A stretch of 64,000 nucleotides of DNA from an uncultured virus (IMG/VR IMGVR_UViG_3300042006_000071) (taxonomy: Duplodnaviria; Heunggongvirae; Uroviricota; Caudoviricetes): the IMG/VR virus record IMGVR_UViG_3300042006_000071. One strand, given 5' to 3'. The translations under genes and the position numbers were made by a program. Below are positions 1-64,000 of this stretch, one piece after another. The first letter of the stretch is position 1. Each line of letters starts with the position of its first letter. Under the pieces are notes generated by a model, which saw nothing but the letters and a program-made list of their open reading frames with translations, did not search any database and was not told the DNA's origin.

Positions 1-17
1 AAATCGCGGAAGTCGCG

Positions 18-29
18 GCTCTCCGCGCC
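18..29 (-). other. putative cosN cohesive-end 12-mer (GGCGCGGAGAGC on - strand)
   Basis: 10/12 match to the chi-phage cohesive end as I recall it (GGTGCGCAGAGC). Genome encodes a lambda gpA-type terminase. A cosQ-like element lies 25 nt upstream. Confidence 0.6.
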
Positions 30-54
30 CCCGAGGCCCATCCGACCCCTGGGA

Positions 55-61
55 AGTACCT
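55..61 (-). other. cosQ-like element (AGGTACT)
   Basis: Resembles lambda cosQ GGGTCCT, followed by TCC, at similar spacing upstream of the putative cosN. Confidence 0.45.
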
Positions 62-219
62 TTTTTCGGACGCACCGAAGCACCAATGGCCCCAGGAAGG
101 GCTATGACCCACCTACAAGCCACGATCTTTTTAATTTAATGGCGCACCACTTACACACGCATGACCCCGCCTCATAGGCCCGCTATGCACGTTATAGGGA
201 TATGCCGCTATACCGCTAT

Positions 220-255
220 GGGGCAGGGTAGGGAATAGGGCTAGGGGATATGGGG
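220..255 (+). repeat. six clustered G-tracts (G-quadruplex-capable)
   Basis: GGGG-ca-GGG-ta-GGG-aata-GGG-cta-GGGG-atat-GGGG in non-coding DNA. Confidence 0.6.
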
Positions 256-443
256 ATATGAGGCCCAGGCCACCAGGGCAGGCCATGAGGTAAGCCCGGT
301 TTGTCGCTCGCGTGATACACGCGCATACGTGCGAGGCCCGCCACGCGCTACCAGGGAGAGGCCCGGCCTAACGAAAGCCCGGCCAGGGAAGAGGCCCGAC
401 AAGACGCCACGCCATAGGGCGGCATACCGGCCAGGAAAAGACA

Positions 444-464
444 AAGCCCGCACTAGGCGGGCTT
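444..464 (-). terminator. intrinsic terminator of the left early arm
   Basis: Stem AAGCCCGC/GCGGGCTT, followed on - strand by TGTCTTTT, just downstream of the last leftward gene. Confidence 0.7.
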
Positions 465-487
465 CGGGGACGGTGGGGAATGCGGCC

Positions 488-592
488 TTATCGGGTCAAG
501 ACCCAGGCGCTATATGGTAAGGGGTCAAGGCGGTTCACGTCGCAGAACTGCACATAGGCGATGTAGGCCGCATACTGGTTGACTGTGCTCAT
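488..592 (-). CDS. small hypothetical protein (34 aa)
   Basis: ATG at 592 with AAGGGG RBS; in operon. Confidence 0.55.
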   Translation of the reverse strand: MSTVNQYAAYIAYVQFCDVNRLDPLPYSAWVLTR

Positions 593-602
593 GGTTGACC
601 CC

Positions 603-980
603 TTATCCAATGAATGCGGAAACGTGCCAGCGCCCGCGCCCAGGCTTGCCGGTATCGTAGTTATAGCGCCCCTCATGCCAGGACGACAGAACGCGGATGC
701 GCAGAAACACGCCTTTGGCTTCCGGCTCATAGCGGAACAGGTCTTGCACGTGGGCGGTTGCCACCTTGCGCGACACTTCCACGCATCCGCGCCAGTAGCC
801 CGGCCTGTAGTGTTCTGGATCGTCCTTAATGCCGCCGTCGTGGCGGGTGTGCGCGTAGAACGTGCGCGCCTTGCGCAGTACGGCTAAGGCATCGCCCACC
901 GTGTAGCACTCGTACTCTGCGGCCTTGCGCCCGTTGCCCTCTTGCGTCTCTTGAACTGGCTTGATAGCGGTTGCGGTCAT
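603..980 (-). CDS. hypothetical protein
   Basis: AAGGAG RBS before ATG at 980; abuts upstream gene. Confidence 0.75.
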   Translation of the reverse strand: MTATAIKPVQETQEGNGRKAAEYECYTVGDALAVLRKARTFYAHTRHDGGIKDDPEHYRPGYWRGCVEVSRKVATAHVQDLFRYEPEAKGVFLRIRVLSSWHEGRYNYDTGKPGRGRWHVSAFIG

Positions 981-985
981 GGCGG

Positions 986-2401
986 TTACTCCTTCGTGCT
1001 GATGAAGGCTTGGCAGGCGTCCGAAGTCGGCACGCGCCCCGCGTCCATTTCGTAGTACATCCATGCGCCGAACGCTTCAGCAATCGGCACGGTGCGCAGC
1101 ACTTCGGCCCAGGATGCGAGCATTGCATACAGGTAGGCCGCGTCCCGCACTTCGCCGCGTGTCACCTCTACCATGTGCGCCACCGCGTCACCAGGGCGCG
1201 GCGCGTGGCCTTTGTAGAAGCCCGCCATTGCAGCAGCCGCGAGCAATACCGCATCGCCCAGGACGGCAACCGGGTCAACCGGTGCGGATGGCTCTACTTC
1301 CATGATCTTTGCGGCGGCGCGGTGCATTTCGTTATTCGCCCAGGCCATAAAGCCTTGCGCCGTACCGTCAACCGGCGCGGCCTGCCCCAAGCTGGCGCGC
1401 TGCTGTTCAACCGCTTGCGCGAAGCCTTCCGCCATGCCATCAACCGGCGCGGCCAGGGCGGCGCGCACGTTCTCAACGAAGCCCGCCCAATGTGCCATGA
1501 GGCGCTTAACGTCGGTCGCATCGGCGCGCAGCACGTTGCGCATGTTCTGGCCGTTGACCGTGGCCCACATGACGAACGTATAGCCCTGCTCAACGGTTGG
1601 CAAGTCCAGCACAAGCGACGCGCCCACCTCTGCGCCGTCGGTCTGCTCAAGGGCGCAGTCTATGGCGTGCTGCGCGTTGCGCAATGCGTCCGTGCTGCCC
1701 AGGTTATAGGCTTCTTCGTGCGGGCCGGTCTTGGCCTGCGAGGCGGTCACGGCGGCAGCGTGGCGGGCATGCGCTACCAGGGCGCGCACTGCGCCGGTAA
1801 AGTCGCTATTCCATGCTGCCAACTCGCCGCCCAGGGTTTGCGCCTTGAACTCAACGCGGCCACGGTTCACGGCGGCGAACACATGGCCGATAACGCCACC
1901 GTCAAGCGTGACGCGCTCAACGTCAACCAATGCGCCATTGCTGCCCGCGCTGCTTTCACGCTCCACGGTCACGCCTTCAGCGGCATACAAGGCTGGCGCA
2001 AGTTCGGCAATGCGCGCATCAAACGCGGCAAGGGCTTTTGCTTGCAAGTGCGAGCGGTCATTTTCGCGCAGCGTGTCGATTACGTTTTCGCGGTGCGCGT
2101 TCACTTCGGCCAGCAAGTCGCCGCCCTCGTCGAATGCGCAGTTTGCGGAAGTCACGGCAAAGCCGATTGCATCAAATGCGGTGCCATCAACTTCCGTCCA
2201 TTTGGACGCGGCCACAATCGAGCGCCCTTCAAGGATGCCGCGCATGTCGCGCACTGCTGGCACTTTGCCGCCGTTCAGGTATGCGGGCAGACTGCAAATT
2301 GCTTGCGGCTTGCCGTTCACCATGCCGCCAATGTGCAGGCGTACATTTTTGCTAGACGCCATATACAGGCCGGTCATGTTGCGAGTGTTAGACGTTTTCA
2401 T
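986..2401 (-). CDS. hypothetical early protein (471 aa, Ala-rich)
   Basis: Long ORF, AAGGAG RBS, own promoter upstream. Confidence 0.85.
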   Translation of the reverse strand: MKTSNTRNMTGLYMASSKNVRLHIGGMVNGKPQAICSLPAYLNGGKVPAVRDMRGILEGRSIVAASKWTEVDGTAFDAIGFAVTSANCAFDEGGDLLAEVNAHRENVIDTLRENDRSHLQAKALAAFDARIAELAPALYAAEGVTVERESSAGSNGALVDVERVTLDGGVIGHVFAAVNRGRVEFKAQTLGGELAAWNSDFTGAVRALVAHARHAAAVTASQAKTGPHEEAYNLGSTDALRNAQHAIDCALEQTDGAEVGASLVLDLPTVEQGYTFVMWATVNGQNMRNVLRADATDVKRLMAHWAGFVENVRAALAAPVDGMAEGFAQAVEQQRASLGQAAPVDGTAQGFMAWANNEMHRAAAKIMEVEPSAPVDPVAVLGDAVLLAAAAMAGFYKGHAPRPGDAVAHMVEVTRGEVRDAAYLYAMLASWAEVLRTVPIAEAFGAWMYYEMDAGRVPTSDACQAFISTKE

Positions 2402-2443
2402 TTTGCTACTCCTTTTTAGGATTGTTTTGTGCGGTACAGGCGT

Positions 2444-2474
2444 ATTCTAACATGACAAGGAAAACCAGTGTCAA
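2444..2474 (-). promoter_or_regulatory. sigma70-like promoter overlapped by 21-bp dyad (2453-2473)
   Basis: TTGACA-19-TAGAAT with extended TG; dyad TGACAAGGAAAACCAGTGTCA. Confidence 0.7.
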
Positions 2475-2497
2475 CAGGTTTGCAGCCAAAAACAACA

Positions 2498-2516
2498 AAG
2501 CCCGCATTGCGGGCTT
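2498..2516 (-). terminator. intrinsic terminator
   Basis: Stem AAGCCCGC/GCGGGCTT (same stem as 444-464) followed by TGTTGTTTTT on - strand. Confidence 0.8.
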
Positions 2517-2520
2517 GTGG

Positions 2521-2760
2521 TTACTCGTCGTCTTGTCCTGCTCGCCTTCGCTGGAATGCGAGATATGCGGCTAGTGATTCCTTGTCGGGCATGGCCGCCC
2601 AGGCGATAACCGCGCCCACCGCTACAGCCTTCAACGCTTCGCGGTTCATGTCGAATAGCCAGAACGTGAGGCCAGCGCCCACCGCGTACAGCATGGCAAT
2701 GCACTGCGCCAGGATGCGCACGCCGGTAACGGCTAGATAGTCATGCCGTGGCGTGCTCAT
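2521..2760 (-). CDS. small membrane protein
   Basis: Two hydrophobic stretches; ATGA overlap with upstream gene. Confidence 0.7.
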   Translation of the reverse strand: MSTPRHDYLAVTGVRILAQCIAMLYAVGAGLTFWLFDMNREALKAVAVGAVIAWAAMPDKESLAAYLAFQRRRAGQDDE

Positions 2761-3008
2761 GCTGCCCCCTTTTGAAGCCAGTTGTAAAAGGCCGCGCCCA
2801 GGTTCAGCGGGCAACCGATAGGCTTACGCCAGCAGACCGCCTTTGCCATTTCCGCCAGGGCGGCGCGGGCTTCGTGCGGCATCGCGTGATGCGCCTTTGC
2901 GAAGTCCACGCCATGCGACTGTGCGAAGTGCTCACGCAATGCCACCTTGCGCGCCATGCCGGTTAGCGTGCGATACCGGCGCACGTTCAACGCCTGTTGA
3001 TGGTTCAT
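2757..3008 (-). CDS. hypothetical protein
   Basis: ATGA-coupled on both sides; GGAGG RBS. Confidence 0.75.
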   Translation of the reverse strand: MNHQQALNVRRYRTLTGMARKVALREHFAQSHGVDFAKAHHAMPHEARAALAEMAKAVCWRKPIGCPLNLGAAFYNWLQKGAA

Positions 3009-3319
3009 TGCGCGCCCTCCTTCGGTGCCGGAACGGTGAACGCGGCGAGAAGATCATAGGAGCGCTTGAGGTCTGACTTAATCGCGGCGATGGTCGCATC
3101 GCTAAGCCCGTCCTTAATCATCACCGGATTGATGATCTCTTTGCCGCCAATGGCCGTAAGCTGCAACAGGACGCCGGAACCCATAAAGCGTTTAGTGTCG
3201 GCCTTGCCAATGTTCGCGTTTGCGAAGTGGTACACGTGGAACAATTGCGCGTTGAGTTCCAAAATCTCACGCTCCAACTGTGCGCGGGTCTTTTTGGCGG
3301 GCTTGTTAGGTTTGGTCAT
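3005..3319 (-). CDS. hypothetical protein
   Basis: ATGA coupling; GAGGTG RBS. Confidence 0.8.
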   Translation of the reverse strand: MTKPNKPAKKTRAQLEREILELNAQLFHVYHFANANIGKADTKRFMGSGVLLQLTAIGGKEIINPVMIKDGLSDATIAAIKSDLKRSYDLLAAFTVPAPKEGAQ

Positions 3320-3513
3320 TTCGTCACCTCTTGCGCGATGTAATAAGGCGTGGTCATGTCGGCTTTTGCTTCATACGCCGACACGATAGCGCCGGATAAA
3401 AAGAACTCGCCTTTGCGCGGCGCGCGCATTGGCTGGCCGTCCCATTTGAAGTGGCGCAGCTTGCCGCGAGGGCTTGCGATGGTCACGGTTTTAAATCCGA
3501 TTGCTGGACGCAT
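3316..3513 (-). CDS. hypothetical protein
   Basis: AAGGAGG RBS; coupled to downstream gene. Confidence 0.75.
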   Translation of the reverse strand: MRPAIGFKTVTIASPRGKLRHFKWDGQPMRAPRKGEFFLSGAIVSAYEAKADMTTPYYIAQEVTK

Positions 3514-3525
3514 GGCCGGGCCTCC

Positions 3526-3924
3526 TTACAGGTCACGCTTACGCGCAACTTCGTTATGGTCATAGTCCACGCCTGCCACTTCGCGGAAATAGCGCGTAGG
3601 GTTCATGTTCTCATGGTCTGCGGCAGGGAACAGGCCGGACGCGGCCATGCGGTCACGCATTGCATAATCCCAGCCACTACCAGTGCCAGCGATTGCAAAG
3701 ACCGTGTTACCGCTCGCCATGTCGCGCAGTTCGCCGCGATACTCGCAACCGCTGCGCCCCCACCATGTCCGGGCCGTGATTCGGTACTCTTTGAAGGCGC
3801 GGAACTGCTGTAATGCGTCGCTTGCGATGCTCGCCATAGTGGCGGGATTGTCCAACATGCTTGCGCCTGCGATACGTTCGAGCGCGTCAACCAGGATGCG
3901 CGCCGCTTTGTTTGCTTGTGCCAT
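3526..3924 (-). CDS. hypothetical protein
   Basis: AAGGA RBS; in operon. Confidence 0.8.
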   Translation of the reverse strand: MAQANKAARILVDALERIAGASMLDNPATMASIASDALQQFRAFKEYRITARTWWGRSGCEYRGELRDMASGNTVFAIAGTGSGWDYAMRDRMAASGLFPAADHENMNPTRYFREVAGVDYDHNEVARKRDL

Positions 3925-3957
3925 GATTCGGAATCCTTATAAACGGTTTATACGGTT

Positions 3958-4662
3958 TTACTCGTCAATGTCGGCGTAGTCGTTCGCCAGCTTTGCGCGA
4001 GCGTTGCGCACCTCTTGCGCCTCTTCCATCAGGTCAAGGCGCGAATCATGCCCGTAACGCGGATGGTTGCGCAGCGCGAACAGACGGCCAATTTCATAAA
4101 GCGATTCCTTGATTTTGTCGCGCAAGTCCTGCGCCGCGTGCCAGCGCTCGTTATGTTCCTTTTCCTCTTCGGCGTAGTGCTGCGCCTCATGGTCTGCACT
4201 GCGGGCCGCGCTGCGTGCATCCGGGTGAACCTCAAGCAAATAGACGCGCTCGCCGGAATCCGAATCAGCGTAACCGCAACCCCACCGGCCACGCGACAGG
4301 CGGAACACGAAGGCGCGCAGCGTGCGCGAACAGTCCGCATCGCTATACCATCCGCTATGCTCAACGGTGCGGCCTGCCTCTTCGCATTCATCCGCCCACT
4401 GTTCAGCGCGGAATTGCGGCCCGCTATGCGTGACCATGACCGGGTAACGATCCTCACGCACGCCGTAGTCTTTGGAATTGAAGCCCGGCGACAGCGCCGA
4501 CACATCCGGCGCGTGCATCTTCTCGCGTGCCGCCTGCCACGTGCCAGCCGCATACACTGGGGCCAGGGAGCGGAACAGGCCCAGGCGTTGCGCTGGCGTG
4601 CGGTTCGTCACGTTGCGCATTGGATCGCTGAAGCCCTTGATAGTGGTGATATAGGTTTTCAT
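3958..4662 (-). CDS. hypothetical phage protein
   Basis: AAGGAG RBS; HxGWYxD...GxGY motif and C-terminal coiled coil. Confidence 0.8.
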   Translation of the reverse strand: MKTYITTIKGFSDPMRNVTNRTPAQRLGLFRSLAPVYAAGTWQAAREKMHAPDVSALSPGFNSKDYGVREDRYPVMVTHSGPQFRAEQWADECEEAGRTVEHSGWYSDADCSRTLRAFVFRLSRGRWGCGYADSDSGERVYLLEVHPDARSAARSADHEAQHYAEEEKEHNERWHAAQDLRDKIKESLYEIGRLFALRNHPRYGHDSRLDLMEEAQEVRNARAKLANDYADIDE

Positions 4663-4674
4663 GGCGCGCGCTCC

Positions 4675-5628
4675 TTACACGGTCAACGGGGCATCAGTGG
4701 ACAGCAGGCCAGCGACCACAAGGCGCGCGGCCATGTCGGCGAATGCTGCATAGCTGATTTCGTGGCAACCGATGCGCATGGAACCATCGGCATAGAACGA
4801 AGTCACGTTATACACGCCGACACGGCGCACCAGGGCAAGCGCATCATCCGGCGAAGTGATGCCGCCATGCACGCGCTGGATAATCGGCCACAGTGCCAGG
4901 GCTTGCGACAGTGGCACCTCTGCGCCGTGACTGGTTTGGATGAATGCTTGCACGCCGGTTGCAATCTGCTCTTGCCGCTTGTGCAGGCGCAGCGCAACCG
5001 GCAAGGCGTGCATGCCGCCGTGATTAGGCCCACCGGCCAGCCATTGCGCCAGGGCTTCGCGCTGCGATTCTGCGCGCCGGGCCTGCTCTGCGGCGCGGGC
5101 CGCTTCGTCGGCTGCGCGTTGATCGTCGCGGGCCTTGCGCAGCGCCTCGAACGAATCCCCGTCAACGTCAAACGGTTGCACGTTGCCGCGTTCCTCTGCG
5201 GGCAGGGCTTCAAGGTAGAGATTGAAATTCTCTGCGATGTTCAGGGCGGCGATGCGGTGGCCCTCGCGGGTTTCTGGCCGGATGCGGCGCGTAGTCGCGG
5301 CTTCGTCCAGCTTGCCCAGGATTGCCGCGTGCGCCGCGTCACGATTGGCGCGGGCCGTATCGTCGGGGTCATTGCAGTACACAAGGTCTTGACCGCGCAG
5401 GGCTTGACGCGCATAGCTCAGATGCTTTGCCGTGCTAACAGAGTGCGTGCGCGTGGTGAATGCCACTTTACCGCCGGGCAGGTGGCGGGCAATGCAGAAG
5501 TGCGAGCCGTAGCTGTACAGGCGGTCATTGCGGAAAAAGAAGTTAGAGCAAGACCCCTCAGACTGCACTTTGTTTGCGAAGTAGTGGGCAACTTGCTGGT
5601 TATTGGCGAGAACTTTTTTCATGGTCAT
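4675..5628 (-). CDS. hypothetical phage protein
   Basis: AAGGAG RBS; YSYGxHF and TSxGAxVP...GCHxI motifs. Confidence 0.85.
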   Translation of the reverse strand: MTMKKVLANNQQVAHYFANKVQSEGSCSNFFFRNDRLYSYGSHFCIARHLPGGKVAFTTRTHSVSTAKHLSYARQALRGQDLVYCNDPDDTARANRDAAHAAILGKLDEAATTRRIRPETREGHRIAALNIAENFNLYLEALPAEERGNVQPFDVDGDSFEALRKARDDQRAADEAARAAEQARRAESQREALAQWLAGGPNHGGMHALPVALRLHKRQEQIATGVQAFIQTSHGAEVPLSQALALWPIIQRVHGGITSPDDALALVRRVGVYNVTSFYADGSMRIGCHEISYAAFADMAARLVVAGLLSTDAPLTV

Positions 5629-5661
5629 AGCTCCTTTGATGGATTGTTTTAGGGGTCTTGC

Positions 5662-5781
5662 TTACTCGCCCGCGATGATGCGAGCGGCGATACTGAACAG
5701 GCGGGCTTGTGCGTCCGTGTTACCCGGCCACGTGGCATAAAGCGATTGCGTCACGTGCAGGGACAGGGCAAGCGCGCTCAT
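5662..5781 (-). CDS. 39-aa micro-ORF
   Basis: MSALALSLHVTQ...IIAGE; ATGA-coupled to upstream micro-ORF; below ORF-track cutoff. Confidence 0.5.
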   Translation of the reverse strand: MSALALSLHVTQSLYATWPGNTDAQARLFSIAARIIAGE

Positions 5782-5843
5782 TGCTTGCCGCCCTTGACGG
5801 TGGCGCACAAGAATTCATACAGGTCAATCTCTTTAACGTCCAT
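5778..5843 (-). CDS. 21-aa micro-ORF
   Basis: MDVKEIDLYEFLCATVKGGKQ with AAGGAG RBS; first ORF after promoter. Confidence 0.5.
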   Translation of the reverse strand: MDVKEIDLYEFLCATVKGGKQ

Positions 5844-5869
5844 TTGATGCACTCCTTTTGTAAATCGGT

Positions 5870-5890
5870 TGACTAGGTTAAACAGTGTTA
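5870..5890. promoter_or_regulatory. 21-bp dyad operator-like site
   Basis: Reverse complement TAACACTGTTTAACCTAGTCA is nearly identical to 16564-16584. Confidence 0.65.
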
Positions 5891-5908
5891 TTGCGTTGAC
5901 TTGTAGCA

Positions 5909-5938
5909 ATGATATTCGACAAGGAAAAACAGTGTCAA
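5909..5938 (-). promoter_or_regulatory. sigma70-like promoter overlapped by 21-bp dyad (5917-5937)
   Basis: TTGACA-18-TATCAT; dyad is 19/21 identical to 2453-2473. Confidence 0.75.
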
Positions 5939-5945
5939 GCGATTT

Positions 5946-6083
5946 TCACCAGAAAGCCACGGCGGCGCACAGTAACAGGATGAAACCGCCGCACCATACC
6001 GGGCCGTCATGCTTGTAGATGGATGCGCCGACACATGCAACGGCCAGGGCGAACAGGCCCAGGACAAGCCAGCAGGCCCACAT
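5946..6083 (-). CDS. 45-aa two-helix membrane peptide
   Basis: MWACWLVLGLFALAVACVG...FILLLCAAVAFW; TAATG overlap with upstream gene. Confidence 0.6.
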   Translation of the reverse strand: MWACWLVLGLFALAVACVGASIYKHDGPVWCGGFILLLCAAVAFW

Positions 6084-6562
6084 TACGCGGCCTTGTCGAT
6101 AATGACTTTAACGCGCTCGCCATGCATCAGGCGCGCGGCCTGATAGGCTTCGCGGCGCATGACTGGCGGGTAAGTGCCATCCACCAAATAGCCAGTAGTC
6201 CAGCGATAGCCCGGCCTGCCGTTGCGCGGCGCTGGTACTTCGATACGGCAGGGAGTGAGGCGGCATACAGGACGGACAAACCGGCGCAGCGTGACGCGGA
6301 AGACCGTAGGCCAGTGCACCACGCTCACGGAAGAGGATGCAACGTAATACGCGCCGCCCAGGTTTTGCACGTACAGGCGCGCACTGCCGCCCACGGCGCA
6401 AACCGTTTCATAGCCCGGCTTCGGAAGCGGATACATGCCGCACAGTGCGCGGGCCGTGGCCTCACTGATGCGGGCCTGATGTTCCGGCCCGTATGCGTCA
6501 CTGCACATACTGGCGTTCAGGTCATACGGCGCACTCTCTTTGATGATGGTTTGGCTATTCAT
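6083..6562 (-). CDS. hypothetical protein
   Basis: AAGGGG RBS; promoter upstream. Confidence 0.75.
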   Translation of the reverse strand: MNSQTIIKESAPYDLNASMCSDAYGPEHQARISEATARALCGMYPLPKPGYETVCAVGGSARLYVQNLGGAYYVASSSVSVVHWPTVFRVTLRRFVRPVCRLTPCRIEVPAPRNGRPGYRWTTGYLVDGTYPPVMRREAYQAARLMHGERVKVIIDKAA

Positions 6563-6612
6563 TGCATACCCCTTTTCGGTTGTTTGAAGGCGGCGAATTA
6601 CCGCCAGCCCGT

Positions 6613-6642
6613 ATTACCGCACGTAGCGCAAAACCTTGTCAA
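6613..6642 (-). promoter_or_regulatory. sigma70-like promoter
   Basis: TTGACA-18-GGTAAT with extended TG; TTGACAAGG half-site. Confidence 0.5.
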
Positions 6643-6975
6643 TACCCCAGGCGCAAAAACCCGCATAAGCCGCGCCGTTACTGGGCGCACTGGGCGGCGC
6701 TGGCCTGCCGATCGTACCAGGGCGGGCAGTGCAGCCGCTACGCGATTCAGTAGCGCACGATCCGAGGTATTTTCTGCGTAAGGCGTGTCACGTTCGTCGG
6801 GCGCTGCGCCCAGGTCGGCGACGCCGCGCTGCGGTAGCTGGCGCACGTCCCGGCTTACTTGAAACCCCTGGCCCGTTCCAAAAATTCGAGTTCCAAATCC
6901 TGACGAAATGGCCCCGCCTTCTTACTTGAGAGCGTCAGCCCGTTCCTAGTCGGCGAGTTTTAGCAACAAAAGTTG

Positions 6976-7005
6976 TTGACACTGTTCCGCATTACATGGG
7001 ATGAT
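6976..7005 (+). promoter_or_regulatory. sigma70-like promoter of the rightward arm
   Basis: TTGACA-18-GATGAT with extended TG; TTGACACTGTT half-site. Confidence 0.6.
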
Positions 7006-7041
7006 CCGTTTGCAGTATTCATTGAATAGGAGAAAAAGAGA

Positions 7042-7398
7042 ATGAAACCAACTCAAGCGACACTGACGAAGCTGAACGTCGGCATGACGGACATCGTTGA
7101 CGACGTACTGCCACCGAGCCGGGCGCGCAGCCACAGCTTCGCATCGGTACTGGCCGACATGGCGGTCGGTGATGTGCCAAGCTGCCGCGCCCTGGAAGTC
7201 ACCATCAACACCACGTCGGAGAACTTCGACATGAAGGCGGCGCTGACGGAGGCGAAGGAGCGCCTGCGCAACAACGTGCAGTCGTCCGTGAACCAGGCCA
7301 AGCGTCGCGTCGAAGGCGCGGCCTATTCGGTCGAGTGCAAAGAACTGGTGTCCGACAACGGACTGTTTATCATCGCCCTGGTACGGAGGACTGCATAA
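7042..7398 (+). CDS. hypothetical protein
   Basis: AGGAG RBS; first gene of rightward arm. Confidence 0.85.
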   Translation: MKPTQATLTKLNVGMTDIVDDVLPPSRARSHSFASVLADMAVGDVPSCRALEVTINTTSENFDMKAALTEAKERLRNNVQSSVNQAKRRVEGAAYSVECKELVSDNGLFIIALVRRTA

Positions 7399-7399
7399 C

Positions 7400-7585
7400 A
7401 TGGCAACCATTAGCCAACTGCGCGCGCAGCGCACCAACGTCATCGCCGCAATGTCGGAGAAGGAGCAAACCGTGAAGAACATGGACGCCAACATGCGCGC
7501 CCTGCGCGGCGAGATCGACAAGCTGCGCAAGCAGGAGCGTCAGTTGACCGCCGAGATCACCAAACTGGCGAGGGATGAACTGTGA
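7400..7585 (+). CDS. small coiled-coil protein ending -DEL
   Basis: GGAGG RBS; heptad pattern. Confidence 0.8.
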   Translation: MATISQLRAQRTNVIAAMSEKEQTVKNMDANMRALRGEIDKLRKQERQLTAEITKLARDEL

Positions 7586-8445
7586 AGATCACCAACGGCA
7601 AGGTGTTCATGAACGGCAAAGAGGTCGGGACTGTAGATGCTGAAATCAAACTGCCGCAGGATTCTAGCGCCGGGGAGCCTCATGCTGTCCCCGCCATGTA
7701 CGGCAGCTTGAAGATCAGCAAGGCCAAGCTGGACAAGTTCATTCGACCCCAGGTGCGAGTCACACCGGCCCCTTGGTGGTTCGATCTGGAATCGGAGCCG
7801 CTGCCCTCGCTGGCCCAGGAGCGCACCCGCCGCTGGTTCCCGGTGGGCCTGACTGGTTCGATCCCCAGCCACCCATTCGACCGCCCGCTGATCGACGCCT
7901 TCTACAACCGCCGCCTGGGCGAGCCGTTCGACGAGGCCACCACCCTGCGCGCGGCGAGCGAGCGCTTGAACACGCCGAAGCTGACCGCCGAGGAACTGCT
8001 GGCGTCGCTGCGCAAGGCCATCGGCGTGAGCGACGAAATGATTCAAGAGCCGGTGTACTTCGGCCCTAACCGCGCCGCCCAATCACTCTCGCTCGCCGCG
8101 TACAACATGCGTCGGCACCAGCGCGAACTGGAAGTGGGTCGGCAGGCCATGCGCAGCCTGACCGCGAGCATGCTCCATGAGTGGTTCCGTGGTCTGTTCG
8201 GCCCGACGCTGGCCCACCACATCGCCAAGATTTACAACAAGGGGAATGACTATGCAAATCCGCGAACTGCATTCGCTGCGTCCGTCGTGTCGGCAGTGTG
8301 GAACCCGCGTCAAGGACTTGACGTGCCAGCACTTGCCCGAAGAATCGTTGTACCTTCTATCGGCAGTGTGCCACGGCGACCGCCACGTGGAGGTGATCGA
8401 GGCCCACATGATCGAAGAAGCACTCGCAAGCCTTTCAACCAATAA
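7582..8445 (+). CDS. hypothetical protein
   Basis: GTGA overlap start; last ~65 codons overlap the next gene. Confidence 0.7.
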   Translation: MKITNGKVFMNGKEVGTVDAEIKLPQDSSAGEPHAVPAMYGSLKISKAKLDKFIRPQVRVTPAPWWFDLESEPLPSLAQERTRRWFPVGLTGSIPSHPFDRPLIDAFYNRRLGEPFDEATTLRAASERLNTPKLTAEELLASLRKAIGVSDEMIQEPVYFGPNRAAQSLSLAAYNMRRHQRELEVGRQAMRSLTASMLHEWFRGLFGPTLAHHIAKIYNKGNDYANPRTAFAASVVSAVWNPRQGLDVPALARRIVVPSIGSVPRRPPRGGDRGPHDRRSTRKPFNQ

Positions 8446-8461
8446 CCACACCGCTTTCTAA
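8252..8461 (+). CDS. small CxxC (putative zinc-binding) protein
   Basis: AAGGGG RBS; CRQC...CH motif; phage-like codons in this frame. Confidence 0.6.
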   Translation: MQIRELHSLRPSCRQCGTRVKDLTCQHLPEESLYLLSAVCHGDRHVEVIEAHMIEEALASLSTNNHTAF

Positions 8462-8474
8462 GGAGCGCAACTAC

Positions 8475-8699
8475 ATGAACGTAAGCACCACCCTCCTGGC
8501 CGCGCACATGCGCAAGAGCCGCAAGCAGCAAGAGCAGCGCGTGATCGACCACGGCATCGCCAATGCCAACGGCGCGGGCGACCCGATCATCGACAACGCG
8601 CTGCGTGTGAACCTGATGGGCCAGCATCCTATCGGCAAGCCGATGATGAAGATCGTCTCGGCCTCCATCGCAATCGCATTCGACGACGGAGCGCTGTGA
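8475..8699 (+). CDS. hypothetical protein
   Basis: AAGGAG RBS. Confidence 0.8.
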   Translation: MNVSTTLLAAHMRKSRKQQEQRVIDHGIANANGAGDPIIDNALRVNLMGQHPIGKPMMKIVSASIAIAFDDGAL

Positions 8700-9649
8700 T
8701 GCGTGACTACCAATCCTACAAGGAGATCAAGTTCAGCCAGCCAACCCTCGACCTGATCCACATCTGCAAGCAGATCATCATCGAGTACATGCGCCAGGGC
8801 TACGTGCTGTCCGTGCGTCAGTTGTACTACCAACTGGTCGCGCGTGACCACGTGCCGAACACGGTGCAGTCGTACAAGCGCGTGGCCGACATCGTGAACA
8901 ACGCACGCATGGCGGGCTTGCTGCCGTGGGATGCAATCGAAGACCGCACCCGCGAGTTTGTCGAGCGCACCCGCTGGACTTGCCCGCGCCAGATCATCGA
9001 AGCGTCGCACGACAGCTACCACATGGACATGTGGGACAACCAGCCGAACCGCGTGTTCGTGGTCGTCGAGAAGGAGGCGCTGGTCGGCGTGCTCGATCCG
9101 GTCTGCCGCAAGTTCGACGTGCCGCTGCTCGCTGCACGCGGCTATCCGTCGTCGTCTGTGCTGCGCGAGTTCGCGCTGCTGAAGATCATGCCAGCGCTGC
9201 AAGCGGGCCAGGACGTGACGATCCTGCACCTGGGCGACCATGACCCGTCCGGCATGGACATGACCCGCGACCTCGACGAGAAGCTGAACCTGTTCAGCGA
9301 GTCCCGCGTGTTCGACGCGATCCTGACCATCGACCGCATCGCATTGACGATGGATCAGATCGACGACCAGCAGCCGCCACCGAACCCGGCGAAGTCCACG
9401 GACAGCCGCTATGCGGAGTACAGCGACATCTACGGCGAGCAGTCGTGGGAGTTGGACGCGCTGTCGCCGCAATTCCTCGACAACCTCGTGAGCGGCGAGA
9501 TCGAGAACCTGCGCGACGATCACGCCTGGGACGCGCGCATGAAGCGCGTGAAGGGCTACAAGTCCGAGATCGCAAAGCTGATCCCGATGGTGTCCGGCAT
9601 CGAGCAGGTGAACAAAGACGACGAAGGAGACGATGATGGCGACGAATGA
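8696..9649 (+). CDS. Spo11/topoisomerase VI subunit A-like (winged helix + TOPRIM) protein
   Basis: SVRQLYY, VVEKEAL, RGYPS, LGDHDPSG and WELDAL motifs in Top6A order. Confidence 0.75.
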   Translation: MMRDYQSYKEIKFSQPTLDLIHICKQIIIEYMRQGYVLSVRQLYYQLVARDHVPNTVQSYKRVADIVNNARMAGLLPWDAIEDRTREFVERTRWTCPRQIIEASHDSYHMDMWDNQPNRVFVVVEKEALVGVLDPVCRKFDVPLLAARGYPSSSVLREFALLKIMPALQAGQDVTILHLGDHDPSGMDMTRDLDEKLNLFSESRVFDAILTIDRIALTMDQIDDQQPPPNPAKSTDSRYAEYSDIYGEQSWELDALSPQFLDNLVSGEIENLRDDHAWDARMKRVKGYKSEIAKLIPMVSGIEQVNKDDEGDDDGDE

Positions 9650-9857
9650 GGCGCAAGAGTTCAAGCGCAAGATGGCTGAATACATGGCGACCCTGGACGA
9701 CGGTAAGTATGCCGACGACGCCCGTGAAATCCTGGGCGAGTTCGGCGACTGGCTCTACCCGGAACTGGCGAAAGAGCGTGCGGTCAAGCGTGCGCTCGAC
9801 AAGCTGACCGACGCCGACATCGAGGCGCTGGGCCTGAACCATTTGGCGAAGGAGTAA
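9633..9857 (+). CDS. hypothetical protein
   Basis: AAGGAG RBS; overlaps previous stop. Confidence 0.8.
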   Translation: MMATNEAQEFKRKMAEYMATLDDGKYADDAREILGEFGDWLYPELAKERAVKRALDKLTDADIEALGLNHLAKE

Positions 9858-9859
9858 TC

Positions 9860-10417
9860 ATGGGCCACAAGTACGACGAGTTCTACCGCAACCTGTGCGA
9901 CGCGAAGGTGGTCACGTCCACGGCCATCCGCGAGGCCGAGCGCCTGGGCCTGTCCACCACGCTCGACGAACTGAAGGACTGCTACGGCGTGCTGCACAAG
10001 ATCACCAACAACGTCATCACGAAGATCGAGGCCGAACACGTGGCGGGCCTGATCGAACGCCGAGAAGAGAAGCGCCGCGTCGCTGAACAAGGCTACTCAG
10101 TCTCGTCCGAGCAGTATCACACTGGCGGCTTGCCGAGCGCCGGTACGCCGCGCATCATCGCCGAGGGTCGCAGCGCGACCATCAGCCCTGAGTTCTCGCC
10201 GTCGCAGATGGTGAACATCATGCACAACTGCGGCATGTCCGTCCACGTGATCGACGAGCACACCGACTTCGATCAACTCACCCGGCGACTCAACCTGAAG
10301 GAGAACCGCGATGATTCCTGTGCCGCCCCAGCAGAAGGACATTCCACCCCCGCCGCAGCCGATCCTGCGTCGTCCTCCCCCGAAGCCGATCAAGGCTCCT
10401 GCGGAGGATCGGAATGA
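9860..10417 (+). CDS. hypothetical protein
   Basis: AAGGAG RBS; low-complexity C-terminus. Confidence 0.75.
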   Translation: MGHKYDEFYRNLCDAKVVTSTAIREAERLGLSTTLDELKDCYGVLHKITNNVITKIEAEHVAGLIERREEKRRVAEQGYSVSSEQYHTGGLPSAGTPRIIAEGRSATISPEFSPSQMVNIMHNCGMSVHVIDEHTDFDQLTRRLNLKENRDDSCAAPAEGHSTPAAADPASSSPEADQGSCGGSE

Positions 10418-10911
10418 CCCTCGCCGCCACCACCGCCCGCGCAACTGATCTGGCCTTAGCCGCGTTCGACACGCCGATGCCGGAACTGGTGAAGGAGTGG
10501 GTCGGCCCGGCCAGCGTGCGCCACTACCACCTGAAGGGCGAGGCGTTCACGCTCTGCGACGCGCACAGCACGACCGGCGAAGGTGAGGCGGGCTACAGTG
10601 CCACCTGCCCCACCTGCAAGCACGTGAAGCGCGCCATGCACGCCACGCGGCGCATTGAGGCCCAGGCGCGAGCACGTGAGGCCGCGCGCAAGGCAGAACT
10701 GGAAACCCTGTTCGACGCGGCGTTCGTCGAAGAGGCAGGCCCACCGCATCCGAGCGACATCGACGATGCGGTCTTGTCCCGCGTGCTGAAGCGCCGGGCC
10801 AACACGATTGAGCAAGACGGAGATAGGGAAGCGGCGTACTACCTCCGAGAAGCAGCACGCCGCATTGACCTCATTTATGGATACAAGGAGAACAAGAATG
10901 GAACCTATTAA
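10414..10911 (+). CDS. hypothetical protein with H...LC...CxxC motif
   Basis: ATGA coupling; GGAGG RBS. Confidence 0.75.
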   Translation: MTLAATTARATDLALAAFDTPMPELVKEWVGPASVRHYHLKGEAFTLCDAHSTTGEGEAGYSATCPTCKHVKRAMHATRRIEAQARAREAARKAELETLFDAAFVEEAGPPHPSDIDDAVLSRVLKRRANTIEQDGDREAAYYLREAARRIDLIYGYKENKNGTY

Positions 10912-12094
10912 CAAACCACCTATCACGCGCGACGAGGCGGGCAAGATCGCATTGCGCGTGAAAGAGCACTGCGGCGTCTTCCTGGCGAAAGAATTGATCC
11001 GCATGTTCAGCGTCGAACGAATGGTGAACCTGCCGGAATCACGGTACGCCGAGTTCGCCGCTGTCGCCAACAAGATGATCGAGCAGCCGACGTATGCGGA
11101 AGCGGCGCGTGCGCTGATGGACGCCTACGACGAACGCGCGATCCTGCCTAGTCATGGACTCACAGTGGAAGCGCAACGCAAGGAGCAATCTGTTGGTCAC
11201 GTGACGGCACACTACACGCCGAACGACGTGATCTCCATGCTGTTGCAGATCGCGTTCAAGGCCGAGAAGCTGGTCGCTACCACGAATGTCAGCCAGGGCA
11301 ACCAGTACGTCTTCCCGCACACGGTCGGCGACGTGGAAGCATACAAGGAACTGTGCGAAGAACTGGGCGTGTTGAGCGCGCTGCCGTTCAATGTGGCGCA
11401 GGGCGACGAGGATCGCGGCTCGCTGCGCGCCAAGCGCTTCCTGGCGTCCTTCCTGCCGTTTCAGCACATCAACAGCGTGCGCGTTGACATCAGCGACGAA
11501 GACGCGGAGGCGCTGAAGCAAACCCTGGACGCGCCCGGCCTGCGCGAACTGGTTGCGGGTGTGTCTGCGCCGGTCGTCGGCCAAGTCTTCACGGTGCGCA
11601 GCTACGACGACAAGTTCGTGGAAGACTTGCTGGTCAGCGTGGCCGACATCAGCAGCGACGGTCGCCGGTTCCGCGCGTGCGCTCACCTGTTTGCGCTGGC
11701 GAACTCCGAAGACGAAAGCCTGCAAGCCGACGTGCAGAACGTGGTGAACGAAGTGATCCCGATTCAGAAGCAGATGGACAGCTACATGCCGAGCCTGAAT
11801 GAAATTCGTCAGATCGTCGATCTCCTTGTGCAGCGCGGCCTGATCGCCGACGACACCGCACCGGAGAACAACGTCAACTTGTACGCCACCTGGGAGGTGA
11901 TGCGCCAGGATGCGCTGGCGATTGCCCGCCTGATCGTCGAGCAGTACCGCGAGCACGTCGGCGGCAACCGCGTGATCTGCAAGCACTGCTGCGCGGTCAT
12001 GCCGGACGACGCCGAGGACACCCTGGCCGAACAGCACGCGAGCGACTGCGTGGTGAACAAGGCCCGCCAGTTCATTGAGGACACCGACGTATGA
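10898..12094 (+). CDS. multi-domain hypothetical protein
   Basis: AAGGAG RBS; N-terminal domain similar to 61413-61826; C-terminal CxxC...HxxxC. Confidence 0.85.
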   Translation: MEPINKPPITRDEAGKIALRVKEHCGVFLAKELIRMFSVERMVNLPESRYAEFAAVANKMIEQPTYAEAARALMDAYDERAILPSHGLTVEAQRKEQSVGHVTAHYTPNDVISMLLQIAFKAEKLVATTNVSQGNQYVFPHTVGDVEAYKELCEELGVLSALPFNVAQGDEDRGSLRAKRFLASFLPFQHINSVRVDISDEDAEALKQTLDAPGLRELVAGVSAPVVGQVFTVRSYDDKFVEDLLVSVADISSDGRRFRACAHLFALANSEDESLQADVQNVVNEVIPIQKQMDSYMPSLNEIRQIVDLLVQRGLIADDTAPENNVNLYATWEVMRQDALAIARLIVEQYREHVGGNRVICKHCCAVMPDDAEDTLAEQHASDCVVNKARQFIEDTDV

Positions 12095-12393
12095 GCAACA
12101 TCTACGATCTGTACCGCAAGCGCGTGATCCTGATCGGCGGGCCAGCGGCGGGGCGCATGGTCATCCTCGACGGCAAGATGATGAACTACGTTGTCGAGGA
12201 ACCGGGGTCAATGACTGTCGGCGCAAAAGGGCCAGCGAAGCGGCACGAATACTGGGTCACGACCAGTCCGTTCGACTGGGACGACGAAGGCCCGATCTTC
12301 GTCGCCACCACCGAGACGCCGGGCAAACGCAACGTGAGGAAGACGCTGCTCGAAGAGTACGTGCGCCTCGCCGCCAAGGAGCACGGCAAATGA
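12091..12393 (+). CDS. hypothetical protein
   Basis: ATGA coupling; IGGPxxG motif. Confidence 0.8.
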   Translation: MSNIYDLYRKRVILIGGPAAGRMVILDGKMMNYVVEEPGSMTVGAKGPAKRHEYWVTTSPFDWDDEGPIFVATTETPGKRNVRKTLLEEYVRLAAKEHGK

Positions 12394-12722
12394 TCCAACA
12401 CCCAGGGCGCGCACTGCCTGGAACCACCGTGTTCAAGACGGCGCTGCTGAACGACATCCCGGCGATGACTGATCCACTTGGCAGGCACTGGGACATGCCA
12501 CCGAACATGCGCGAGGTCGTGATGGACGACACGCACGTGTGGCTCACGAAGGCGCAGGTGCGCGCCCTTCCTGAGTACAGCAGTAGCTACCCGTCTGGAA
12601 CCTACGACGGCAAGTGCTGGATGCGCGACGGCGGCGATCAGCAATGGCTGTGCTGGTACTATCCAAGTCCAAAACCCAAGACCATCAATATCGGCTCTCG
12701 AATTATCGTAATCACCAACTGA
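12390..12722 (+). CDS. hypothetical protein
   Basis: ATGA coupling, AAGGAG RBS; YSSSYPSGTYDGKCW motif. Confidence 0.8.
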   Translation: MIQHPGRALPGTTVFKTALLNDIPAMTDPLGRHWDMPPNMREVVMDDTHVWLTKAQVRALPEYSSSYPSGTYDGKCWMRDGGDQQWLCWYYPSPKPKTINIGSRIIVITN

Positions 12723-12739
12723 AGAAGGAGAAGAAAACA

Positions 12740-13360
12740 ATGATTGGCTACCTACTCACGCGACCAGCAATTCGCAACTGGATCATCAAGCGCGCCATGC
12801 GCACACCGGACGACCCGATCTACGCAGCAGACGGCAGTGGCGCGATCTACATGAATCGCTACTGGCTGTTCAACCCGCTGACGAAGAAGGGCGACGGCGA
12901 GTGGGTGCGCAAGCACCGCCTGATCCCGTTCTCGATTCGCGTCCACAACATCCGACTGCCGGACGATGATCGTCACATGCACGACCACCCGTTCAACGCA
13001 CGCACGTGGATCATGGTGGGCGGTTATGAAGAACTGCGCGCTGAACGCATCGACTACTTCGGCGAGACTGGCCGCTATCGCAACCCGGCATTCATCGGCG
13101 AGCGCTACATCGGCGGGAACTACGAAGACGATCTGGTCGGTGTTGAGTATGCGCGCCACGAAGGCAGTTCGACCACGCTGACCTTCGAGCACTACCACAG
13201 GATCACACGCATCTACGAGCACAACAACCCAATCGGGCCGGGCGCGTGGACGTTCTTCTGCTTCGGCGACTACATCGGCCCCTGGGGCTTCCTCGTGGAC
13301 GGCGCGAAGATGGTTCACCGCGAATACATCGCCAAGTTCAAGCAGAAGGTGACGATGTAA
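12740..13360 (+). CDS. cupin-fold metal-binding protein
   Basis: HDHPF...GGYEE...HRI cupin-type motifs; AAGGAG RBS. Confidence 0.7.
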   Translation: MIGYLLTRPAIRNWIIKRAMRTPDDPIYAADGSGAIYMNRYWLFNPLTKKGDGEWVRKHRLIPFSIRVHNIRLPDDDRHMHDHPFNARTWIMVGGYEELRAERIDYFGETGRYRNPAFIGERYIGGNYEDDLVGVEYARHEGSSTTLTFEHYHRITRIYEHNNPIGPGAWTFFCFGDYIGPWGFLVDGAKMVHREYIAKFKQKVTM

Positions 13361-13686
13361 TGGTGATGCAATACGACTATGAGTCCAAGCACTCACGCGA
13401 CGCAATGAAGAAGATCACGCGCTTCCTCGTCGGTCGCTGGGGCAAGGGTGCCACCCAAAGTCAGATTGCATTGAAGACCGGCATGACCACGCCCACGGTC
13501 AGCCGGTATCTGAAATACCTCATGGAGCAGAACGAAGTACATGAGGCGGGCAAAACTGATTCTGCACGTGGCGGCAAAGCCGTCCTTTATAAACCTGGGC
13601 CTAACCCGAATCCGCCGCCCCCGCGCCGACCAAAGCGCGAGTACACGGACTTACCGTTGGCCTTCTTTGGAGTACAAACAAAATGA
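13360..13686 (+). CDS. winged helix-turn-helix DNA-binding protein
   Basis: ATQSQIALKTGMTTPTVSRYLKYL helix-turn-helix and wing; TAATG coupling. Confidence 0.8.
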   Translation: MVMQYDYESKHSRDAMKKITRFLVGRWGKGATQSQIALKTGMTTPTVSRYLKYLMEQNEVHEAGKTDSARGGKAVLYKPGPNPNPPPPRRPKREYTDLPLAFFGVQTK

Positions 13687-13994
13687 GCGTGAATGCACAA
13701 GCGCTGACGCCCTGGTTCAAGGCGACAGAGCACCACCCTGGACACGTCGGCCCGTACCGCTGCCGCACGAACCTGCCGTATCGCGGCAAGACGCCGGAAG
13801 AACAGACCTATCACATGCGCTGGTGGGATGGTGCCGACTGGTCGTTCCCCCTGGACTTCGACCCCGACCTCGACGACGAAATCCTGCCGCCGACGAAGGA
13901 GCAAATGCTGAAGGCCGCTGACCCGGTGGACACCGCGATCCTCCTTGACCGTTTCGACTGGCAAGGTTACACGTCGGATCAAGACCCGTTGTAA
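13683..13994 (+). CDS. hypothetical protein
   Basis: LTPWF...PGHVGPY...WWDG...WQG motif; ATGA coupling. Confidence 0.8.
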   Translation: MSVNAQALTPWFKATEHHPGHVGPYRCRTNLPYRGKTPEEQTYHMRWWDGADWSFPLDFDPDLDDEILPPTKEQMLKAADPVDTAILLDRFDWQGYTSDQDPL

Positions 13995-14011
13995 AATATT
14001 CGGTAAATGTG

Positions 14012-14040
14012 TTGACAAGGAATTTCCTAGTCAGTACACT
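14012..14040 (+). promoter_or_regulatory. near-consensus sigma70 promoter with 21-bp dyad (14013-14033)
   Basis: TTGACA-17-TACACT; TGACAAGGAA-T-TTCCTAGTCA palindrome with one mismatch. Confidence 0.85.
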
Positions 14041-14071
14041 TACCGAAAATCATTTGACAAGGAGAAACCCT

Positions 14072-14548
14072 GTGACTAAACAGAAAATGAGTGTGAACGG
14101 GCTGGCGAACATCGGCGCGTTCATGTCCCGCGTGCCGACCGCGAACGTCGATCCGGCACCGCCGAAGTCCAGCCAGGAGGCCATCGTGACGAAGACGGTT
14201 GGCGCGCTCACGCCGCATGCCAAGATCACCTCCGACGCGATCTCGAAGGTGGTGGCCGCTGCCGTGCGCGAGGCGTTCAACCTGGGCCACGCCACCGCCC
14301 TGGCGCAGAACGACATGGTAGAAGCGCTGCTGAAGAAGCAGTACGACGCCCGCACGCAACTCACACTGCCTGCCGCCGTGGCTGCGATCATGGAGCAGAC
14401 CGGCATGGACGAACTGATCCTCGACCTGACCGCCGTGTCCACCGTGTTCGACCGCTGCAAGATCGACATGGCCGTGAACCCGGTGGACGACAAGGGCGAT
14501 CTGATCGAGTACAAGCTGACCCACTTCGCCGACGAGGTGAAAGCATGA
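14072..14548 (+). CDS. hypothetical protein
   Basis: AAGGAG RBS before GTG at 14072. Confidence 0.8.
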   Translation: MTKQKMSVNGLANIGAFMSRVPTANVDPAPPKSSQEAIVTKTVGALTPHAKITSDAISKVVAAAVREAFNLGHATALAQNDMVEALLKKQYDARTQLTLPAAVAAIMEQTGMDELILDLTAVSTVFDRCKIDMAVNPVDDKGDLIEYKLTHFADEVKA

Positions 14549-14898
14549 AGACGCTGGCCGACATCCTGCTCCATCCGTATCTCCACCAGCAGCGCAAGCA
14601 CGACCTGGGCGACGACTACACGCAGCGCGAGGTCAATAGCTGGGACAACATGCGCCTCGTCGAAGCGATCAGCGACGCCCTGGAAGAACGCCTGACGCCG
14701 CAGGTGCCGGAAGCACCCAGTAAAGACAAGTCGGTGATGACACCTGTGATGTGGGCAGTTCGCACCGAAGCCCTGGCTGACGTGATGGCGATGCTGGGCG
14801 CGCACGCCACCCCGGAAGAACTGGCCGACTGGTTGAAGGACGAGCACGCGGCATCCAAAGCAAACAAGACGCGCGAAGAGTGGGAGAACGAAATATGA
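14545..14898 (+). CDS. hypothetical protein
   Basis: ATGA coupling; GAGGTG RBS. Confidence 0.8.
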   Translation: MKTLADILLHPYLHQQRKHDLGDDYTQREVNSWDNMRLVEAISDALEERLTPQVPEAPSKDKSVMTPVMWAVRTEALADVMAMLGAHATPEELADWLKDEHAASKANKTREEWENEI

Positions 14899-15116
14899 GC
14901 GCCATCAAGCAATGGCTGGTCGATCCAGTCAACACCGAGACGCCGTGCTACATCACGAACAAGCCGGAAGTGGCGCAGAAGCGCGCCAACGCGGGCGACT
15001 ACGTGGTGGAACTCGAACGCAGCGCGGCGCACTGCAACCGCCCAGGCTTCGCACCGTACTACCGCCAAGTGAAGCCTGCCGTCAGCCAACCTAAGACTGA
15101 GGACGACGAACTGTGA
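14895..15116 (+). CDS. hypothetical protein ending -DDEL
   Basis: ATGA coupling; GGAG RBS. Confidence 0.75.
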   Translation: MSAIKQWLVDPVNTETPCYITNKPEVAQKRANAGDYVVELERSAAHCNRPGFAPYYRQVKPAVSQPKTEDDEL

Positions 15117-16081
15117 AAGCCATCAAAGCCTACACCCCTTTGCGCCTGACCGACCCTGCACTGTACAACTGGTGCAAGACGGCCTCGCGCTCCATGCGCA
15201 CGATGGGCGTGCTCGAACACTTCCTGGCGAAAGACCCGGCACCGCACGCCTGGAACAGCATGGGACTGATCGCACCGTTCCACACCGATCAGCCTGTCCA
15301 CGACCTCGACGGCGCGGCCTACCTGCTGGCCTACCAGTTCAACGACCGCATCCTGCCAGGGCCGGTGCGCGACGAGAAGATGCTGGCCCGCATTGCCGAT
15401 CTGCGCGAGAAGGAAGACCGCGAGCCGACGAAGCAGGAGTACGCGCAGATTCGTGATGCGGTCGAGTCCGAACTGCTGCCGCAGGCGTTCATCCGCCGCA
15501 CGCACATTCCGGTGCTCGTCTTCAAAGACAAGGTGCTGATCTGCACCACGGCGGCGAAGAAGGTCAGCGACATCACGCACCACCTGACGCAGTTGATGGT
15601 CGTGCGCAAAATCGCTGGCACCTTCGAGTTGGTATGGACGCAGGAGGACATCGCTCCGACTTTGAAGAAGTGCGTGCTCGATGACGTGATCGAAACGAGC
15701 AACGGCTTCACCTTCGAGGCCAGCGACGCCGCAGTGTTCAAGGGTGCCGACAAGCGCACGCTGACAATCAAGGCGCGCTCGATGTCCCGCAAGGACGTGC
15801 AACTGGCCCTGGTCGAAGGCAGCTACGACGTGACCGCGTTGAAGATGGACTGGCAGACGGAAGACGGCGAGAGCATGGCGTCGTTCACGCTGACCGACAA
15901 GTTCGTGGTCAAGTCGATCAAGCTGGCCGAGACTCCCGAACTGAAGTCGGCAGAAGACGCGCACGCGACCTTCTACATCTTCGCCCGGCAGTTGAGCCAA
16001 CTGCACGAAGACATCGTTGACGCACTGGGCGGCTACACGCACGGCCCTGAAGGCGGCAACGATGAAGACGACGAACTCTAA
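15113..16081 (+). CDS. rdgC: recombination-associated protein RdgC homolog (ends -DDEL)
   Basis: SMGLIAP, RILPGPV...ELLPQAF motifs and ~320-aa length typical of RdgC. Confidence 0.85.
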   Translation: MKAIKAYTPLRLTDPALYNWCKTASRSMRTMGVLEHFLAKDPAPHAWNSMGLIAPFHTDQPVHDLDGAAYLLAYQFNDRILPGPVRDEKMLARIADLREKEDREPTKQEYAQIRDAVESELLPQAFIRRTHIPVLVFKDKVLICTTAAKKVSDITHHLTQLMVVRKIAGTFELVWTQEDIAPTLKKCVLDDVIETSNGFTFEASDAAVFKGADKRTLTIKARSMSRKDVQLALVEGSYDVTALKMDWQTEDGESMASFTLTDKFVVKSIKLAETPELKSAEDAHATFYIFARQLSQLHEDIVDALGGYTHGPEGGNDEDDEL

Positions 16082-16112
16082 CCGCCCGCACTGGTGCGTA
16101 GGGAGAGCCTTT

Positions 16113-16352
16113 ATGCCAAAGCCAAAGACCGGCCACGTTCAGACGCAAGTGCTGGTGAATAAGATGGCCTACATGAAGCCCGGTCAGTCCTTCTTCGTGG
16201 AGGGCGTGAGCCGTGCAGACATGGAATTCCTGCGCCGACCAGTGAAACGCATGGGCATCGGTATTCGGATCGTCGAGGTTGAATGCGACGAGATTTACCA
16301 ATGCCACGGCGTCCGTGTTTGGCGTGAGGAAGGCGAGTATGACGAACTCTGA
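16113..16352 (+). CDS. small putative DNA-binding protein ending -YDEL
   Basis: MKPGQSFFV...GVRVWR motif; GGAG RBS. Confidence 0.7.
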   Translation: MPKPKTGHVQTQVLVNKMAYMKPGQSFFVEGVSRADMEFLRRPVKRMGIGIRIVEVECDEIYQCHGVRVWREEGEYDEL

Positions 16353-16557
16353 CGAAGAGACAGAGGTGGAGAAGCTGCGCCGACTGCTGCGTGTGGCCCT
16401 GGGCCATGCCGACGCATACAAGGTGCACTTCCACCACCTGCAAGAGAGCATGTGGGCCGCTGAGAAGCTGGCCTACAAGCGGAAGGAAATCATCGAGCGG
16501 CAGCGCTCCATGATCGAAGACTACGAGGCCCGCCTGGGCCTCACCGATGAACTGTAA
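16339..16557 (+). CDS. coiled-coil protein ending -TDEL
   Basis: GAGGA RBS; overlaps previous gene end. Confidence 0.75.
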   Translation: MTNSDEETEVEKLRRLLRVALGHADAYKVHFHHLQESMWAAEKLAYKRKEIIERQRSMIEDYEARLGLTDEL

Positions 16558-16563
16558 ATCAAT

Positions 16564-16584
16564 TAACACTGTTTAACCCTGTCA
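16564..16584. promoter_or_regulatory. 21-bp dyad operator-like site
   Basis: TAACACTGTTTAACCCTGTCA in intergenic gap upstream of the histone-like gene. Confidence 0.65.
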
Positions 16585-16608
16585 GTCCATTTACACAAGG
16601 AGATTCAA

Positions 16609-17247
16609 ATGGCAACCACCCGCAAAACCGCAACCGCGAAAGTCACCGCAACCTCGTTCAACCCGTCTGCCGACGCAGTGAAACGCACGCCAGCGGCCAA
16701 GAAGCCTGCCCGCCAAGTCGATCAGAAGCGCGTGGCCGCAACCAAAGCTGCAACCGCCGCCCTGGACGCCGGTAAGCTGCGCCAGCCGAAGACGCGCAAG
16801 AGCACCGTCGCCGCCCTGGCCGATGAAACCCAGGCCAACCGCGTAGCACGCAAGGCGCGCAAGGCCGTGGGCAGCACGCAACCGCTGATCGACAAGAAAG
16901 GCAAGGCCGTGGGCAGCACGCAACCGCTGATCGACAAGAAAGGCAAGGCCGTGGGCAGCGCGAAAGCCCTGGACAAGATCGTCAGCCGTGGCAAGGTCGT
17001 GAAGGCGGCGAAGAAGGAAGACGTGCTGAAGTTCCGGGGTTTCATCATCCCGATCAAGCGCAAGTCCACCGACAGCGAAGAGAGCGTGCCGACCATCCCA
17101 GTGACCGGCGTGGGCGACACCCTGAAGCTGTTCGAGAAGCTGCCGAAGGGCTGCACTTGGATGGGCGACACCGCCGACAAAACCACCATGTCCGTGTACA
17201 ACAAGTCCGGCGCACTGATCGCCGACCTGCGCGCAGTCGCCAAGTAA
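16609..17247 (+). CDS. Lys/Ala-rich histone H1-like basic protein
   Basis: Very K/A/R/T-rich N-terminal ~135 aa plus small globular C-terminus; AAGGAG RBS. Confidence 0.75.
   Translation: MATTRKTATAKVTATSFNPSADAVKRTPAAKKPARQVDQKRVAATKAATAALDAGKLRQPKTRKSTVAALADETQANRVARKARKAVGSTQPLIDKKGKAVGSTQPLIDKKGKAVGSAKALDKIVSRGKVVKAAKKEDVLKFRGFIIPIKRKSTDSEESVPTIPVTGVGDTLKLFEKLPKGCTWMGDTADKTTMSVYNKSGALIADLRAVAK
16861..16959 (+). repeat. perfect 42-bp in-frame tandem repeat (~2.4 copies)
   Basis: aaggccgtgggcagcacgcaaccgctgatcgacaagaaaggc x2 plus 15 bp. Confidence 0.95.
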
Positions 17248-17256
17248 AGCACCACC

Positions 17257-17275
17257 GCCCGGCCTCGCGCCGGGC
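17257..17275 (+). terminator. GC hairpin after the histone-like gene (no U-tract)
   Basis: GCCCGGC-ctcgc-GCCGGGC. Confidence 0.4.
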
Positions 17276-17303
17276 ATCCCCTGAACACCGCATGGAGAAC
17301 AAG

Positions 17304-17654
17304 ATGGCAACAGTCACCATCAGCAAGACCTTCACCCGCTACGAGTTGATCGGCGTACAGCCGCGCACCGGCAAGCTGCAACCATACAACGCCGTCGTAT
17401 CGACCAACACGCTCGCCAACCGCCTCCTGGCCGCTGGCATCCCGGTTGTCGGCGTGCTGGGCATCGTGGCCGTGGAGTGGGGCAAGCTGACCGTCGAGCA
17501 TGAAGACGGCCTTGACGGCGACGAATGGAAGTACACGTGGACGGGTGAGGAAGTGCCGAAGTCCTGGCGCAAGCGCATGGCCGAACAGGGCTACCGCAAC
17601 GCCCTGGACAACCCCCTGGCCGCACGCATCGCGGCTGAAGACGACGAACTTTAA
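17304..17654 (+). CDS. hypothetical protein ending -DDEL
   Basis: GGAG RBS before ATG at 17304. Confidence 0.8.
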   Translation: MATVTISKTFTRYELIGVQPRTGKLQPYNAVVSTNTLANRLLAAGIPVVGVLGIVAVEWGKLTVEHEDGLDGDEWKYTWTGEEVPKSWRKRMAEQGYRNALDNPLAARIAAEDDEL

Positions 17655-17664
17655 GGAGTAGAAC

Positions 17665-18510
17665 ATGACTAAATCAGCACCGCACCCGCGCATGACCTTC
17701 CTGACCGCCAGCGACAACGAAGTCCACATCGACGTGGAGAAGGTCAGCACCATCACCATGAGTCGCGCCGACGAGCAGCATTGCCTGATCGCCGTGATGT
17801 ACAAGAACGGCCAGGGCGAGCGCAATTTCCGCCTGAAGTCCGAGGCTGCGCAGGAAATGCAGCAGTGGCTCAACGCGCACAACGCCACCTTGCAGGCCGA
17901 CCACACCAGCGGCATCAGCGTGTGGATCGCCAAGGCCCAGGAGTCGCTGAACACCGGGGGCATGATCGACGCATTGATCGGCGGGCGCAGTGCTGGCGAC
18001 ACGGAGATCGAGCACCGCATGATGCAGTTGTTCGCCACGGCCCGCGACGTGCGCTTCAGCGACGAGTTCATTACGGACTTCGTGCCGGTGCTGCGCCTGA
18101 TGATCGCGGCCATCGCACGCGGCGTCGTGATCGAAGAACTGAAGCGCTTCGATGCGAGCAAGCGCAAGCTGGTCGAAGAGGCGCTGGGTGCGCTGCGCGA
18201 CATGAAGGAAGACAAGACGCAGGGATTCGCGCTGCACGAGAAGGGCAAGGAGCCGCGCACCTTCACGCTCGACCCGGCCCGTCATCCTGACGGCCTCAAC
18301 GACCCCCACAGCATCGCCGTGGCCGCAGCGCGCGAAGCCCTGATCGCCGTCGTGACGGGGGAGAACCCGATCCGCCACGCGCTGCAACAGATGCGCGGAA
18401 AGTACGACAGCGCCACCGACCCGGAAGAGTGCGACCAGTGGGAGCACGAAATCGCGGCCTGGAATAACACGGTGGCGCAAGCCGCCGCTGCACTCGCGGT
18501 GCTGAAATGA
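17665..18510 (+). CDS. hypothetical protein
   Basis: AAGGAG RBS; 281 aa. Confidence 0.85.
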   Translation: MTKSAPHPRMTFLTASDNEVHIDVEKVSTITMSRADEQHCLIAVMYKNGQGERNFRLKSEAAQEMQQWLNAHNATLQADHTSGISVWIAKAQESLNTGGMIDALIGGRSAGDTEIEHRMMQLFATARDVRFSDEFITDFVPVLRLMIAAIARGVVIEELKRFDASKRKLVEEALGALRDMKEDKTQGFALHEKGKEPRTFTLDPARHPDGLNDPHSIAVAAAREALIAVVTGENPIRHALQQMRGKYDSATDPEECDQWEHEIAAWNNTVAQAAAALAVLK

Positions 18511-18950
18511 GCGCCCAGGTCACACACCTGAACTACCGGCACGCCGAGAACATGGCCCACAGCCGCGAGCACGCCGAGTGGCTGACCCGCATGGCCGCAC
18601 GTGCCATCGGCATCGACGTGACGAACGCTCAGTGGAGCTACCCGCACGGCGGCTTGCTACTGGTCGGCGCGACCGGCGTGCGCGAGGCGGGTGAACGCAA
18701 GCTGTTCTGCCCGCTGAACGACATGGGCGACGCCTTCGAGGTGCAGACGAAGTTGCGCATGAATGCGCACTATCGCTACATCAGCGCCGACCGTCACGCG
18801 ATCTACATGAGCCTCGCGCACGACAAGTCGAAGGTCGATCTGTGGGCCATGATTAACGACGGTGACGATGTGTTCCGCGTTCGCATGAACGCGGTCACGC
18901 AGTTGGCCGCTCTGCGCCAAGTGGAGATCGACAATGAATTGGGACGATGA
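18507..18950 (+). CDS. hypothetical protein
   Basis: ATGA coupling; PLNDMGDAF motif. Confidence 0.8.
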   Translation: MSAQVTHLNYRHAENMAHSREHAEWLTRMAARAIGIDVTNAQWSYPHGGLLLVGATGVREAGERKLFCPLNDMGDAFEVQTKLRMNAHYRYISADRHAIYMSLAHDKSKVDLWAMINDGDDVFRVRMNAVTQLAALRQVEIDNELGR

Positions 18951-19242
18951 ACTGCTCGATCAGCAGCCGGACGAAGAACGACGACGCCACCAGAAGCTCG
19001 GGAGGAAGGCCAATATGCCGCGCGAAGAAGTGCTGAAGGTCGAGAAGGGCGCGTCCTGCTACAAGGGGGTCGTGACCGCAGTGAAGGTGGCCGGTGTCGA
19101 GGTCATCATCATGGCCCGCAACAGCAGCGAGTTGATGATCGCCCACCAGAAGATCACCAACTTCGCTGACTACCGCCTGGGACTCGTCCACAAGGCGGGC
19201 ATCATGCCAGCGTCGGCGATCACGTTGGACGACGAGTTGTAA
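18934..19242 (+). CDS. hypothetical protein ending -DDEL
   Basis: GGAG RBS; last rightward gene before convergent terminator. Confidence 0.75.
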   Translation: MNWDDELLDQQPDEERRRHQKLGRKANMPREEVLKVEKGASCYKGVVTAVKVAGVEVIIMARNSSELMIAHQKITNFADYRLGLVHKAGIMPASAITLDDEL

Positions 19243-19270
19243 AAAAAAAGGCCGGGCGCAATGCCCGGCC
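19241..19270 (-). terminator. intrinsic terminator of the late/lysis operon
   Basis: GGCCGGGC/GCCCGGCC stem with 9-nt U-tract on - strand, at the convergence point. Confidence 0.85.
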
Positions 19271-19312
19271 AAAGCCCTGAACTCCCTTGCGGAAATCCGC
19301 GAGGGGATTCTA

Positions 19313-19600
19313 CTACGGGGCCGGGGTGGGAATCAAATCTGCCTTGTCCTTGTTCTCTTCCGCCGCCTTCCATTCCGCAAGCTCCACGTTGGCCGAGGCC
19401 AGCGCTTTCGCCACGGATGCGTTGATCGCCTGCGCATCGGTTGCCGACATGACCGAACCCGCGAACAGCGTCACGGTGTCGGTCTGCACGCCGGTCACGA
19501 CCTGGGCGGGCAGCGGTGCCACGAAGCCGGTCAGCGTCGCCGTGGTCTGTAGCTGTCGCGTCGCTTCGTCGTAGGTGGTGTTGATAGCTACGGTCTTCAT
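19313..19600 (-). CDS. hypothetical protein
   Basis: ATGA coupling to o-spanin; AAGGA RBS. Confidence 0.75.
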   Translation of the reverse strand: MKTVAINTTYDEATRQLQTTATLTGFVAPLPAQVVTGVQTDTVTLFAGSVMSATDAQAINASVAKALASANVELAEWKAAEENKDKADLIPTPAP

Positions 19601-19845
19601 TTCTTGTCCTTCGCCTTTCCCCAGCCGCAGTTCTTTGCGCCGGTCAGATTGTGTTCCAAAATTGCGCGGGCCGTGTCGTCGGAGATCACGTCGTTCTTGC
19701 TGATGTAGATCGGCTTCGCCGTCATACAGTATGACGAATCAACGACCTCGGGTTTCTCCGTCGTCAGCATCCCGCACCCAGTCGCGGCGAAGCTCGTCAG
19801 CAGCGCCGCCAGTAGGTAATGCGTCCACTTCCATTTGCGCATCAT
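19597..19845 (-). CDS. o-spanin (Rz1-like lipoprotein)
   Basis: Basic N-terminus, hydrophobic signal, lipobox ATGC; overlaps i-spanin out of frame. Confidence 0.8.
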   Translation of the reverse strand: MMRKWKWTHYLLAALLTSFAATGCGMLTTEKPEVVDSSYCMTAKPIYISKNDVISDDTARAILEHNLTGAKNCGWGKAKDKK

Positions 19846-20014
19846 GTGCTCCCTTGGCAGCAGCGACTTCGCGCCGCGCCTTCTCGTACTTGTATTTCTG
19901 TTCGGTCGAACGGCGAGCCGCCCGACCACCCATTGCGTAAGCGCCGACCAGCACAAACAGCACGGCCAATGCTGTGAGCGCCCAGGCTTGCAGCCGCGTG
20001 GTCAGGCCAAGCAT
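19739..20014 (-). CDS. i-spanin (Rz-like)
   Basis: Single N-terminal TM helix plus helical periplasmic part, directly after endolysin. Confidence 0.75.
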   Translation of the reverse strand: MLGLTTRLQAWALTALAVLFVLVGAYAMGGRAARRSTEQKYKYEKARREVAAAKGAHDAQMEVDALPTGGAADELRRDWVRDADDGETRGR

Positions 20015-20709
20015 CACGCCACCACGCCGGTCTGGTGCTTCTTCACCTGCGAATAAGCGATGAAGACGGCGAGGCCGATCATGCCGACGCCGATTGCCAG
20101 CCGCACCCAGGAGCCGCTGTTCAGGTGCTCCTGCTGGCTGTCCACGGCCACCATGACTTGCGGTGCCACGTCGGCGATCTGCGCCACGCCGAGGGTCGCA
20201 CTGCCGGTCGCGCCGACAGTCTCCTTCGTCACCGGCACTGCTGCGACTACCGCCGCCTTCTTCACCACGCCTGCGCGTTGCAGTGCGGTGTCCACGGTGG
20301 CGCGGTCGTACCACGTGTTCGGCGTGGCTTTCGGGCCGCGACCGTTCTCGTGCCGGATGATCGCTTCAACCATTGGGCAGAGGTAGTCGTAGTCGTGCAT
20401 GTTGAGGATTTCGTCAGGCATGAACTTCGTCTGACGGCATACGGTCTGGATGTAGGCCAGGGTGTCGTTCTCGTTCGATGGTGCCCACCGGCTGATGATG
20501 TCGCGCACGGTGCAGAGGTGATGCTTGTCCTGATAGGTAATCAGGGTGACGGCCATCGCTCGGATGCCCCAGGTGGGGTCGATGAAAGTGGCGAAGCGAG
20601 ATTCGTTGGTCAGGTTGGACTTGTCCAAGCCCTGCCAGTTGTTAGCCCCCTTGTCGATGTTGCCGGGGTTGTGGTTGCGGATACCGCGCGGGAGTTCAGT
20701 CTTGCTCAT
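20014..20709 (-). CDS. endolysin (RGIRNxNPGNI lysozyme-like family) with C-terminal hydrophobic segment
   Basis: RGIRNHNPGNI, RWAPSNEND, IIRHENG motifs; position in lysis cassette. Confidence 0.8.
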   Translation of the reverse strand: MSKTELPRGIRNHNPGNIDKGANNWQGLDKSNLTNESRFATFIDPTWGIRAMAVTLITYQDKHHLCTVRDIISRWAPSNENDTLAYIQTVCRQTKFMPDEILNMHDYDYLCPMVEAIIRHENGRGPKATPNTWYDRATVDTALQRAGVVKKAAVVAAVPVTKETVGATGSATLGVAQIADVAPQVMVAVDSQQEHLNSGSWVRLAIGVGMIGLAVFIAYSQVKKHQTGVVA

Positions 20710-21146
20710 TGCTGCTTCCTCCATTCATTGAGTTGCTGTTGAGTGGCAGGAGCGCCGCGAGCAATCGGAGCGCCGGGATAAAGGCGATACAGCAAGTCCT
20801 TGATCTCGGCGATGTCGCTCCGCATTTCTGCGCGCAGTGCTCCTTCGCGTTGTGCCTGTTCGGTGCGCAAGTTCGTGACCGAGGCTTCAACCTTGTCGAA
20901 ACGCTGGTTGATCTTTGCGATCTCGAACTCGCTGGCAAGCTGTCGCTTGTCCAGGCCGTAGTAGAGGGTGATGCCCGTGGCTGATACTGCGATTATGGAT
21001 GCGAGCACGGACAGGATGGTCGGTATGTTGATACTGAGATCGACGCGCATTAGTGGACGCCTCCGATCCAGACCGACAACCATGCCATCTTGACCGCTGC
21101 GCTGCTCGCTCGCGCTGTGGTCTGGTGGGACATTGGGTTGATCCAT
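20706..21146 (-). CDS. putative holin/lysis protein (one TM helix + coiled coil)
   Basis: Hydrophobic helix followed by heptads; upstream of endolysin. Confidence 0.55.
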   Translation of the reverse strand: MDQPNVPPDHSASEQRSGQDGMVVGLDRRRPLMRVDLSINIPTILSVLASIIAVSATGITLYYGLDKRQLASEFEIAKINQRFDKVEASVTNLRTEQAQREGALRAEMRSDIAEIKDLLYRLYPGAPIARGAPATQQQLNEWRKQQ

Positions 21147-21185
21147 ATATGAATTCCCCTATGAAGGGTACAGGTTGATAAAGGT

Positions 21186-21214
21186 GAAGCCGAGGGGATT
21201 ATACCCCCGGCTTC
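21186..21214 (-). terminator. hairpin between tail-fibre and lysis genes
   Basis: GAAGCCG(A)GGGG-attata-CCCCCGGCTTC. Confidence 0.5.
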
Positions 21215-21223
21215 TACCCCACC

Positions 21224-23296
21224 TTACGATATGGAAACGGTGATGATCGCCCTGCGGCGGTCGGCCCTTGCGGGAATGCGGAGCATCGTCACGTCCCGCA
21301 GAATGACAAGCTGGCCCAGTGCGAATGCATCTACAGGGCTAGTCGGTGCCAGCGGGTCGGGGAACGATGGGTCTGCGACGACCGGAACGGCCCCTACAAG
21401 CCGCGCTTCGAGCACGGAGGTAGGTTGTGTAGGGTCAGGGAACGAATCGTCCGTTACGACCGGCGTTTGGCCCGCCGACATAACCACGCCGTCCGAGGCC
21501 GGGATGGTCGGGTCGGGCAGCACGTCGTCGAGCACCAGGGGCACGTTCAGCGAGGTCACGACCGCATCCGACAGCGGCACCCCAGGATCGGGCCAGCCAT
21601 CGTCCGGCAGCAACACCGGGGAAGTCACCGACAGCGCGGTCACGTCCGCGAAGGCTTGCAGCGGATCGCCGAAGGTATCCTCCACGGCCAACTGCTGCGT
21701 CACGCTGAACACGTCGGCGTTCGTGTAGCCCTTATCCTTGTCAGGGAACACATCGGTCACGACCGGGCGCTGCGCCATGCTATAGATGAAGATAGATTCC
21801 TTCACGTAGGTGTGCGGCGATTCGGTCACGCGGAACTGCGCGGCCTGCTGCCAATACTGCTTCACCTGCGCGCCGGTTTCCGGCCCCATCACGTCGCCGG
21901 GCGGCGGGTAGTCCATGTGCTGCGCGTACTGCACGCGAAGCGTCTGCACGTAGATGTAGCTGTGCAGAATGCCGCCAGTCTCGCGCAACTGCGCCACCAA
22001 CTGCTGATTCGTGATGGCCTTCCAGTCGCTCGTCGCGTTCGGCGGCAGCGTCTCGCGGTGTTGCGCCACCTGCTGCATGTAGGTCTGTGCGTCCTCCCCG
22101 GTGTACGGCAGTTCGCTCGGCACGCGCACCTGGGCCACCTGCTGCACGTAGGTCGCCACGATGTCGGAGCCGAAGGCGTCAGCCGGATCAGGCACCGCGC
22201 CGCGATCCTGGGCCACCTGCTGCTGGAAGGCAGGCACGTCCGTCATGGAGTGGAGGATGCCATCGGTCGCGCGCACCTGGGCCACGAGGCCGCTGAACGT
22301 GTACACGGTAATGTCCGACCAGATGATGCCCGGCGTGACGCGATGTTGGCCCACCTGCTGTTGCAGCGTGTAGTCGATGATCTCGGAGCGCGGCGTCGGC
22401 ATCGCATCGCGCGCCTGGGCCACCTGCTGCACTTCCGTCGCAACGTCAGTCGGCGCGCTGAAGGTGACGACGCGGGCGCGGGCCACCAACTGCACCAGCG
22501 TTGCCACGCGAAGCTCGTAGGCCACGCGCCGCGTGCGCGCCACCAACTGCACCAGCGTTGCCACGTTGATCGACGACCGGATGTCCGGTGCCGCCGTGAC
22601 CGCGCGATCCTGGGCCACCTGCTGCCGCAACGTGAAGGTGAAGTTTGCGCTGACCGGGTTGTACGGGATCGAGCGCGAGCGACCCACCAACTGCCGCAGT
22701 GAGCCGACACGGAACTCCGACGCCACCTCTGCCGGTGGACGACGCGCCACGCGCAACGCGGCCTGCTCGGTGAACGTCTTAACCTCCGTCATGGAGATCG
22801 GCTTGACGCGCACGTTGCGCTGACCGACAAGCTGGCGATACACCGGCACCGTCGTCCATGACCACATATCGGGCGCAGGAATGGTGGCCTTGTGCTGCGC
22901 CACCTCCTGCATGTAGTTCCGTGTCGTGTACGGCACGCTCGTCAACTCGTCAGCGCCGACTTGAACCAGCACCTCTTTGGTCGTCGTCAGGAACTTGTAG
23001 GAAGAGTCGCGCCCGATGATCTCCTTCGTCGTCCAGATGAATGCAGGCTTGAGGTTCTGGCCGACACGATCACCTGCGACGACCTCCTTGAAGGTGACGG
23101 CTGCGCGGGCAAGACTGCCGACCTGATAGCCCGACACGACCTCCTTGAAGGCGTTGGGCATACCGGCAGGGCCAGCGTAGCCGTAGCCGTTGCCGACTAC
23201 GACTTCCTTGAGCGTGAGGGCGTCCCACCACATCACGCCAGTGTGATCGCCGGTCAGCGCCTCCTTCGTTGTGACATCAAAGCGAATGTCGGTCAC
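21224..23296 (-). CDS. repeat-rich virion/tail-fibre-associated protein
   Basis: TxKEVV, TxxQQVAQxR and DxxFPDP repeat blocks; last gene of the tail cluster. Confidence 0.75.
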   Translation of the reverse strand: MTDIRFDVTTKEALTGDHTGVMWWDALTLKEVVVGNGYGYAGPAGMPNAFKEVVSGYQVGSLARAAVTFKEVVAGDRVGQNLKPAFIWTTKEIIGRDSSYKFLTTTKEVLVQVGADELTSVPYTTRNYMQEVAQHKATIPAPDMWSWTTVPVYRQLVGQRNVRVKPISMTEVKTFTEQAALRVARRPPAEVASEFRVGSLRQLVGRSRSIPYNPVSANFTFTLRQQVAQDRAVTAAPDIRSSINVATLVQLVARTRRVAYELRVATLVQLVARARVVTFSAPTDVATEVQQVAQARDAMPTPRSEIIDYTLQQQVGQHRVTPGIIWSDITVYTFSGLVAQVRATDGILHSMTDVPAFQQQVAQDRGAVPDPADAFGSDIVATYVQQVAQVRVPSELPYTGEDAQTYMQQVAQHRETLPPNATSDWKAITNQQLVAQLRETGGILHSYIYVQTLRVQYAQHMDYPPPGDVMGPETGAQVKQYWQQAAQFRVTESPHTYVKESIFIYSMAQRPVVTDVFPDKDKGYTNADVFSVTQQLAVEDTFGDPLQAFADVTALSVTSPVLLPDDGWPDPGVPLSDAVVTSLNVPLVLDDVLPDPTIPASDGVVMSAGQTPVVTDDSFPDPTQPTSVLEARLVGAVPVVADPSFPDPLAPTSPVDAFALGQLVILRDVTMLRIPARADRRRAIITVSIS

Positions 23297-23304
23297 GTGT
23301 CACC

Positions 23305-25527
23305 TTACGAGGTCAGGCGCACGCCGAAGTCTGCATCGCCAGCTTCCGCTGTCGTCCACGTCGTTCCGCTTTGCGGGTTGAACACTGCGGAGCCGAAGGC
23401 CATGTTGTAGCCTGCCAGCGGATACAGCGAAGTGTCCTTGCCCACGTCGGTGAAGCGCAGCAGCGTGCCGCCGTCGCCGCCGACAAGGAAGTCGCCGTTA
23501 GGCAGGCACAGGCCGCAGCGCAAGTGTTGCGTCGTGATGCGCGGCAGTTGACGCCAGTTGATGCCGTCGCTCGACATAACCAGTGCGCCGTTGTCGCCGC
23601 CAAAGATAGACTGGCCGTTCGCAACGTTCGACGCGCCGAAGCGAAGTTGCGAGTCAGCGCCACCCTGGCTGTTACCGATTGGCGTGGCGGCAGTCCACGA
23701 CACTGCGTCAGTCGAGCGACGGATGCGAGGCCCGCCGTTCAACGCCGCTGCGTTCGACGTTGCGCCGATCAGCCATGCGGTGCCGTCCCAGGTGACAGCG
23801 GTGTAGGTCTGCCCCACGTCGCCGTGGGCGCGGCCCGTATAGCTGGCACCAGTAGCCACAGTGCTAGCCCACACGTTGTCCGACTGGGAGCCAAGCAAGC
23901 CGAGAGTCATGGACTTGTCTGGCTTCTGGTAGAAGTAGGCACCAGTGCTAGTGCCTGGGGCCGGTGTGGTGAACAGCGAGCCGAATGCGCTCCACGATGC
24001 ATTCTGCGGTGCGGCTCCGTTCGCGGTGGCACCCGCCAAGCTGTAGCCGCCACCGGATGCACCACTGCCAGCGAGATAGAAGCCGCGCAGGGTTGAGCCG
24101 TCCGGTGCCATGATGAACGCGCCAGGGCCAGGGGAACCGAAGGTGGCAGTGCCGATGCTCCAACCACCGGCAGAGGTGTGGAAGTACAACTTGGCATTGC
24201 CGCTGCCAGTCCAACCGCCCAGGAGCAGAGCGCCGTCCGAACGAGGCCAGATCGCATTGATGTTGAACGTCGCTGCGGTTTGAGACACGACGCTCCACGT
24301 GGAAGTGTCGGCGTTCGGGCCTGAGATCGCGCACATTTCGCCATCACCGGCGATGACCACTGCGTTATCGGTCGGGCGCAGAGCCATGCACTTGATATTG
24401 CGAACGGTCGGCGATGTCAGTTGCACCAGTTCGCGCGGGCGATTGTCTGCGCCTTCACCGCCACCCGCGTGCGACTTCACATACGGGCGAATCTTGTGAA
24501 TGTCCGGCTCCAAGTTCGCGGCCAGGGATTTCGACGCGACGGCGTGGATCAGCCCCATCGTGTTGATGGATGCTTTGATTGCGGCGTCCGTGTTCGTGTA
24601 GGTGTCGAAGTCGCCGACTGTCGTGGATTGCAGTTGATACGGCGGCGAGTCAACGAGGTCTTGCGAGGCCACGGCGGCGTTGCTCGCAGCAGCGGACGGC
24701 TTGATGAAGCGCACGTCGATGTCGGTGTCGGGACGCTGCGCGATGATGCGCGTGGTCGGGCCGAGGCGCACGGTCGGCGCGACGCCATCGTTGATGATGT
24801 AGTACATATTGCCGATGGCCCAGCGCCCGGCGTTGCCGACGATCTGCGTGCCGCCTGCACCCGCGTTCAGGTTGTTCTCGAAGCAGAACGCGATAGTCTC
24901 GGGCATCAGCGACACGACCTTCTGCATCACGAACACGTCGTCGATCCACACGGAGCACTCGCCCGCGCTGATGCGAACCTCCAAGTAGTTCACCGCGCCT
25001 ACCGTCAGCTTCTTCGACGACTGTGCCGCGTCAGTCCCCCAGCGCAGCGACAGATCGTTGCAGACGCGGAAGCACTCTTTGGCCGAGGCCACGGTGATAC
25101 CCTGCTGATACCAATTGCCGTCACTCTGCAACGCTGCGTTCACGCGCAGCACGGCCACGGTGCTGCTGTTCGAGTTCGGCACGTACTCAGGCGGCACGTA
25201 CACGCTGAAGCCGACGATGACTTGCTTCTCGGTGACGGGCAGCTTCTTGCGGAAGGCCGCACTGTACTGGTTGGCGACGCCCGGCGTCACGTCCGACGAG
25301 TGAACCAGGGCCGCGCGTTCCGGGTAGATCGGATCGTTGCGGATGATGAAGCCGCCGCTGGTGTCCTTGCTGTTATTCGCCGACACGGCAACGCCGTAGC
25401 CAGAACGAATGAGCGCGAGGCGGTTGTTCTCGCGGACGACGTTGCCCTGGCCTGCGCTGGCGTCCCAGGCGTCACTGACCGCGCTCTTGCCGAACGCGCC
25501 GAAGGATTCGGTATAAACGAGAGACAT
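23305..25527 (-). CDS. tail-fibre subunit paralog with propeller-like insertion
   Basis: Same scaffold as three neighbours (RLGP, W...FGV C-terminus); SxDxxxW repeats. Confidence 0.75.
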   Translation of the reverse strand: MSLVYTESFGAFGKSAVSDAWDASAGQGNVVRENNRLALIRSGYGVAVSANNSKDTSGGFIIRNDPIYPERAALVHSSDVTPGVANQYSAAFRKKLPVTEKQVIVGFSVYVPPEYVPNSNSSTVAVLRVNAALQSDGNWYQQGITVASAKECFRVCNDLSLRWGTDAAQSSKKLTVGAVNYLEVRISAGECSVWIDDVFVMQKVVSLMPETIAFCFENNLNAGAGGTQIVGNAGRWAIGNMYYIINDGVAPTVRLGPTTRIIAQRPDTDIDVRFIKPSAAASNAAVASQDLVDSPPYQLQSTTVGDFDTYTNTDAAIKASINTMGLIHAVASKSLAANLEPDIHKIRPYVKSHAGGGEGADNRPRELVQLTSPTVRNIKCMALRPTDNAVVIAGDGEMCAISGPNADTSTWSVVSQTAATFNINAIWPRSDGALLLGGWTGSGNAKLYFHTSAGGWSIGTATFGSPGPGAFIMAPDGSTLRGFYLAGSGASGGGYSLAGATANGAAPQNASWSAFGSLFTTPAPGTSTGAYFYQKPDKSMTLGLLGSQSDNVWASTVATGASYTGRAHGDVGQTYTAVTWDGTAWLIGATSNAAALNGGPRIRRSTDAVSWTAATPIGNSQGGADSQLRFGASNVANGQSIFGGDNGALVMSSDGINWRQLPRITTQHLRCGLCLPNGDFLVGGDGGTLLRFTDVGKDTSLYPLAGYNMAFGSAVFNPQSGTTWTTAEAGDADFGVRLTS

Positions 25528-25536
25528 GCTTTCTCC

Positions 25537-26553
25537 TTAACGAGCGACCATGCCGAAGTTCGACGACTCGACGCGGTTCTGGTTCCAAGGCACCGCGCCC
25601 GGCGCTTGCTCGTACAGTGCGGTCTTGTAGGCGTAGCTGGTTGCCAGCGGCACCTGCGTTTCGGTTTCACCGGCAGTCGTCTTGACCAGCATGCCGAGGG
25701 AGCGGTTGTCGAGGTCGCCCTTGCGAGCGTAGCCGACCACTTGCACTGCGAAGATCACGTTGTCGTTCGGGAGCACGGTGTTGGACGAGAAGCGGTCGGT
25801 CTTGCCCGCGACGTTCGCTTGCAGGTACGGCGCGTTGGCCGCGTTCGGCGACAACTGCGCAGCAATGGATGCGTGCGTACCGGCGCTGCCTTGTGGCGTC
25901 CACTCGGCGGTCACGTCGGCACTCGGCGCGCGGGTGATGATCTGCATTGGGCCAGGACGAGTGTTCTGCACGCCGCCCGACGAATCGCAGATGTAGAAGT
26001 CGTCGATCTCCACCGTGGCCGCGTTCGCGTTCGCGCCGGACAAGCCCCACTGGATCACGTGGTTGTTCGTCACCGCGCCGCCCGGAAGATCGGCTTCCAG
26101 TTGCAGCGTGTCGTTGGCCCACACGCGCACCTTCGCCGCGATCTTGTCGATCTCCACCTCCATGAACCAGAAGGCGTTCAGGATAATCACGTCCTGACCC
26201 TGCACGCTGCCGATGAACGCCTTGCCGGTATTGGTGTCCCAGCCGATGTCCACCACGCCGTTCAAGCGGGCAAAGCGCACGCGGGAGCCAGTGCCTTTGT
26301 GCGACCAGCCGAACCAGATGTTGTCGGCGGTCGTGGTGTGGGCATAGCTGATGTTCGGCGGCGTGCTCGAACCGGCGTCGATGGTCAGCTTCACGCCCAG
26401 GGAGTTCGCATCCTGGCCGTCCACGATGTTCAATTTGTTCAGCGCCGCATTGCCAACCGTGTACCCTGCCGCCGTGAGGTAGGTTGCGATGTTCGATGCA
26501 CTCTCGGTCTTCGCCGCGTAGTGCTCGAAGCCGTCGATAAATTTCATAGCCAT
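25537..26553 (-). CDS. tail-fibre subunit paralog
   Basis: FIDGFEHY N-terminus; IDDFY...RPGP; W...FGM C-terminus. Confidence 0.75.
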   Translation of the reverse strand: MAMKFIDGFEHYAAKTESASNIATYLTAAGYTVGNAALNKLNIVDGQDANSLGVKLTIDAGSSTPPNISYAHTTTADNIWFGWSHKGTGSRVRFARLNGVVDIGWDTNTGKAFIGSVQGQDVIILNAFWFMEVEIDKIAAKVRVWANDTLQLEADLPGGAVTNNHVIQWGLSGANANAATVEIDDFYICDSSGGVQNTRPGPMQIITRAPSADVTAEWTPQGSAGTHASIAAQLSPNAANAPYLQANVAGKTDRFSSNTVLPNDNVIFAVQVVGYARKGDLDNRSLGMLVKTTAGETETQVPLATSYAYKTALYEQAPGAVPWNQNRVESSNFGMVAR

Positions 26554-26569
26554 TGTGAAGTCCTTTCAG

Positions 26570-28462
26570 TTACGGGCGCACGGCGACGCCGAATGGAGTG
26601 TTGAGGGTGTTGGTTGCGTCCCAGGCCACGTTACCCGGTGCCTTCTCGAAGACGCCATAGCTGTATTCTGGCACGACGGACAAGGCCACATCGGTAATTT
26701 CCTTTTGCGTCGGGCCGGGTGCGCCGACCAGCAGGCCAAGCTGCCGGTTGTCGATGTCACCCTTCATGGCGAGCGCCACGACACCCACGGCCAGGATCGG
26801 GATCGTCGTACCGGCACCGGCAGGCAGTGCGGTGTTCGACGTGAAGAGGTCTTGCGCGCCGGACGTGGCCGAACGGATGTACGACTCGTCGGACGGCGGC
26901 AGCAGGCCCACCATCGTCCAGTGCGCGGAGCCGGACGCCGTGGCCCATTCGTTCGTCCCCTGGTCGGCGGTCGGCAGGCGCAGCGGAATCTGGATCGGGC
27001 CAAGGCGGTCGAGCAGCAGTTCGCCGTTCGGCGCTTGGTCGTCCACCATATAGATGTCGTCCAGCTTCGTGATCGCGCCGTTCTCGCTGATCCACACGAA
27101 CTCGAAAGCGGTCATGGCGCCAGCCGGTGCCGGGAGCGGGCAGGTGAGATCGAGCGTGTCGTTGATGTGCAGCGTCACGGTCAGGTTCGCCTTGTCGATG
27201 GTCAGTTCATAGTAGTAGTCCACGTTGCGCGCCGGGATCGCTACGCCGGTTTCGCCGCCCATCACGATCTGCGCAGGCCAGTCCATGTCCAGCACGTCGG
27301 TGATCGACAGGATGCGGCCACGCGCATTCGCGCGATGGCACCAGCCCACGGTGATCTTGTCGCCCGGTGCCTGGAACGTGCGCGCCACTTTGGTCGGCGG
27401 GGCCAGGGACACGTAGATCGCGGCGGTCGATGTCGAGGTGCTGCCGATTTTGTTGCCGACGACGACCCAGCCGGACTTGGTGCCGTGCAGCGCGAACACG
27501 TCGTTCAGTTGCGTGGTGCCGAGGCCAGCGATGGAAGGGGTCACGACCGTGCTGAACTCGTCGTCGCTCATTTTCACCTGACCGTTGGAGCCGACAGCCA
27601 TCCAGCGTCCATCGGTGTAGGCGAGGTCGTAGATCACACCGCTCATGATTGCCGCAGTGACCAACGCCCAGTTCGCGCCGCCGTCGATGGAGCGCAGGAT
27701 GTCGGCGTTGGCAGCGATCAACCAATGGCCGGTTTCAGTGCAGTCCACGCCGTTGATGCTGAATGAAGTGCCGGACGCGCGCACCGTGTAGTTGGTCAAG
27801 TCGTTCGTGGTCAAAAGCTGACCGCCGACGCCGCCGATGACCCACACGCCTGCGGAGAACTTCACGCAGATATTCGCCGATGCGCCAGCGCCGCTCGAAA
27901 CGTTCAGCCAGTCCACGCCGTCGTTGATCGAGTAGAAGATGCAGCCTGCGGCACCGTTCGCGCCGACCGCGAGCCAGTTGCCCGCGCCATCGGTCGCAAC
28001 GGCTTGCAGGTTCATGTTCGGCATCGGCGCGGCGCGCACGCCGAAGTTCTTGCCATCGGTCGAGCGCAGGATCATGCTGCCCTGGCCCACCGCGATCCAC
28101 GTGCTGTTGAAGTTTGCAATGTCGAGCATGTTGTTCGACACGCCCAGGATCACCGGCAGCATCGTCACGCCGTCGTCGGAGCCGACCGCAGCGCCGTTGT
28201 CACCGACCGCGACATAACGGCCTGCGGCGTTCACGGCGACCGCTCGGAGGTTCTGCTTGATGTTATTCACGCGGCTCGACCACGAATCGCCAGCGGTGCC
28301 TGCCGCGACTTGCAGTTCCAGCGCGTAGGAGCCGGGCTTGCGGCCATCTGTCATTGCGAGGCCGGACGACACGGTGAAGCCCGCCGAGGTCAGGGACGAC
28401 AGGAGGGTTTGACCAGCTTGGCCCTGGTACTGGTCGAAGCCCTCGATAAATTTAACGCTCAT
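26570..28462 (-). CDS. tail-fibre subunit paralog with propeller-like insertion
   Basis: FIEGFDQY N-terminus; about seven WxAVGxxG/SxDGxxW repeats. Confidence 0.78.
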   Translation of the reverse strand: MSVKFIEGFDQYQGQAGQTLLSSLTSAGFTVSSGLAMTDGRKPGSYALELQVAAGTAGDSWSSRVNNIKQNLRAVAVNAAGRYVAVGDNGAAVGSDDGVTMLPVILGVSNNMLDIANFNSTWIAVGQGSMILRSTDGKNFGVRAAPMPNMNLQAVATDGAGNWLAVGANGAAGCIFYSINDGVDWLNVSSGAGASANICVKFSAGVWVIGGVGGQLLTTNDLTNYTVRASGTSFSINGVDCTETGHWLIAANADILRSIDGGANWALVTAAIMSGVIYDLAYTDGRWMAVGSNGQVKMSDDEFSTVVTPSIAGLGTTQLNDVFALHGTKSGWVVVGNKIGSTSTSTAAIYVSLAPPTKVARTFQAPGDKITVGWCHRANARGRILSITDVLDMDWPAQIVMGGETGVAIPARNVDYYYELTIDKANLTVTLHINDTLDLTCPLPAPAGAMTAFEFVWISENGAITKLDDIYMVDDQAPNGELLLDRLGPIQIPLRLPTADQGTNEWATASGSAHWTMVGLLPPSDESYIRSATSGAQDLFTSNTALPAGAGTTIPILAVGVVALAMKGDIDNRQLGLLVGAPGPTQKEITDVALSVVPEYSYGVFEKAPGNVAWDATNTLNTPFGVAVRP

Positions 28463-28475
28463 ATTGTTTTCCTCT

Positions 28476-29468
28476 TTATGGAGTTGCTACGTTGATGCCG
28501 AACTCAGATGCCACTACGCCGGGCGGCGTGTCGCCCGCGACCTGATCGAAGAACACGTACTGCGTCTTCCAGTCGTCGCCGACCTCCCGCTTGTCGCTGC
28601 GCGCTGCGATTGCGCCGGAATTGCCGCCCATGAACACGCCCAGCTTTGCGTTCAGCGTCGGAGCCTTGCGCGCCATGACCACGATGCCGGTCGCCAGGAT
28701 CGCGCTATCGTTCGGCAGTGCCGTGTTCGACTTGAAGCGATCCTCTTTGCCGATGGTGTCGCCCGCCACGTAGGCGTCCAGAGGCTCAGGTGGATGCAGC
28801 GACAAGGACTGGGCGTGCGTCATGGTGGCGCTGGCCTTGAACCACTCCGCGTTCACGTCGAGGTCAGGGAAGCGCGTCGTCACGATCACCGGGCCGATGC
28901 GGTCGCCGTCGCGTGCGTAGAAGTCGTCGAAGTATTTGATGCCGGTGTCGGCGCGTGCTGGCATTTCCGGTGGACGGTAGGTCGCCGAGTCCTGATAGCC
29001 CAGCTTCACCGTCACCGTTTCACCGGCAGCGAAGCCGTCCGGCAGCGTGATCGACGAGTCGAACTTGTTGTTGATCCACAGTTCGCAGGTGGTGCGCGAC
29101 ATCTTCAACTCGTAGTAGTACCAGCGGTTCTTGGTCGGCAGCGCGCCGCCAGGATTCGCGTTCAGCATCGGCAGGCCGTTGATCTCGTTCAGCCACAACT
29201 GGATGGACGCGCCACCGGCAGTCACGCGCATCAGCGCGCCGCGATCTGCGAAGTTGAAGGCTGCGCCGCAAGCGAAGACCGGCCCGGCCCAGTCGAACAC
29301 GCGCGAGATCGAAACGCCACCGCCGCCCAGGGCCGTGGAGCCGGGAACCGACGAGCGCCCGGCCACGGCGGTCATGGTGCCAAGCGGCGTCCACTCCGCA
29401 GTCTCCAACAGACCATTCGGCGAGCCGCTGCCGCTGAACTCTTCAAAGCCGTCAATAAACATTCTCAA
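28476..29468 (-). CDS. tail-fibre subunit paralog
   Basis: FIDGFEEF N-terminus; FDDFY...RIGP; FGI C-terminus. Confidence 0.75.
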   Translation of the reverse strand: MRMFIDGFEEFSGSGSPNGLLETAEWTPLGTMTAVAGRSSVPGSTALGGGGVSISRVFDWAGPVFACGAAFNFADRGALMRVTAGGASIQLWLNEINGLPMLNANPGGALPTKNRWYYYELKMSRTTCELWINNKFDSSITLPDGFAAGETVTVKLGYQDSATYRPPEMPARADTGIKYFDDFYARDGDRIGPVIVTTRFPDLDVNAEWFKASATMTHAQSLSLHPPEPLDAYVAGDTIGKEDRFKSNTALPNDSAILATGIVVMARKAPTLNAKLGVFMGGNSGAIAARSDKREVGDDWKTQYVFFDQVAGDTPPGVVASEFGINVATP

Positions 29469-29473
29469 CCCCC

Positions 29474-30199
29474 TCAGTTATTCAACAGGAACCGCAAGGT
29501 CACGGTGTAGTCGCGCCAGAAGTCCGGCAGCACCGCAGGCAGCACGAAGCTCACCGTCTGCCCCTTGGCGAACGGCTTGTCGCCGACGATGGTGAACGTC
29601 GCGTCCACCGAACCCGGCACGAATGATACAGTGCCGATCTGCTCGACATAGTTGCGCATGATGGCGATATTGACCGGCGAGTTTGGCGCTTGCTTTGCAC
29701 GGCCAACCGCCATGTCGCCACCACCGTCAGGCAGCGTCATGTCTTCAGGCAGGCACGCACCGCCGATGGTTTCGCCCGGCTCACCCTCGAAGCCGACGTA
29801 CATCACAATGTCGTAGCGCGTACCCTGGAGCGGCGGCGGGTTCGGATCGACGTTGGCCTCGGTCGTCCACTCGATCCCATTCCAGAAGAACCAGCCAGCG
29901 GGTGCCGCGCAGCCGATGCGGACGCCCTTCGTCGGCGTACAGAAAATCCAACCGGCCTCGGTGAAGATGGCGAGGTCGTTGTCCTGGCCTTCCCAGTCGC
30001 CGGTCGCACCGACGCCGATGATGTACATCGCGCCGATGGTGTTGGCTTCGGGCGGCGTCACGGCGTTCAGTTCGAGCACCCACGGATGCAGCAGCATGTC
30101 GGTGCGAACGAAGTTGTCGGAGACTGGATCGCCCCACCAGTCCTCGCCGCGCAGCCAGCCGTAGCTCAGTTTGTATCGTGCTGATTCGTGTCGTGCCAT
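29474..30199 (-). CDS. DUF2793-like tail fibre protein
   Basis: GAMYIIG..ATGDWEGQDNDLAIF...GWIFCTPTKG motif. Confidence 0.75.
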   Translation of the reverse strand: MARHESARYKLSYGWLRGEDWWGDPVSDNFVRTDMLLHPWVLELNAVTPPEANTIGAMYIIGVGATGDWEGQDNDLAIFTEAGWIFCTPTKGVRIGCAAPAGWFFWNGIEWTTEANVDPNPPPLQGTRYDIVMYVGFEGEPGETIGGACLPEDMTLPDGGGDMAVGRAKQAPNSPVNIAIMRNYVEQIGTVSFVPGSVDATFTIVGDKPFAKGQTVSFVLPAVLPDFWRDYTVTLRFLLNN

Positions 30200-30202
30200 T
30201 TC

Positions 30203-32647
30203 TTAATCCCCTTGATTGTCCTTCGTGTATGCGTCCCAGTGGCGATCCCAGTTCAAGTCCCAGTGCGCCGCGAGATTCGGATTCGGATCGTTCGGATCAG
30301 GATCAGGCGGATCGACCGGATCAGGCCACTCGGGCGGCACTTCTGGCGGCAGCGGCGGGCCAGTGCCATCGTCACCGTCGTCGCCGTTATCAATCGGGTC
30401 TTTCGGCCCGTCGCCGGTATTATCGCCTCCCGGCGTTTGACCCCCAGGTGTTTCATTGCCGGTGTCGCCGTTACCGTTGCCGGTGTCGCCCGGAAGCTGA
30501 CCGCCGCCTGGGTTCTGGCCGGGTGGGCATTTGTACGACGGCAGGCCCAGCGGGATCACGTAGTTCTGCCAGGACGCGAGGTCGTAGCGCAGCGATTCGA
30601 GCACGAGGCCGATGGTGACGCGACCGCAGACGCCGAGGGCCGCGCCCGCGCGATAGCCGTCCGTCTTCGCCATGTCGTAGGTGTAGGTGAAGCTGGTGCC
30701 GTCCACGATCTCTTCGCGGATTTTCACCTCGTAACTTGGCTGGTCTTTCGGCTTGACCCACACGCTGATGCGCAGGCGATACTTCTGATCCGACTCCGCG
30801 CCCTGGTCGGCGGCGAGGTGGTCGATGATCTGCGCGCCTTGCGCGGTGCGGTGACGATGCACCCACGTGATGACGACCGGCGAACCTGCGGTCGGCAGCG
30901 CACCCTTGTACCACGGCTGGCCGTTCACCTGCACCTGCCCTGGCGGGTACGGGCGCAGTGAGCGCGACTTCGTTTGCAGGCGGTCAGTCGGCACGTCGAT
31001 CAGCTTCAGCGGCGGGCCATACACGGACGGCCGCATTTTCACCTGCACCGCGCCGCCCATCACGCCGCCGATCAGCTTCTCCGGGTAGTCAGTGGGGTCA
31101 CGACCGTATGCTGCGCCGAAGAACCAGATGCGAGCGTTTTTGTTGTGACGCGCAGGCACCGTGTCATAGCAGCCGCGTGCGATGGTGACGCCGCTTTCGC
31201 TGACCGACTCAATGCGAATCATTTCTGCGTCCACCTGGGCGATCTGGCCCGGCACCACGTCAGACAGCGACACGCCATCCACGAAGGACGTGGCCTCGAA
31301 GCTGATGGCCGTGTCGAGTTGCGCAATGGGGTCTTTCAGCGTGGCCCACGGCGTCCATTGCGGATCGGTGCGATGCTCGTAGGAGAACATGCCGCCGCTG
31401 CCCGCAGGCCAGTCGTAGCGCGTCCAGATGTCGTGCGAGTCCGTCAGGCGGTCAGACGGGCGCGCGGCTACCGTGACGAGCATGTGGGCCTCGGGGCCGT
31501 CACCATGCGCCGCCATGAACGCATACGGCGCTTCAAACAGGTTGCGGTTCAGCGGCGTGTAGAAGTTGGTTTCCTGACCGGCACCCTGCGCGACCTGGGC
31601 CACGAACATGCCGTCAGCGCCAACTGCATCGGTGTCCGGCGTTTCAAGGCCCGGCGTCTGTGCCACGATCTGCGCGAGTTGGCCGTCGAACAGCATGTCG
31701 AAGGTCGGCGGCGTGTTCGGATCGTTGATCGGGTTCGGCGTCTGCGCGGCCAGTTCGGCAAGCTGCGCGACCTTGATGAAGAAGCCCTGGATGTTGACCT
31801 TGAAGTCGATGCGGTAGTTCTGCCACGAGTCGAAGCCCTGGCGCGTCGAGCAGAAGATGATGTGACCCGGCACCAGTTCCTCTTCCTCGGTCGGGTTGTC
31901 GAAGCCCATGTCGTCCATCGCCATCTGCCACGTGTAGTTCCACGACGGCGTGAGCAACTGGCCGTACTTGTCGCGCAGGATCGCCATGATGCCGGTGACG
32001 GTGCGCTTCAGGTTGCCGTTGCCATCGTAGATGCGGGCGGTGTAGGTCGTGCCGGACTCCGGGCCGATGTTGCCAACGTCATGATCGACAAGCTGGTCGG
32101 CCTGCGTGATGCGGTCACGGTGCGTCCAGTTGAAGATCATGCTCGGGTTGTCGGCGGCGAGCACCTGTTCGACGTACCAGCGCTGCCCGCGTACCATCAT
32201 CTGCCCAGGCGGGTACGGACGATAGAAGCGGTAGTTGTAGGTGATGGTGTCGATCTCCGATTGGTGAATCGGATAGTTGCCGCCACCCGCAGTGTAGGGG
32301 CTGTACTTCACGCTGTTCGTTTCGCCCGCGACGTGCTCTCGTCCGTCAGTGCTGACTTGCGCGCTGTTGAAGAACCAGATCAGCGCACCTTTCGGATGCT
32401 TCGCTGGTACGGTGTCGGCGCAGCCGCGCTTGACCGTCACGCCAGTAGCGGTGATGGCGACCAACTGCATGAACTCTTCTTCGCACAGGCAGGCCATGCC
32501 GATCTTCAGCGCGTCAATCGTTGGGAAGTTCGTGCGGCCAAGTGGGATGTCGCGGGTCAGGTAGTCGATGTTCGCGTTCAGTTCGGACAGCGGTGTGAAC
32601 TGGCCTGCCCGCGTGTTGCTGGGTGCTTTGTAGTCTGTATTCGCCAT
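30203..32647 (-). CDS. tail tip protein with two repeated modules and Pro/Gly/Asp-rich tail
   Basis: Two RGCxDTVPAxH...RPYPPGQ modules; WDLNWDRHW end. Confidence 0.8.
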   Translation of the reverse strand: MANTDYKAPSNTRAGQFTPLSELNANIDYLTRDIPLGRTNFPTIDALKIGMACLCEEEFMQLVAITATGVTVKRGCADTVPAKHPKGALIWFFNSAQVSTDGREHVAGETNSVKYSPYTAGGGNYPIHQSEIDTITYNYRFYRPYPPGQMMVRGQRWYVEQVLAADNPSMIFNWTHRDRITQADQLVDHDVGNIGPESGTTYTARIYDGNGNLKRTVTGIMAILRDKYGQLLTPSWNYTWQMAMDDMGFDNPTEEEELVPGHIIFCSTRQGFDSWQNYRIDFKVNIQGFFIKVAQLAELAAQTPNPINDPNTPPTFDMLFDGQLAQIVAQTPGLETPDTDAVGADGMFVAQVAQGAGQETNFYTPLNRNLFEAPYAFMAAHGDGPEAHMLVTVAARPSDRLTDSHDIWTRYDWPAGSGGMFSYEHRTDPQWTPWATLKDPIAQLDTAISFEATSFVDGVSLSDVVPGQIAQVDAEMIRIESVSESGVTIARGCYDTVPARHNKNARIWFFGAAYGRDPTDYPEKLIGGVMGGAVQVKMRPSVYGPPLKLIDVPTDRLQTKSRSLRPYPPGQVQVNGQPWYKGALPTAGSPVVITWVHRHRTAQGAQIIDHLAADQGAESDQKYRLRISVWVKPKDQPSYEVKIREEIVDGTSFTYTYDMAKTDGYRAGAALGVCGRVTIGLVLESLRYDLASWQNYVIPLGLPSYKCPPGQNPGGGQLPGDTGNGNGDTGNETPGGQTPGGDNTGDGPKDPIDNGDDGDDGTGPPLPPEVPPEWPDPVDPPDPDPNDPNPNLAAHWDLNWDRHWDAYTKDNQGD

Positions 32648-32653
32648 GAGGTA

Positions 32654-34582
32654 TCAGCAAGGATAGGAAGGAACGCGAATCGGAATCCAGTAGTGCTGCC
32701 ACGCTGCGTAGCCGCCCCTGATCGTGTAGATCGCACAGGTGATGACCACGCTGCCGCAGACGCCGAGTGCCGCGCCCGCGATTGCGCCGTCAGCCTGGGC
32801 CATCGCATAGGTGTAGTTGAAGATGCCGTCCTGCACGCCCGGCTCGCCTGGAATCGTGAACGGGGCGACTGTGACCGTGCGCAGATCGTGCTGCACCGGA
32901 GGATCGCCTGGATTCACTGGCGGCGTTTGGTAGAAGAAGGTCAAGACCGCTTGCGTGCCTGCCTCCGGGTCGATGGACGGATAGGTGTGATCGAACGCTG
33001 CGGAGCCTTGCGTCTGCCGGTTGCGCCACGCCCAGGTGATCTCAAGCGACTGGCCCGACATGACCTGGGCCTCTTCATACCAGGGCCGACCACCAACGAC
33101 CAACTGGGCCACGTTGTATGGCCGCAGCGCGCGGTTGTTGAAGGTGACGGTGTTCAGGGCAGTGACGGGCAGCGTGTTCGGGTCAGGCAGCGAGCCGTAG
33201 GTCTTAGGCTGGAAGCGATACTCGTGCGTCTCACCGGCTGCGCGGCCAGTCGGATCGACGACCGACACGTGGTCGAAGAACACCACGCCGACGCCAGCGA
33301 TGTGCCGTGCAGGGATCGTGTCGCCGACGCCGCGACCAACCGTGTACACGTCGCCCTTCAGCGACTTGAACTCGACGTACTCTTGTTCGATCAGTGCGAT
33401 CTTGCCGACGAGGTTGCCACTGTCAGGAAGGCGCACGCCGTCCCACAGCGACATCGCAGAAACGTTGAACTCAGTCTCCAATTCGGTGACGCCGAATTCC
33501 AGCGTGAACCAGGGCGTGTAGTCACCGTTCGCCACAGTCTCGTTGTGCTGCACCTGCACGTAGATCGGATTGCCCTCGCCATCCACCTCGCCGCTGTCTT
33601 CAGTCGTGACCCAGTGACGAACGAGGTTGTAGCCATCGGACATGCGGTCAGCCGGGCGCGAGGCCACGGCCATTGCCCGCGCATCGTTGACGCTGTAGCC
33701 CTTGCGCGCATTGAAGATGTACGCCGTCTCCTGCACGTACTGCCAAAAGTTCTGCCACTGCGGCGTGATCGGCGACGCGCTCGGCACCACCGTGACCGGG
33801 ATGAAGTACCACTGCAACGACTCCATCGCATCGCGCTCGCTGATGAAGGTGGCGAGCAGGTTGACCGGCGACGCCGGATAGCCCGCATCCTTCAATGCCT
33901 TGGAGTGCTGGTACATGAAGGCGTTGCCGCGAATGCCCGGCTCCGCGCGAATCAGTGTGGTGCCAGTCTGATCGTAGATGCGCAGCGTGTACGTTGTTCC
34001 GGCTTCCGGCGCGACCTGGGCATCGTCATGGCCGACAAGCTGGTCAGCCTGCGTTACGCGGTTGCGGTCGCGCCACGTCAGGTTCATGCTGCCGGTGGTG
34101 TCGTCGATGGTCGCCCCGGCGAACCAGCGGGCCGTGTTGGCGAACAGGTAGGCGGGCGGGTAAGGGCGGAACTTCCGCCAGTTGAAGGTCACAGCGTTCG
34201 GTGGTGCCATTGCAACCGGCAGCGCGCCGCCGCCGATGGTGAAGGGCGTGATCTTCACCGCGATCTGTTCGCCCGCGCTGCGCTCCTTCTTGTCGCTGCC
34301 CACGGAGCCGGTGATGATCCAGACAATCGAGCCAGCCGCGTGCGGGTTCGGCACGGTGTCGGCACAGCCGCGCTTTACCGTCATGGTGCGGATGCCGATA
34401 GTCTCGATGCGGATGATCTCTTCGTCCCACAGGCAGGCCATGCCCGGCTGGATCGCGTCAATCGTCGCTGCGTTAAATTCGGTGTAGTCGATAGTGGTGT
34501 CCAAATGGGAAAGCGCCACGTCCGTTTTCACGAAGGTGGCGAAGTTCCCGGTGCCGGATCGTTTGTAATCTACGTTGCTCAT
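32654..34582 (-). CDS. tail tip protein with two repeated modules
   Basis: Paralog of 30203-32647. Confidence 0.8.
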   Translation of the reverse strand: MSNVDYKRSGTGNFATFVKTDVALSHLDTTIDYTEFNAATIDAIQPGMACLWDEEIIRIETIGIRTMTVKRGCADTVPNPHAAGSIVWIITGSVGSDKKERSAGEQIAVKITPFTIGGGALPVAMAPPNAVTFNWRKFRPYPPAYLFANTARWFAGATIDDTTGSMNLTWRDRNRVTQADQLVGHDDAQVAPEAGTTYTLRIYDQTGTTLIRAEPGIRGNAFMYQHSKALKDAGYPASPVNLLATFISERDAMESLQWYFIPVTVVPSASPITPQWQNFWQYVQETAYIFNARKGYSVNDARAMAVASRPADRMSDGYNLVRHWVTTEDSGEVDGEGNPIYVQVQHNETVANGDYTPWFTLEFGVTELETEFNVSAMSLWDGVRLPDSGNLVGKIALIEQEYVEFKSLKGDVYTVGRGVGDTIPARHIAGVGVVFFDHVSVVDPTGRAAGETHEYRFQPKTYGSLPDPNTLPVTALNTVTFNNRALRPYNVAQLVVGGRPWYEEAQVMSGQSLEITWAWRNRQTQGSAAFDHTYPSIDPEAGTQAVLTFFYQTPPVNPGDPPVQHDLRTVTVAPFTIPGEPGVQDGIFNYTYAMAQADGAIAGAALGVCGSVVITCAIYTIRGGYAAWQHYWIPIRVPSYPC

Positions 34583-36048
34583 GGGGTCGGTGGCTGTTCG
34601 TCAGGAGTTGGTGGGCCGTTCTTCACGAAGATGTTGTATGCCAGCGAGAGGTCGGAGGGCTTCGCCACCACCGTGCCGAGGAAGCCGCTGTCCTCTTCCA
34701 GATAGTCGAAGTCGGCGGGAGTCATGGTTTGCTTCAGCAGGAAGTACGGCACCTCGAATGCGCGGTGCTCCTTCAGGATCGGCTTGTTGTTTGGCTTCAC
34801 CCAGTTCGGCGGCTCGGTGCCGGTGAACGATGTCTGCGGCAGCGCGAACACGTCCTGCACGGCCTGGATCGTGATGGTGCCGGACGAGAGCGTGCCGTCG
34901 TCAATGCGGCCCACGCGCACCACCACGTTGTCGATGCCGCGCACTGCGTCGCTGATGCGGATGACGCCTGCCGGTGGAACCCTCCAAGCGCGGCGGTCGA
35001 AGGTGATGTTGAACCGGCGCAGGGCCAGGGCGTTCAGGCGCAGTTCACGCTGGGCCACGCGCATCGCCAATTCCGCAGTCGGCACGCCGGTATAGGACTT
35101 CTTGAGGGAGTTGAAGACGCCGCGTGTGGCTTGCAGCACTGCGAGGTTCTGCGCGCCGACCGTGCGCTTCAAGCCGCTGACCGGATCGGTGTACTCCACC
35201 ACCACCTCGTTCACGGAAGGGCCGAGTGCCGACACGTCCGCTTCCTTGATTTCGAGGATGCCGCTGTCGGTCGTGAACAGTGGCAGGGTGGTCGGATCGT
35301 AGTCGAAGCGGATCAGCTTCAGCGTGATAAGGGAAGTCTCTCGGTCGGCGTAGATCGCAGCGCCGATGGTGTCGATGATACCCTGGACGAACGATTGCAG
35401 CGAATCGCGGCGCGACCACCGCACGCACATGCCGAAGCCCTCGGCGGCAAGCGTGTCGGCGCAGGCCGTGAAGGACGCGGTGTTGATTTGCGACGCGGGC
35501 AGGCCGCGACCCCACTCGCGGTTCGTCAGGCACTCGTAGATGATGTGCGCCGGGTTCATCGCCTTGATGTTGATGTCGGACTCGGACGTGTCGGCGTCCT
35601 TCTTGCCGACCAGTGGAATCACGGCCTTCTCAGGATACCATGGCGCGTCACCCTCCCAGCCCTTCGTGGCGCGGCGCACGCGGAATTTCCAGATTTTCGG
35701 ATAGGGGCTGTTCGCGGAAATGAAGCCGTCGAAGAAGTAGGTCGCCATGCGCCGGAAGCCGGGCAGCGCGTGGCCCAGCATGGCGACAAGGCCGCTGTCC
35801 GCGACCTGATCCGACTTCCCCATCATCAGCTTGCCGGTGCCTTGCACGCCACCTTCCTGCTTCTCGCCGCCGAACAGATTGGGCGCGTCGATGTCCAGGC
35901 TACCGCTGTCGGTGCGGCTACCAGTCCAGGCGGTCTTGTCGCCGACCCGCACTTCGATCACTTCGTCCAGCGGGCCACGCGACAGACCCATGTGAATGCC
36001 GAAGCCGTAGTAATAGCCTGTTACGGGAGTTTCGCTTTTACCGCCCAT
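34579..36048 (-). CDS. tail hub/central tail protein
   Basis: MGGK...GIHMGLSRGP, LFGGEKQEGG, MNPAHIIYE motifs. Confidence 0.85.
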   Translation of the reverse strand: MGGKSETPVTGYYYGFGIHMGLSRGPLDEVIEVRVGDKTAWTGSRTDSGSLDIDAPNLFGGEKQEGGVQGTGKLMMGKSDQVADSGLVAMLGHALPGFRRMATYFFDGFISANSPYPKIWKFRVRRATKGWEGDAPWYPEKAVIPLVGKKDADTSESDINIKAMNPAHIIYECLTNREWGRGLPASQINTASFTACADTLAAEGFGMCVRWSRRDSLQSFVQGIIDTIGAAIYADRETSLITLKLIRFDYDPTTLPLFTTDSGILEIKEADVSALGPSVNEVVVEYTDPVSGLKRTVGAQNLAVLQATRGVFNSLKKSYTGVPTAELAMRVAQRELRLNALALRRFNITFDRRAWRVPPAGVIRISDAVRGIDNVVVRVGRIDDGTLSSGTITIQAVQDVFALPQTSFTGTEPPNWVKPNNKPILKEHRAFEVPYFLLKQTMTPADFDYLEEDSGFLGTVVAKPSDLSLAYNIFVKNGPPTPDEQPPTP

Positions 36049-36253
36049 CGTTCACCTCGTTGTGTTTATTGCGAACGTGCTGCGCCACCATCTGCGCGAA
36101 GTGATCGTCAATCGCTTCGATGCGCTCCACGTTCATGCCGTTTTGCAGGAAGTCGCGGAAGTCGAGGTTGTGTGCAGCAAACCATTCGCGCGCTCCGCGT
36201 GCGCACAGATGCACGTCGCGGATGTCCTGAATTGTGAAAGTCACCGCGCTCAC
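36038..36253 (-). CDS. small tail assembly protein
   Basis: CARGAREWF motif; position in tail-tip cluster. Confidence 0.75.
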   Translation of the reverse strand: MSAVTFTIQDIRDVHLCARGAREWFAAHNLDFRDFLQNGMNVERIEAIDDHFAQMVAQHVRNKHNEVNDGR

Positions 36254-36486
36254 TTCTTGCCACCTTCAGTGGTGATGGACTGGACTCGATAGTTGCCGAC
36301 TGCGAGCACCGTCCAGTCAGTGATCCAGCAGTCGCCGAAGACGACGCACTGCGGCGTGCCTTCGTCGGCCTGCGGGAAGTCGATGTCCTCGAATGCGGCT
36401 GGTCGCGCGTTCTGCTGCTTCGGCTGCATCGAAGCCGAGATCAGGTACGACGCGACCAGATAAAAGATTGCCCACCAAATGTTCAT
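36250..36486 (-). CDS. small tail assembly protein
   Basis: FPQADEGTPQCVVFGDCW motif. Confidence 0.75.
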   Translation of the reverse strand: MNIWWAIFYLVASYLISASMQPKQQNARPAAFEDIDFPQADEGTPQCVVFGDCWITDWTVLAVGNYRVQSITTEGGKK

Positions 36487-36497
36487 TGTCGCTCCTT

Positions 36498-37310
36498 TTA
36501 GAAAACTGGATCACCGTCAAAGGGCGACTTGCCGGGCATGTCCGGTACGCCGCCGTAGTTTGGATAGTTGCCAAGTTCAGTGCATCGCGCGGCGGTACGA
36601 TTGCAGCCTGGGTACACCTTGGCTTCGAGGCCGTAGTATAGTCCATCGGCAAGACCGAACATCAGACATGCGTTCCCCGTCTGCGATTCGATGGCCCGGA
36701 ACTCGGTGCCGCGCGTCGGGTGCGTCCACTCCACAAAGCCGCCGCTAAGCGCACCGTCAGGCACCGAGTCCATGCCTTGAAAGTACACGGTGTTGTTCAC
36801 CACGTCGAACACGCGCACGTTGATCGCGTGAGTCGCCTTGTCCAAGTTGCAGCCCAGGCCGTACAGCGCGTGACCGCAAGTGCGCTGCCACGCGAGGCGC
36901 AGGCCGTCGCGCTGCATCGACGCGCTGATGGTGTCGCACGCAATGAGGGCTTGGCCGGGCGTCGGCAGCGACACTTGCAGCATTTCGCCGGTATAGCCCA
37001 GCACCGCCTCGGTGTCGCCTTCGTGGTAGTGGAAGATGCTGACCACGATGGGCTGCGACGGCGGCGTACCGTAGAACATCTGAACCGGCGCGAGAGAAGA
37101 CGGGCAGGTGATGTTCAGGCCGTCCGTGCTGGCCTCGCCGGTGATCTTCACGCCGTCGTCGCTGATGGCGGTGGCCGTCCACTGGTAGCCGTTGATGATA
37201 GTGTCTTCGTCCGACGACGTGTAGCGCCAAGTGGCAGCGCCCAGGTTGAAGGCATACAGGTAGATCGGACGGCCCAGGTCGTTGCTGGACTCGATTGCGT
37301 TGAAGGTCAT
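36498..37310 (-). CDS. DUF2163/BR0599-type tail tip protein
   Basis: CxHALYxxGC and YPGC...C...NYGG cysteine motifs. Confidence 0.85.
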   Translation of the reverse strand: MTFNAIESSNDLGRPIYLYAFNLGAATWRYTSSDEDTIINGYQWTATAISDDGVKITGEASTDGLNITCPSSLAPVQMFYGTPPSQPIVVSIFHYHEGDTEAVLGYTGEMLQVSLPTPGQALIACDTISASMQRDGLRLAWQRTCGHALYGLGCNLDKATHAINVRVFDVVNNTVYFQGMDSVPDGALSGGFVEWTHPTRGTEFRAIESQTGNACLMFGLADGLYYGLEAKVYPGCNRTAARCTELGNYPNYGGVPDMPGKSPFDGDPVF

Positions 37311-39010
37311 ACGGGCGTTCCTACTCGTGGGTTGAGGGCTTGGCGCAGCACCAGCGCGACATCGACTGCGGCCTGTTGATTGGTGTGGTGATGCAGTTCA
37401 AAGCTGTCCTGCTCGAATCGCGTTTCGACGACAAAGCTAACACGCTTCAGATCGGCCATTGCGATTGCGGGCATCGGCTCGGTCATCGTCAAGCGTTCAG
37501 CCGCGATCTGCAACGGCGTGGACACGCTGCCATCCGGGTCGGTCTTGTAGATCGGCGACACGTTGGCAATCGTGGCGTACACGCTTGGCGATCCGTTCTT
37601 GAAGGAGAACTGCAACTGGATGCGCATTGGCTGCGGGCGCAGCATGTAGTTGAAGAAGCCCTGCGGCATGATGATGATGTCTTCGGCGTCGGCTGGAATG
37701 TCATCGACCAGCATCACGTCCTGCATGAAGGTCGGCGCATAGAAGTGGACGGAGCGCCCGCGTGCCGCTTGCAGGAACTTGCGCAGGCCCACGGCGGGAA
37801 TGCGACCAAACAAGCGCAGGTTGATCGAGACGAGGCCATTGGTGTAGCGCCCATGGTCGGTCGTGACCGGCACGCCGGACTGGTTGTCGATGGTGTAGTT
37901 GCGACGACCATACTCCACGTCGATGGTGTTCGCACGATCAGGCGTGAAGCGGAAGTACGGCTGGCCGTTGAGCGCACTGCCCCAGTCGGCCTCGATCTTG
38001 TACGGTTGCGACAGGTCGAACTGCGCCGTCGCCATCGAGGTCGTGTCGGTCACGTTCGACATGCGAGGGCTGACCAGCAGGCGCGCAGTGCGCATCGGGT
38101 AGATGCGCGTGCCGATGGGCCACGCACGCGGCGGCGGGAAGGCCCAGGAGAAGCGGTTGTTGTTGTAGTCCACGTCGCCGACTTGCAAGATGTCGTAGTC
38201 GTCCGGGTTGCCGCTGTTGACGAACACCAGATCGCCCTTGTAGAACTCGCGGAATTCCAACTCGCCGTCAGGGAAGGTGACACCTGCCGCCTCCATGCTG
38301 ATGCCGTCTTCCATGCGCACGGCTTCGTGCCACAGCGGCAGCATGAATTCGGACGGCCCGACGCCGACAAAGAAGGTGTCCAGTCGGTCGCGCCGGGAAT
38401 ACTGCCGCAGGAAGTTCGCCTCGAACGACCGGCGCGCATTGCGGCGCACGCTGCGACGCTGCTCCGATGTGGTTTCGCTCGGCATCACGTCCGTCACCCA
38501 CGTCAGGCGCTCCGTCACGCCGTCCTTCCAGTTCGGGAGCACGGAGAACACCGGCAGCGTGAAGCGGTAGTCGTCGGGTGGTGGCAGATCGTCGTCCGCA
38601 ATCGGAACGTCATCCACGAGCCAGCCGTCCTTCGTCGATGCGTAGATCAGCTTGTCGCCGCGCATGATCGTCATGATGAAGTAGGACGGCGTACCGGCAG
38701 GGAGGTTCTGCAACAGCACGTCCAGGCGGTAGTCGCCCTGCGGGATGTTCAGCGAGGTCACGCCCGCCGCGCTCAGTTGCACGCTCATTACGATCCGGCT
38801 GTTCAACTGCGACGTTCCGATCCACAGCGTCGCCGCGTCGTCGGCGGCGAGGTGGATGGTGTAGTTGCCGTCGCTGAAGTGGAACCGGCGCGAGAAGTAG
38901 TAGGTGTGATCGCCCAGCGTTGCGTCGATAGGGTCGGTCGGCGCGACTTGCTTCTCGCCGTTCGCACCGGGCGGCGTCAGTTCATAATCAAATGCGTTGC
39001 GAATTGCCAT
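37307..39010 (-). CDS. distal tail protein with N-terminal PA14-like domain
   Basis: Follows TMP; GNYTIHLAADDAATLWI; PNWKDGVTERLTWVTDV. Confidence 0.75.
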   Translation of the reverse strand: MAIRNAFDYELTPPGANGEKQVAPTDPIDATLGDHTYYFSRRFHFSDGNYTIHLAADDAATLWIGTSQLNSRIVMSVQLSAAGVTSLNIPQGDYRLDVLLQNLPAGTPSYFIMTIMRGDKLIYASTKDGWLVDDVPIADDDLPPPDDYRFTLPVFSVLPNWKDGVTERLTWVTDVMPSETTSEQRRSVRRNARRSFEANFLRQYSRRDRLDTFFVGVGPSEFMLPLWHEAVRMEDGISMEAAGVTFPDGELEFREFYKGDLVFVNSGNPDDYDILQVGDVDYNNNRFSWAFPPPRAWPIGTRIYPMRTARLLVSPRMSNVTDTTSMATAQFDLSQPYKIEADWGSALNGQPYFRFTPDRANTIDVEYGRRNYTIDNQSGVPVTTDHGRYTNGLVSINLRLFGRIPAVGLRKFLQAARGRSVHFYAPTFMQDVMLVDDIPADAEDIIIMPQGFFNYMLRPQPMRIQLQFSFKNGSPSVYATIANVSPIYKTDPDGSVSTPLQIAAERLTMTEPMPAIAMADLKRVSFVVETRFEQDSFELHHHTNQQAAVDVALVLRQALNPRVGTPV

Positions 39011-39019
39011 GTGTTCCTC

Positions 39020-42000
39020 TTACTTCAACAGTTGACGGATGGTTGCGGCGTTGCGCTTCACCGACTGCACGATCACCTTGTCGCCTTCGGCAGACGCCAT
39101 TGCTTCAGGCACCTTGGCGCGATCATCGACCAGCACCACGCGGAAGCCCGGCGCATCGCCACCGCCGTTGCCACCGCCGTTGAGCACATTGCGCGGATCG
39201 TTCTTGCGCAGCACCTCTTCACCTTTTTGCAGGATCGTCGGCACCTCGTCGGCCTTCAGGCCCGGCAAGCCGCCGTTGTGGAATCGCTGCGCGCCCGCGA
39301 AGATGATCGGATCGACCTTGCGGGTGAACGTGCGGTTCGAGCCAACGATGCCGCCGTTGTGATTGCCCGACGCCGAGAGGGCGGAACCGGCAGCAGCGCC
39401 AACGGAACTCGCCGCACCGCCGAATGCTTGCAGCGCCTTGAGAATCTGCGTGCGGATGATCGCCAGCGCCAAGTCCTTCAGCAGTTGCGCGAAGAACTGC
39501 CCTGCCGCCTGGGCCGCGCCACGGAAGCCGTCAGCCAGGGACGCCTGCCCGGTGATGACCTTCGCCATCGACTGCGCCAGCGAGTCGAATGCCTGCACGC
39601 CGTTGTTCACCACGGAGTCGGCGATGGTCTTGTCCAACTCGCTGAAGTTCGCGCGAGCGTTCTGCACGCTGATCGTGATGCGCTGGGCCATCGCGTCAAG
39701 TTCGGCCAGCTTGTCGCCGCTCATTGCGTTGCTCTCGCGTGCGATCTTCACGAAGTTCTGAAGCTGCGTTGCGAGCGCCAGGATGGAACCGGCGTACTTC
39801 TGCTGCGAGGCGTTAAGCTGATCGACCTCTTGCTGCGCGGTGATGACGCCCATCTGCCGCTGCAACTGGATGATCTCGCGCTCGCGCTGCTCCTGGGCCA
39901 GCATGTCGTTCAACATGCGTTGTGCGGTCAGCACGTTGTTCTGCGCGGTCTGCACGTCCACGTCCGACTTGGCGAGGCCGGACTGGATGGTTGCCACCAC
40001 CTCGGCGAAGCGCACCGGGTCAAGGATGTTGCGGAACTCCGTGGCGAAGCGCAGCGCCGCATTGCCAGCGTCGGCGATGCCGGGGCCGAACTGCGCCAGT
40101 TGTTCGTTGATGCGCGCGTTGCCGTCTTCCAGGGTGATCTGGCCGTCCTCGATCTGCTGCTGGATCGCGCCGATGTTCGTTTGCAGGATGCGCTGCTTCT
40201 TCACGAACTCTTCGGTCAGGCGATTCGCTTCCTCGCGCTTGCCGGTCACGTCGGCGATGGCGACAGCCTGGGCCTTCAGCGCATCCACCTGGGCCTGATC
40301 CTCGCGCGCCGCTTTCGGGTCGAGCGCCGCCAGTCGGCGGATACGCTTTTCGATTTCGTCGAAGGACTTCTGCACCGTAGCTTTGCGCGCGGCCAGTCGC
40401 TCGTCGAATGGCTTCAGCACGTCCTGCTCGGCCAGTTGCTTTTCCAGTTCGTTCGACATCGACAGGATCGCGGCGTTGATGTCTTGCTCCAACTGCTTGC
40501 GCTTCTCACCAGCCGCCTCGCCCTTCTTCGATTGCTCGTTGTTGTACTTGGCGCGTTCGACGGCCTGCTTAGCCAGGGACGCCTTGTTGATTGCGGCCAG
40601 GGCTTCCGCCAGTTGCGCTTCGTCCTTGAACGTGGCGCGGGCCTTCTCGCGGCGCTCGTCGTACTCTTGGTCGATCAAGTCCAGGCGCGCGGCAAGGTCG
40701 CCCTTCGCGGCCTTCAGGCGTTCGTTCTGCGCGGCGCGCTCGGTCTTCTTCGCCTCCTTGTCCAGTTCGTCCTTCAGGTTCTTCAGTTCGCGCGGGCCGC
40801 TGTCGGTCATGCCTGGGAACTCGGTCGGGCCTCGCGCCGCTGCGGCGAGATCGCGGCGAGCCTTCGCGGCTTCCTGCACCTTCGTGAGATCGACATTATC
40901 TTCACGCGCGTCGAGTTCGGCCTTCTGCTGCGCCTTGATTGCGGCCACGGCCTGCGCGCGCAGCTTGTCGTAGCGCTCCTGCGCCGCCTTCTCTTCAGCG
41001 GTGCCGCGCTTCTTCGCCAGATCGGCAGACGCCTTCTCCGCTTCAGCGGTGGCCTTCTCTGTGGCGATCTGCAAGTTCGTGATGTTCTTGCGCACGTTGT
41101 CGTCCAGCTTATCGACAATCGCGGTCGTGACCTGATACGCCACCACGGCAGCGCCGATCACCGGCAACCAGCGAGCGATCAGGGCCAGCCCGTTCGCCAC
41201 GAGGCCCAGCGCCGGGCCGAGGCGCGCGGCCACGCCGGTCAGACCCGCAGCACCCATCGCAGCGGTGATGCCCTGCACCACGCGCGCCGCGTTGACGAAG
41301 CCACCGGCTGCGAAGATGCCGTTGAGCAGAACCATTTCGGTGTACACGGCGCGGATCAGCATCGGCAGTTGTGCCAGCCATCCGATGAACTTCACTGCGA
41401 TCACCGCTTGCAGCGCGATCTTCAGCAAATCCAGGTTCTCCACCACCGTCTCGATGATGTCGATCACCAGCACGAAGCCCTTACTGAGCGCCTGGGCCAG
41501 CCGGTCGGCGCTGCCGTTGTTCATGAAGTCGGTCAGGCGGTTCAGCAGCTTTTGGTACGCATCGACGAAGCCGCCCTGCGCCACGTTGTTCAGGAAGCGA
41601 TTGGTGGCGTTCTCGAAGCGGGCCTGGGCCTGCGACAGATTCTCCGCACCGGAGCCGATTGCGCCGTAGGTCTTCTGCAATTCCTGCGACACCTTGACGA
41701 TCAGTTCGGGGCCGATAGCGCCCTGCTCCATGCGCTTGATGAACTCTTGCGACGACAGGTTGGACGCCTTTGCGAACAGGTTCAGTGCCGCAGGCAGCGA
41801 ATCGCCCAACTGCTGCGACAGTTCTTCGGCGCTGACCTTACCCTTGTTGAACATCTGCTCCAACGCCTTGAACACGCGCTCGGACTGTTCCGCAGTCAGG
41901 CCCAGGCGCGACGACGCGAGCGCGAAGCCCTCGAAGATGTAGCGCACCTGCTGCGTGGTTTGCCCGGCCTGCTTCGCCGCGATAGCCAGCTTGGCGTATG

Positions 42001-43723
42001 CCGGTGCCACCTTCGTGAAGCTCACGCCGATGCGATCCGACGCCTCCTGCAAGAACGCATACTCTTCACGCGCCGTCTTCACGTCGCCGTTGGATGCGGC
42101 GATCAGGCGGTTCATGGTTTGCTGCGTTTGGTTGTAGGCGTCGATGGTCTTCTTCGCCAGTGCGATTGCCGCGTTCAGGCCGACGAAGCCGGCGGCCAGC
42201 GACAGCACCTCGCCGCGCAAGCGCTGGGTGTAGGACAAGGTAGTGCGCGCACCGTCGCCGCCACCGAACCAGTTGAAGATCGAGCGGCCTGCGTTGTCGG
42301 CGGCAGCGCCGTTACGACGGTAGGCGTCGGTCAGGCCATTCATGGCGGTCGTGGCGCGGCCAGCCTGGGCGACCAGTTGCGCTTCAGCGGCGGCGAGGTC
42401 GGACGTGTTCACGCCAGCGTTGCGCAGTGCGGCCTGGGTGGTGCGCGCCGCCGTGGTGACATTGCCCAACCCGTTCGCTGCACGTTCAAGCGTGGACTGC
42501 GCGCGAGCGAGGCGCGTGGTCACGTCCTCACCGGCTGCACCGCTGCGCATTTCTGCGACCAGGGCGTTCACTGCGGCGCGAGCCTGCACGTATTCTTGAC
42601 GAGCGGCCCGTACAGCCGCGATCTGGCGCTGGTAGCTATCCAACAGGCCAGCCATGTTAGAAAGCGCCGCCTGGGCCTGTTCTGCGCTTCGCAGGGTGTC
42701 TCGGTAATTGCGCACCGGCCCGTTGATCGAGGCGACGCGGGTTTCGAGATCGCCGATGGCGCGCTCAAGCGCCTGGGTCGAGCGCAGCGCGGCCTCGTTC
42801 GGACGTTGGATGTCGGCCACGCGGGAGGCCACGGTCGGCTGTGCAACCGGCGCACCGCGAGCGATCGTGGCGGCGTTGCGGGCGAAGCGCTCGGCGGCGT
42901 CGGCGGCATCACGCAGCGCTTGGCGTTGCAGGTTCAGCGCGGCGGTGGTGCGGTTGATCCGCTCGGCCTGCTCACGCTGCGCGTTCGAGAAGATGATGTC
43001 GGCGTTGTGCTGACGCTCGGCCATCAGTGCGGCCTGGGCCTGACGCTCCTGTTCCAGCGTGGCGATCACGCGGCGCTGGGCCTGCTCGAAGGCCACGTCG
43101 GCGCGCACCTGCTCGTGGCGCTGGCGCAGCAGGCGCTCTTGGAGTTGCGCGCGGGCCGCGAAGCCGTCAGCGTTGGCAATGGCGTTGTCCTGGCGTTCCA
43201 GCGCGGCGTTCGCCGTCGTGACCGCGTTCACGATCTCGCGCTGCTTGTCAGCCAAGTTGCCGCTGTTGATGCCGAATTCCGCGAGGCGGGCGCTCGTCGA
43301 TGCGACCTTGGCCTCGGCGCGGCCCATCTGCTTCTCGACGCTCTCGACGGCGCGGCCCAGCTTGCGCAGGGTGGCCTCTTGCGTCGCGGTGCGTTTCGCT
43401 GCGGGGTCGAGCGAGTTGGCGTAATCCTGCTGCGCCTTGCGCGCCGCCGCCAACTTCGCATTCAGTTCGTCCAGGCTCGCGGTTTGGGCCTGGAACAATT
43501 TAATGAGGGACTGCTGACCGAGAAGCGCCTTGACGGCGTTCTCGATCTTCGTGTAGCCCTTCTCAAGATCGGCTGCGGAGGCCGCGCCTTTTTTGCTGGC
43601 CTCGATCTGCGCTTCTTCAGCCTTGGTCAGTTCCTTGAGGGCCGCGACAGCTTCGGTCGTGGTCTTCTTGGTGTAGTTTGTGGCGCGAATCCGCAGTTCC
43701 ACATCTTGAGTTTCGTTAGCCAT
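39020..43723 (-). CDS. tape measure protein
   Basis: 1567 aa, Ala/Gln-rich helical; QMFNKGKVSAEEL..QLGD motif. Confidence 0.95.
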   Translation of the reverse strand: MANETQDVELRIRATNYTKKTTTEAVAALKELTKAEEAQIEASKKGAASAADLEKGYTKIENAVKALLGQQSLIKLFQAQTASLDELNAKLAAARKAQQDYANSLDPAAKRTATQEATLRKLGRAVESVEKQMGRAEAKVASTSARLAEFGINSGNLADKQREIVNAVTTANAALERQDNAIANADGFAARAQLQERLLRQRHEQVRADVAFEQAQRRVIATLEQERQAQAALMAERQHNADIIFSNAQREQAERINRTTAALNLQRQALRDAADAAERFARNAATIARGAPVAQPTVASRVADIQRPNEAALRSTQALERAIGDLETRVASINGPVRNYRDTLRSAEQAQAALSNMAGLLDSYQRQIAAVRAARQEYVQARAAVNALVAEMRSGAAGEDVTTRLARAQSTLERAANGLGNVTTAARTTQAALRNAGVNTSDLAAAEAQLVAQAGRATTAMNGLTDAYRRNGAAADNAGRSIFNWFGGGDGARTTLSYTQRLRGEVLSLAAGFVGLNAAIALAKKTIDAYNQTQQTMNRLIAASNGDVKTAREEYAFLQEASDRIGVSFTKVAPAYAKLAIAAKQAGQTTQQVRYIFEGFALASSRLGLTAEQSERVFKALEQMFNKGKVSAEELSQQLGDSLPAALNLFAKASNLSSQEFIKRMEQGAIGPELIVKVSQELQKTYGAIGSGAENLSQAQARFENATNRFLNNVAQGGFVDAYQKLLNRLTDFMNNGSADRLAQALSKGFVLVIDIIETVVENLDLLKIALQAVIAVKFIGWLAQLPMLIRAVYTEMVLLNGIFAAGGFVNAARVVQGITAAMGAAGLTGVAARLGPALGLVANGLALIARWLPVIGAAVVAYQVTTAIVDKLDDNVRKNITNLQIATEKATAEAEKASADLAKKRGTAEEKAAQERYDKLRAQAVAAIKAQQKAELDAREDNVDLTKVQEAAKARRDLAAAARGPTEFPGMTDSGPRELKNLKDELDKEAKKTERAAQNERLKAAKGDLAARLDLIDQEYDERREKARATFKDEAQLAEALAAINKASLAKQAVERAKYNNEQSKKGEAAGEKRKQLEQDINAAILSMSNELEKQLAEQDVLKPFDERLAARKATVQKSFDEIEKRIRRLAALDPKAAREDQAQVDALKAQAVAIADVTGKREEANRLTEEFVKKQRILQTNIGAIQQQIEDGQITLEDGNARINEQLAQFGPGIADAGNAALRFATEFRNILDPVRFAEVVATIQSGLAKSDVDVQTAQNNVLTAQRMLNDMLAQEQREREIIQLQRQMGVITAQQEVDQLNASQQKYAGSILALATQLQNFVKIARESNAMSGDKLAELDAMAQRITISVQNARANFSELDKTIADSVVNNGVQAFDSLAQSMAKVITGQASLADGFRGAAQAAGQFFAQLLKDLALAIIRTQILKALQAFGGAASSVGAAAGSALSASGNHNGGIVGSNRTFTRKVDPIIFAGAQRFHNGGLPGLKADEVPTILQKGEEVLRKNDPRNVLNGGGNGGGDAPGFRVVLVDDRAKVPEAMASAEGDKVIVQSVKRNAATIRQLLK

Positions 43724-44049
43724 TATCGTGTCAGCTTTCGCAGTTGTTCTTTAAAGTTCTCTACGCCGGAATTATCGGTCGAGAGAACCGACACGATAAC
43801 TGAGCGCATCAGCGTGGCCTCGGTGGAAATCCGCAGGTTGTTTCGCTCACGCGCTAACTCGGCCTCCATCCACAGTTTAGACAACGGGTAGTGGTGCGGA
43901 TACCTGTGGCCCTCGGCCAGCAGGAAACTCGCCGAAGACCGAAGCGACCTGTGGAATCGCTCGGCCTTCGTCAAGTGGTCTAGGCCGTCACTTGCAGGTT
44001 CGGGCGCATCGTCCGTACCGTCATCACTATGTTGTCCAACAGCTTTTTT
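43723..44049 (-). CDS. tail assembly chaperone GT extension (-1 frameshift frame)
   Basis: -1 frame is open from A-AAA-AAG (44043-44049) to the stop at 43723. Confidence 0.8.
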   Translation of the reverse strand, partial: KKAVGQHSDDGTDDAPEPASDGLDHLTKAERFHRSLRSSASFLLAEGHRYPHHYPLSKLWMEAELARERNNLRISTEATLMRSVIVSVLSTDNSGVENFKEQLRKLTR

Positions 44050-44417
44050 GCGCCACCCGCGTCTTCCACGGTGATCTCGATGATCTTGCGCATGACTTCA
44101 ATGGTCAGGCCGATGGGCAGCTTGCGCAGCGTTGCCCGCAGTTCCGGCGTGTCCGTTTCGTCGGTGGCGGCGATGATGATGGACTCGACCAGATCAGGCA
44201 CTTCGTCCACCAGCTTCAATGCGAATTCTGCGGCGCGCATCGCGGCCACGTCGTTGCTGCCTTCTTGCTCGTACAACTCGAACACCTTGTTCATTTCCAG
44301 CAGGTGTCCACGGATAAGGCTTGTAATGTCGCTCAGGGCAATGCCGCGCACCGAAGTGGCGACACGGCCCTGATACATCACTTCCTCGTATCGAATCTCG
44401 AAGTCGGAGAGGGACAT
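43980..44417 (-). CDS. tail assembly chaperone G
   Basis: Between major tail and TMP genes; GGAKKL slippery site. Confidence 0.85.
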   Translation of the reverse strand: MSLSDFEIRYEEVMYQGRVATSVRGIALSDITSLIRGHLLEMNKVFELYEQEGSNDVAAMRAAEFALKLVDEVPDLVESIIIAATDETDTPELRATLRKLPIGLTIEVMRKIIEITVEDAGGAKKLLDNIVMTVRTMRPNLQVTA

Positions 44418-44435
44418 ATCAGGGCTTCCTTCGGG

Positions 44436-45251
44436 TTAGGCGGTGGCCGGGCGGTTGGTGATGTACACGCGCTCGGTGGTGTCGTTCAGCTTCAGCACTT
44501 CGTAGTTGAACGACATCTGCTGCCAGGAGTCGCCCTTCAGTGCGTAGTCGCCGTTCGCGGTGATCTTCACGTAAGGCCAGAAGTAGTCTTTGTTCTCGCC
44601 CTTCGGGTTCTTCGCCTGGAAGTACAGTTCGCCACGGATTTCCTGACCCTTGCCGATCACGATCTCGTTGGTGATCGCATCCTGATCGTAGGTCACGCGC
44701 AGGGTGGTATCGGCTGGGGTCAGCAGAGTCGAAGTCGGCTCCATGTACATGCGGCCCAGTTCCAGATCGAACTCGAAGTTCGCGGCCAGCGCGGCGGCGT
44801 CCAGGGCGGTGCCAGGAACACCGGCAGTCACCACGATCACGGCGATGTTGTCCACGGAGCGAGTGCCTTGCGGGTTGTCGGCGGTCTTGCCCAGGTGGTG
44901 CCACGTGCCAGGGGCCATGCGGAAGTCCGGCTCGGCCACGGCGGTCGCCGCTGCCACGGTTTCCTTGTCCACGTCGCCGCCGAACCACAGCGCCACGTTG
45001 GCGATGTCGATGGAGTCCAGCGCGAACGCGCCGCCCAGGTCGTTCGAGATCGTGATCTGTTCGTCCTTGACGTTCAAGCCCTGGTCAGCGTCGATGTGAT
45101 CCAGCGTGTCTTGCGACTGGTTCGAGGACAGTTCAGGCGAGTTGCCCAGGTAGCGCTGGCCGGTGCTGGTCTTGGTGCCAGCAGCGAATGCGCCGAAGTA
45201 CAGACGGCCTTTGCCGATCACATACTTTTTGCCGTTTTCAGTTGCAGCCAT
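44436..45251 (-). CDS. major tail protein
   Basis: YVIGKGRLYF, RYLGNSPEL, GDYALKGDSWQQM motifs; position. Confidence 0.85.
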   Translation of the reverse strand: MAATENGKKYVIGKGRLYFGAFAAGTKTSTGQRYLGNSPELSSNQSQDTLDHIDADQGLNVKDEQITISNDLGGAFALDSIDIANVALWFGGDVDKETVAAATAVAEPDFRMAPGTWHHLGKTADNPQGTRSVDNIAVIVVTAGVPGTALDAAALAANFEFDLELGRMYMEPTSTLLTPADTTLRVTYDQDAITNEIVIGKGQEIRGELYFQAKNPKGENKDYFWPYVKITANGDYALKGDSWQQMSFNYEVLKLNDTTERVYITNRPATA

Positions 45252-45300
45252 TTTGAGTTCTCCAATATAGAGGTTGAGGTTAAGGTTGCCAGTGGTTCTT

Positions 45301-45831
45301 CTACTGGCCGATCTCCACTGCCAGTCCGAGACGGATCGGCAAGTAGAAGAATGCGTGGCTCGAAACGCCCGGCTCCGGTGGCCGAATGACAGGCGGTGCG
45401 ACCTCGACGGACGAGATCATATCACCCAGTAGATGCCACTCCGGGTACTGCGGAGAGCCGCTGCCTTTGATCGCGCTGATGCGTTGCAGTCGCTTTTCTA
45501 CGTCCTGGCAGAAGTAGAACGGAAGCTGCTCGGTGTCGGCGGTCTTGTCGTCGGCGACGATCCCCTGGATGAACAGCGTCCAGCGGTCGGCGCGGTTGAA
45601 ACTGTCCTCGCCCGCGAACGTGGCGAAGTCGTTGCGCGGCGCTTCGATGATGGCGAGGCATGGCGGGTGCGTGCTCACGTCGGCACCCAGGAGCGAGCGG
45701 TTGACGTACACCTTGCCGGTCATGTCCCACAGATCGCCGTCCGCGACGCAGATGGATTCGAGCAGCGCTTGCAGCTTGAGCAGGACGGCGAGGCGCTTCG
45801 GCGGCTCGCGGTTGATCGTGTTTGGGGTCAT
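45301..45831 (-). CDS. putative tail terminator/completion protein
   Basis: Position upstream of major tail gene; acidic, 176 aa. Confidence 0.65.
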   Translation of the reverse strand: MTPNTINREPPKRLAVLLKLQALLESICVADGDLWDMTGKVYVNRSLLGADVSTHPPCLAIIEAPRNDFATFAGEDSFNRADRWTLFIQGIVADDKTADTEQLPFYFCQDVEKRLQRISAIKGSGSPQYPEWHLLGDMISSVEVAPPVIRPPEPGVSSHAFFYLPIRLGLAVEIGQ

Positions 45832-46415
45832 AGTGTGAACCTTGCGAATTGACGGAGGAATTCAGCGTTGACGAGCGATGCGATCTGCGGCGCGTCGTCG
45901 GCGCTGACATGACGGAAGACCTGATCGACGGACGGCCCGTACAGCAGCGCGACGCGGCCCGGCACCAGCCACGCCGGTTCGCCGTATCGGTTGTCCAGCG
46001 TCTCGCCCGGCTTCAGGGCCAGGGCCAAACCGACGTTGCCGTTGTTCAGGCGCGTGAGCCATGCCCACTTGCCGAACGTCGTGCCTGCCGACTTCTTCGA
46101 CACGCGCACGCGCAGGCCGATGCGCGCACGAGAGCCAAGCGGTGTGCCGGGTGCGACGAATCGAGCGAGTGAGGTGGGGCGCGGGCGCGCGCTGATCGTG
46201 GCCTCAAGGCTCTGTGGATTGGCCTTGCGCCGCACGCCCAGGCGGTCGTCGTTCAGGTAGTCTTTGGGGAACGCGATGTCATCCAGAATCGAGCGCCGCA
46301 GCAGCGTCATGCCACTGCGGGTCGCCACGGTATTGATCGCTAGTGATGCCGCCTTGTCGGTGACACCGGGGATGTTTTGAATGCCAGCGATAGCATCAAG
46401 CAGTGAGATCGCCAC
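45828..46415 (-). CDS. neck/minor tail protein (lambda Z-like)
   Basis: Basic; TSLARF, LYGPSVDQVF motifs; start uncertain. Confidence 0.7.
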   Translation of the reverse strand: MAISLLDAIAGIQNIPGVTDKAASLAINTVATRSGMTLLRRSILDDIAFPKDYLNDDRLGVRRKANPQSLEATISARPRPTSLARFVAPGTPLGSRARIGLRVRVSKKSAGTTFGKWAWLTRLNNGNVGLALALKPGETLDNRYGEPAWLVPGRVALLYGPSVDQVFRHVSADDAPQIASLVNAEFLRQFARFTL

Positions 46416-46776
46416 GTTGAAGTTTCCCTACTTTCCAGGCTTGTTCGACAGGGCCGACGTTATCCACGTCCTCCGTATCGACGGCCAGATAGCCCTCGAA
46501 GCCCTCGGCGGTAACTTGCACCCGGCCACCACGGACAATCGTGATGCCCTTCAGCGCCAGTTCCTCTTTGTCGAAAATCACCTTCTCGACGAGATCGAGA
46601 TACATGGGGTAGCCCGCGTTCTCGATGTCGCCGATAGGTGCCTGTTTGTAGTGCCAACGAATGCGCAGTGCTTGCGGTGCCGCCATCGACTTGTCGAAGT
46701 AGAGGGCGTTGATGGACAGCGTGTCATGCACGACACGCCGCATCTTGGCTTTGGCTTCTGCGAACTCGAACGGCAT
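46396..46776 (-). CDS. head-tail joining protein (FII-like)
   Basis: Size and position in lambda-like gene order. Confidence 0.65.
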   Translation of the reverse strand: MPFEFAEAKAKMRRVVHDTLSINALYFDKSMAAPQALRIRWHYKQAPIGDIENAGYPMYLDLVEKVIFDKEELALKGITIVRGGRVQVTAEGFEGYLAVDTEDVDNVGPVEQAWKVGKLQRGDLTA

Positions 46777-46781
46777 GGCGA

Positions 46782-47069
46782 TTACAATTCGTCGCCAGCG
46801 CCGCCGTTGCCGCCGTTGCCGCCGTTGCCGTTGCCCTTGTCTTCGGGCTTGGCTTCAGCTTTACCCTTCGGTGCAGCGGGGGTCTTGGCCTGCGGTGCGT
46901 CTTCAACTTCGTTGATCGGCTTGCGCAGTGCGCCAGGATTCACTTCGAGGATCGAGTCGATTTCGTCCTGAGTGAACTCGAATTTTTCACCGGCCTTGAC
47001 GGCGATGCGCTGGCCCTTGCGCATCAGAATGATCTTGCCGGTTGCGATACGCAGTTTGGTTGCTGCCAT
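46782..47069 (-). CDS. FI-position accessory head/packaging protein ending -GDEL
   Basis: AAGGAG RBS; directly after capsid gene; flexible GNG linker before DEL. Confidence 0.7.
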   Translation of the reverse strand: MAATKLRIATGKIILMRKGQRIAVKAGEKFEFTQDEIDSILEVNPGALRKPINEVEDAPQAKTPAAPKGKAEAKPEDKGNGNGGNGGNGGAGDEL

Positions 47070-47102
47070 GTTGCTCTCCTTGGGGATGTCGGGTAAGTGA
47101 AC

Positions 47103-47123
47103 TGGCCGGGACAAGCCCGGCCA
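47103..47123 (-). terminator. hairpin after major capsid gene
   Basis: TGGCCGGG-acaag-CCCGGCCA. Confidence 0.6.
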
Positions 47124-47142
47124 TTGCGTTTGCCTTTAAGAC

Positions 47143-48207
47143 TCAGGCAACCTTCATGCTGTAGGTGGCATTCGGGTCGCGCGGAACCATCAGCGGTGCC
47201 GATTGGGTCAGCAGGTATTCCTGCGACGGATCAGGGATGATCCAGTTCTTGAAGTGGAACTCCATCGGCAGGAAGCCCGCGTCGATGTCCTTGATCGCGC
47301 CGAAGCAGCGGGTGCCGCCCATCGCGTCAGGGGCCACGCCGCAGACGGTGTTCTGGTCGAGGTAGAACTCTTCCAGGCCGGTTTCGGGGTTGATGAAGCG
47401 AGTGGTGTCCACCCAGCAGTCAATCGCACCCTGGCCGTTCACGCCAGCGAGGCGACCCATGTACTCGATGGAGTCAGGGTAGCCATCGGTCAGCGCGTTC
47501 AGGCGGGTGACGCCGGACTGTTGCAGGCCCAGGTAGCGGGTATCCAGAATGTCCTTCAGATCGACACGCTGGGTGAACAGTTCCCAGGCGTTCGCGCCGA
47601 AGATAACGGTCTTGATGCGAGCGCCGGACTGGCCGTTCGCTTCGATACGCGCATCCTTCAGGTCGTCCAGTGGCTTCGCGGTGGCCTGATCCCACTTGGC
47701 CGCGCCGGTCAGGGTGATGGTCAGGTTGGCGTGACGGCGGAAGTCCACCAGCGTTTCCGGGTAGTCTTCACCGCTGATGGTGACTTTACCGTCGATGGTC
47801 GCGCGTGCAGCCAGCCAGTTGAAGGTGTTTTGCAGCTTCTCCTTCTGCTGTTGCAGCAGGTACGCCTTGACCGCATCGCGGCGCTGTGCGATGGACAGGG
47901 AGCCGCCCAGCGATTCACCGGCTTGACGATCCATGTGCATCGTGTAGTCCACGATGTCCTTCTGCTTCGAGTAGGCCGGTTTGAAACGGTCAGTCTCGAA
48001 GCCTGCCAGCTTGCCAGGACGACCGGCGACGTTAGGCACGACGAACGGTGCCAGCGCGCGGTGATCTTCGTACACGCGGTCGAACATGATGTAATCCTGC
48101 TCGAAGTTGATCTGGCGCTTGTAGAACTCGTTCAGCCAGAAGCGTGGCGCGGTTTTGATGCGGCGCTGGATGCCTGCCAGCGTAACGAGGTCGAAAATGT
48201 CAGCCAT
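47143..48207 (-). CDS. major capsid protein (lambda E family)
   Basis: LAPFVVP, FKPAYSKQK, LLTQSAPL motifs; 354 aa. Confidence 0.95.
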   Translation of the reverse strand: MADIFDLVTLAGIQRRIKTAPRFWLNEFYKRQINFEQDYIMFDRVYEDHRALAPFVVPNVAGRPGKLAGFETDRFKPAYSKQKDIVDYTMHMDRQAGESLGGSLSIAQRRDAVKAYLLQQQKEKLQNTFNWLAARATIDGKVTISGEDYPETLVDFRRHANLTITLTGAAKWDQATAKPLDDLKDARIEANGQSGARIKTVIFGANAWELFTQRVDLKDILDTRYLGLQQSGVTRLNALTDGYPDSIEYMGRLAGVNGQGAIDCWVDTTRFINPETGLEEFYLDQNTVCGVAPDAMGGTRCFGAIKDIDAGFLPMEFHFKNWIIPDPSQEYLLTQSAPLMVPRDPNATYSMKVA

Positions 48208-48254
48208 GATTGCTGTTCTCCTGTTTCAGTTTAAGGTTGTTGATGGCCGACCGA

Positions 48255-48644
48255 TTAGATCAGGTGGCCCACACGCAGGCCCATCGAGCCTTGCAGGCCG
48301 GTCTTGCGTTCTTCGTAGGTGTTCCACGCTGCCGGGAAGTTGACGGCCTCGTGGTTGAACTTACCGGAATCCCAGTAAGGCACTGCTTGGCCGATGGCGT
48401 CGATTTGCACGGCGGTGATGACGGCCTGCTTCGGATCGTGGGTGGCCGGGTCGAAGGCGACGACGGTGTTGTCGGCCAGGAGCGCAGCGAGCGAGTAGAT
48501 CGGCAGGGTTGCTACTGCCGACACGCCAGCGTCGGTGATGACCGGAGTGCCGCCGATCCACAGTTGGAACGGTTGGCGCGAACCCAGGGCTTCATAGCCA
48601 GCCAGGTCTTTCTTCGGGTCGATTGGGGTTTTGTCTGCTGCCAT
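48255..48644 (-). CDS. head decoration protein (lambda D-like)
   Basis: SGKFNHEAVNFP motif; between protease and capsid genes. Confidence 0.85.
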   Translation of the reverse strand: MAADKTPIDPKKDLAGYEALGSRQPFQLWIGGTPVITDAGVSAVATLPIYSLAALLADNTVVAFDPATHDPKQAVITAVQIDAIGQAVPYWDSGKFNHEAVNFPAAWNTYEERKTGLQGSMGLRVGHLI

Positions 48645-48678
48645 GATGATGCTCTCCTTGGTTTAGGCTGCGGTTGGA

Positions 48679-49137
48679 TTACTTGCGGAAGTCCATGCCG
48701 GTCGCCATTGCCAGGGAACCCAGCACTGCCGACACGCGGTCTTGCGTAGCGTTTTCGTTTGCTGCTGCGTCGGCACCAACGCCAGCGCCGCCGTTCTCGG
48801 CCATCGCCTTGGCGAACTGATTCGGCTTCTGTTCTTCAGCCTTGTCTTTGCCGGTGTTGTCGCCGCCTTCAGCCTTGTCGCCGTCTTTACCGGCAGTGGC
48901 CTTGTCGGCTTCCTTGCCGGTCGGTGCGGCGGCAGCAGGCGCTTCCGGCGCAGCGGCCAGCAGCATCGCTTGTGCGTCGGCCAGCGACAGGCTGGTGTTC
49001 AGTGCGAGGTGGTTTGCCAGGGCCGACTTGCCCTTGGCTTCTTCGCACGACAGGATCGACTTCACGCGCTCGCGTTCCGCCTTCTGTGCTGCGGCCTGAT
49101 CGACCGTGCCGCCGCCTGCTGCTTCTGGTTTGTCCAT
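48679..49137 (-). CDS. nested in-frame scaffolding protein (Nu3-like)
   Basis: Internal AAGGAG RBS and in-frame ATG at 49137; AERERVKSIL motif. Confidence 0.7.
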   Translation of the reverse strand: MDKPEAAGGGTVDQAAAQKAERERVKSILSCEEAKGKSALANHLALNTSLSLADAQAMLLAAAPEAPAAAAPTGKEADKATAGKDGDKAEGGDNTGKDKAEEQKPNQFAKAMAENGGAGVGADAAANENATQDRVSAVLGSLAMATGMDFRK

Positions 49138-50064
49138 GCTTTGCTCCTTGGTAGTTTCAGTAGTGTTTGCCGCGCCTTGAGCAGATGCGCTTTCGGTGTC
49201 GGCGTCGATAAGTGATTGCAGCGCCACGGTAGGTTCCGCAATCGCATGAATCAAGCCGATGGCGAGTGCGTCATCGGCCCGATACGTGCGGGCCTCGGTA
49301 TCATAGACAACTTTCGAGTCCAGGCCCATGTTTTCAGAGACGACCTTCACAAACTTGGCGCGGGACTTGTCCACGCCCGCCTGGATGTCAGCCTTCACTT
49401 CTTTCGGCAGCGGCTCATACGGATTGCCATCGACCTTGTGATCGCCGCTGTGGATGAAGGTGACTGTGACGCCGAAATCCTTCATCGCTTTGCTGAAGTC
49501 CACATGCATCGCCACCACGCCAATGGAGCCGACGCCAGCGCTCGGAATGGCGATGATCTTGTCGGCTGCGGAGGCCAGGGCGTAGGACGCGCTGTAGCAA
49601 TTCGAGTCCACCACCGCGACGATCTTTTTGCCCTTGCCGCGAGTGGCCGCGATGCGCGCCGACTGCTCGAAGCAACCGGCAGCTTCGCCGCCGAACGAGT
49701 TGTGGTCGTGGATGATGGTGTGAACGTCGTCGTCCGCCATCGCGGCCATGTGCTGCGCGTTGATGAAGTTGTAGCCGGTGACGTAGCCGTAGCTGGAACC
49801 GAAGCGGTTCAGCAGCGTGCCGTGGACGGGGATGATGGCGAAGCCTTCAGCGAACGCGAACGGCTTGCTCTGCTCGCGGCGGCTGAAACCATACGCCTCG
49901 CACAGTTCATGGCGACGGGCTTCGAGCCGCTGCTGCTCGACTTCCGGGTTCGCCATCATCATCGCGTGCAGGTCGGCCTGCATCATGGCCTGGGCGTGGT
50001 GCGCGACAAACTGCTCGCGCAGGTTCATGCGGTTGAGAGCGCTGCGCGCTACGTGCTCGCTCAT
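48679..50064 (-). CDS. S49 prohead protease/scaffold (lambda C-like)
   Basis: NSFGGE, CYSASYALAS, GSIGVV, GDHKVDGNPYEPL. Confidence 0.92.
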   Translation of the reverse strand: MSEHVARSALNRMNLREQFVAHHAQAMMQADLHAMMMANPEVEQQRLEARRHELCEAYGFSRREQSKPFAFAEGFAIIPVHGTLLNRFGSSYGYVTGYNFINAQHMAAMADDDVHTIIHDHNSFGGEAAGCFEQSARIAATRGKGKKIVAVVDSNCYSASYALASAADKIIAIPSAGVGSIGVVAMHVDFSKAMKDFGVTVTFIHSGDHKVDGNPYEPLPKEVKADIQAGVDKSRAKFVKVVSENMGLDSKVVYDTEARTYRADDALAIGLIHAIAEPTVALQSLIDADTESASAQGAANTTETTKEQSMDKPEAAGGGTVDQAAAQKAERERVKSILSCEEAKGKSALANHLALNTSLSLADAQAMLLAAAPEAPAAAAPTGKEADKATAGKDGDKAEGGDNTGKDKAEEQKPNQFAKAMAENGGAGVGADAAANENATQDRVSAVLGSLAMATGMDFRK

Positions 50065-51758
50065 TTCGTACCTCCTTGTTTTTTCGGTTGAGATTTCTTG
50101 TCCTGCGAGTTGCGACCGTTCGACTGGTTTTCATTCGCATCCTGTTCATCCGGGTCGCCGTCGTCTTGCGAGCCTTGCGCGGCACCGCCGCCTTTACCGC
50201 CCGACAGATCAAAGGTCAGGCCCAGTTCTTCCTGCATGCGCACTTCACGCGCACGCTGACGCCACACCTTGCGGATGTCCTTGCCCAGCAGCGCCGCTTC
50301 TTCCTGCCACGTCGAGAGGCCACCGGCGATGCGCATCAGCGCCGCCTGGGTTTCCTTCGTCTCGTCGATCTGGCCGCGTGCCGCACCGATCCACTCGCAG
50401 GAGCACAACGCCTCGCGCATGTACGGATCGTAGAAGTTGAAGTTTGGCGGCAGAGGGATCACGCTGTCGTCGCGGTTGATCTCTTCTTCCAGCCACATGA
50501 TGTACATCATCGTGGCGTACTTGTCGGCCACGGTCTTCTTCCGACCCTGCATGAACTTCCACGTCTCGGCCATCGAGGCGCGCGCCGACGAGTAGTTGGT
50601 CTTCGTGTAGTCCTTGCTGAACTGCTCGTAGGACAGGCCCAGCGGCGATGCGATGTGGCGCAGCAGGGACTCTTCAAAGTCCGTGCCGACACCGCCCGGC
50701 GTGCCAGCGTTTTGCAGGTTCAGCTTCGTGCCGGGGAACAGGTGCGGCATCTTCACGCCATCCACGGCGATCTTGTCGCTGGCGTTGACGTAGTTGGTCA
50801 GCGCCGTCATGTACTCGCCAAGCATGTTCGCAAAGCCAGGACCACCGGCACCCATGCTTTGGAAAATCGCTTCGGTCGGCAGTTCGGATTCGATGGCCGC
50901 AGCGTAAGTCGCATTGACCACGGCGTTTTGCAGAACGATGTCGTTGAACTTCTTCGTCATCTTCATCTGCTTCAGCACCGACACCATGTCGGAGACGCCG
51001 CGAGTCTGGTCAGGCTGCATCGTCTCCTTGATGTGGATGACCATGCGACGGCCCCATTTCGTGAACGCTGGCACGCGCTTCCACTGTGGCAGCAGGCCCA
51101 TCAGCAGGTAGTCGCCGGGGTATGCAGTGCGGATGTAATAGGCCAGCGAGCGACCGTACATATCGCGCTCGATACCGGCGCGCAGATCGGGTGTGTCCAA
51201 GGTGCCGTCAGGGTTCGACAGGCGGGTCGGCGAGAGGCTTTGGAACGCGGTGTTGAACGGGCGACCGCGCTGCTTGTCCAGCCACTCGCCGGTTGCCAGA
51301 ATCTCGCCGGTATAGCCGAAGCCGACGACGCCGAGGCGGATGATGTCGGTGAAGGTCATCTGGCCTGCCGCGTCGAACCAGTTCTCGGTGGACTTCGCCA
51401 TCAGGTTGAAGCGCGACTCGACGACGAGTGCGAACTGGTCGGCCCACTCTTCAGTCGCACCCAGCGCCTCCCAGTCCGGCGTGCAGATCAGGTTGAACTG
51501 CGAGCCGACGATGGAGTCACGGTGGATGTGCATCGCGCCGGTCATGTAGCCGTCGTTCTGCACGGAGTCACGACCGCGTGCGTCCATCAGGTCTTTGTTG
51601 CGGTTGATCTGCATGTCGGGCGATTGGATCGCCGGACGCCAGGAGGCCATTTCACGCGACCAGCGAGCAGCACCTTCAATGCCGCCCATTGCGTTTTCAG
51701 TGACAGGGGCCAGGGCTGTCGATTCGGAGACAGATACCGTTGGATGTCGTTTGCCCAT
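50061..51758 (-). CDS. portal protein (lambda B family)
   Basis: QTRGVS, NYSSARAS, IDETKE motifs. Confidence 0.95.
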   Translation of the reverse strand: MGKRHPTVSVSESTALAPVTENAMGGIEGAARWSREMASWRPAIQSPDMQINRNKDLMDARGRDSVQNDGYMTGAMHIHRDSIVGSQFNLICTPDWEALGATEEWADQFALVVESRFNLMAKSTENWFDAAGQMTFTDIIRLGVVGFGYTGEILATGEWLDKQRGRPFNTAFQSLSPTRLSNPDGTLDTPDLRAGIERDMYGRSLAYYIRTAYPGDYLLMGLLPQWKRVPAFTKWGRRMVIHIKETMQPDQTRGVSDMVSVLKQMKMTKKFNDIVLQNAVVNATYAAAIESELPTEAIFQSMGAGGPGFANMLGEYMTALTNYVNASDKIAVDGVKMPHLFPGTKLNLQNAGTPGGVGTDFEESLLRHIASPLGLSYEQFSKDYTKTNYSSARASMAETWKFMQGRKKTVADKYATMMYIMWLEEEINRDDSVIPLPPNFNFYDPYMREALCSCEWIGAARGQIDETKETQAALMRIAGGLSTWQEEAALLGKDIRKVWRQRAREVRMQEELGLTFDLSGGKGGGAAQGSQDDGDPDEQDANENQSNGRNSQDKKSQPKKQGGTK

Positions 51759-51764
51759 GATCGC

Positions 51765-52013
51765 TTAGAAGTAGAAGGTTGCAGGGGACTTCGGCAGCGA
51801 CGCGAACGGCGAGCCGATGCCGAGTGCCGATTGCAGCGAGGCGATGTAGTTGTACAGGTCGGTCTTGCGGGCGGCGGTGAACTCCACGCGCTCGCCGTTC
51901 TGATCGACCACCACGCGGGCCGACTGGCCGGTCACAAGCTGGTGGTACGCCTTCTGTGCTTCGGTCAGGCGGGCCTGATAAAGCACGGTTTCTGCTGGTG
52001 TCAGTGTCATCAT
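51765..52013 (-). CDS. head-tail joining protein (gpW family)
   Basis: AYHQLVTG...DQNGERVEFT motif. Confidence 0.9.
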   Translation of the reverse strand: MMTLTPAETVLYQARLTEAQKAYHQLVTGQSARVVVDQNGERVEFTAARKTDLYNYIASLQSALGIGSPFASLPKSPATFYF

Positions 52014-52023
52014 GGTTTCCTCT

Positions 52024-54099
52024 CTATGCAAGCGCCTGGGCCATCCCGGCAAAATCGTAGCCGGATTTTACTTTAGTTTCATGGGCGTTCTGCCCTTGCG
52101 GAACTCGCACGAAGTCGTTGGTGTCCCACTCGCTCGCCCAGGATGGTGGGTTCGACCAGTCGATTGCCTCCACCCGGACATACGCGCTGACCGCGAGGCC
52201 GATGGCGTAGTAGGACAAGTCCCAGGCTTCGTTACGTGCGGTGCCGGTGCGCTCCCAGCCCTTATCGGTTCGCACCTCGGAACACAATTCGTTGTAGTAG
52301 TCGATAGGGAGCCAGTCGGGGAATCGGTACATGCCCTTGCCCGGCTCGATGCAGTCCAGGCGACCGTCGAGGTCATCCTTGATGATGTTCGAGTTCAGCA
52401 TCAGCACCGGCACGTCGCCGCGCGCCGCCGACTTGCTGTCCTTGCGGCCGGAATCGGGGAACGACACGCGAGCGCGCGGCTGGCCGGGCTTGCCCTCGCC
52501 CTTCAGCAGCACGAAGCGCTGGTGTTTGCCCTGCGTGACCAGCCAGCGCCAGAAGTCGTAGGCGCGGGACGTGACGCCCTCTTTGCCGCCGCTGTCACAC
52601 CCGGTGATCTTGATTGCCATCATGCGACCGGAGCCATCGTCCAATTCATACTCGCGCTCCATCACCTGCTCGACGATCAGCTTCCAGTCTTCGAGATAGG
52701 CGTGCGGGCGCACCGGCAGCGGATCGCCGTCGTCGTCCCTGCGCTTCGACTTGACGATGTGGAAGCGGTCGATCATCACCATGTCGAACGGCTGGCCCGG
52801 CAGGATGCCATTCACCTGCACCGCGAAGCCGCCCTTCTGCACGTCGATCAGCGCCTCAAGGAATCGAACGCCGACAGGCACCTTCTTCTCGGCCAGCGGC
52901 TCGGCGCGCGCCTTGATCGCTTCAGGCAGGCGAATCTCCATCGACGCTTTGGACAGGTACGGCTCGCCCAGGTCGTTGTTGTAGAACTTCTTCAGCGCGT
53001 CTTCGGAGCCGGTGCGCTCGTAGCTGTCCTCGGCGTCGAGGTACATCACCAGAAGCTCTTTCCAGTTCACGAACGATGCTGCCACGCCGCGCAGCCAGAA
53101 CGACGCGATCTTCGAGCGCAGCGCCTTGCCGAACTTCTTGCCGAAGCGGTTGATCGACTCGCCATCGCGCACCCACAAGCCCCACAGGTTCATTTCGTAG
53201 CGCTCGTCCTGATGGATCGGGAAGTCGCAGGCCGGGCAGTGCATGCGCACCGTCTCGGCCACGTCGAGGTTGGACATACCCTCCTTCTTGTCCCATTGCA
53301 GATGCGTGAACTTGCCCTCGAAGTAGTGATCGCAGTGCGGGCAGGGCCAGTACCAACGGCGGCGATCCCCACGGTTGTAGAGGCCGATGATCCCGTTGCA
53401 CGGCGGCGCTTCGTGCGCCGTCTTCGGAATCCACTTCATGTCGATCACTTCGCGCGACGGCGAGGACTCGGCCACGGTCATCGCGTTGGACTTGTAGGTC
53501 GTGGTTCGCTTCGCCGACAAGTCGAATGGCTCACCGTCGCCGCCGATGTCATCTTCCATGCGGTCACGGTCGGTCAGGATCACGCGCCCGATTGGCTTAC
53601 CGGCCAGTTCGGTCGGCGTCGGCCAGGACAGCGACAGGATCATCCCGTTGCGGTACTGCTTGTCGAACGTGTTGTCGTTCGCGGAGCCGGGCATCATCAG
53701 CTTGCCGACTTGATCGCTGTAGGTGTTGAGGCGATCCACACGGCGCATGGAGAAGTCACGCGCTGCGGTGTTGGTCGGGCAGACGATCATCATGTCCATC
53801 GGGTCGATGATGACGGAGTAGAGGATCGTGTTGATAATCAGCGAGTCGGTCTTGCCGCACTGCGCCGGGCCGACGAACACCATGCCGGTGTACTCGGTGG
53901 ACGCGAACACGTCCATCGGCTCGCGCATGTACGGCACCTTTGAATTGAGCCAGGGGCCGACATAAGCGCCTGGGCTGTTCACGTAGCGGTACTTCGCCGC
54001 CGCGTCCGACACGCTCATGCGCTCCGGGGGTCGCAGCATTTCGGCACAGTCGAACACCAGCGCGTGAATGGCGTCGAACTCTTTCACATCAAAGTTCAT
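52024..54099 (-). CDS. terL: terminase large subunit (lambda gpA family)
   Basis: PYMREPM, AQCGKT, SSPS, GDRRRWYWPCPHC, DVQ, NEAWD motifs. Confidence 0.95.
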   Translation of the reverse strand: MNFDVKEFDAIHALVFDCAEMLRPPERMSVSDAAAKYRYVNSPGAYVGPWLNSKVPYMREPMDVFASTEYTGMVFVGPAQCGKTDSLIINTILYSVIIDPMDMMIVCPTNTAARDFSMRRVDRLNTYSDQVGKLMMPGSANDNTFDKQYRNGMILSLSWPTPTELAGKPIGRVILTDRDRMEDDIGGDGEPFDLSAKRTTTYKSNAMTVAESSPSREVIDMKWIPKTAHEAPPCNGIIGLYNRGDRRRWYWPCPHCDHYFEGKFTHLQWDKKEGMSNLDVAETVRMHCPACDFPIHQDERYEMNLWGLWVRDGESINRFGKKFGKALRSKIASFWLRGVAASFVNWKELLVMYLDAEDSYERTGSEDALKKFYNNDLGEPYLSKASMEIRLPEAIKARAEPLAEKKVPVGVRFLEALIDVQKGGFAVQVNGILPGQPFDMVMIDRFHIVKSKRRDDDGDPLPVRPHAYLEDWKLIVEQVMEREYELDDGSGRMMAIKITGCDSGGKEGVTSRAYDFWRWLVTQGKHQRFVLLKGEGKPGQPRARVSFPDSGRKDSKSAARGDVPVLMLNSNIIKDDLDGRLDCIEPGKGMYRFPDWLPIDYYNELCSEVRTDKGWERTGTARNEAWDLSYYAIGLAVSAYVRVEAIDWSNPPSWASEWDTNDFVRVPQGQNAHETKVKSGYDFAGMAQALA

Positions 54100-54811
54100 C
54101 TTCTTCTTCCTCCCGCAGTGCTTCACGCAGCACGCGCAGTACGATCTTCGGATTCAACTCGGCCAGTTCGACCATCGCATCGAACGCTTCGTCGTCAACT
54201 TGCAGCAGCACGTGCAGCTTCTCCGACATGCTGCGCGCGGCTTCACCCACCGGCATCGGATTGTCCTGGCGATCCCTCTTCGGCTTGAACTGCTCGCGCA
54301 CAGAGGCATACATCTGTTCCAGCATGGAGTCGCCCAACTGCTTCACGATGCGGCGCTGCGTGTCGGTCAGTTCGGCCTGCTGCTCCACGCCGTCGCACAT
54401 CAGGCGCACGGACATCTTCATCAGCTTCGCCAGCGCGCCGAAGACGCTGACCACGCGGTCGGTCGGCCACAAGTCGCCGTAGCGTTCCTCGACCTCCTGG
54501 CGCGTCTTCAGCGCGGCCCAAAACTCCTTCGACAAATGCTTCGGAAGGTCGTTGTGGTGCATGCGCTTCAGGTACGTCTCGATGTCGCCGACCGGCTTCA
54601 CCAGATGCGGAGCGGCCACGTCCAGCCGCCATGTCTCGGTGCCGTTTCGTTCGCCGGTCGCCGGGACGCCGTGCAGCTTCTCGACCAGTACCCGGTGATC
54701 CATTCGGAATGCAATGCTCAACTGGGACAGGTTCAAGCCGTCATAGAGCATTTCGCGGGATTCGTCGTCCAGGCTCGATACCCGGCGACGTGTGGTGTGT
54801 TGTGAGGCCAT
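54089..54811 (-). CDS. terS: terminase small subunit (ends -EDEL)
   Basis: N-terminal HTH; KEFWAAL...GDLWPT; directly upstream of terL. Confidence 0.8.
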   Translation of the reverse strand: MASQHTTRRRVSSLDDESREMLYDGLNLSQLSIAFRMDHRVLVEKLHGVPATGERNGTETWRLDVAAPHLVKPVGDIETYLKRMHHNDLPKHLSKEFWAALKTRQEVEERYGDLWPTDRVVSVFGALAKLMKMSVRLMCDGVEQQAELTDTQRRIVKQLGDSMLEQMYASVREQFKPKRDRQDNPMPVGEAARSMSEKLHVLLQVDDEAFDAMVELAELNPKIVLRVLREALREEEEDEL

Positions 54812-55017
54812 TAGATTCGTTCCTTGATTAGCTGTTGCAGCGAGCGCTGCGGCAGACGGAGGATGTCTGCGACGTGGTAGCGGTGATACGGTTGCAGCGG
54901 GCGGGAGCCGTTGCGGTAGGCGGCGTATGTAGGGTACGCGATGCCTATCAGCTTGCAGGCTTGCGGAGGGCCGAGGCCCACGGCTTCCTCAAACTTGACA
55001 AGAATTTTGTTGACCAT
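54811..55017 (-). CDS. small Cro/CI-type HTH protein
   Basis: PPQACKLIGIAYPTYAAYRNGSRP; first gene behind late promoter. Confidence 0.75.
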   Translation of the reverse strand: MVNKILVKFEEAVGLGPPQACKLIGIAYPTYAAYRNGSRPLQPYHRYHVADILRLPQRSLQQLIKERI

Positions 55018-55052
55018 GAAATAAAAATCCCCACCTATCCAATGAATAGGTG

Positions 55053-55081
55053 AGGATAATAACCGCGTTCGGCCTTGTCAG
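55053..55081 (-). promoter_or_regulatory. late/packaging promoter with degenerate dyad (55060-55080)
   Basis: CTGACA-17-TATCCT; TGACAAGG half-site. Confidence 0.6.
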
Positions 55082-55088
55082 TACGTTT

Positions 55089-56888
55089 TCAGAGTTCGTC
55101 GTAGCAGTCGGAGCCTGGGCCGCAAGGCCCGCCGATGTCGCCGCATTTCGGGCAGTGCTCGGTCGGCTCGTCGAAGCGTTCCTCGTCGGCCTCCTTGTCG
55201 GCGTAGTCGGTCAAGACCTCTCGCACCTCTTCCCACTCTTCCTGCGTCTTCGGCTGCGCCTTCATCTTCTTCAGCAGGGCCAGCAGTTTGCGTCGCATCT
55301 TCTTCAGAATCTTGAACAGCTTCTCCTGCACGTCGTCCTTGGCCTTCAGCACGTCCACCACTGTCTGATCCATCGTGTTCCGGCAGACGATGTGGATGAC
55401 GGTGACGCGGTTCTTCTGGCCCTGGCGATCCAGGCGACCGATGAATTGCTGGTACAGTTCGAGCGACCAGATGATGTCGAAGAAGACGATGATGTGACCG
55501 CCTTGTTGGAGGTTCAGGCCGTGACCGCCGCTGGCCGGGTGCATCGCCAGCATTGGAATCTTCCCGGCGTTCCAGGGCTTCTTCAGCTTGCCGTCCTTGT
55601 CCATGATCTTCAACTGCGGGAAGGCTTTCTTCAGCCGATCCTTGGACGACTTGTGGTGGTAGGCGATCAGGATGGGCTGACCCTGCGCTTCCTCCACGAT
55701 CTGCTTCAGCATTTCGATCTTGTGGTCGTGGATGCTGTGAACCTTCAACACCTTCACGTGATCGTCGTCTTCGGTCTGCCCTGGCCGCAACTGCACGTCG
55801 TACAGCACGCCGGACGCCATCTGCAACAACTTCTGCGACAACGCCGCCGCGTTTTCCGCCTTGACCACAGTGCCGTCGTCCAGCTTCAGCACCATGTCCT
55901 TTTCCATCGTCAGGTACTTGCGCATCTGCTCGTCGTCCATGTCCACGTAGCGGTTGACATAGACAGGCGGCACGGACGGCAGGTAGTCCTCACGCTTCAT
56001 CACAAGGCAGATGTCGCTGATGCGGGCCAGGATCGACTTCTCCGCGCCGGGCAGCAGCTTCAGCTTGTGCGTGTACGGGCATTCCTTGAAATACTTCTCG
56101 CGGTAGTGTGTGATCTTGCGGCCCAGGCGGTCGCCTTTGTCGAGCAGGAAAATCTGCGAGAACAGACCCTCGTAGCCCTCGGTGGCCGGTGTCGCGGTCA
56201 GGATGTGCAGGCGCTTGATTGGCTCGCTCGGCTGCGTGCGCACGGACTTCAGCGCCTCGAAGCGGCCCGACTTGTGATCCTTGAAGCCGCTGCTCTCGTC
56301 GATGATGACGATCTCGTAGGGCCACTTGCTGCCGTAGAAGTCCACCAACCATTCCAACCAGTCGCGGCTGATGACGTGAATCTGGCGCTTGTTCGTCGCG
56401 CCCTCTTCGCGCAGCTTGATCTTCAGCGCGGCGCACGCCTGCTGCGCGGCCTTGTCGGCGTACTTCGACTTCTCCTGGCCGACGTAGCGCATCGCCTCCG
56501 CTTCGATCATCGCGTCGGCGCGCACCTGCTTCCACTTCTCCTTCAGGCGCTTGTCGTCGTCCTCCACGTGGATCACGTTCGGCTCGAACGGCGCGAGGTG
56601 ACGCCACGTGCGGAACTCGTCGGGCCACGTGGTCAGCGCCACCTTCTTCGGGCCGACGATCAGCACCTTCTTGCCGTCCGTGATCTCGAAGTCGTTCAGA
56701 AGATCGACGATCAGCGTGCCGCACGAAACGGTCTTGCCCAGGCCCATGTCGATGAACAGGCCGGAGAACGGGTTCGCCTTCAGGAACTCCAACGCCGTGT
56801 TCTGGTAGCCGTGCATGTCACTGCGTTCAAGGGTCACGTCCTTGAACAGATCGCGGATCGCACGGTCAATCGCGCTCAACTCACTCAT
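55089..56888 (-). CDS. SNF2-type SF2 helicase (ends -YDEL)
   Basis: DMGLGKT, IIDESS, LTATP, GHGLNLQ, RLDRQGQ. Confidence 0.93.
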   Translation of the reverse strand: MSELSAIDRAIRDLFKDVTLERSDMHGYQNTALEFLKANPFSGLFIDMGLGKTVSCGTLIVDLLNDFEITDGKKVLIVGPKKVALTTWPDEFRTWRHLAPFEPNVIHVEDDDKRLKEKWKQVRADAMIEAEAMRYVGQEKSKYADKAAQQACAALKIKLREEGATNKRQIHVISRDWLEWLVDFYGSKWPYEIVIIDESSGFKDHKSGRFEALKSVRTQPSEPIKRLHILTATPATEGYEGLFSQIFLLDKGDRLGRKITHYREKYFKECPYTHKLKLLPGAEKSILARISDICLVMKREDYLPSVPPVYVNRYVDMDDEQMRKYLTMEKDMVLKLDDGTVVKAENAAALSQKLLQMASGVLYDVQLRPGQTEDDDHVKVLKVHSIHDHKIEMLKQIVEEAQGQPILIAYHHKSSKDRLKKAFPQLKIMDKDGKLKKPWNAGKIPMLAMHPASGGHGLNLQQGGHIIVFFDIIWSLELYQQFIGRLDRQGQKNRVTVIHIVCRNTMDQTVVDVLKAKDDVQEKLFKILKKMRRKLLALLKKMKAQPKTQEEWEEVREVLTDYADKEADEERFDEPTEHCPKCGDIGGPCGPGSDCYDEL

Positions 56889-57178
56889 TTCAAAATCTCC
56901 ATCGCGTCTTCGAGGTTATCCACGGTGAAGACCTCGGCACCGTGGGCGCGCATTTCTTCATGCACCGCCAGTTGCAGCGGGCGCGGTTCCTCGCCGTCCT
57001 GCTTGATCTCCATGAAGATGTGGCGCGAGCGGCGAATGCCGATGCGATCTGGCGGGCCGTCGTAGGCCGGTGACACGAACTTGAGCCACAGCCAGCCGCG
57101 CCGCTCGGCGTACAGCCTGATCTTCTCTTCCAGGCTGCTCTCCAACTGCTTCTTCGGTTTCCTATTCCGCCACTGCAT
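56885..57178 (-). CDS. VRR-NUC endonuclease
   Basis: KFVSP...GPPDR...FMEIK...LQ. Confidence 0.88.
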   Translation of the reverse strand: MQWRNRKPKKQLESSLEEKIRLYAERRGWLWLKFVSPAYDGPPDRIGIRRSRHIFMEIKQDGEEPRPLQLAVHEEMRAHGAEVFTVDNLEDAMEILK

Positions 57179-59336
57179 CTTGATCCTCGTCTTCGTCTGC
57201 GTAGCCGCGTTCTTCCTGGCACGCTTTGCAGGTGCGCATGTCGTGCGGCGGCTCCTTGTATTCGACCCACGCCTCGCGCACCTCTTTCTCCGCACGGTCG
57301 CACAGGGACTTCCGTGTCTTGAGATCGACGAGGTGAACGGTCTTCTGCTTCGGCAGCGCGGCCCACACGAAGCCGCTGCGGTTGGCCTGCTTCGGATCGC
57401 GGATCGACAGGCCGATGTCGTGCAGGCGGGCGTATGCCTCGCGCACGTACCATGCGTAGTCGATATCGTCGGGGAACTCTTCGGGCAAGTCCAGGCACGC
57501 CCGCGCGTTCATGGTGCCGCCGATCCGGCCATTGCGGTCGTTGTAGAACGGGCCGACGCACTCGCTGCTGATGTACCAGCGGATCATGTTGCCGATCTTC
57601 TCGCCGTCGCCGTAGAACGCGCCGTTCTTCAACTGGCGCACCGCGACGAATTGCGTGATGTCTTCGCAGTCGAGGATCGTGCGCTCGATGTCCGTGCCGT
57701 GCATCAGGTAGTCCACCACGGCTTGCGAGCAGATGTCGAACGTTGGGTCGTGTTTGTCTTGCAGGCCCGCCTTGGCGAACAGCCCTTTGCGCTTGGCCTT
57801 CTTCACCTCGCCGGTCTTCTCGTCGCGCACCAGGGCGATGTAGGAGTTCACGTCGCGGCTGTACACCCCGGCGTAATCTACCTCTTCAGTTTGGAGCGAG
57901 CATTCGCACTCCCAGTCGAACACGATGGCGGTGAAGAGGCCGTAGCGATCCTTGTCCATCACGGTCACGATGCCGTCAGTGTTGGCACTAATCACGTCGA
58001 ACTTGGCCGCGTGCAGCCGTTCGATCAGCATCAGCAGCGACAACTGGCCGGTGATGGTCGTCGAGATCATCATCTTCGGCGCGTACAGGATCGAGTAGGG
58101 CGAGCCTGCTTTACCGAAGGTGCCGTTGTTCACAATCTTGAAGGTGCCGGACTGCCGGTCGTATTCGATCCAGACCTCTTCCGGCTCGCCGTTGTCCTTC
58201 AACACCTGGGCCTTGAACTTGAACACGTCGCGCTTCTCCACTGACTCGGTGAAGATCGGCGTGAAGAAGCCCTTCAGTGAATCCGGCTCATATCCGCAGG
58301 CCAGCATCAGGCGCGGGTAGTAGGCGCGCACGTCGCGGTCTTTGATAAGCGTGTCTGCGTCGGCCACGTAACTGCGGCGGTGCTCCTGCGAGTGCAGCCC
58401 GCCAATGCCCATCTTGTAGTCGGTGAAGCCGATGCGAATCTTGAGCGCCTTGATTTCCTTCGGCAGCTTCACGACGCCCCACTCTTTCTTGTTCTTCTGG
58501 TTGTGGGCCTTGATCTCGAAGTCACAGTTGACGATGGCTTCGAGCGCGTCCTGCAACTGCTTCGTCTTGAAGTGAATGAACGATGGCGGCTCGTACTTGA
58601 ACTTCATCGTCCGTACCTTCGGGCGCGGCGGCGGCTCGCCAGTCTCGCGCTCGTACTTGACCTTGAACTGGGCCTCGGCCATCTGCGCGTCGGACTTGCT
58701 GCGCACGTCCACCTGCAACTCGTTCGACATATAGGCGCGGGCCTCCAACTCAGTCTTCAGGCGGCGGCGCAGTTCGGACGTGGTGGCAAGGTCGTTCTTC
58801 AGGTAGCGGATGACCTTCGGGCGATCCTGGGGCCGCAACGGTTGGTCAAACGGGATTGGGGTTTCAGCGAGGCGCGGCATGTTCATGCGAGCGCCGTACT
58901 TCTTCAGCGACAGGCGCACGCCGGGCGCAGGCTCGAACAGGTCGATGTGATCCAGCCACCGGGGGATTTCGATCTCGAAGCGATCCAGAATCTCCCAGGG
59001 TCGCAGCATCTTGTCGCCGCGCTTCTTGTTCTCGACGATGATGAAGTCGTTGAGCTTCTTCAGCATCGCGGGCGTGGTGCTTTTCTTCAGCGCGTAAAAG
59101 ATCATCGGCAGATCGTAGGTCAGGCCGTTGAACGTGTAGATGCGGAATTTCTTCAGCACCTCGCGCAGCTTGTCGCGGTTGAGGGGATTGCCCTCGTAGT
59201 GTTCCAGCACCAGTGTCTTACCAGTCTCGATGTTCTCGAAACCGATGCACCAGTAATTCGGGAAGCATTCAGTGTCGCAGGACGCTTCCGGTTTTTCGAC
59301 CATGAAGTCGATCTTCTTGTTGGTGTCACGTGGCAT
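57162..59336 (-). CDS. family-B DNA polymerase with 3'-5' exonuclease
   Basis: Exo: DTE, FNGLTYD, YLKND. Pol: DVRAYYP, KIVNNGTFGK, ANTDG. Confidence 0.9.
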   Translation of the reverse strand: MPRDTNKKIDFMVEKPEASCDTECFPNYWCIGFENIETGKTLVLEHYEGNPLNRDKLREVLKKFRIYTFNGLTYDLPMIFYALKKSTTPAMLKKLNDFIIVENKKRGDKMLRPWEILDRFEIEIPRWLDHIDLFEPAPGVRLSLKKYGARMNMPRLAETPIPFDQPLRPQDRPKVIRYLKNDLATTSELRRRLKTELEARAYMSNELQVDVRSKSDAQMAEAQFKVKYERETGEPPPRPKVRTMKFKYEPPSFIHFKTKQLQDALEAIVNCDFEIKAHNQKNKKEWGVVKLPKEIKALKIRIGFTDYKMGIGGLHSQEHRRSYVADADTLIKDRDVRAYYPRLMLACGYEPDSLKGFFTPIFTESVEKRDVFKFKAQVLKDNGEPEEVWIEYDRQSGTFKIVNNGTFGKAGSPYSILYAPKMMISTTITGQLSLLMLIERLHAAKFDVISANTDGIVTVMDKDRYGLFTAIVFDWECECSLQTEEVDYAGVYSRDVNSYIALVRDEKTGEVKKAKRKGLFAKAGLQDKHDPTFDICSQAVVDYLMHGTDIERTILDCEDITQFVAVRQLKNGAFYGDGEKIGNMIRWYISSECVGPFYNDRNGRIGGTMNARACLDLPEEFPDDIDYAWYVREAYARLHDIGLSIRDPKQANRSGFVWAALPKQKTVHLVDLKTRKSLCDRAEKEVREAWVEYKEPPHDMRTCKACQEERGYADEDEDQDAVAE

Positions 59337-59355
59337 AAAAGCGCTCCGAAAATGA

Positions 59356-59388
59356 ACAGACCCGCAGAGGGTTAGTCTGCGGGCCTGT
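59356..59388 (-). terminator. hairpin/terminator after SSB gene
   Basis: ACAGACCCGCAGA / TCTGCGGGCCTGT stem, followed by TCATTTT on - strand. Confidence 0.65.
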
Positions 59389-59402
59389 TGTCCTACTTGG
59401 TG

Positions 59403-60074
59403 TTACAGATCATCGTTGTCGTCAGACCGGGACTTGCCGCGCTTGGACGACTTGCTTTCGCTGTCGTCACCATCGCCGTCATCCCAGGCGTCGGAGTCGT
59501 CGATGCGACCTTCACCGAACGATTCACCATCGTCGCGGAACTTCACGCCAACCAGGCCCGCGTTCACACGCTTGCCGTAGCCTTTGCCTACCTTCACGCC
59601 GTCCTGATACCAGATGCGAATCAGCACGTCGCAATAGCAGCCGCCATAGATCATTTCTTCGATGCGGTCTTCGTCGTCAACCGGGTCAAGAATGTCGCCA
59701 TCAGCGGTACGGACGGTCGGGCGCTTGGATTCACGCGCCGACACGACCCAGTGGCCTTCGTATTCCTCACGGTCGGCATCGTCGCCGTCGCGCAGGAATC
59801 GGCGGTCGGCAGATACCTTGCCGCCGTCGTTGGCCTTGATGATCGCGGCGATCTGATCTTGCAGCGCTTCGATCAGTTCATTGTGCTTCTTGCCCTTTTC
59901 CAGCATGGCGACAATCCCGTAGGAGCCTTTCTTTTTCGGGTTGCCGTCATCGTCCTTGCCCTTGTAGGGGCGGGACAGGTGGGGGAAGGAGACACGCACG
60001 TTATCCAGGCGAGCGAAGAAGTCCTTGTAAATCACGCCGTTTTTGATACGTTCTTGAACGATAAGTTGAGCCAT
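59403..60074 (-). CDS. DUF2815 single-stranded DNA-binding protein
   Basis: NVRVSFPHL, FLRDGD, IYGGCY, VKFRDDGESFG; acidic tail ending -DDL. Confidence 0.88.
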   Translation of the reverse strand: MAQLIVQERIKNGVIYKDFFARLDNVRVSFPHLSRPYKGKDDDGNPKKKGSYGIVAMLEKGKKHNELIEALQDQIAAIIKANDGGKVSADRRFLRDGDDADREEYEGHWVVSARESKRPTVRTADGDILDPVDDEDRIEEMIYGGCYCDVLIRIWYQDGVKVGKGYGKRVNAGLVGVKFRDDGESFGEGRIDDSDAWDDGDGDDSESKSSKRGKSRSDDNDDL

Positions 60075-60117
60075 TTTCGAGTCCTTTCGGTTTTCGGTTT
60101 ATACGATTTATACGGTT

Positions 60118-61413
60118 TTAATCATCAAACGCGCCACCATCGCGCCCTTCGAGGAAAGCTGGCCGCTTGTCCACGATTGGAGCCAGGGTGGCTTTGCCAG
60201 GGGGCTTGTACACCAGCCCTTCCAGCAGGTCGGGCAAGTCTTTCGTCTTGTATCCGGCCTTACGCAGCAGTTCTTCAACCGCTGCGGGTGATGCGATGTC
60301 CTCGCTAACGAGGTCGTTGAGTTCCAGGCCCAGTTGCATCAGCTTCCGAAGTGCGACCTTCGGGTTGTGCCATGCGCGCCGTGACCGGCCCTCCACTTGC
60401 TTCAGGATCGTCAGCCGCGCGCCATCTTCGGTGCGCTGCATCAGTTCCAAGTACACTTGCTTGAAGAAGCGCTCAACTGCTCCGCGCCACGTGTACAGCT
60501 TCTCCAACTCCGCTGTGGTCAGCGTTCCGACCTTCGCCAGCGCCGGGTCTTCCTCGGTCGCCAACTCCTTCTTGAACATGACCATGCGCTTGAAGTCCAC
60601 CGGCTTGCCTTCGGTGGTCATGTCGCCGCCCACCATGTCAAACACCACCTTCGCCTTGGCCGTGCAAGTGGCCTGCACGCGGCACCACTGACACGCTTCC
60701 GGCGACGGCGTGCGCGGCGCACCTTGCACCCACGCTGCCGCTGCCTTCACCTTCACCTCCTTGGCGAAGTCCAGCAACTCTTCGCGGCTGATCTCCCAGT
60801 CGTCGAAGTTGTCCAGGCGAGGCTGGGCAATCCGAATGATGATGCGCTGGAAGTCGTACAGCCAGTCCCACTCGTAGAAGAATCCCAGCGCATACAGCAT
60901 CGCCTGGGTGTTCTTCTCCGCATAGACCCACACGCCCTTACCCATCTTCAGATCGGTGATGACCATGAGGCCCGGCGAACAGGCCACGTGGTCGGCGGTG
61001 CCGCCCTGGTTCGGGATCGGCGTGAGCCGCGAGAAGTCAACGCGGGTTTCGACGAACTGCGAGCCGACCGTGCGGCGGCACCACTTCACGTAGCGCTCCA
61101 CATGATCCAGCATCACCTCGTCGATGCCGATAAAAAACCCGTACCCTGCGCCATCGACCCAGTAGGTCTTGTTCAGCAGGTGTACGGGCTTCTTGCCGGT
61201 CTTGAGCCACACCTCCCCAACCATGTGACCCACGGTGCCGTAGGCCGCGTCCTCGCCGGAATCATCCGGCGCGAACAAATTGGGGATCAGCGAACCGGCG
61301 CAGTTGAGCCACATCTTCGAGGCGGAAGGAGCGAAGACCGAATGGCCGCCTTCCTCCACCGCCCGCATTGCGTCGCCGATCTGCGCGACGGTGAAGATGT
61401 GGTGCTCGGACAT
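60118..61413 (-). CDS. DUF2800 Cas4-like PD-(D/E)XK exonuclease
   Basis: HSVFAPSAS..W..C, GTAD, DLKMGKG, QAMLYALG, CQWC...C. Confidence 0.9.
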   Translation of the reverse strand: MSEHHIFTVAQIGDAMRAVEEGGHSVFAPSASKMWLNCAGSLIPNLFAPDDSGEDAAYGTVGHMVGEVWLKTGKKPVHLLNKTYWVDGAGYGFFIGIDEVMLDHVERYVKWCRRTVGSQFVETRVDFSRLTPIPNQGGTADHVACSPGLMVITDLKMGKGVWVYAEKNTQAMLYALGFFYEWDWLYDFQRIIIRIAQPRLDNFDDWEISREELLDFAKEVKVKAAAAWVQGAPRTPSPEACQWCRVQATCTAKAKVVFDMVGGDMTTEGKPVDFKRMVMFKKELATEEDPALAKVGTLTTAELEKLYTWRGAVERFFKQVYLELMQRTEDGARLTILKQVEGRSRRAWHNPKVALRKLMQLGLELNDLVSEDIASPAAVEELLRKAGYKTKDLPDLLEGLVYKPPGKATLAPIVDKRPAFLEGRDGGAFDD

Positions 61414-61826
61414 TACAGGTTGTCGTCGCTGTCGCCGCCCGCTTCTTCAGCGGCCTTGTCCAGCTTGGCCTTGGCCTTCTTGTAGGCGGCTTCGATGTCG
61501 GAGTCGTCGATCTCGGCGAGGCGTTCGACCTCGAAGGACTTGATGATCGCCTTGGCGACAGGTGCGCCCAGGTCGTCCTTGACCTTGTTCATGATCGCGG
61601 TCAGTTCTTCGCGGGTGACTTTCTTGCCGCCCTTGCCGGTGGTCTTCGGCTTCTCTTCTTCTTCGCCGCCTTCCTCGGACTTAGCCTTGCCGGTGGCCTT
61701 GCCGGTGGTCTTGCCGGTGGACTTGGCTTCTTCCTTCTCGCCGGTCGCGCCGGACTTGCCGGTGTGGGCTGCGGTGTTGGCTTCCAGGGCTGCGATCAGT
61801 TTTTCGATCAGGGATTCGATTGCCAT
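61413..61826 (-). CDS. hypothetical protein (N-helix, K/E/G linker, C-terminal helical domain)
   Basis: AGGAG RBS; TAATG coupling to nuclease. Confidence 0.85.
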   Translation of the reverse strand: MAIESLIEKLIAALEANTAAHTGKSGATGEKEEAKSTGKTTGKATGKAKSEEGGEEEEKPKTTGKGGKKVTREELTAIMNKVKDDLGAPVAKAIIKSFEVERLAEIDDSDIEAAYKKAKAKLDKAAEEAGGDSDDNL

Positions 61827-61838
61827 TTTTTGATGCTC

Positions 61839-62078
61839 CTATTTAGCGGCAGGTTCAATGACACGCTCTGCTTCTGCCTGCGGCAGAACGTGAGGTTGGA
61901 ATACTTCGTCGGCCAGCACGTGATTCAAGGCTTCGAGCAACTGGGCCAATTTCAAAAGGGACTCTCGCCCAGGCACTCGAAGCCGCTGCTCCACATCTGC
62001 TTTCGTTTTAAGCAGACCACCCACGAACTCGCGGCGGCGGTTGAAAGCGAAGCTGGTGTTTTCGTAATCAATCGCCAT
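61839..62078 (-). CDS. hypothetical protein
   Basis: GGAG RBS; first gene of replication operon. Confidence 0.65.
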   Translation of the reverse strand: MAIDYENTSFAFNRRREFVGGLLKTKADVEQRLRVPGRESLLKLAQLLEALNHVLADEVFQPHVLPQAEAERVIEPAAK

Positions 62079-62122
62079 CACTATCTCCATGAAATCAGTG
62101 TTGCAGGCTGCGACGGGATCGA

Positions 62123-62151
62123 ACTTTACAGACAACATTGATTGCTGTCAA
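62123..62151 (-). promoter_or_regulatory. sigma70 promoter of replication operon with dyad (62130-62150)
   Basis: TTGACA-17-TAAAGT; AGACA-N11-TGTCA. Confidence 0.75.
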
Positions 62152-62212
62152 TAGTTCGTGCAATAATTCGTTCCACATTTTTTATCAGTCTCAAAAACAG
62201 GAGGATTAGCGC

Positions 62213-62512
62213 ATGAAATTCGCAGACTGGGTACACGCCCCAGTGAAGGGTAAGCGGTTGAACGAGGCCACGGTGGCATCGAATCGACTGAAGTACATCA
62301 TCACGCACGCGGCGCTGCAAATCGGATGCCCGGCCACCGTCAGCGGTTTCGCCGAACGTGCGCAGGTGCCGCGCACGCACCTCTATCACTACATCCGTCG
62401 CGGCACGTTCCCGCAGAAGACGGCTGAAGCCATCGAGCGCGTGATAGGCCGCAGCCTTATCTGCGCGGAGCACCTTGTATTCCCGATGAACATTGAAGTG
62501 GACGCCGAATGA
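62213..62512 (+). CDS. HTH DNA-binding protein
   Basis: TVSGFAERAQVPRTHLYHYIRRG; AGGAGG RBS. Confidence 0.75.
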   Translation: MKFADWVHAPVKGKRLNEATVASNRLKYIITHAALQIGCPATVSGFAERAQVPRTHLYHYIRRGTFPQKTAEAIERVIGRSLICAEHLVFPMNIEVDAE

Positions 62513-64000
62513 AGAACAAAGAGCACACACTGGGCAGCAGCGGCCCACTGGCAGTGTTCGGTGAGCAGCTTATCGCCAATGGCTACGCCATTGTCCCAAT
62601 CGCTGTAGGTAAGAAGTCACCGAACTTTAACGGATGGGAGAAGTCCCGCGCCACGAACTCACTGCTGCGCGAATGGGTCGGCGACGGCCACCTGCGCAGC
62701 GGTGTCGGCGTGCTGACGAAGGACACTCCCGCCGTGGACATCGACGTGCGTGATGAAGACTTCGCCAATGAGTGCGAAGAGAAGGCCATCGAGATTTTCG
62801 GTGCCGCGCCCTCGCGTATTGGCATGGCACCGAAGCGCTTGTTGGTGTATCGCACGAACGAGCCGTTCAAGAAGCTGAAGTCGAAGAAGTTCAAGACGCC
62901 CGATCCGATCAACGACGACGAGTGGGAAGAACACCAGATCGAAATCCTGTGCGACGGCCAGCAGTTCGTCGCCTATCACACGCACCCGGACACCAACCGA
63001 CCTTACGTGTGGCCGAATGAGCGCGTGACCGAAGACGGCGAGACGATCAAGGCCGGTGGCGTGCTCACGATCCCCCAGCGCAAGCTGACCGTCATCACCC
63101 AGGAGCAGTGTCAGGAGTACATCGACTGGTTCAACGAGCGCTGCGAAGAGAAGGGCTGGGCGCTCGCGCGCAAGGAACTCAATCACCGCGAGGCGCAGCG
63201 CGGCGAGATCGAAATGAGCGAGTGGGCCGAGTACACGGACAAGGTGGAAGACCTGACCGACGAAGAACTGCGTGAACTGCTCATGCTCGTGCCGGGCAAC
63301 GACGACTACCATCGCTGGGTCGATGTCGGCATGGCGCTGTATCACCAGTACGAAGGCTCGAAGGAAGGTTTCGAGTTGTGGTGCGAGTGGTCGGAAGTCG
63401 GCTACCCCGACTTTGAAATGGACGACTGCAAGGCCAAGTGGTACGAGCGGAACTTCGCCGTCAAGGGCAAGCACCGTGCGCCGATCACGTTCAAGTCGAT
63501 TCTGGAATGGGCGCATGAAGCGGAGCGCGATCTGCGCAACGCGAAGTATCTGGAAATGATCGCCAAGTTCGAGAAGGTGCGCGACCTGGGCGAGTGGGAC
63601 GCGCTGAAGAAGGAAATGAACAACACGCCGATGCCCGCGTATCTGCGCGAGTCCGTCGTGAACTTGGCGAAGAAGCAGTTGGAGAAGGTGAACGGCGGTG
63701 CGAAGACCAGCGTTGTCCACGTGCGCAAGGAACTCGAATACAAGGTCGGCGACCACAAGATGCCGAAGTGGGTCAAGCCGTGGGTGTACGACAGCAGCGA
63801 CGACCGCTTCTACGACACGGCGCGCAAGCGCAGCACCTCCAAGCAGGGCTTCGACGCGGAGTTCAACCGCATGGCGATCACCCCGCGCGACGAGGCGGAC
63901 GGCAAGCAGTTCCCATCTAACTCGGCGAGCGATCTGGCCCTGACGGTCTTCAAGATTCCGGTCGTGGATGGACGCCGCTATGCGCCGGGCGAAGACAAGG
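62509..64000 (+). CDS. prim-pol/PriCT primase(-helicase), truncated at window edge
   Basis: Not in ORF track because it has no stop in the window. My translation shows GYAIVPI...GKKSP, AVDIDV, GQQFVAYHTHPDT..PY.W and YHRWVDVGMAL...LWCEWS. Confidence 0.9.
   Translation, partial: MKNKEHTLGSSGPLAVFGEQLIANGYAIVPIAVGKKSPNFNGWEKSRATNSLLREWVGDGHLRSGVGVLTKDTPAVDIDVRDEDFANECEEKAIEIFGAAPSRIGMAPKRLLVYRTNEPFKKLKSKKFKTPDPINDDEWEEHQIEILCDGQQFVAYHTHPDTNRPYVWPNERVTEDGETIKAGGVLTIPQRKLTVITQEQCQEYIDWFNERCEEKGWALARKELNHREAQRGEIEMSEWAEYTDKVEDLTDEELRELLMLVPGNDDYHRWVDVGMALYHQYEGSKEGFELWCEWSEVGYPDFEMDDCKAKWYERNFAVKGKHRAPITFKSILEWAHEAERDLRNAKYLEMIAKFEKVRDLGEWDALKKEMNNTPMPAYLRESVVNLAKKQLEKVNGGAKTSVVHVRKELEYKVGDHKMPKWVKPWVYDSSDDRFYDTARKRSTSKQGFDAEFNRMAITPRDEADGKQFPSNSASDLALTVFKIPVVDGRRYAPGEDK

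What the first reader, a model, noticed from the sequence alone, without database searches (positions are those of the whole stretch)
7400..56888. Ten unrelated phage proteins share an exact C-terminal -DEL tag: candidate undescribed docking/sorting system
Seen: genes 7400-7585 (RDEL), 14895-15116 (DDEL), RdgC 15113-16081 (DDEL), 16113-16352 (YDEL), 16339-16557 (TDEL), 17304-17654 (DDEL), 18934-19242 (DDEL), 46782-47069 (GDEL), TerS 54089-54811 (EDEL) and the SNF2 helicase 55089-56888 (YDEL) all end Asp-Glu-Leu-stop. Near variants end the SSB (-NDDL), 61413-61826 (-DDNL), 13683-13994 (-QDPL) and 3526-3924 (-RDL). Codons vary (GAT/GAC; GAA/GAG; CTG/CTC/CTT/TTG; TAA/TGA), so the constraint is on the peptide, not a DNA repeat. 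With typical residue frequencies the chance expectation is about 0.03 among ~85 genes. The tag often follows a flexible acidic or Gly linker. It is absent from capsid, portal, tail and lysis proteins, and several carriers act on DNA. Established: short acidic-hydrophobic C-terminal tails act as docking motifs (bacterial SSB -DDDIPF, T7 gp2.5 tail, T4 clamp-binding tails). Inference: a common hub (phage or host) recruits replication, recombination and packaging factors through this tag, or the tag controls protease stability.
Basis: partly seen in the sequence, partly recalled or inferred. Interest (0 to 1): 0.9.

Follow-up and report, generated by a model that had tools for sequence, protein, structure and literature searches.

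The report
Shared acidic C-terminal phage docking tail
About one in eight proteins of this phage and its relatives, all working on DNA and none part of the virus particle, end in the same few acidic residues plus one hydrophobic residue, which looks like a common address label for one still unidentified docking partner.

Summary
Ten of about 75 genes in the window end Asp-Glu-Leu-stop (expected 0.02, P about 4e-24), while internal DEL occurs at the chance rate.

The constraint is on the peptide. In 13 related genomes, 82 of 955 called genes end DEL and 132 end [DE][DE]-hydrophobic. The consensus is (D/E)(D/E)-D-D-E-L-COOH. Orthologues at 22-55% identity keep the last four residues while upstream residues diverge.

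Carriers are the Enc34/gp2.5-type SSB, the primase-helicase (cut by the window's end), SNF2 helicase, RdgC, DUF2800 exonuclease, TerS, a DUF7443 protein and small early proteins. Virion proteins almost never carry it.

Cultured Casjensviridae show the same pattern in lineage-specific "dialects": -DDEV in Chivirus YSD1, -DDDL in SS2019XI, -DDDF/I in JC01, -GL in BcepNazgul. Tails match within a genome far more than shuffling allows (0 of 10,000 shuffles).

Best reading: an expanded version of the phage T7 gp2.5/gp4 acidic tail, docking many clients to one co-evolving receptor. The receptor was not identified. Candidates are the SSB DNA groove, the polymerase, TerL or a host protein. Six literature searches found no description.

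The parts
7400..7585 (+). 61-aa coiled-coil early protein ending -RDEL
   Evidence: translation; coding score 32; weak coiled-coil Pfam hits only. The single orthologue found, in G006, ends KEEL.
14895..15116 (+). 73-aa early protein ending -DDEL
   Evidence: All 8 of 8 family members end [DE][DE][DE]L.
15113..16081 (+). RdgC-family protein ending -DDEL
   Evidence: Pfam RdgC, E 2e-27. All 12 of 12 family members carry the tail. The linker before the tail varies in length and sequence.
16113..16352 (+). 79-aa phrog_7200 protein ending -YDEL
   Evidence: In 11 of 12 family members the end is [YFW]D[DE]L or a close form.
16339..16557 (+). 72-aa early protein ending -TDEL
   Evidence: Eight family members end DDEL, TDEL, DQEL or DQDL.
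17292..17654 (+).
   Evidence: All 12 of 12 family members carry the tail. Identity is 0.82 over the last 4 residues against 0.17 for residues -5 to -12. No family or fold lead was found.
18934..19242 (+). 102-aa early protein ending -DDEL, last gene of the early + strand block
   Evidence: All 8 of 8 family members carry the tail.
46782..47069 (-). 95-aa DUF7443 protein ending -GDEL: a conserved N-terminal domain of about 55 aa, a low-complexity linker, then the tail. It lies between the capsid gene and the head-tail joining genes.
   Evidence: Pfam DUF7443, E 1e-15. Eight of 14 members carry a tail. The protein at the same position follows the local dialect in YSD1 (EDEV) and Nazgul (SGL).
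54089..54811 (-). Small terminase subunit (TerS) ending -EDEL
   Evidence: phrog_141 and DUF1441. Ten of 14 orthologues carry the tail. TerS follows the dialect in named phages.
55089..56888 (-). SNF2-family helicase with a Cys-rich C-terminal extension ending -YDEL
   Evidence: Of 120 listed homologues, 42 end DEL and 8 end EEL, across different C-terminal architectures.
59403..60074 (-). Enc34/gp2.5-type single-stranded DNA-binding protein (SSB) ending -NDDL. It carries the tail and is also a candidate receptor through its DNA groove.
   Evidence: Pfam Enc34_ssDNA-bd. PDB 5ODJ, E 3e-38. Alignment A3 shows a variable linker followed by DDD[DE]L. The AF2 model puts the tail (residues 199-222) at pLDDT below 50.
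61413..61826 (-). 137-aa phrog_7721 protein ending -DDNL (near variant)
   Evidence: Orthologues end DDDI, DDGL or DGDL.
13683..13994 (+). 103-aa protein ending -QDPL (near variant)
   Evidence: Orthologues end Q[DE]PL, QDEL or QEEL.
62509..63999 (+). N-terminal 497 aa of a Prim-Pol/PriCT-2 primase-helicase. The gene runs off the window, so its own C-terminus cannot be seen.
   Evidence: Full-length relatives of about 855 aa (Prim-Pol + PriCT-2 + DUF5906) end DDDDEL in 7 genomes, and 11 of 15 carry a tail. All 120 of 120 homologues end in a hydrophobic residue, 56 of them in DEL.
60118..61413 (-). DUF2800 PD-(D/E)XK exonuclease. It ends -AFDD here, but carries the tail in more distant relatives and in named phages.
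57162..59336 (-). DNA polymerase (phrog_1252, remotely family-B-like) with no consensus tail. It is a candidate receptor by analogy with T7.
   Evidence: A profile search hits Pol alpha and archaeal PolB at E about 3e-7. Tails of the family are listed.
52024..54126 (-). Lambda gpA-type large terminase (TerL) with no tail. It is a candidate receptor for the packaging-factor tails.
   Evidence: Pfam GpA_ATPase and GpA_nuclease. None of 15 family members carries a tail.

Best explanation
The tail is a short linear docking motif at the free C-terminus, with consensus (D/E)(D/E)-D-D-E-L-COOH. It is usually tethered by a variable, disordered linker.

The motif is the tail of the phage's own gp2.5/Enc34-type SSB and of its primase-helicase. 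That is the arrangement known from phage T7, where gp2.5 and gp4 both end in an acidic stretch plus Phe. In this lineage the tail has spread to at least eight further proteins that act on DNA and are not in the virion: SNF2 helicase, RdgC, TerS, a DUF7443 protein, in relatives the DUF2800 exonuclease, and several small early proteins.

All these clients are inferred to compete for, or be recruited to, one receptor that co-evolves with the tail. Because close phages of related hosts use different terminal residues, the receptor is more likely phage-encoded.

Candidate receptors, in order:
1. The DNA-binding groove of the SSB core. It is present in every tail-bearing genome and has a structural precedent.
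2. The DNA polymerase, by analogy with T7.
3. TerL.

Shown here: the motif, its conservation, its carriers and its within-genome co-variation. Inferred: binding, the identity of the receptor and the functional outcome (recruitment, hand-off of SSB to new ssDNA, or eviction of SSB).
For: Enrichment.
- 10 of 75 genes end DEL against 0.022 expected, with internal DEL at the chance rate.
- In 13 genomes, 82 of 955 genes end DEL and 132 of 955 end [DE][DE][LIFMV]. Position -1 is L in 121 of those 132.
- Controls: 2 of 926 genes in distant loci and 0 of 61 in G015.

Peptide-level island of conservation.
- Identity over the last 4 residues is 0.60-0.89 in 8 of the 10 tail families tabulated. The exceptions are SNF2 helicase (0.24) and DUF7443 (0.35).
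- The preceding 20 residues score 0.07-0.37 in nine of the ten families. The exception is phrog_7200, which is conserved throughout (0.6).
- Whole-protein identity of these families is 39-54%.
- RdgC orthologues at 22-40% identity keep the tail behind linkers of different length.
- Helicase homologues keep DEL behind unrelated C-terminal extensions.

Not a DNA signal. All Leu codons, both Asp and both Glu codons and all three stops are used. The flanks are not conserved.

T7-like core. The SSB is a homologue of Enc34 ORF6 (5ODJ, E 3e-38) and ends DDD[DE]L. All 120 of 120 primase-helicase homologues end hydrophobic, and 87 end [DE][DE]-hydrophobic. T7 itself shows ADEDGDF on gp2.5 and WSNDTDF on gp4, and no other of the 45 called genes ends this way.

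Co-variation. Dialects are -DDEV in YSD1, -DDDL in SS2019XI, -DDDF/-DDDI/-DDEI in JC01, -[AG]GL in BcepNazgul and -(D/E)IGL in Suzuki. Each is shared by the SSB and other families of the same genome. Identical last-2 residues within a genome across 7 families and 13 lineages: 75 observed, shuffle mean 33.3, maximum 56, 0 of 10,000 shuffles reaching the observed value.

Specific to function. Only 1 of 228 members of the virion and assembly families found in all 13 genomes carries a tail.

Precedents read as passages. The T7 gp2.5 tail interacts with gp5 and the helicase (PMC4124056) and anchors to the polymerase front basic patch (PMC12339929). The acidic C-terminus of Enc34 ORF6 lies in the concave beta-sheet groove of a neighbouring molecule (PMC5686142).
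Against: No binding was shown, and no receptor was identified.

The AF2 model of the full SSB leaves the tail disordered, with no sign of docking onto its own core.

Two non-homologous polymerases occur among tail-bearing phages. The window's clade, AH2, phiAxp-2 and FoX4 have the phrog_1252 PolB-like enzyme. YSD1, JC01, Smarc1, SS2019XI, Nazgul and Suzuki have a different polymerase of similar size, ending Y[RK]KD or CYQK, that does not match the window's enzyme and that YSD1 and Suzuki annotate as Pol I. This weakens the T7-style polymerase receptor.

TerS and the DUF7443 protein are not replisome parts, so a purely replisomal hub does not explain them.

Some orthologues lack the tail: the helicases of G006 and G008, and the exonuclease in the window. 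The tail is therefore dispensable for some carriers.

The GAA excess (77% against 52%) shows some constraint at codon or nucleotide level that this reading does not explain.

The lineages in the co-variation test are related, and the number of independent dialect shifts is small, about four or five.
Confidence: 0.6

Rival explanations
1. The receptor is a host protein. The tails dock phage proteins onto, or block, a host hub such as a replication, repair or chaperone protein with a pocket for an acidic C-terminal peptide. The dialects would then track the host.
For: No phage protein with a known C-terminal-peptide-binding domain was found. No PDZ, TPR or clamp domain appears in 74 window proteins scanned with Pfam or 75 scanned with PHROGs. 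The two Burkholderia phages, Nazgul and AH2, both show -GL/-DL ends although they carry different polymerases. Many carriers are small early proteins, a class that often targets host proteins.
Against: Phages of closely related enterobacteria differ in the terminal residue: YSD1 of Salmonella uses V, JC01 of Cronobacter uses F or I. Phages labelled with distant hosts (Serratia, Aeromonas, Xanthomonas, Achromobacter) share -DEL. Nazgul and AH2 are related to each other, so their shared dialect may come from common descent. No host genome is held for this window, so this could not be tested.
Confidence: 0.17
2. The tail is a stability tag. It is a degron, or an anti-degron, read by a host or phage protease to time the turnover of early, replication and packaging proteins.
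For: It sits at the extreme C-terminus with a free carboxylate, on many early proteins, and is absent from virion proteins. The phage encodes an S49 protease.
Against: The tail is on the SSB and the primase-helicase, which are needed throughout replication. In T7 the homologous tail has a shown docking role (passages in PMC4124056 and PMC12339929). From recall, known bacterial C-terminal degrons are non-polar (the ssrA LAA end) and acidic residues at -2 and -3 block them. The S49 protease is the lambda gpC-type head maturation protease by family and gene position.
Confidence: 0.08
3. There is no common receptor. Each tail is an independent DNA-mimicking, self-inhibiting tail that folds back on its own protein's DNA-binding surface, as in many SSBs. 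The similarity would then be convergence.
For: Most carriers bind or process DNA. Acidic tails that compete with DNA are documented for T7 gp2.5 (title of reference 14 in PMC5686142) and for Enc34 ORF6, whose tail removal changes DNA selectivity (PMC5686142 passage).
Against: Convergence on charge does not explain an invariant terminal Leu (121 of 132). It also does not explain the whole set switching together to Val, Phe/Ile or Gly-Leu in other lineages. Several carriers are small coiled-coil proteins with no sign of DNA binding. The AF2 model of the SSB shows no folding back (weak evidence).
Confidence: 0.08
4. The signal is read in the nucleic acid: a translation-termination or coupling context, or a DNA or RNA site at gene ends. 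The peptide would be a by-product.
For: GAA is over-used in the tail (9 of 10 in the window, 63 of 82 in 13 genomes, against about 50% in gene bodies). CTG is under-used. Two tails overlap the next gene's GTG start.
Against: Six Leu codons, both Asp and both Glu codons and all three stop codons occur. Substitutions are conservative at the protein level (D/E, L/I/M/V/F). Downstream contexts differ: overlap, gap, terminator. Part of the lower GC3 is shared by the last codons of genes without tails.
Confidence: 0.04
5. Artefact: the ORF ends are miscalled, or acidic ends are ordinary in such genomes.
For: The gene caller was home-made, and its retrained versions disagreed on some genes.
Against: All ten ORFs were checked directly and have orthologues with the same ends. 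The deposited annotation of YSD1 gives the same gene ends as the caller. Negative controls are clean: 2 of 926 genes in distant loci.
Confidence: 0.01

Closest known systems
Phage T7 acidic C-terminal tails of gp2.5 (SSB) and gp4 (primase-helicase), which dock on the gp5 DNA polymerase
   Same: An acidic, disordered C-terminal segment ends in one hydrophobic residue with a free carboxylate, and is shared by the SSB and the primase-helicase of one phage. The window's SSB belongs to the same structural class as gp2.5 (phrog_112; 5ODJ). The T7 ends ADEDGDF and WSNDTDF were read.
   Different: T7 has two carriers among 45 called genes. Here there are 10-17 per genome, including TerS, RdgC, an SNF2 helicase and small proteins. 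The terminal residue is Leu (or Val, Ile or Gly-Leu in other lineages), not Phe. The primase-helicase is a Prim-Pol/D5 type, not the gp4 type. The polymerase is not T7-like and is not even the same family across carrier phages. Binding to the polymerase is not shown here.
Enterobacter phage Enc34 ORF6 SSB (PDB 5ODJ, 5ODK, 5ODL)
   Same: It is a direct homologue of the window's SSB (E 3e-38). It has an acidic C-terminus (16 of the last 29 residues), and the traceable end of that tail lies in the groove of a neighbouring molecule (PMC5686142, passages).
   Different: The paper treats the tail as a property of the SSB alone. In the passages read, it does not mention other proteins of the phage sharing it.
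Bacterial SSB C-terminal tip (-DDDIPF) interactome
   Same: It is an acidic stretch plus a hydrophobic C-terminal tip with a free carboxylate, used as a docking peptide in DNA metabolism (recalled knowledge).
   Different: The topology is the reverse. In bacteria one tail on SSB meets pockets on many partners. Here many proteins carry the tail, which implies few receptors. The -IPF end is absent.
Phage T4 clamp-binding C-terminal tails (gp43, gp33, gp55 binding the gp45 clamp)
   Same: Several unrelated phage proteins share a C-terminal peptide that docks on one hub, linking replication to another process (recalled knowledge).
   Different: The T4 tails are hydrophobic, not acidic. No clamp gene was detected in the window.
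Eukaryotic shared C-terminal acidic motifs (EEY/F read by CAP-Gly domains, EEVD read by TPR domains, class III PDZ ligands)
   Same: In each case a few acidic residues plus a C-terminal hydrophobic residue, carried by several proteins, are read by one domain type (recalled knowledge).
   Different: These are eukaryotic. No such reader domain was found in the phage proteome. The resemblance is in logic only.

Membership tests
T7-type acidic C-terminal docking tail (gp2.5/gp4 kind) | Acidic, unstructured C-terminal segment | tested here: met
   Positions -2 to -5 are D or E in most of 132 tails. The SSB tail, residues 199-222, has pLDDT below 50 in the AF2 model. Linkers vary in length.
T7-type acidic C-terminal docking tail (gp2.5/gp4 kind) | Conserved hydrophobic residue as the very last residue | tested here: met
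   L in 121 of 132 tails, and I, M or F in the rest. All 120 of 120 primase-helicase homologues end in L, F, I or W. Whether the residue is essential was not tested.
T7-type acidic C-terminal docking tail (gp2.5/gp4 kind) | The same tail on both the SSB and the replicative primase-helicase of one phage | tested here: met
   Met in relatives and named phages. In the window itself the primase-helicase C-terminus lies beyond the window, and its full-length form was not found.
T7-type acidic C-terminal docking tail (gp2.5/gp4 kind) | The tail binds a basic patch of the phage DNA polymerase | tested here: inconclusive
   The one complex prediction gave no verdict. The polymerase family differs among carrier phages.
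gp2.5/Enc34-type SSB (Pfam Enc34_ssDNA-bd, formerly DUF2815) | Sequence and fold of the OB-type core | tested here: met
   Pfam E 8e-19, PDB 5ODJ E 3e-38, AF2 model with mean pLDDT 83.5.
Bacterial SSB-Ct interactome | -D-I-P-F end on a homotetrameric OB-fold SSB, with pockets on many partners | tested here: not met
   Tails end -DEL or -DDL. The tail sits on many proteins, not on the SSB alone.
ssrA-like C-terminal degron (ClpXP/ClpAP) | Non-polar last three residues (LAA-like) | tested here: not met
   Positions -2 and -3 are acidic in all ten tails. The definition of the degron is recalled knowledge.
T4-type clamp-binding tails | A sliding-clamp gene in the phage and a hydrophobic tail motif | tested here: not met
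   No clamp family appears among 75 proteins scanned with PHROGs or 74 with Pfam. The tails are acidic.
KDEL-type retrieval signal | A eukaryotic secretory pathway with a KDEL receptor | tested here: not met
   This is a tailed phage with spanin and endolysin genes, hence a bacterial host. The resemblance is in letters only.

The most novel reading that the evidence does not exclude
The tails may form a private, co-evolving address code. A genus-specific C-terminal tetrapeptide (-DDEL, -DDEV, -DDDL, -DDDF/I, -xxGL) would route 10-17 otherwise unrelated phage proteins to one phage-encoded hub. The best guess for that hub is the DNA groove of the SSB. The replisome, recombination enzymes, the terminase small subunit and small early proteins would then assemble on, or hand over, the same SSB-coated DNA. 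Divergence of the code would keep related phages that infect the same cell from using each other's factors.
Probability: 0.3. Interest if true: 0.85.

Novelty: new variant of a known kind. Interest (0 to 1): 0.78.

Why it matters
If the reading holds, the two-protein T7 curiosity becomes a proteome-wide organising principle in a large, cultured phage family. One short peptide would predict which proteins, including many of unknown function, belong to the DNA-transaction network.

It gives a handle for functional annotation, because the tail flags non-virion proteins that work on DNA. It gives a simple bait for finding the hub. It also provides a natural set of co-varying dialects for studying how a short motif and its receptor co-evolve.

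The idea is directly testable in Chi-like phages of laboratory enterobacteria, where the tail is -DDEV.

Tried and rejected
- Single-protein searches of IMG/VR with RdgC and with the helicase found no relatives. An alignment query was needed.
- No whole genome is held for the window, so the host could not be examined.
- One complex prediction was run: polymerase + SSB core residues 1-189 + the last 30 residues of RdgC as partner. It scored 0.00 in both runs, the controls were not run, and the verdict was \"no answer\". It counts neither for nor against binding.
- The AF2 model of the full-length SSB showed a disordered tail and no docking. This is uninformative about binding in trans.
- ESM Atlas look-ups for two conserved small carriers (17292-17654 and 16113-16352) gave no usable functional lead. 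PHROGs and Pfam were also empty for most small carriers.
- I first read AH2, Suzuki and the \"Chi-like\" phages as lacking tails because I searched only for DEL. Looking at each genome's own commonest ending showed other dialects.
- I first labelled the polymerase \"PolA\", and alignment A2 and my script labels still say so. A profile search shows it is remotely family-B-like.
- Extended nucleotide motifs around the stop codons were looked for and not found.
- Literature searches returned nothing describing many proteins of one phage sharing such a tail. The terms were: DDEL + phage; DDEV + phage; Casjensviridae + C-terminal + acidic; acidic tail, C-terminal motif, SSB and primase-helicase; DUF2815 + DUF2800; and the T7 tail terms. 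Apart from the three papers quoted, only the listings were seen. Subscription journals are not covered.

Full report
**1.

The four near variants (-NDDL, -DDNL, -QDPL, -RDL) are also correct.

The window is a 62% G+C tailed phage genome. I wrote a codon-score gene caller, which picked 75 genes including all ten carriers. Retrained versions of the caller dropped some of them (8 of 70 genes, 6 of 69, 8 of 71). Counts from this caller in other genomes are therefore lower bounds.

With the residue frequencies of the 75 proteins, 0.022 C-terminal DEL are expected. Inside proteins DEL occurs 6 times in 19,543 positions, which is the chance rate. The binomial P for 10 of 75 is 4e-24. In 926 genes called in distantly related phage loci fetched in the same search, 2 end DEL and 9 end [DE][DE][LIFMV].

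**2. The constraint is on the peptide**

The nine tail nucleotides use both Asp codons, both Glu codons, four Leu codons and two stop codons in the window. Across 13 genomes all six Leu codons and all three stops are used. Sequence 36 nt upstream and 40 nt downstream of the tails shows no shared motif. The downstream contexts differ: overlapping start, gap, terminator-like hairpin.

One oddity remains. GAA is used for the Glu in 9 of 10 tails in the window (46% in gene bodies) and in 63 of 82 tails in 13 genomes (52% in bodies, and 58% in the last three codons of other genes). CTG is under-used as well. Part of this is a general relaxation of G+C-rich codon choice at gene ends. The rest is unexplained.

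**3. What the phage is and who carries the tail**

PHROGs, Pfam and the nearest named phages place the phage among Casjensviridae-like siphoviruses. It has a lambda-type head and packaging module: gpA-type TerL, gpW, lambda-family portal, S49 protease, gpD-like and gpE-type capsid proteins.

Its replication module comprises:
- a DUF2800 PD-(D/E)XK exonuclease;
- an Enc34/gp2.5-type SSB (PDB 5ODJ, E 3e-38);
- a DNA polymerase;
- a VRR-NUC nuclease;
- an SNF2 helicase.

I first called the polymerase \"PolA\". A profile of its family instead matches family B polymerases remotely (E about 3e-7), and Pfam gives only a weak hit to a divergent family B model.

The carriers in the window are:
- RdgC, TerS and the SNF2 helicase;
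- a DUF7443 protein between the capsid and head-tail joining genes. This is the position of gpFI in lambda; the lambda gene order is recalled and the equivalence is an inference;
- six small early proteins without a usable family.

The SSB carries the close variant -NDDL. No capsid, portal, tail or lysis protein carries the tail in the window.

**4. Relatives keep the tail while the rest diverges**

*Helicase.* Of the 120 best helicase homologues in the large protein collection, 42 end DEL, 8 end EEL and others end DDL, DEI, EEI or LDL. The tail sits behind quite different C-terminal extensions: a Cys-rich HCPxCGDxGGPCGPGSDCY module, or acidic helical segments. Homologues below about 55% identity end in basic residues.

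*Whole genomes.* I fetched 80 IMG/VR loci with a helicase alignment and 15 whole contigs. In the window plus 12 contigs, 82 of 955 called genes end DEL and 132 end [DE][DE][LIFMV]. The expectation per genome is about 0.02 and 0.3 respectively. The set includes a contig of 44% G+C.

*Consensus.* Over the 132 tails, position -1 is L in 121, -2 is E in 107, -3 is D in 107, -4 is D in 78 (E 19, Y 11), and -5 is D or E in 81.

*By family*, members with a tail out of members found:

| Family | With tail |
|---|---|
| RdgC | 12 of 12 |
| phrog_7200 family | 11 of 12 |
| 17292 family | 12 of 12 |
| 18934 family | 8 of 8 |
| 14895 family | 8 of 8 |
| TerS | 10 of 14 |
| SSB | 11 of 16 |
| SNF2 helicase | 8 of 16 |
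| DUF7443 | 8 of 14 |

Only 1 of 228 members of the virion and assembly families present in all 13 genomes has a tail, the portal of G009.

*Island of conservation.* Anchored at the C-terminus, identity over the last four residues is 0.60-0.89 in eight of the ten tail families tabulated. The exceptions are the SNF2 helicase (0.24) and DUF7443 (0.35). The preceding 20 residues score 0.07-0.37 in nine of the ten. The exception is the phrog_7200 family, which is conserved throughout (about 0.6). Whole-protein identity is 39-54%. Three of the four control families show no such island; TerL keeps a conserved -xALA end. RdgC orthologues at 22-40% identity have linkers of about 12 to 45 residues before the same tail.

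**5. An eleventh carrier, and the link to T7**

A family of about 855 residues ends DDDDEL in seven genomes, and 11 of 15 members carry a tail. It has Prim-Pol, PriCT-2 and DUF5906 domains (Pfam) and matches phrog_1156 \"DNA primase\", so it is the primase-helicase.

In the window its gene starts at 62509 on the + strand and runs off the end, so the tail cannot be seen. A search for the full-length form did not return this phage's own protein. Among 120 homologues, all end in a hydrophobic residue (L 103, F 9, I 7, W 1), 87 end [DE][DE]-hydrophobic and 56 end DEL.

An SSB of the gp2.5 class and a primase-helicase sharing an acidic tail with a hydrophobic last residue is the arrangement of phage T7. 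In T7's sequence gp2.5 ends ADEDGDF and gp4 ends WSNDTDF, and no other of 45 called genes ends this way.

From passages read:
- The gp2.5 tail interacts with the T7 polymerase and helicase, and is needed to stimulate gp6 (PMC4124056).
- It anchors to the polymerase front basic patch (PMC12339929).
- The acidic C-terminus of the Enc34 homologue lies in the groove of a neighbouring SSB molecule, and removing it changes DNA selectivity (PMC5686142).

That the gp4 tail also binds the polymerase is recalled, not read here.

**6. Cultured relatives have the same system in other dialects**

I fetched eleven named genomes and called their genes. For YSD1 the deposited annotation gives the same gene ends as the caller.

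| Phage | Tail dialect and carriers |
|---|---|
| YSD1 (Chivirus) | Eight genes end [DE][DE]V: primase WDDEV, exonuclease DDDEV, SSB WEDEV, TerS DDDEV, RdgC DDDEV, the protein after the capsid gene AEDEV, and two more |
| SS2019XI | Nine genes end [DE]DL, seven of them -DDL |
| JC01 | -DDDF, -DDDI, -DDEI |
| phiWae15, Smarc1/UF_RH7, FoX4, phiAxp-2 | -D[DE]EL or -DDDL |
| BcepNazgul | Ten genes end -GL: SSB NGGL, exonuclease DDGL, helicase AAGL, primase GCGL, three more AAGL |
| AH2 | -DGL and -DDL |
| Suzuki | Three genes end -(D/E)IGL, including the SSB |

The commonest C-terminal tripeptide of each of these genomes has a binomial P between 7e-5 and 2e-18. These values are not corrected for having picked the commonest tripeptide.

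To test co-variation I shuffled the tails of seven families among 13 lineages, keeping each family's own set. Pairs of families in one genome with identical last two residues numbered 75 observed, against a shuffle mean of 33.3 and a maximum of 56. None of 10,000 shuffles reached 75. The lineages are related, and the independent switches number only about four or five. The figure is therefore an index of association, not a probability.

In still more distant loci the SSB and exonuclease tails also resemble each other, for example DDLS with DDLS and DDDLM with YDDLL.

**7. What this means**

A terminal motif conserved on unrelated folds, absent from virion proteins, and changing in step across families within a lineage is what a set of ligands for one co-evolving receptor looks like.

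Phages of Salmonella and Cronobacter differ in the last residue, while phages labelled with very different hosts share -DEL. A phage-encoded receptor is therefore somewhat more likely than a conserved host protein, but no host genome could be examined.

The T7 precedent points to the polymerase. However, tail-bearing phages use two non-homologous polymerases. The window's clade, AH2, phiAxp-2 and FoX4 have the PolB-like phrog_1252 enzyme. YSD1, JC01, Smarc1, SS2019XI, Nazgul and Suzuki have a different polymerase that does not match it; YSD1 and Suzuki annotate theirs as Pol I, and all end Y[RK]KD except Suzuki (CYQK).

The Enc34-type SSB is present in every tail-bearing genome and has a structural precedent for taking an acidic tail into its DNA groove. 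I rank it first, then the polymerase and TerL.

If the SSB groove is the receptor, two outcomes are possible. Enzymes that make ssDNA or must clear it (helicases, exonuclease, primase, terminase, RdgC) could hold free SSB for hand-off to new ssDNA. Or they could compete with ssDNA to evict SSB. Both mechanisms are inferences.

Nothing here shows binding. The single complex prediction returned no verdict, and the SSB model leaves its tail disordered.

**8. Rivals**

A host hub, a degron, independent self-inhibiting tails, a nucleic-acid signal and a gene-calling artefact are weighed in the Rival explanations section. The last two are close to excluded. The first three are not.

**9. Novelty**

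Six searches of the paper library found no description of many proteins of one phage sharing such a tail. Apart from the three papers quoted, only listings were seen. Subscription journals are not covered.

The kind of motif is known from T7. The scale (10-17 carriers), the range of carriers and the genus-specific dialects are new as far as these searches reach.

Noticed in passing
window 55089-55330 (C-terminal ~80 residues of the SNF2 helicase): A Cys-rich module, HCPxCGDxGGPCGPGSDCY, sits just before the tail. It looks like a small metal-binding knuckle. It is conserved in a subset of homologues and replaced by unrelated acidic segments in others. Named relatives align only to residues 1-521 of the helicase.
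   Followed up: partly
window 57162-59336: The DNA polymerase has no family A signature. Its family profile hits Pol alpha and archaeal PolB remotely. Its C-terminus has invariant H667, C678, C702 and C705 in a basic segment, possibly a zinc finger. Related Casjensviridae carry a different polymerase that does not match it (YSD1 and Suzuki annotate theirs as Pol I), so the polymerase has been replaced by a non-orthologous one within one replication module.
   Followed up: partly
tail codons of the ten carriers; 82 tails in 13 genomes: The Glu of the tail is GAA in 77% of tails against 52% in gene bodies. CTG is under-used for the Leu. The peptide-only reading does not explain this.
   Followed up: partly
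window 3526-3924 (-): This 132-aa protein ends -KRDL, and five of seven family members end exactly -KRDL. It is a conserved basic C-terminus distinct from the acidic tail.
   Followed up: no
window 3958-4662 (-): The family ends -DIEL, -DIEV, -DIEI or -DIEE in relatives, and -DIDE in the window. It may be a further variant of the tail, with a hydrophobic residue at -3.
   Followed up: no
window 25537-29462 and 30203-36048 (-): There are two runs of tandem paralogues among tail genes: three phrog_2448 proteins, and three proteins matching phrog_1101/6284 "tail protein". Two of each set keep fixed ends, -AVRP and -I[IV]AR in one set and -SYPC in the other.
   Followed up: no
window 52024-54126 (-) and 51765-51986 (-): TerL keeps a -xALA end, and the gpW-like adaptor keeps an -F[ILV]F end, across all relatives. 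These are conserved C-termini of another kind, perhaps docking ends of the packaging and head-joining machinery.
   Followed up: no
L149-L151 (UF_RH7) against L146-L148 (Smarc1): The record labelled Pseudomonas phage UF_RH7 has nearly the same gene ends, gene by gene, as Serratia phage Smarc1. The two have identical match statistics to the window's helicase, 48% identity, and SSB, 53% identity. The host labels of these two records seem hard to reconcile.
   Followed up: no
window 63402-63776 (-) and 61839-62081 (-): My caller listed these two low-scoring ORFs as genes. The first lies antisense inside the primase-helicase ORF and is probably not a gene. The true gene count is therefore nearer 74 plus the truncated primase-helicase.
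   Followed up: partly
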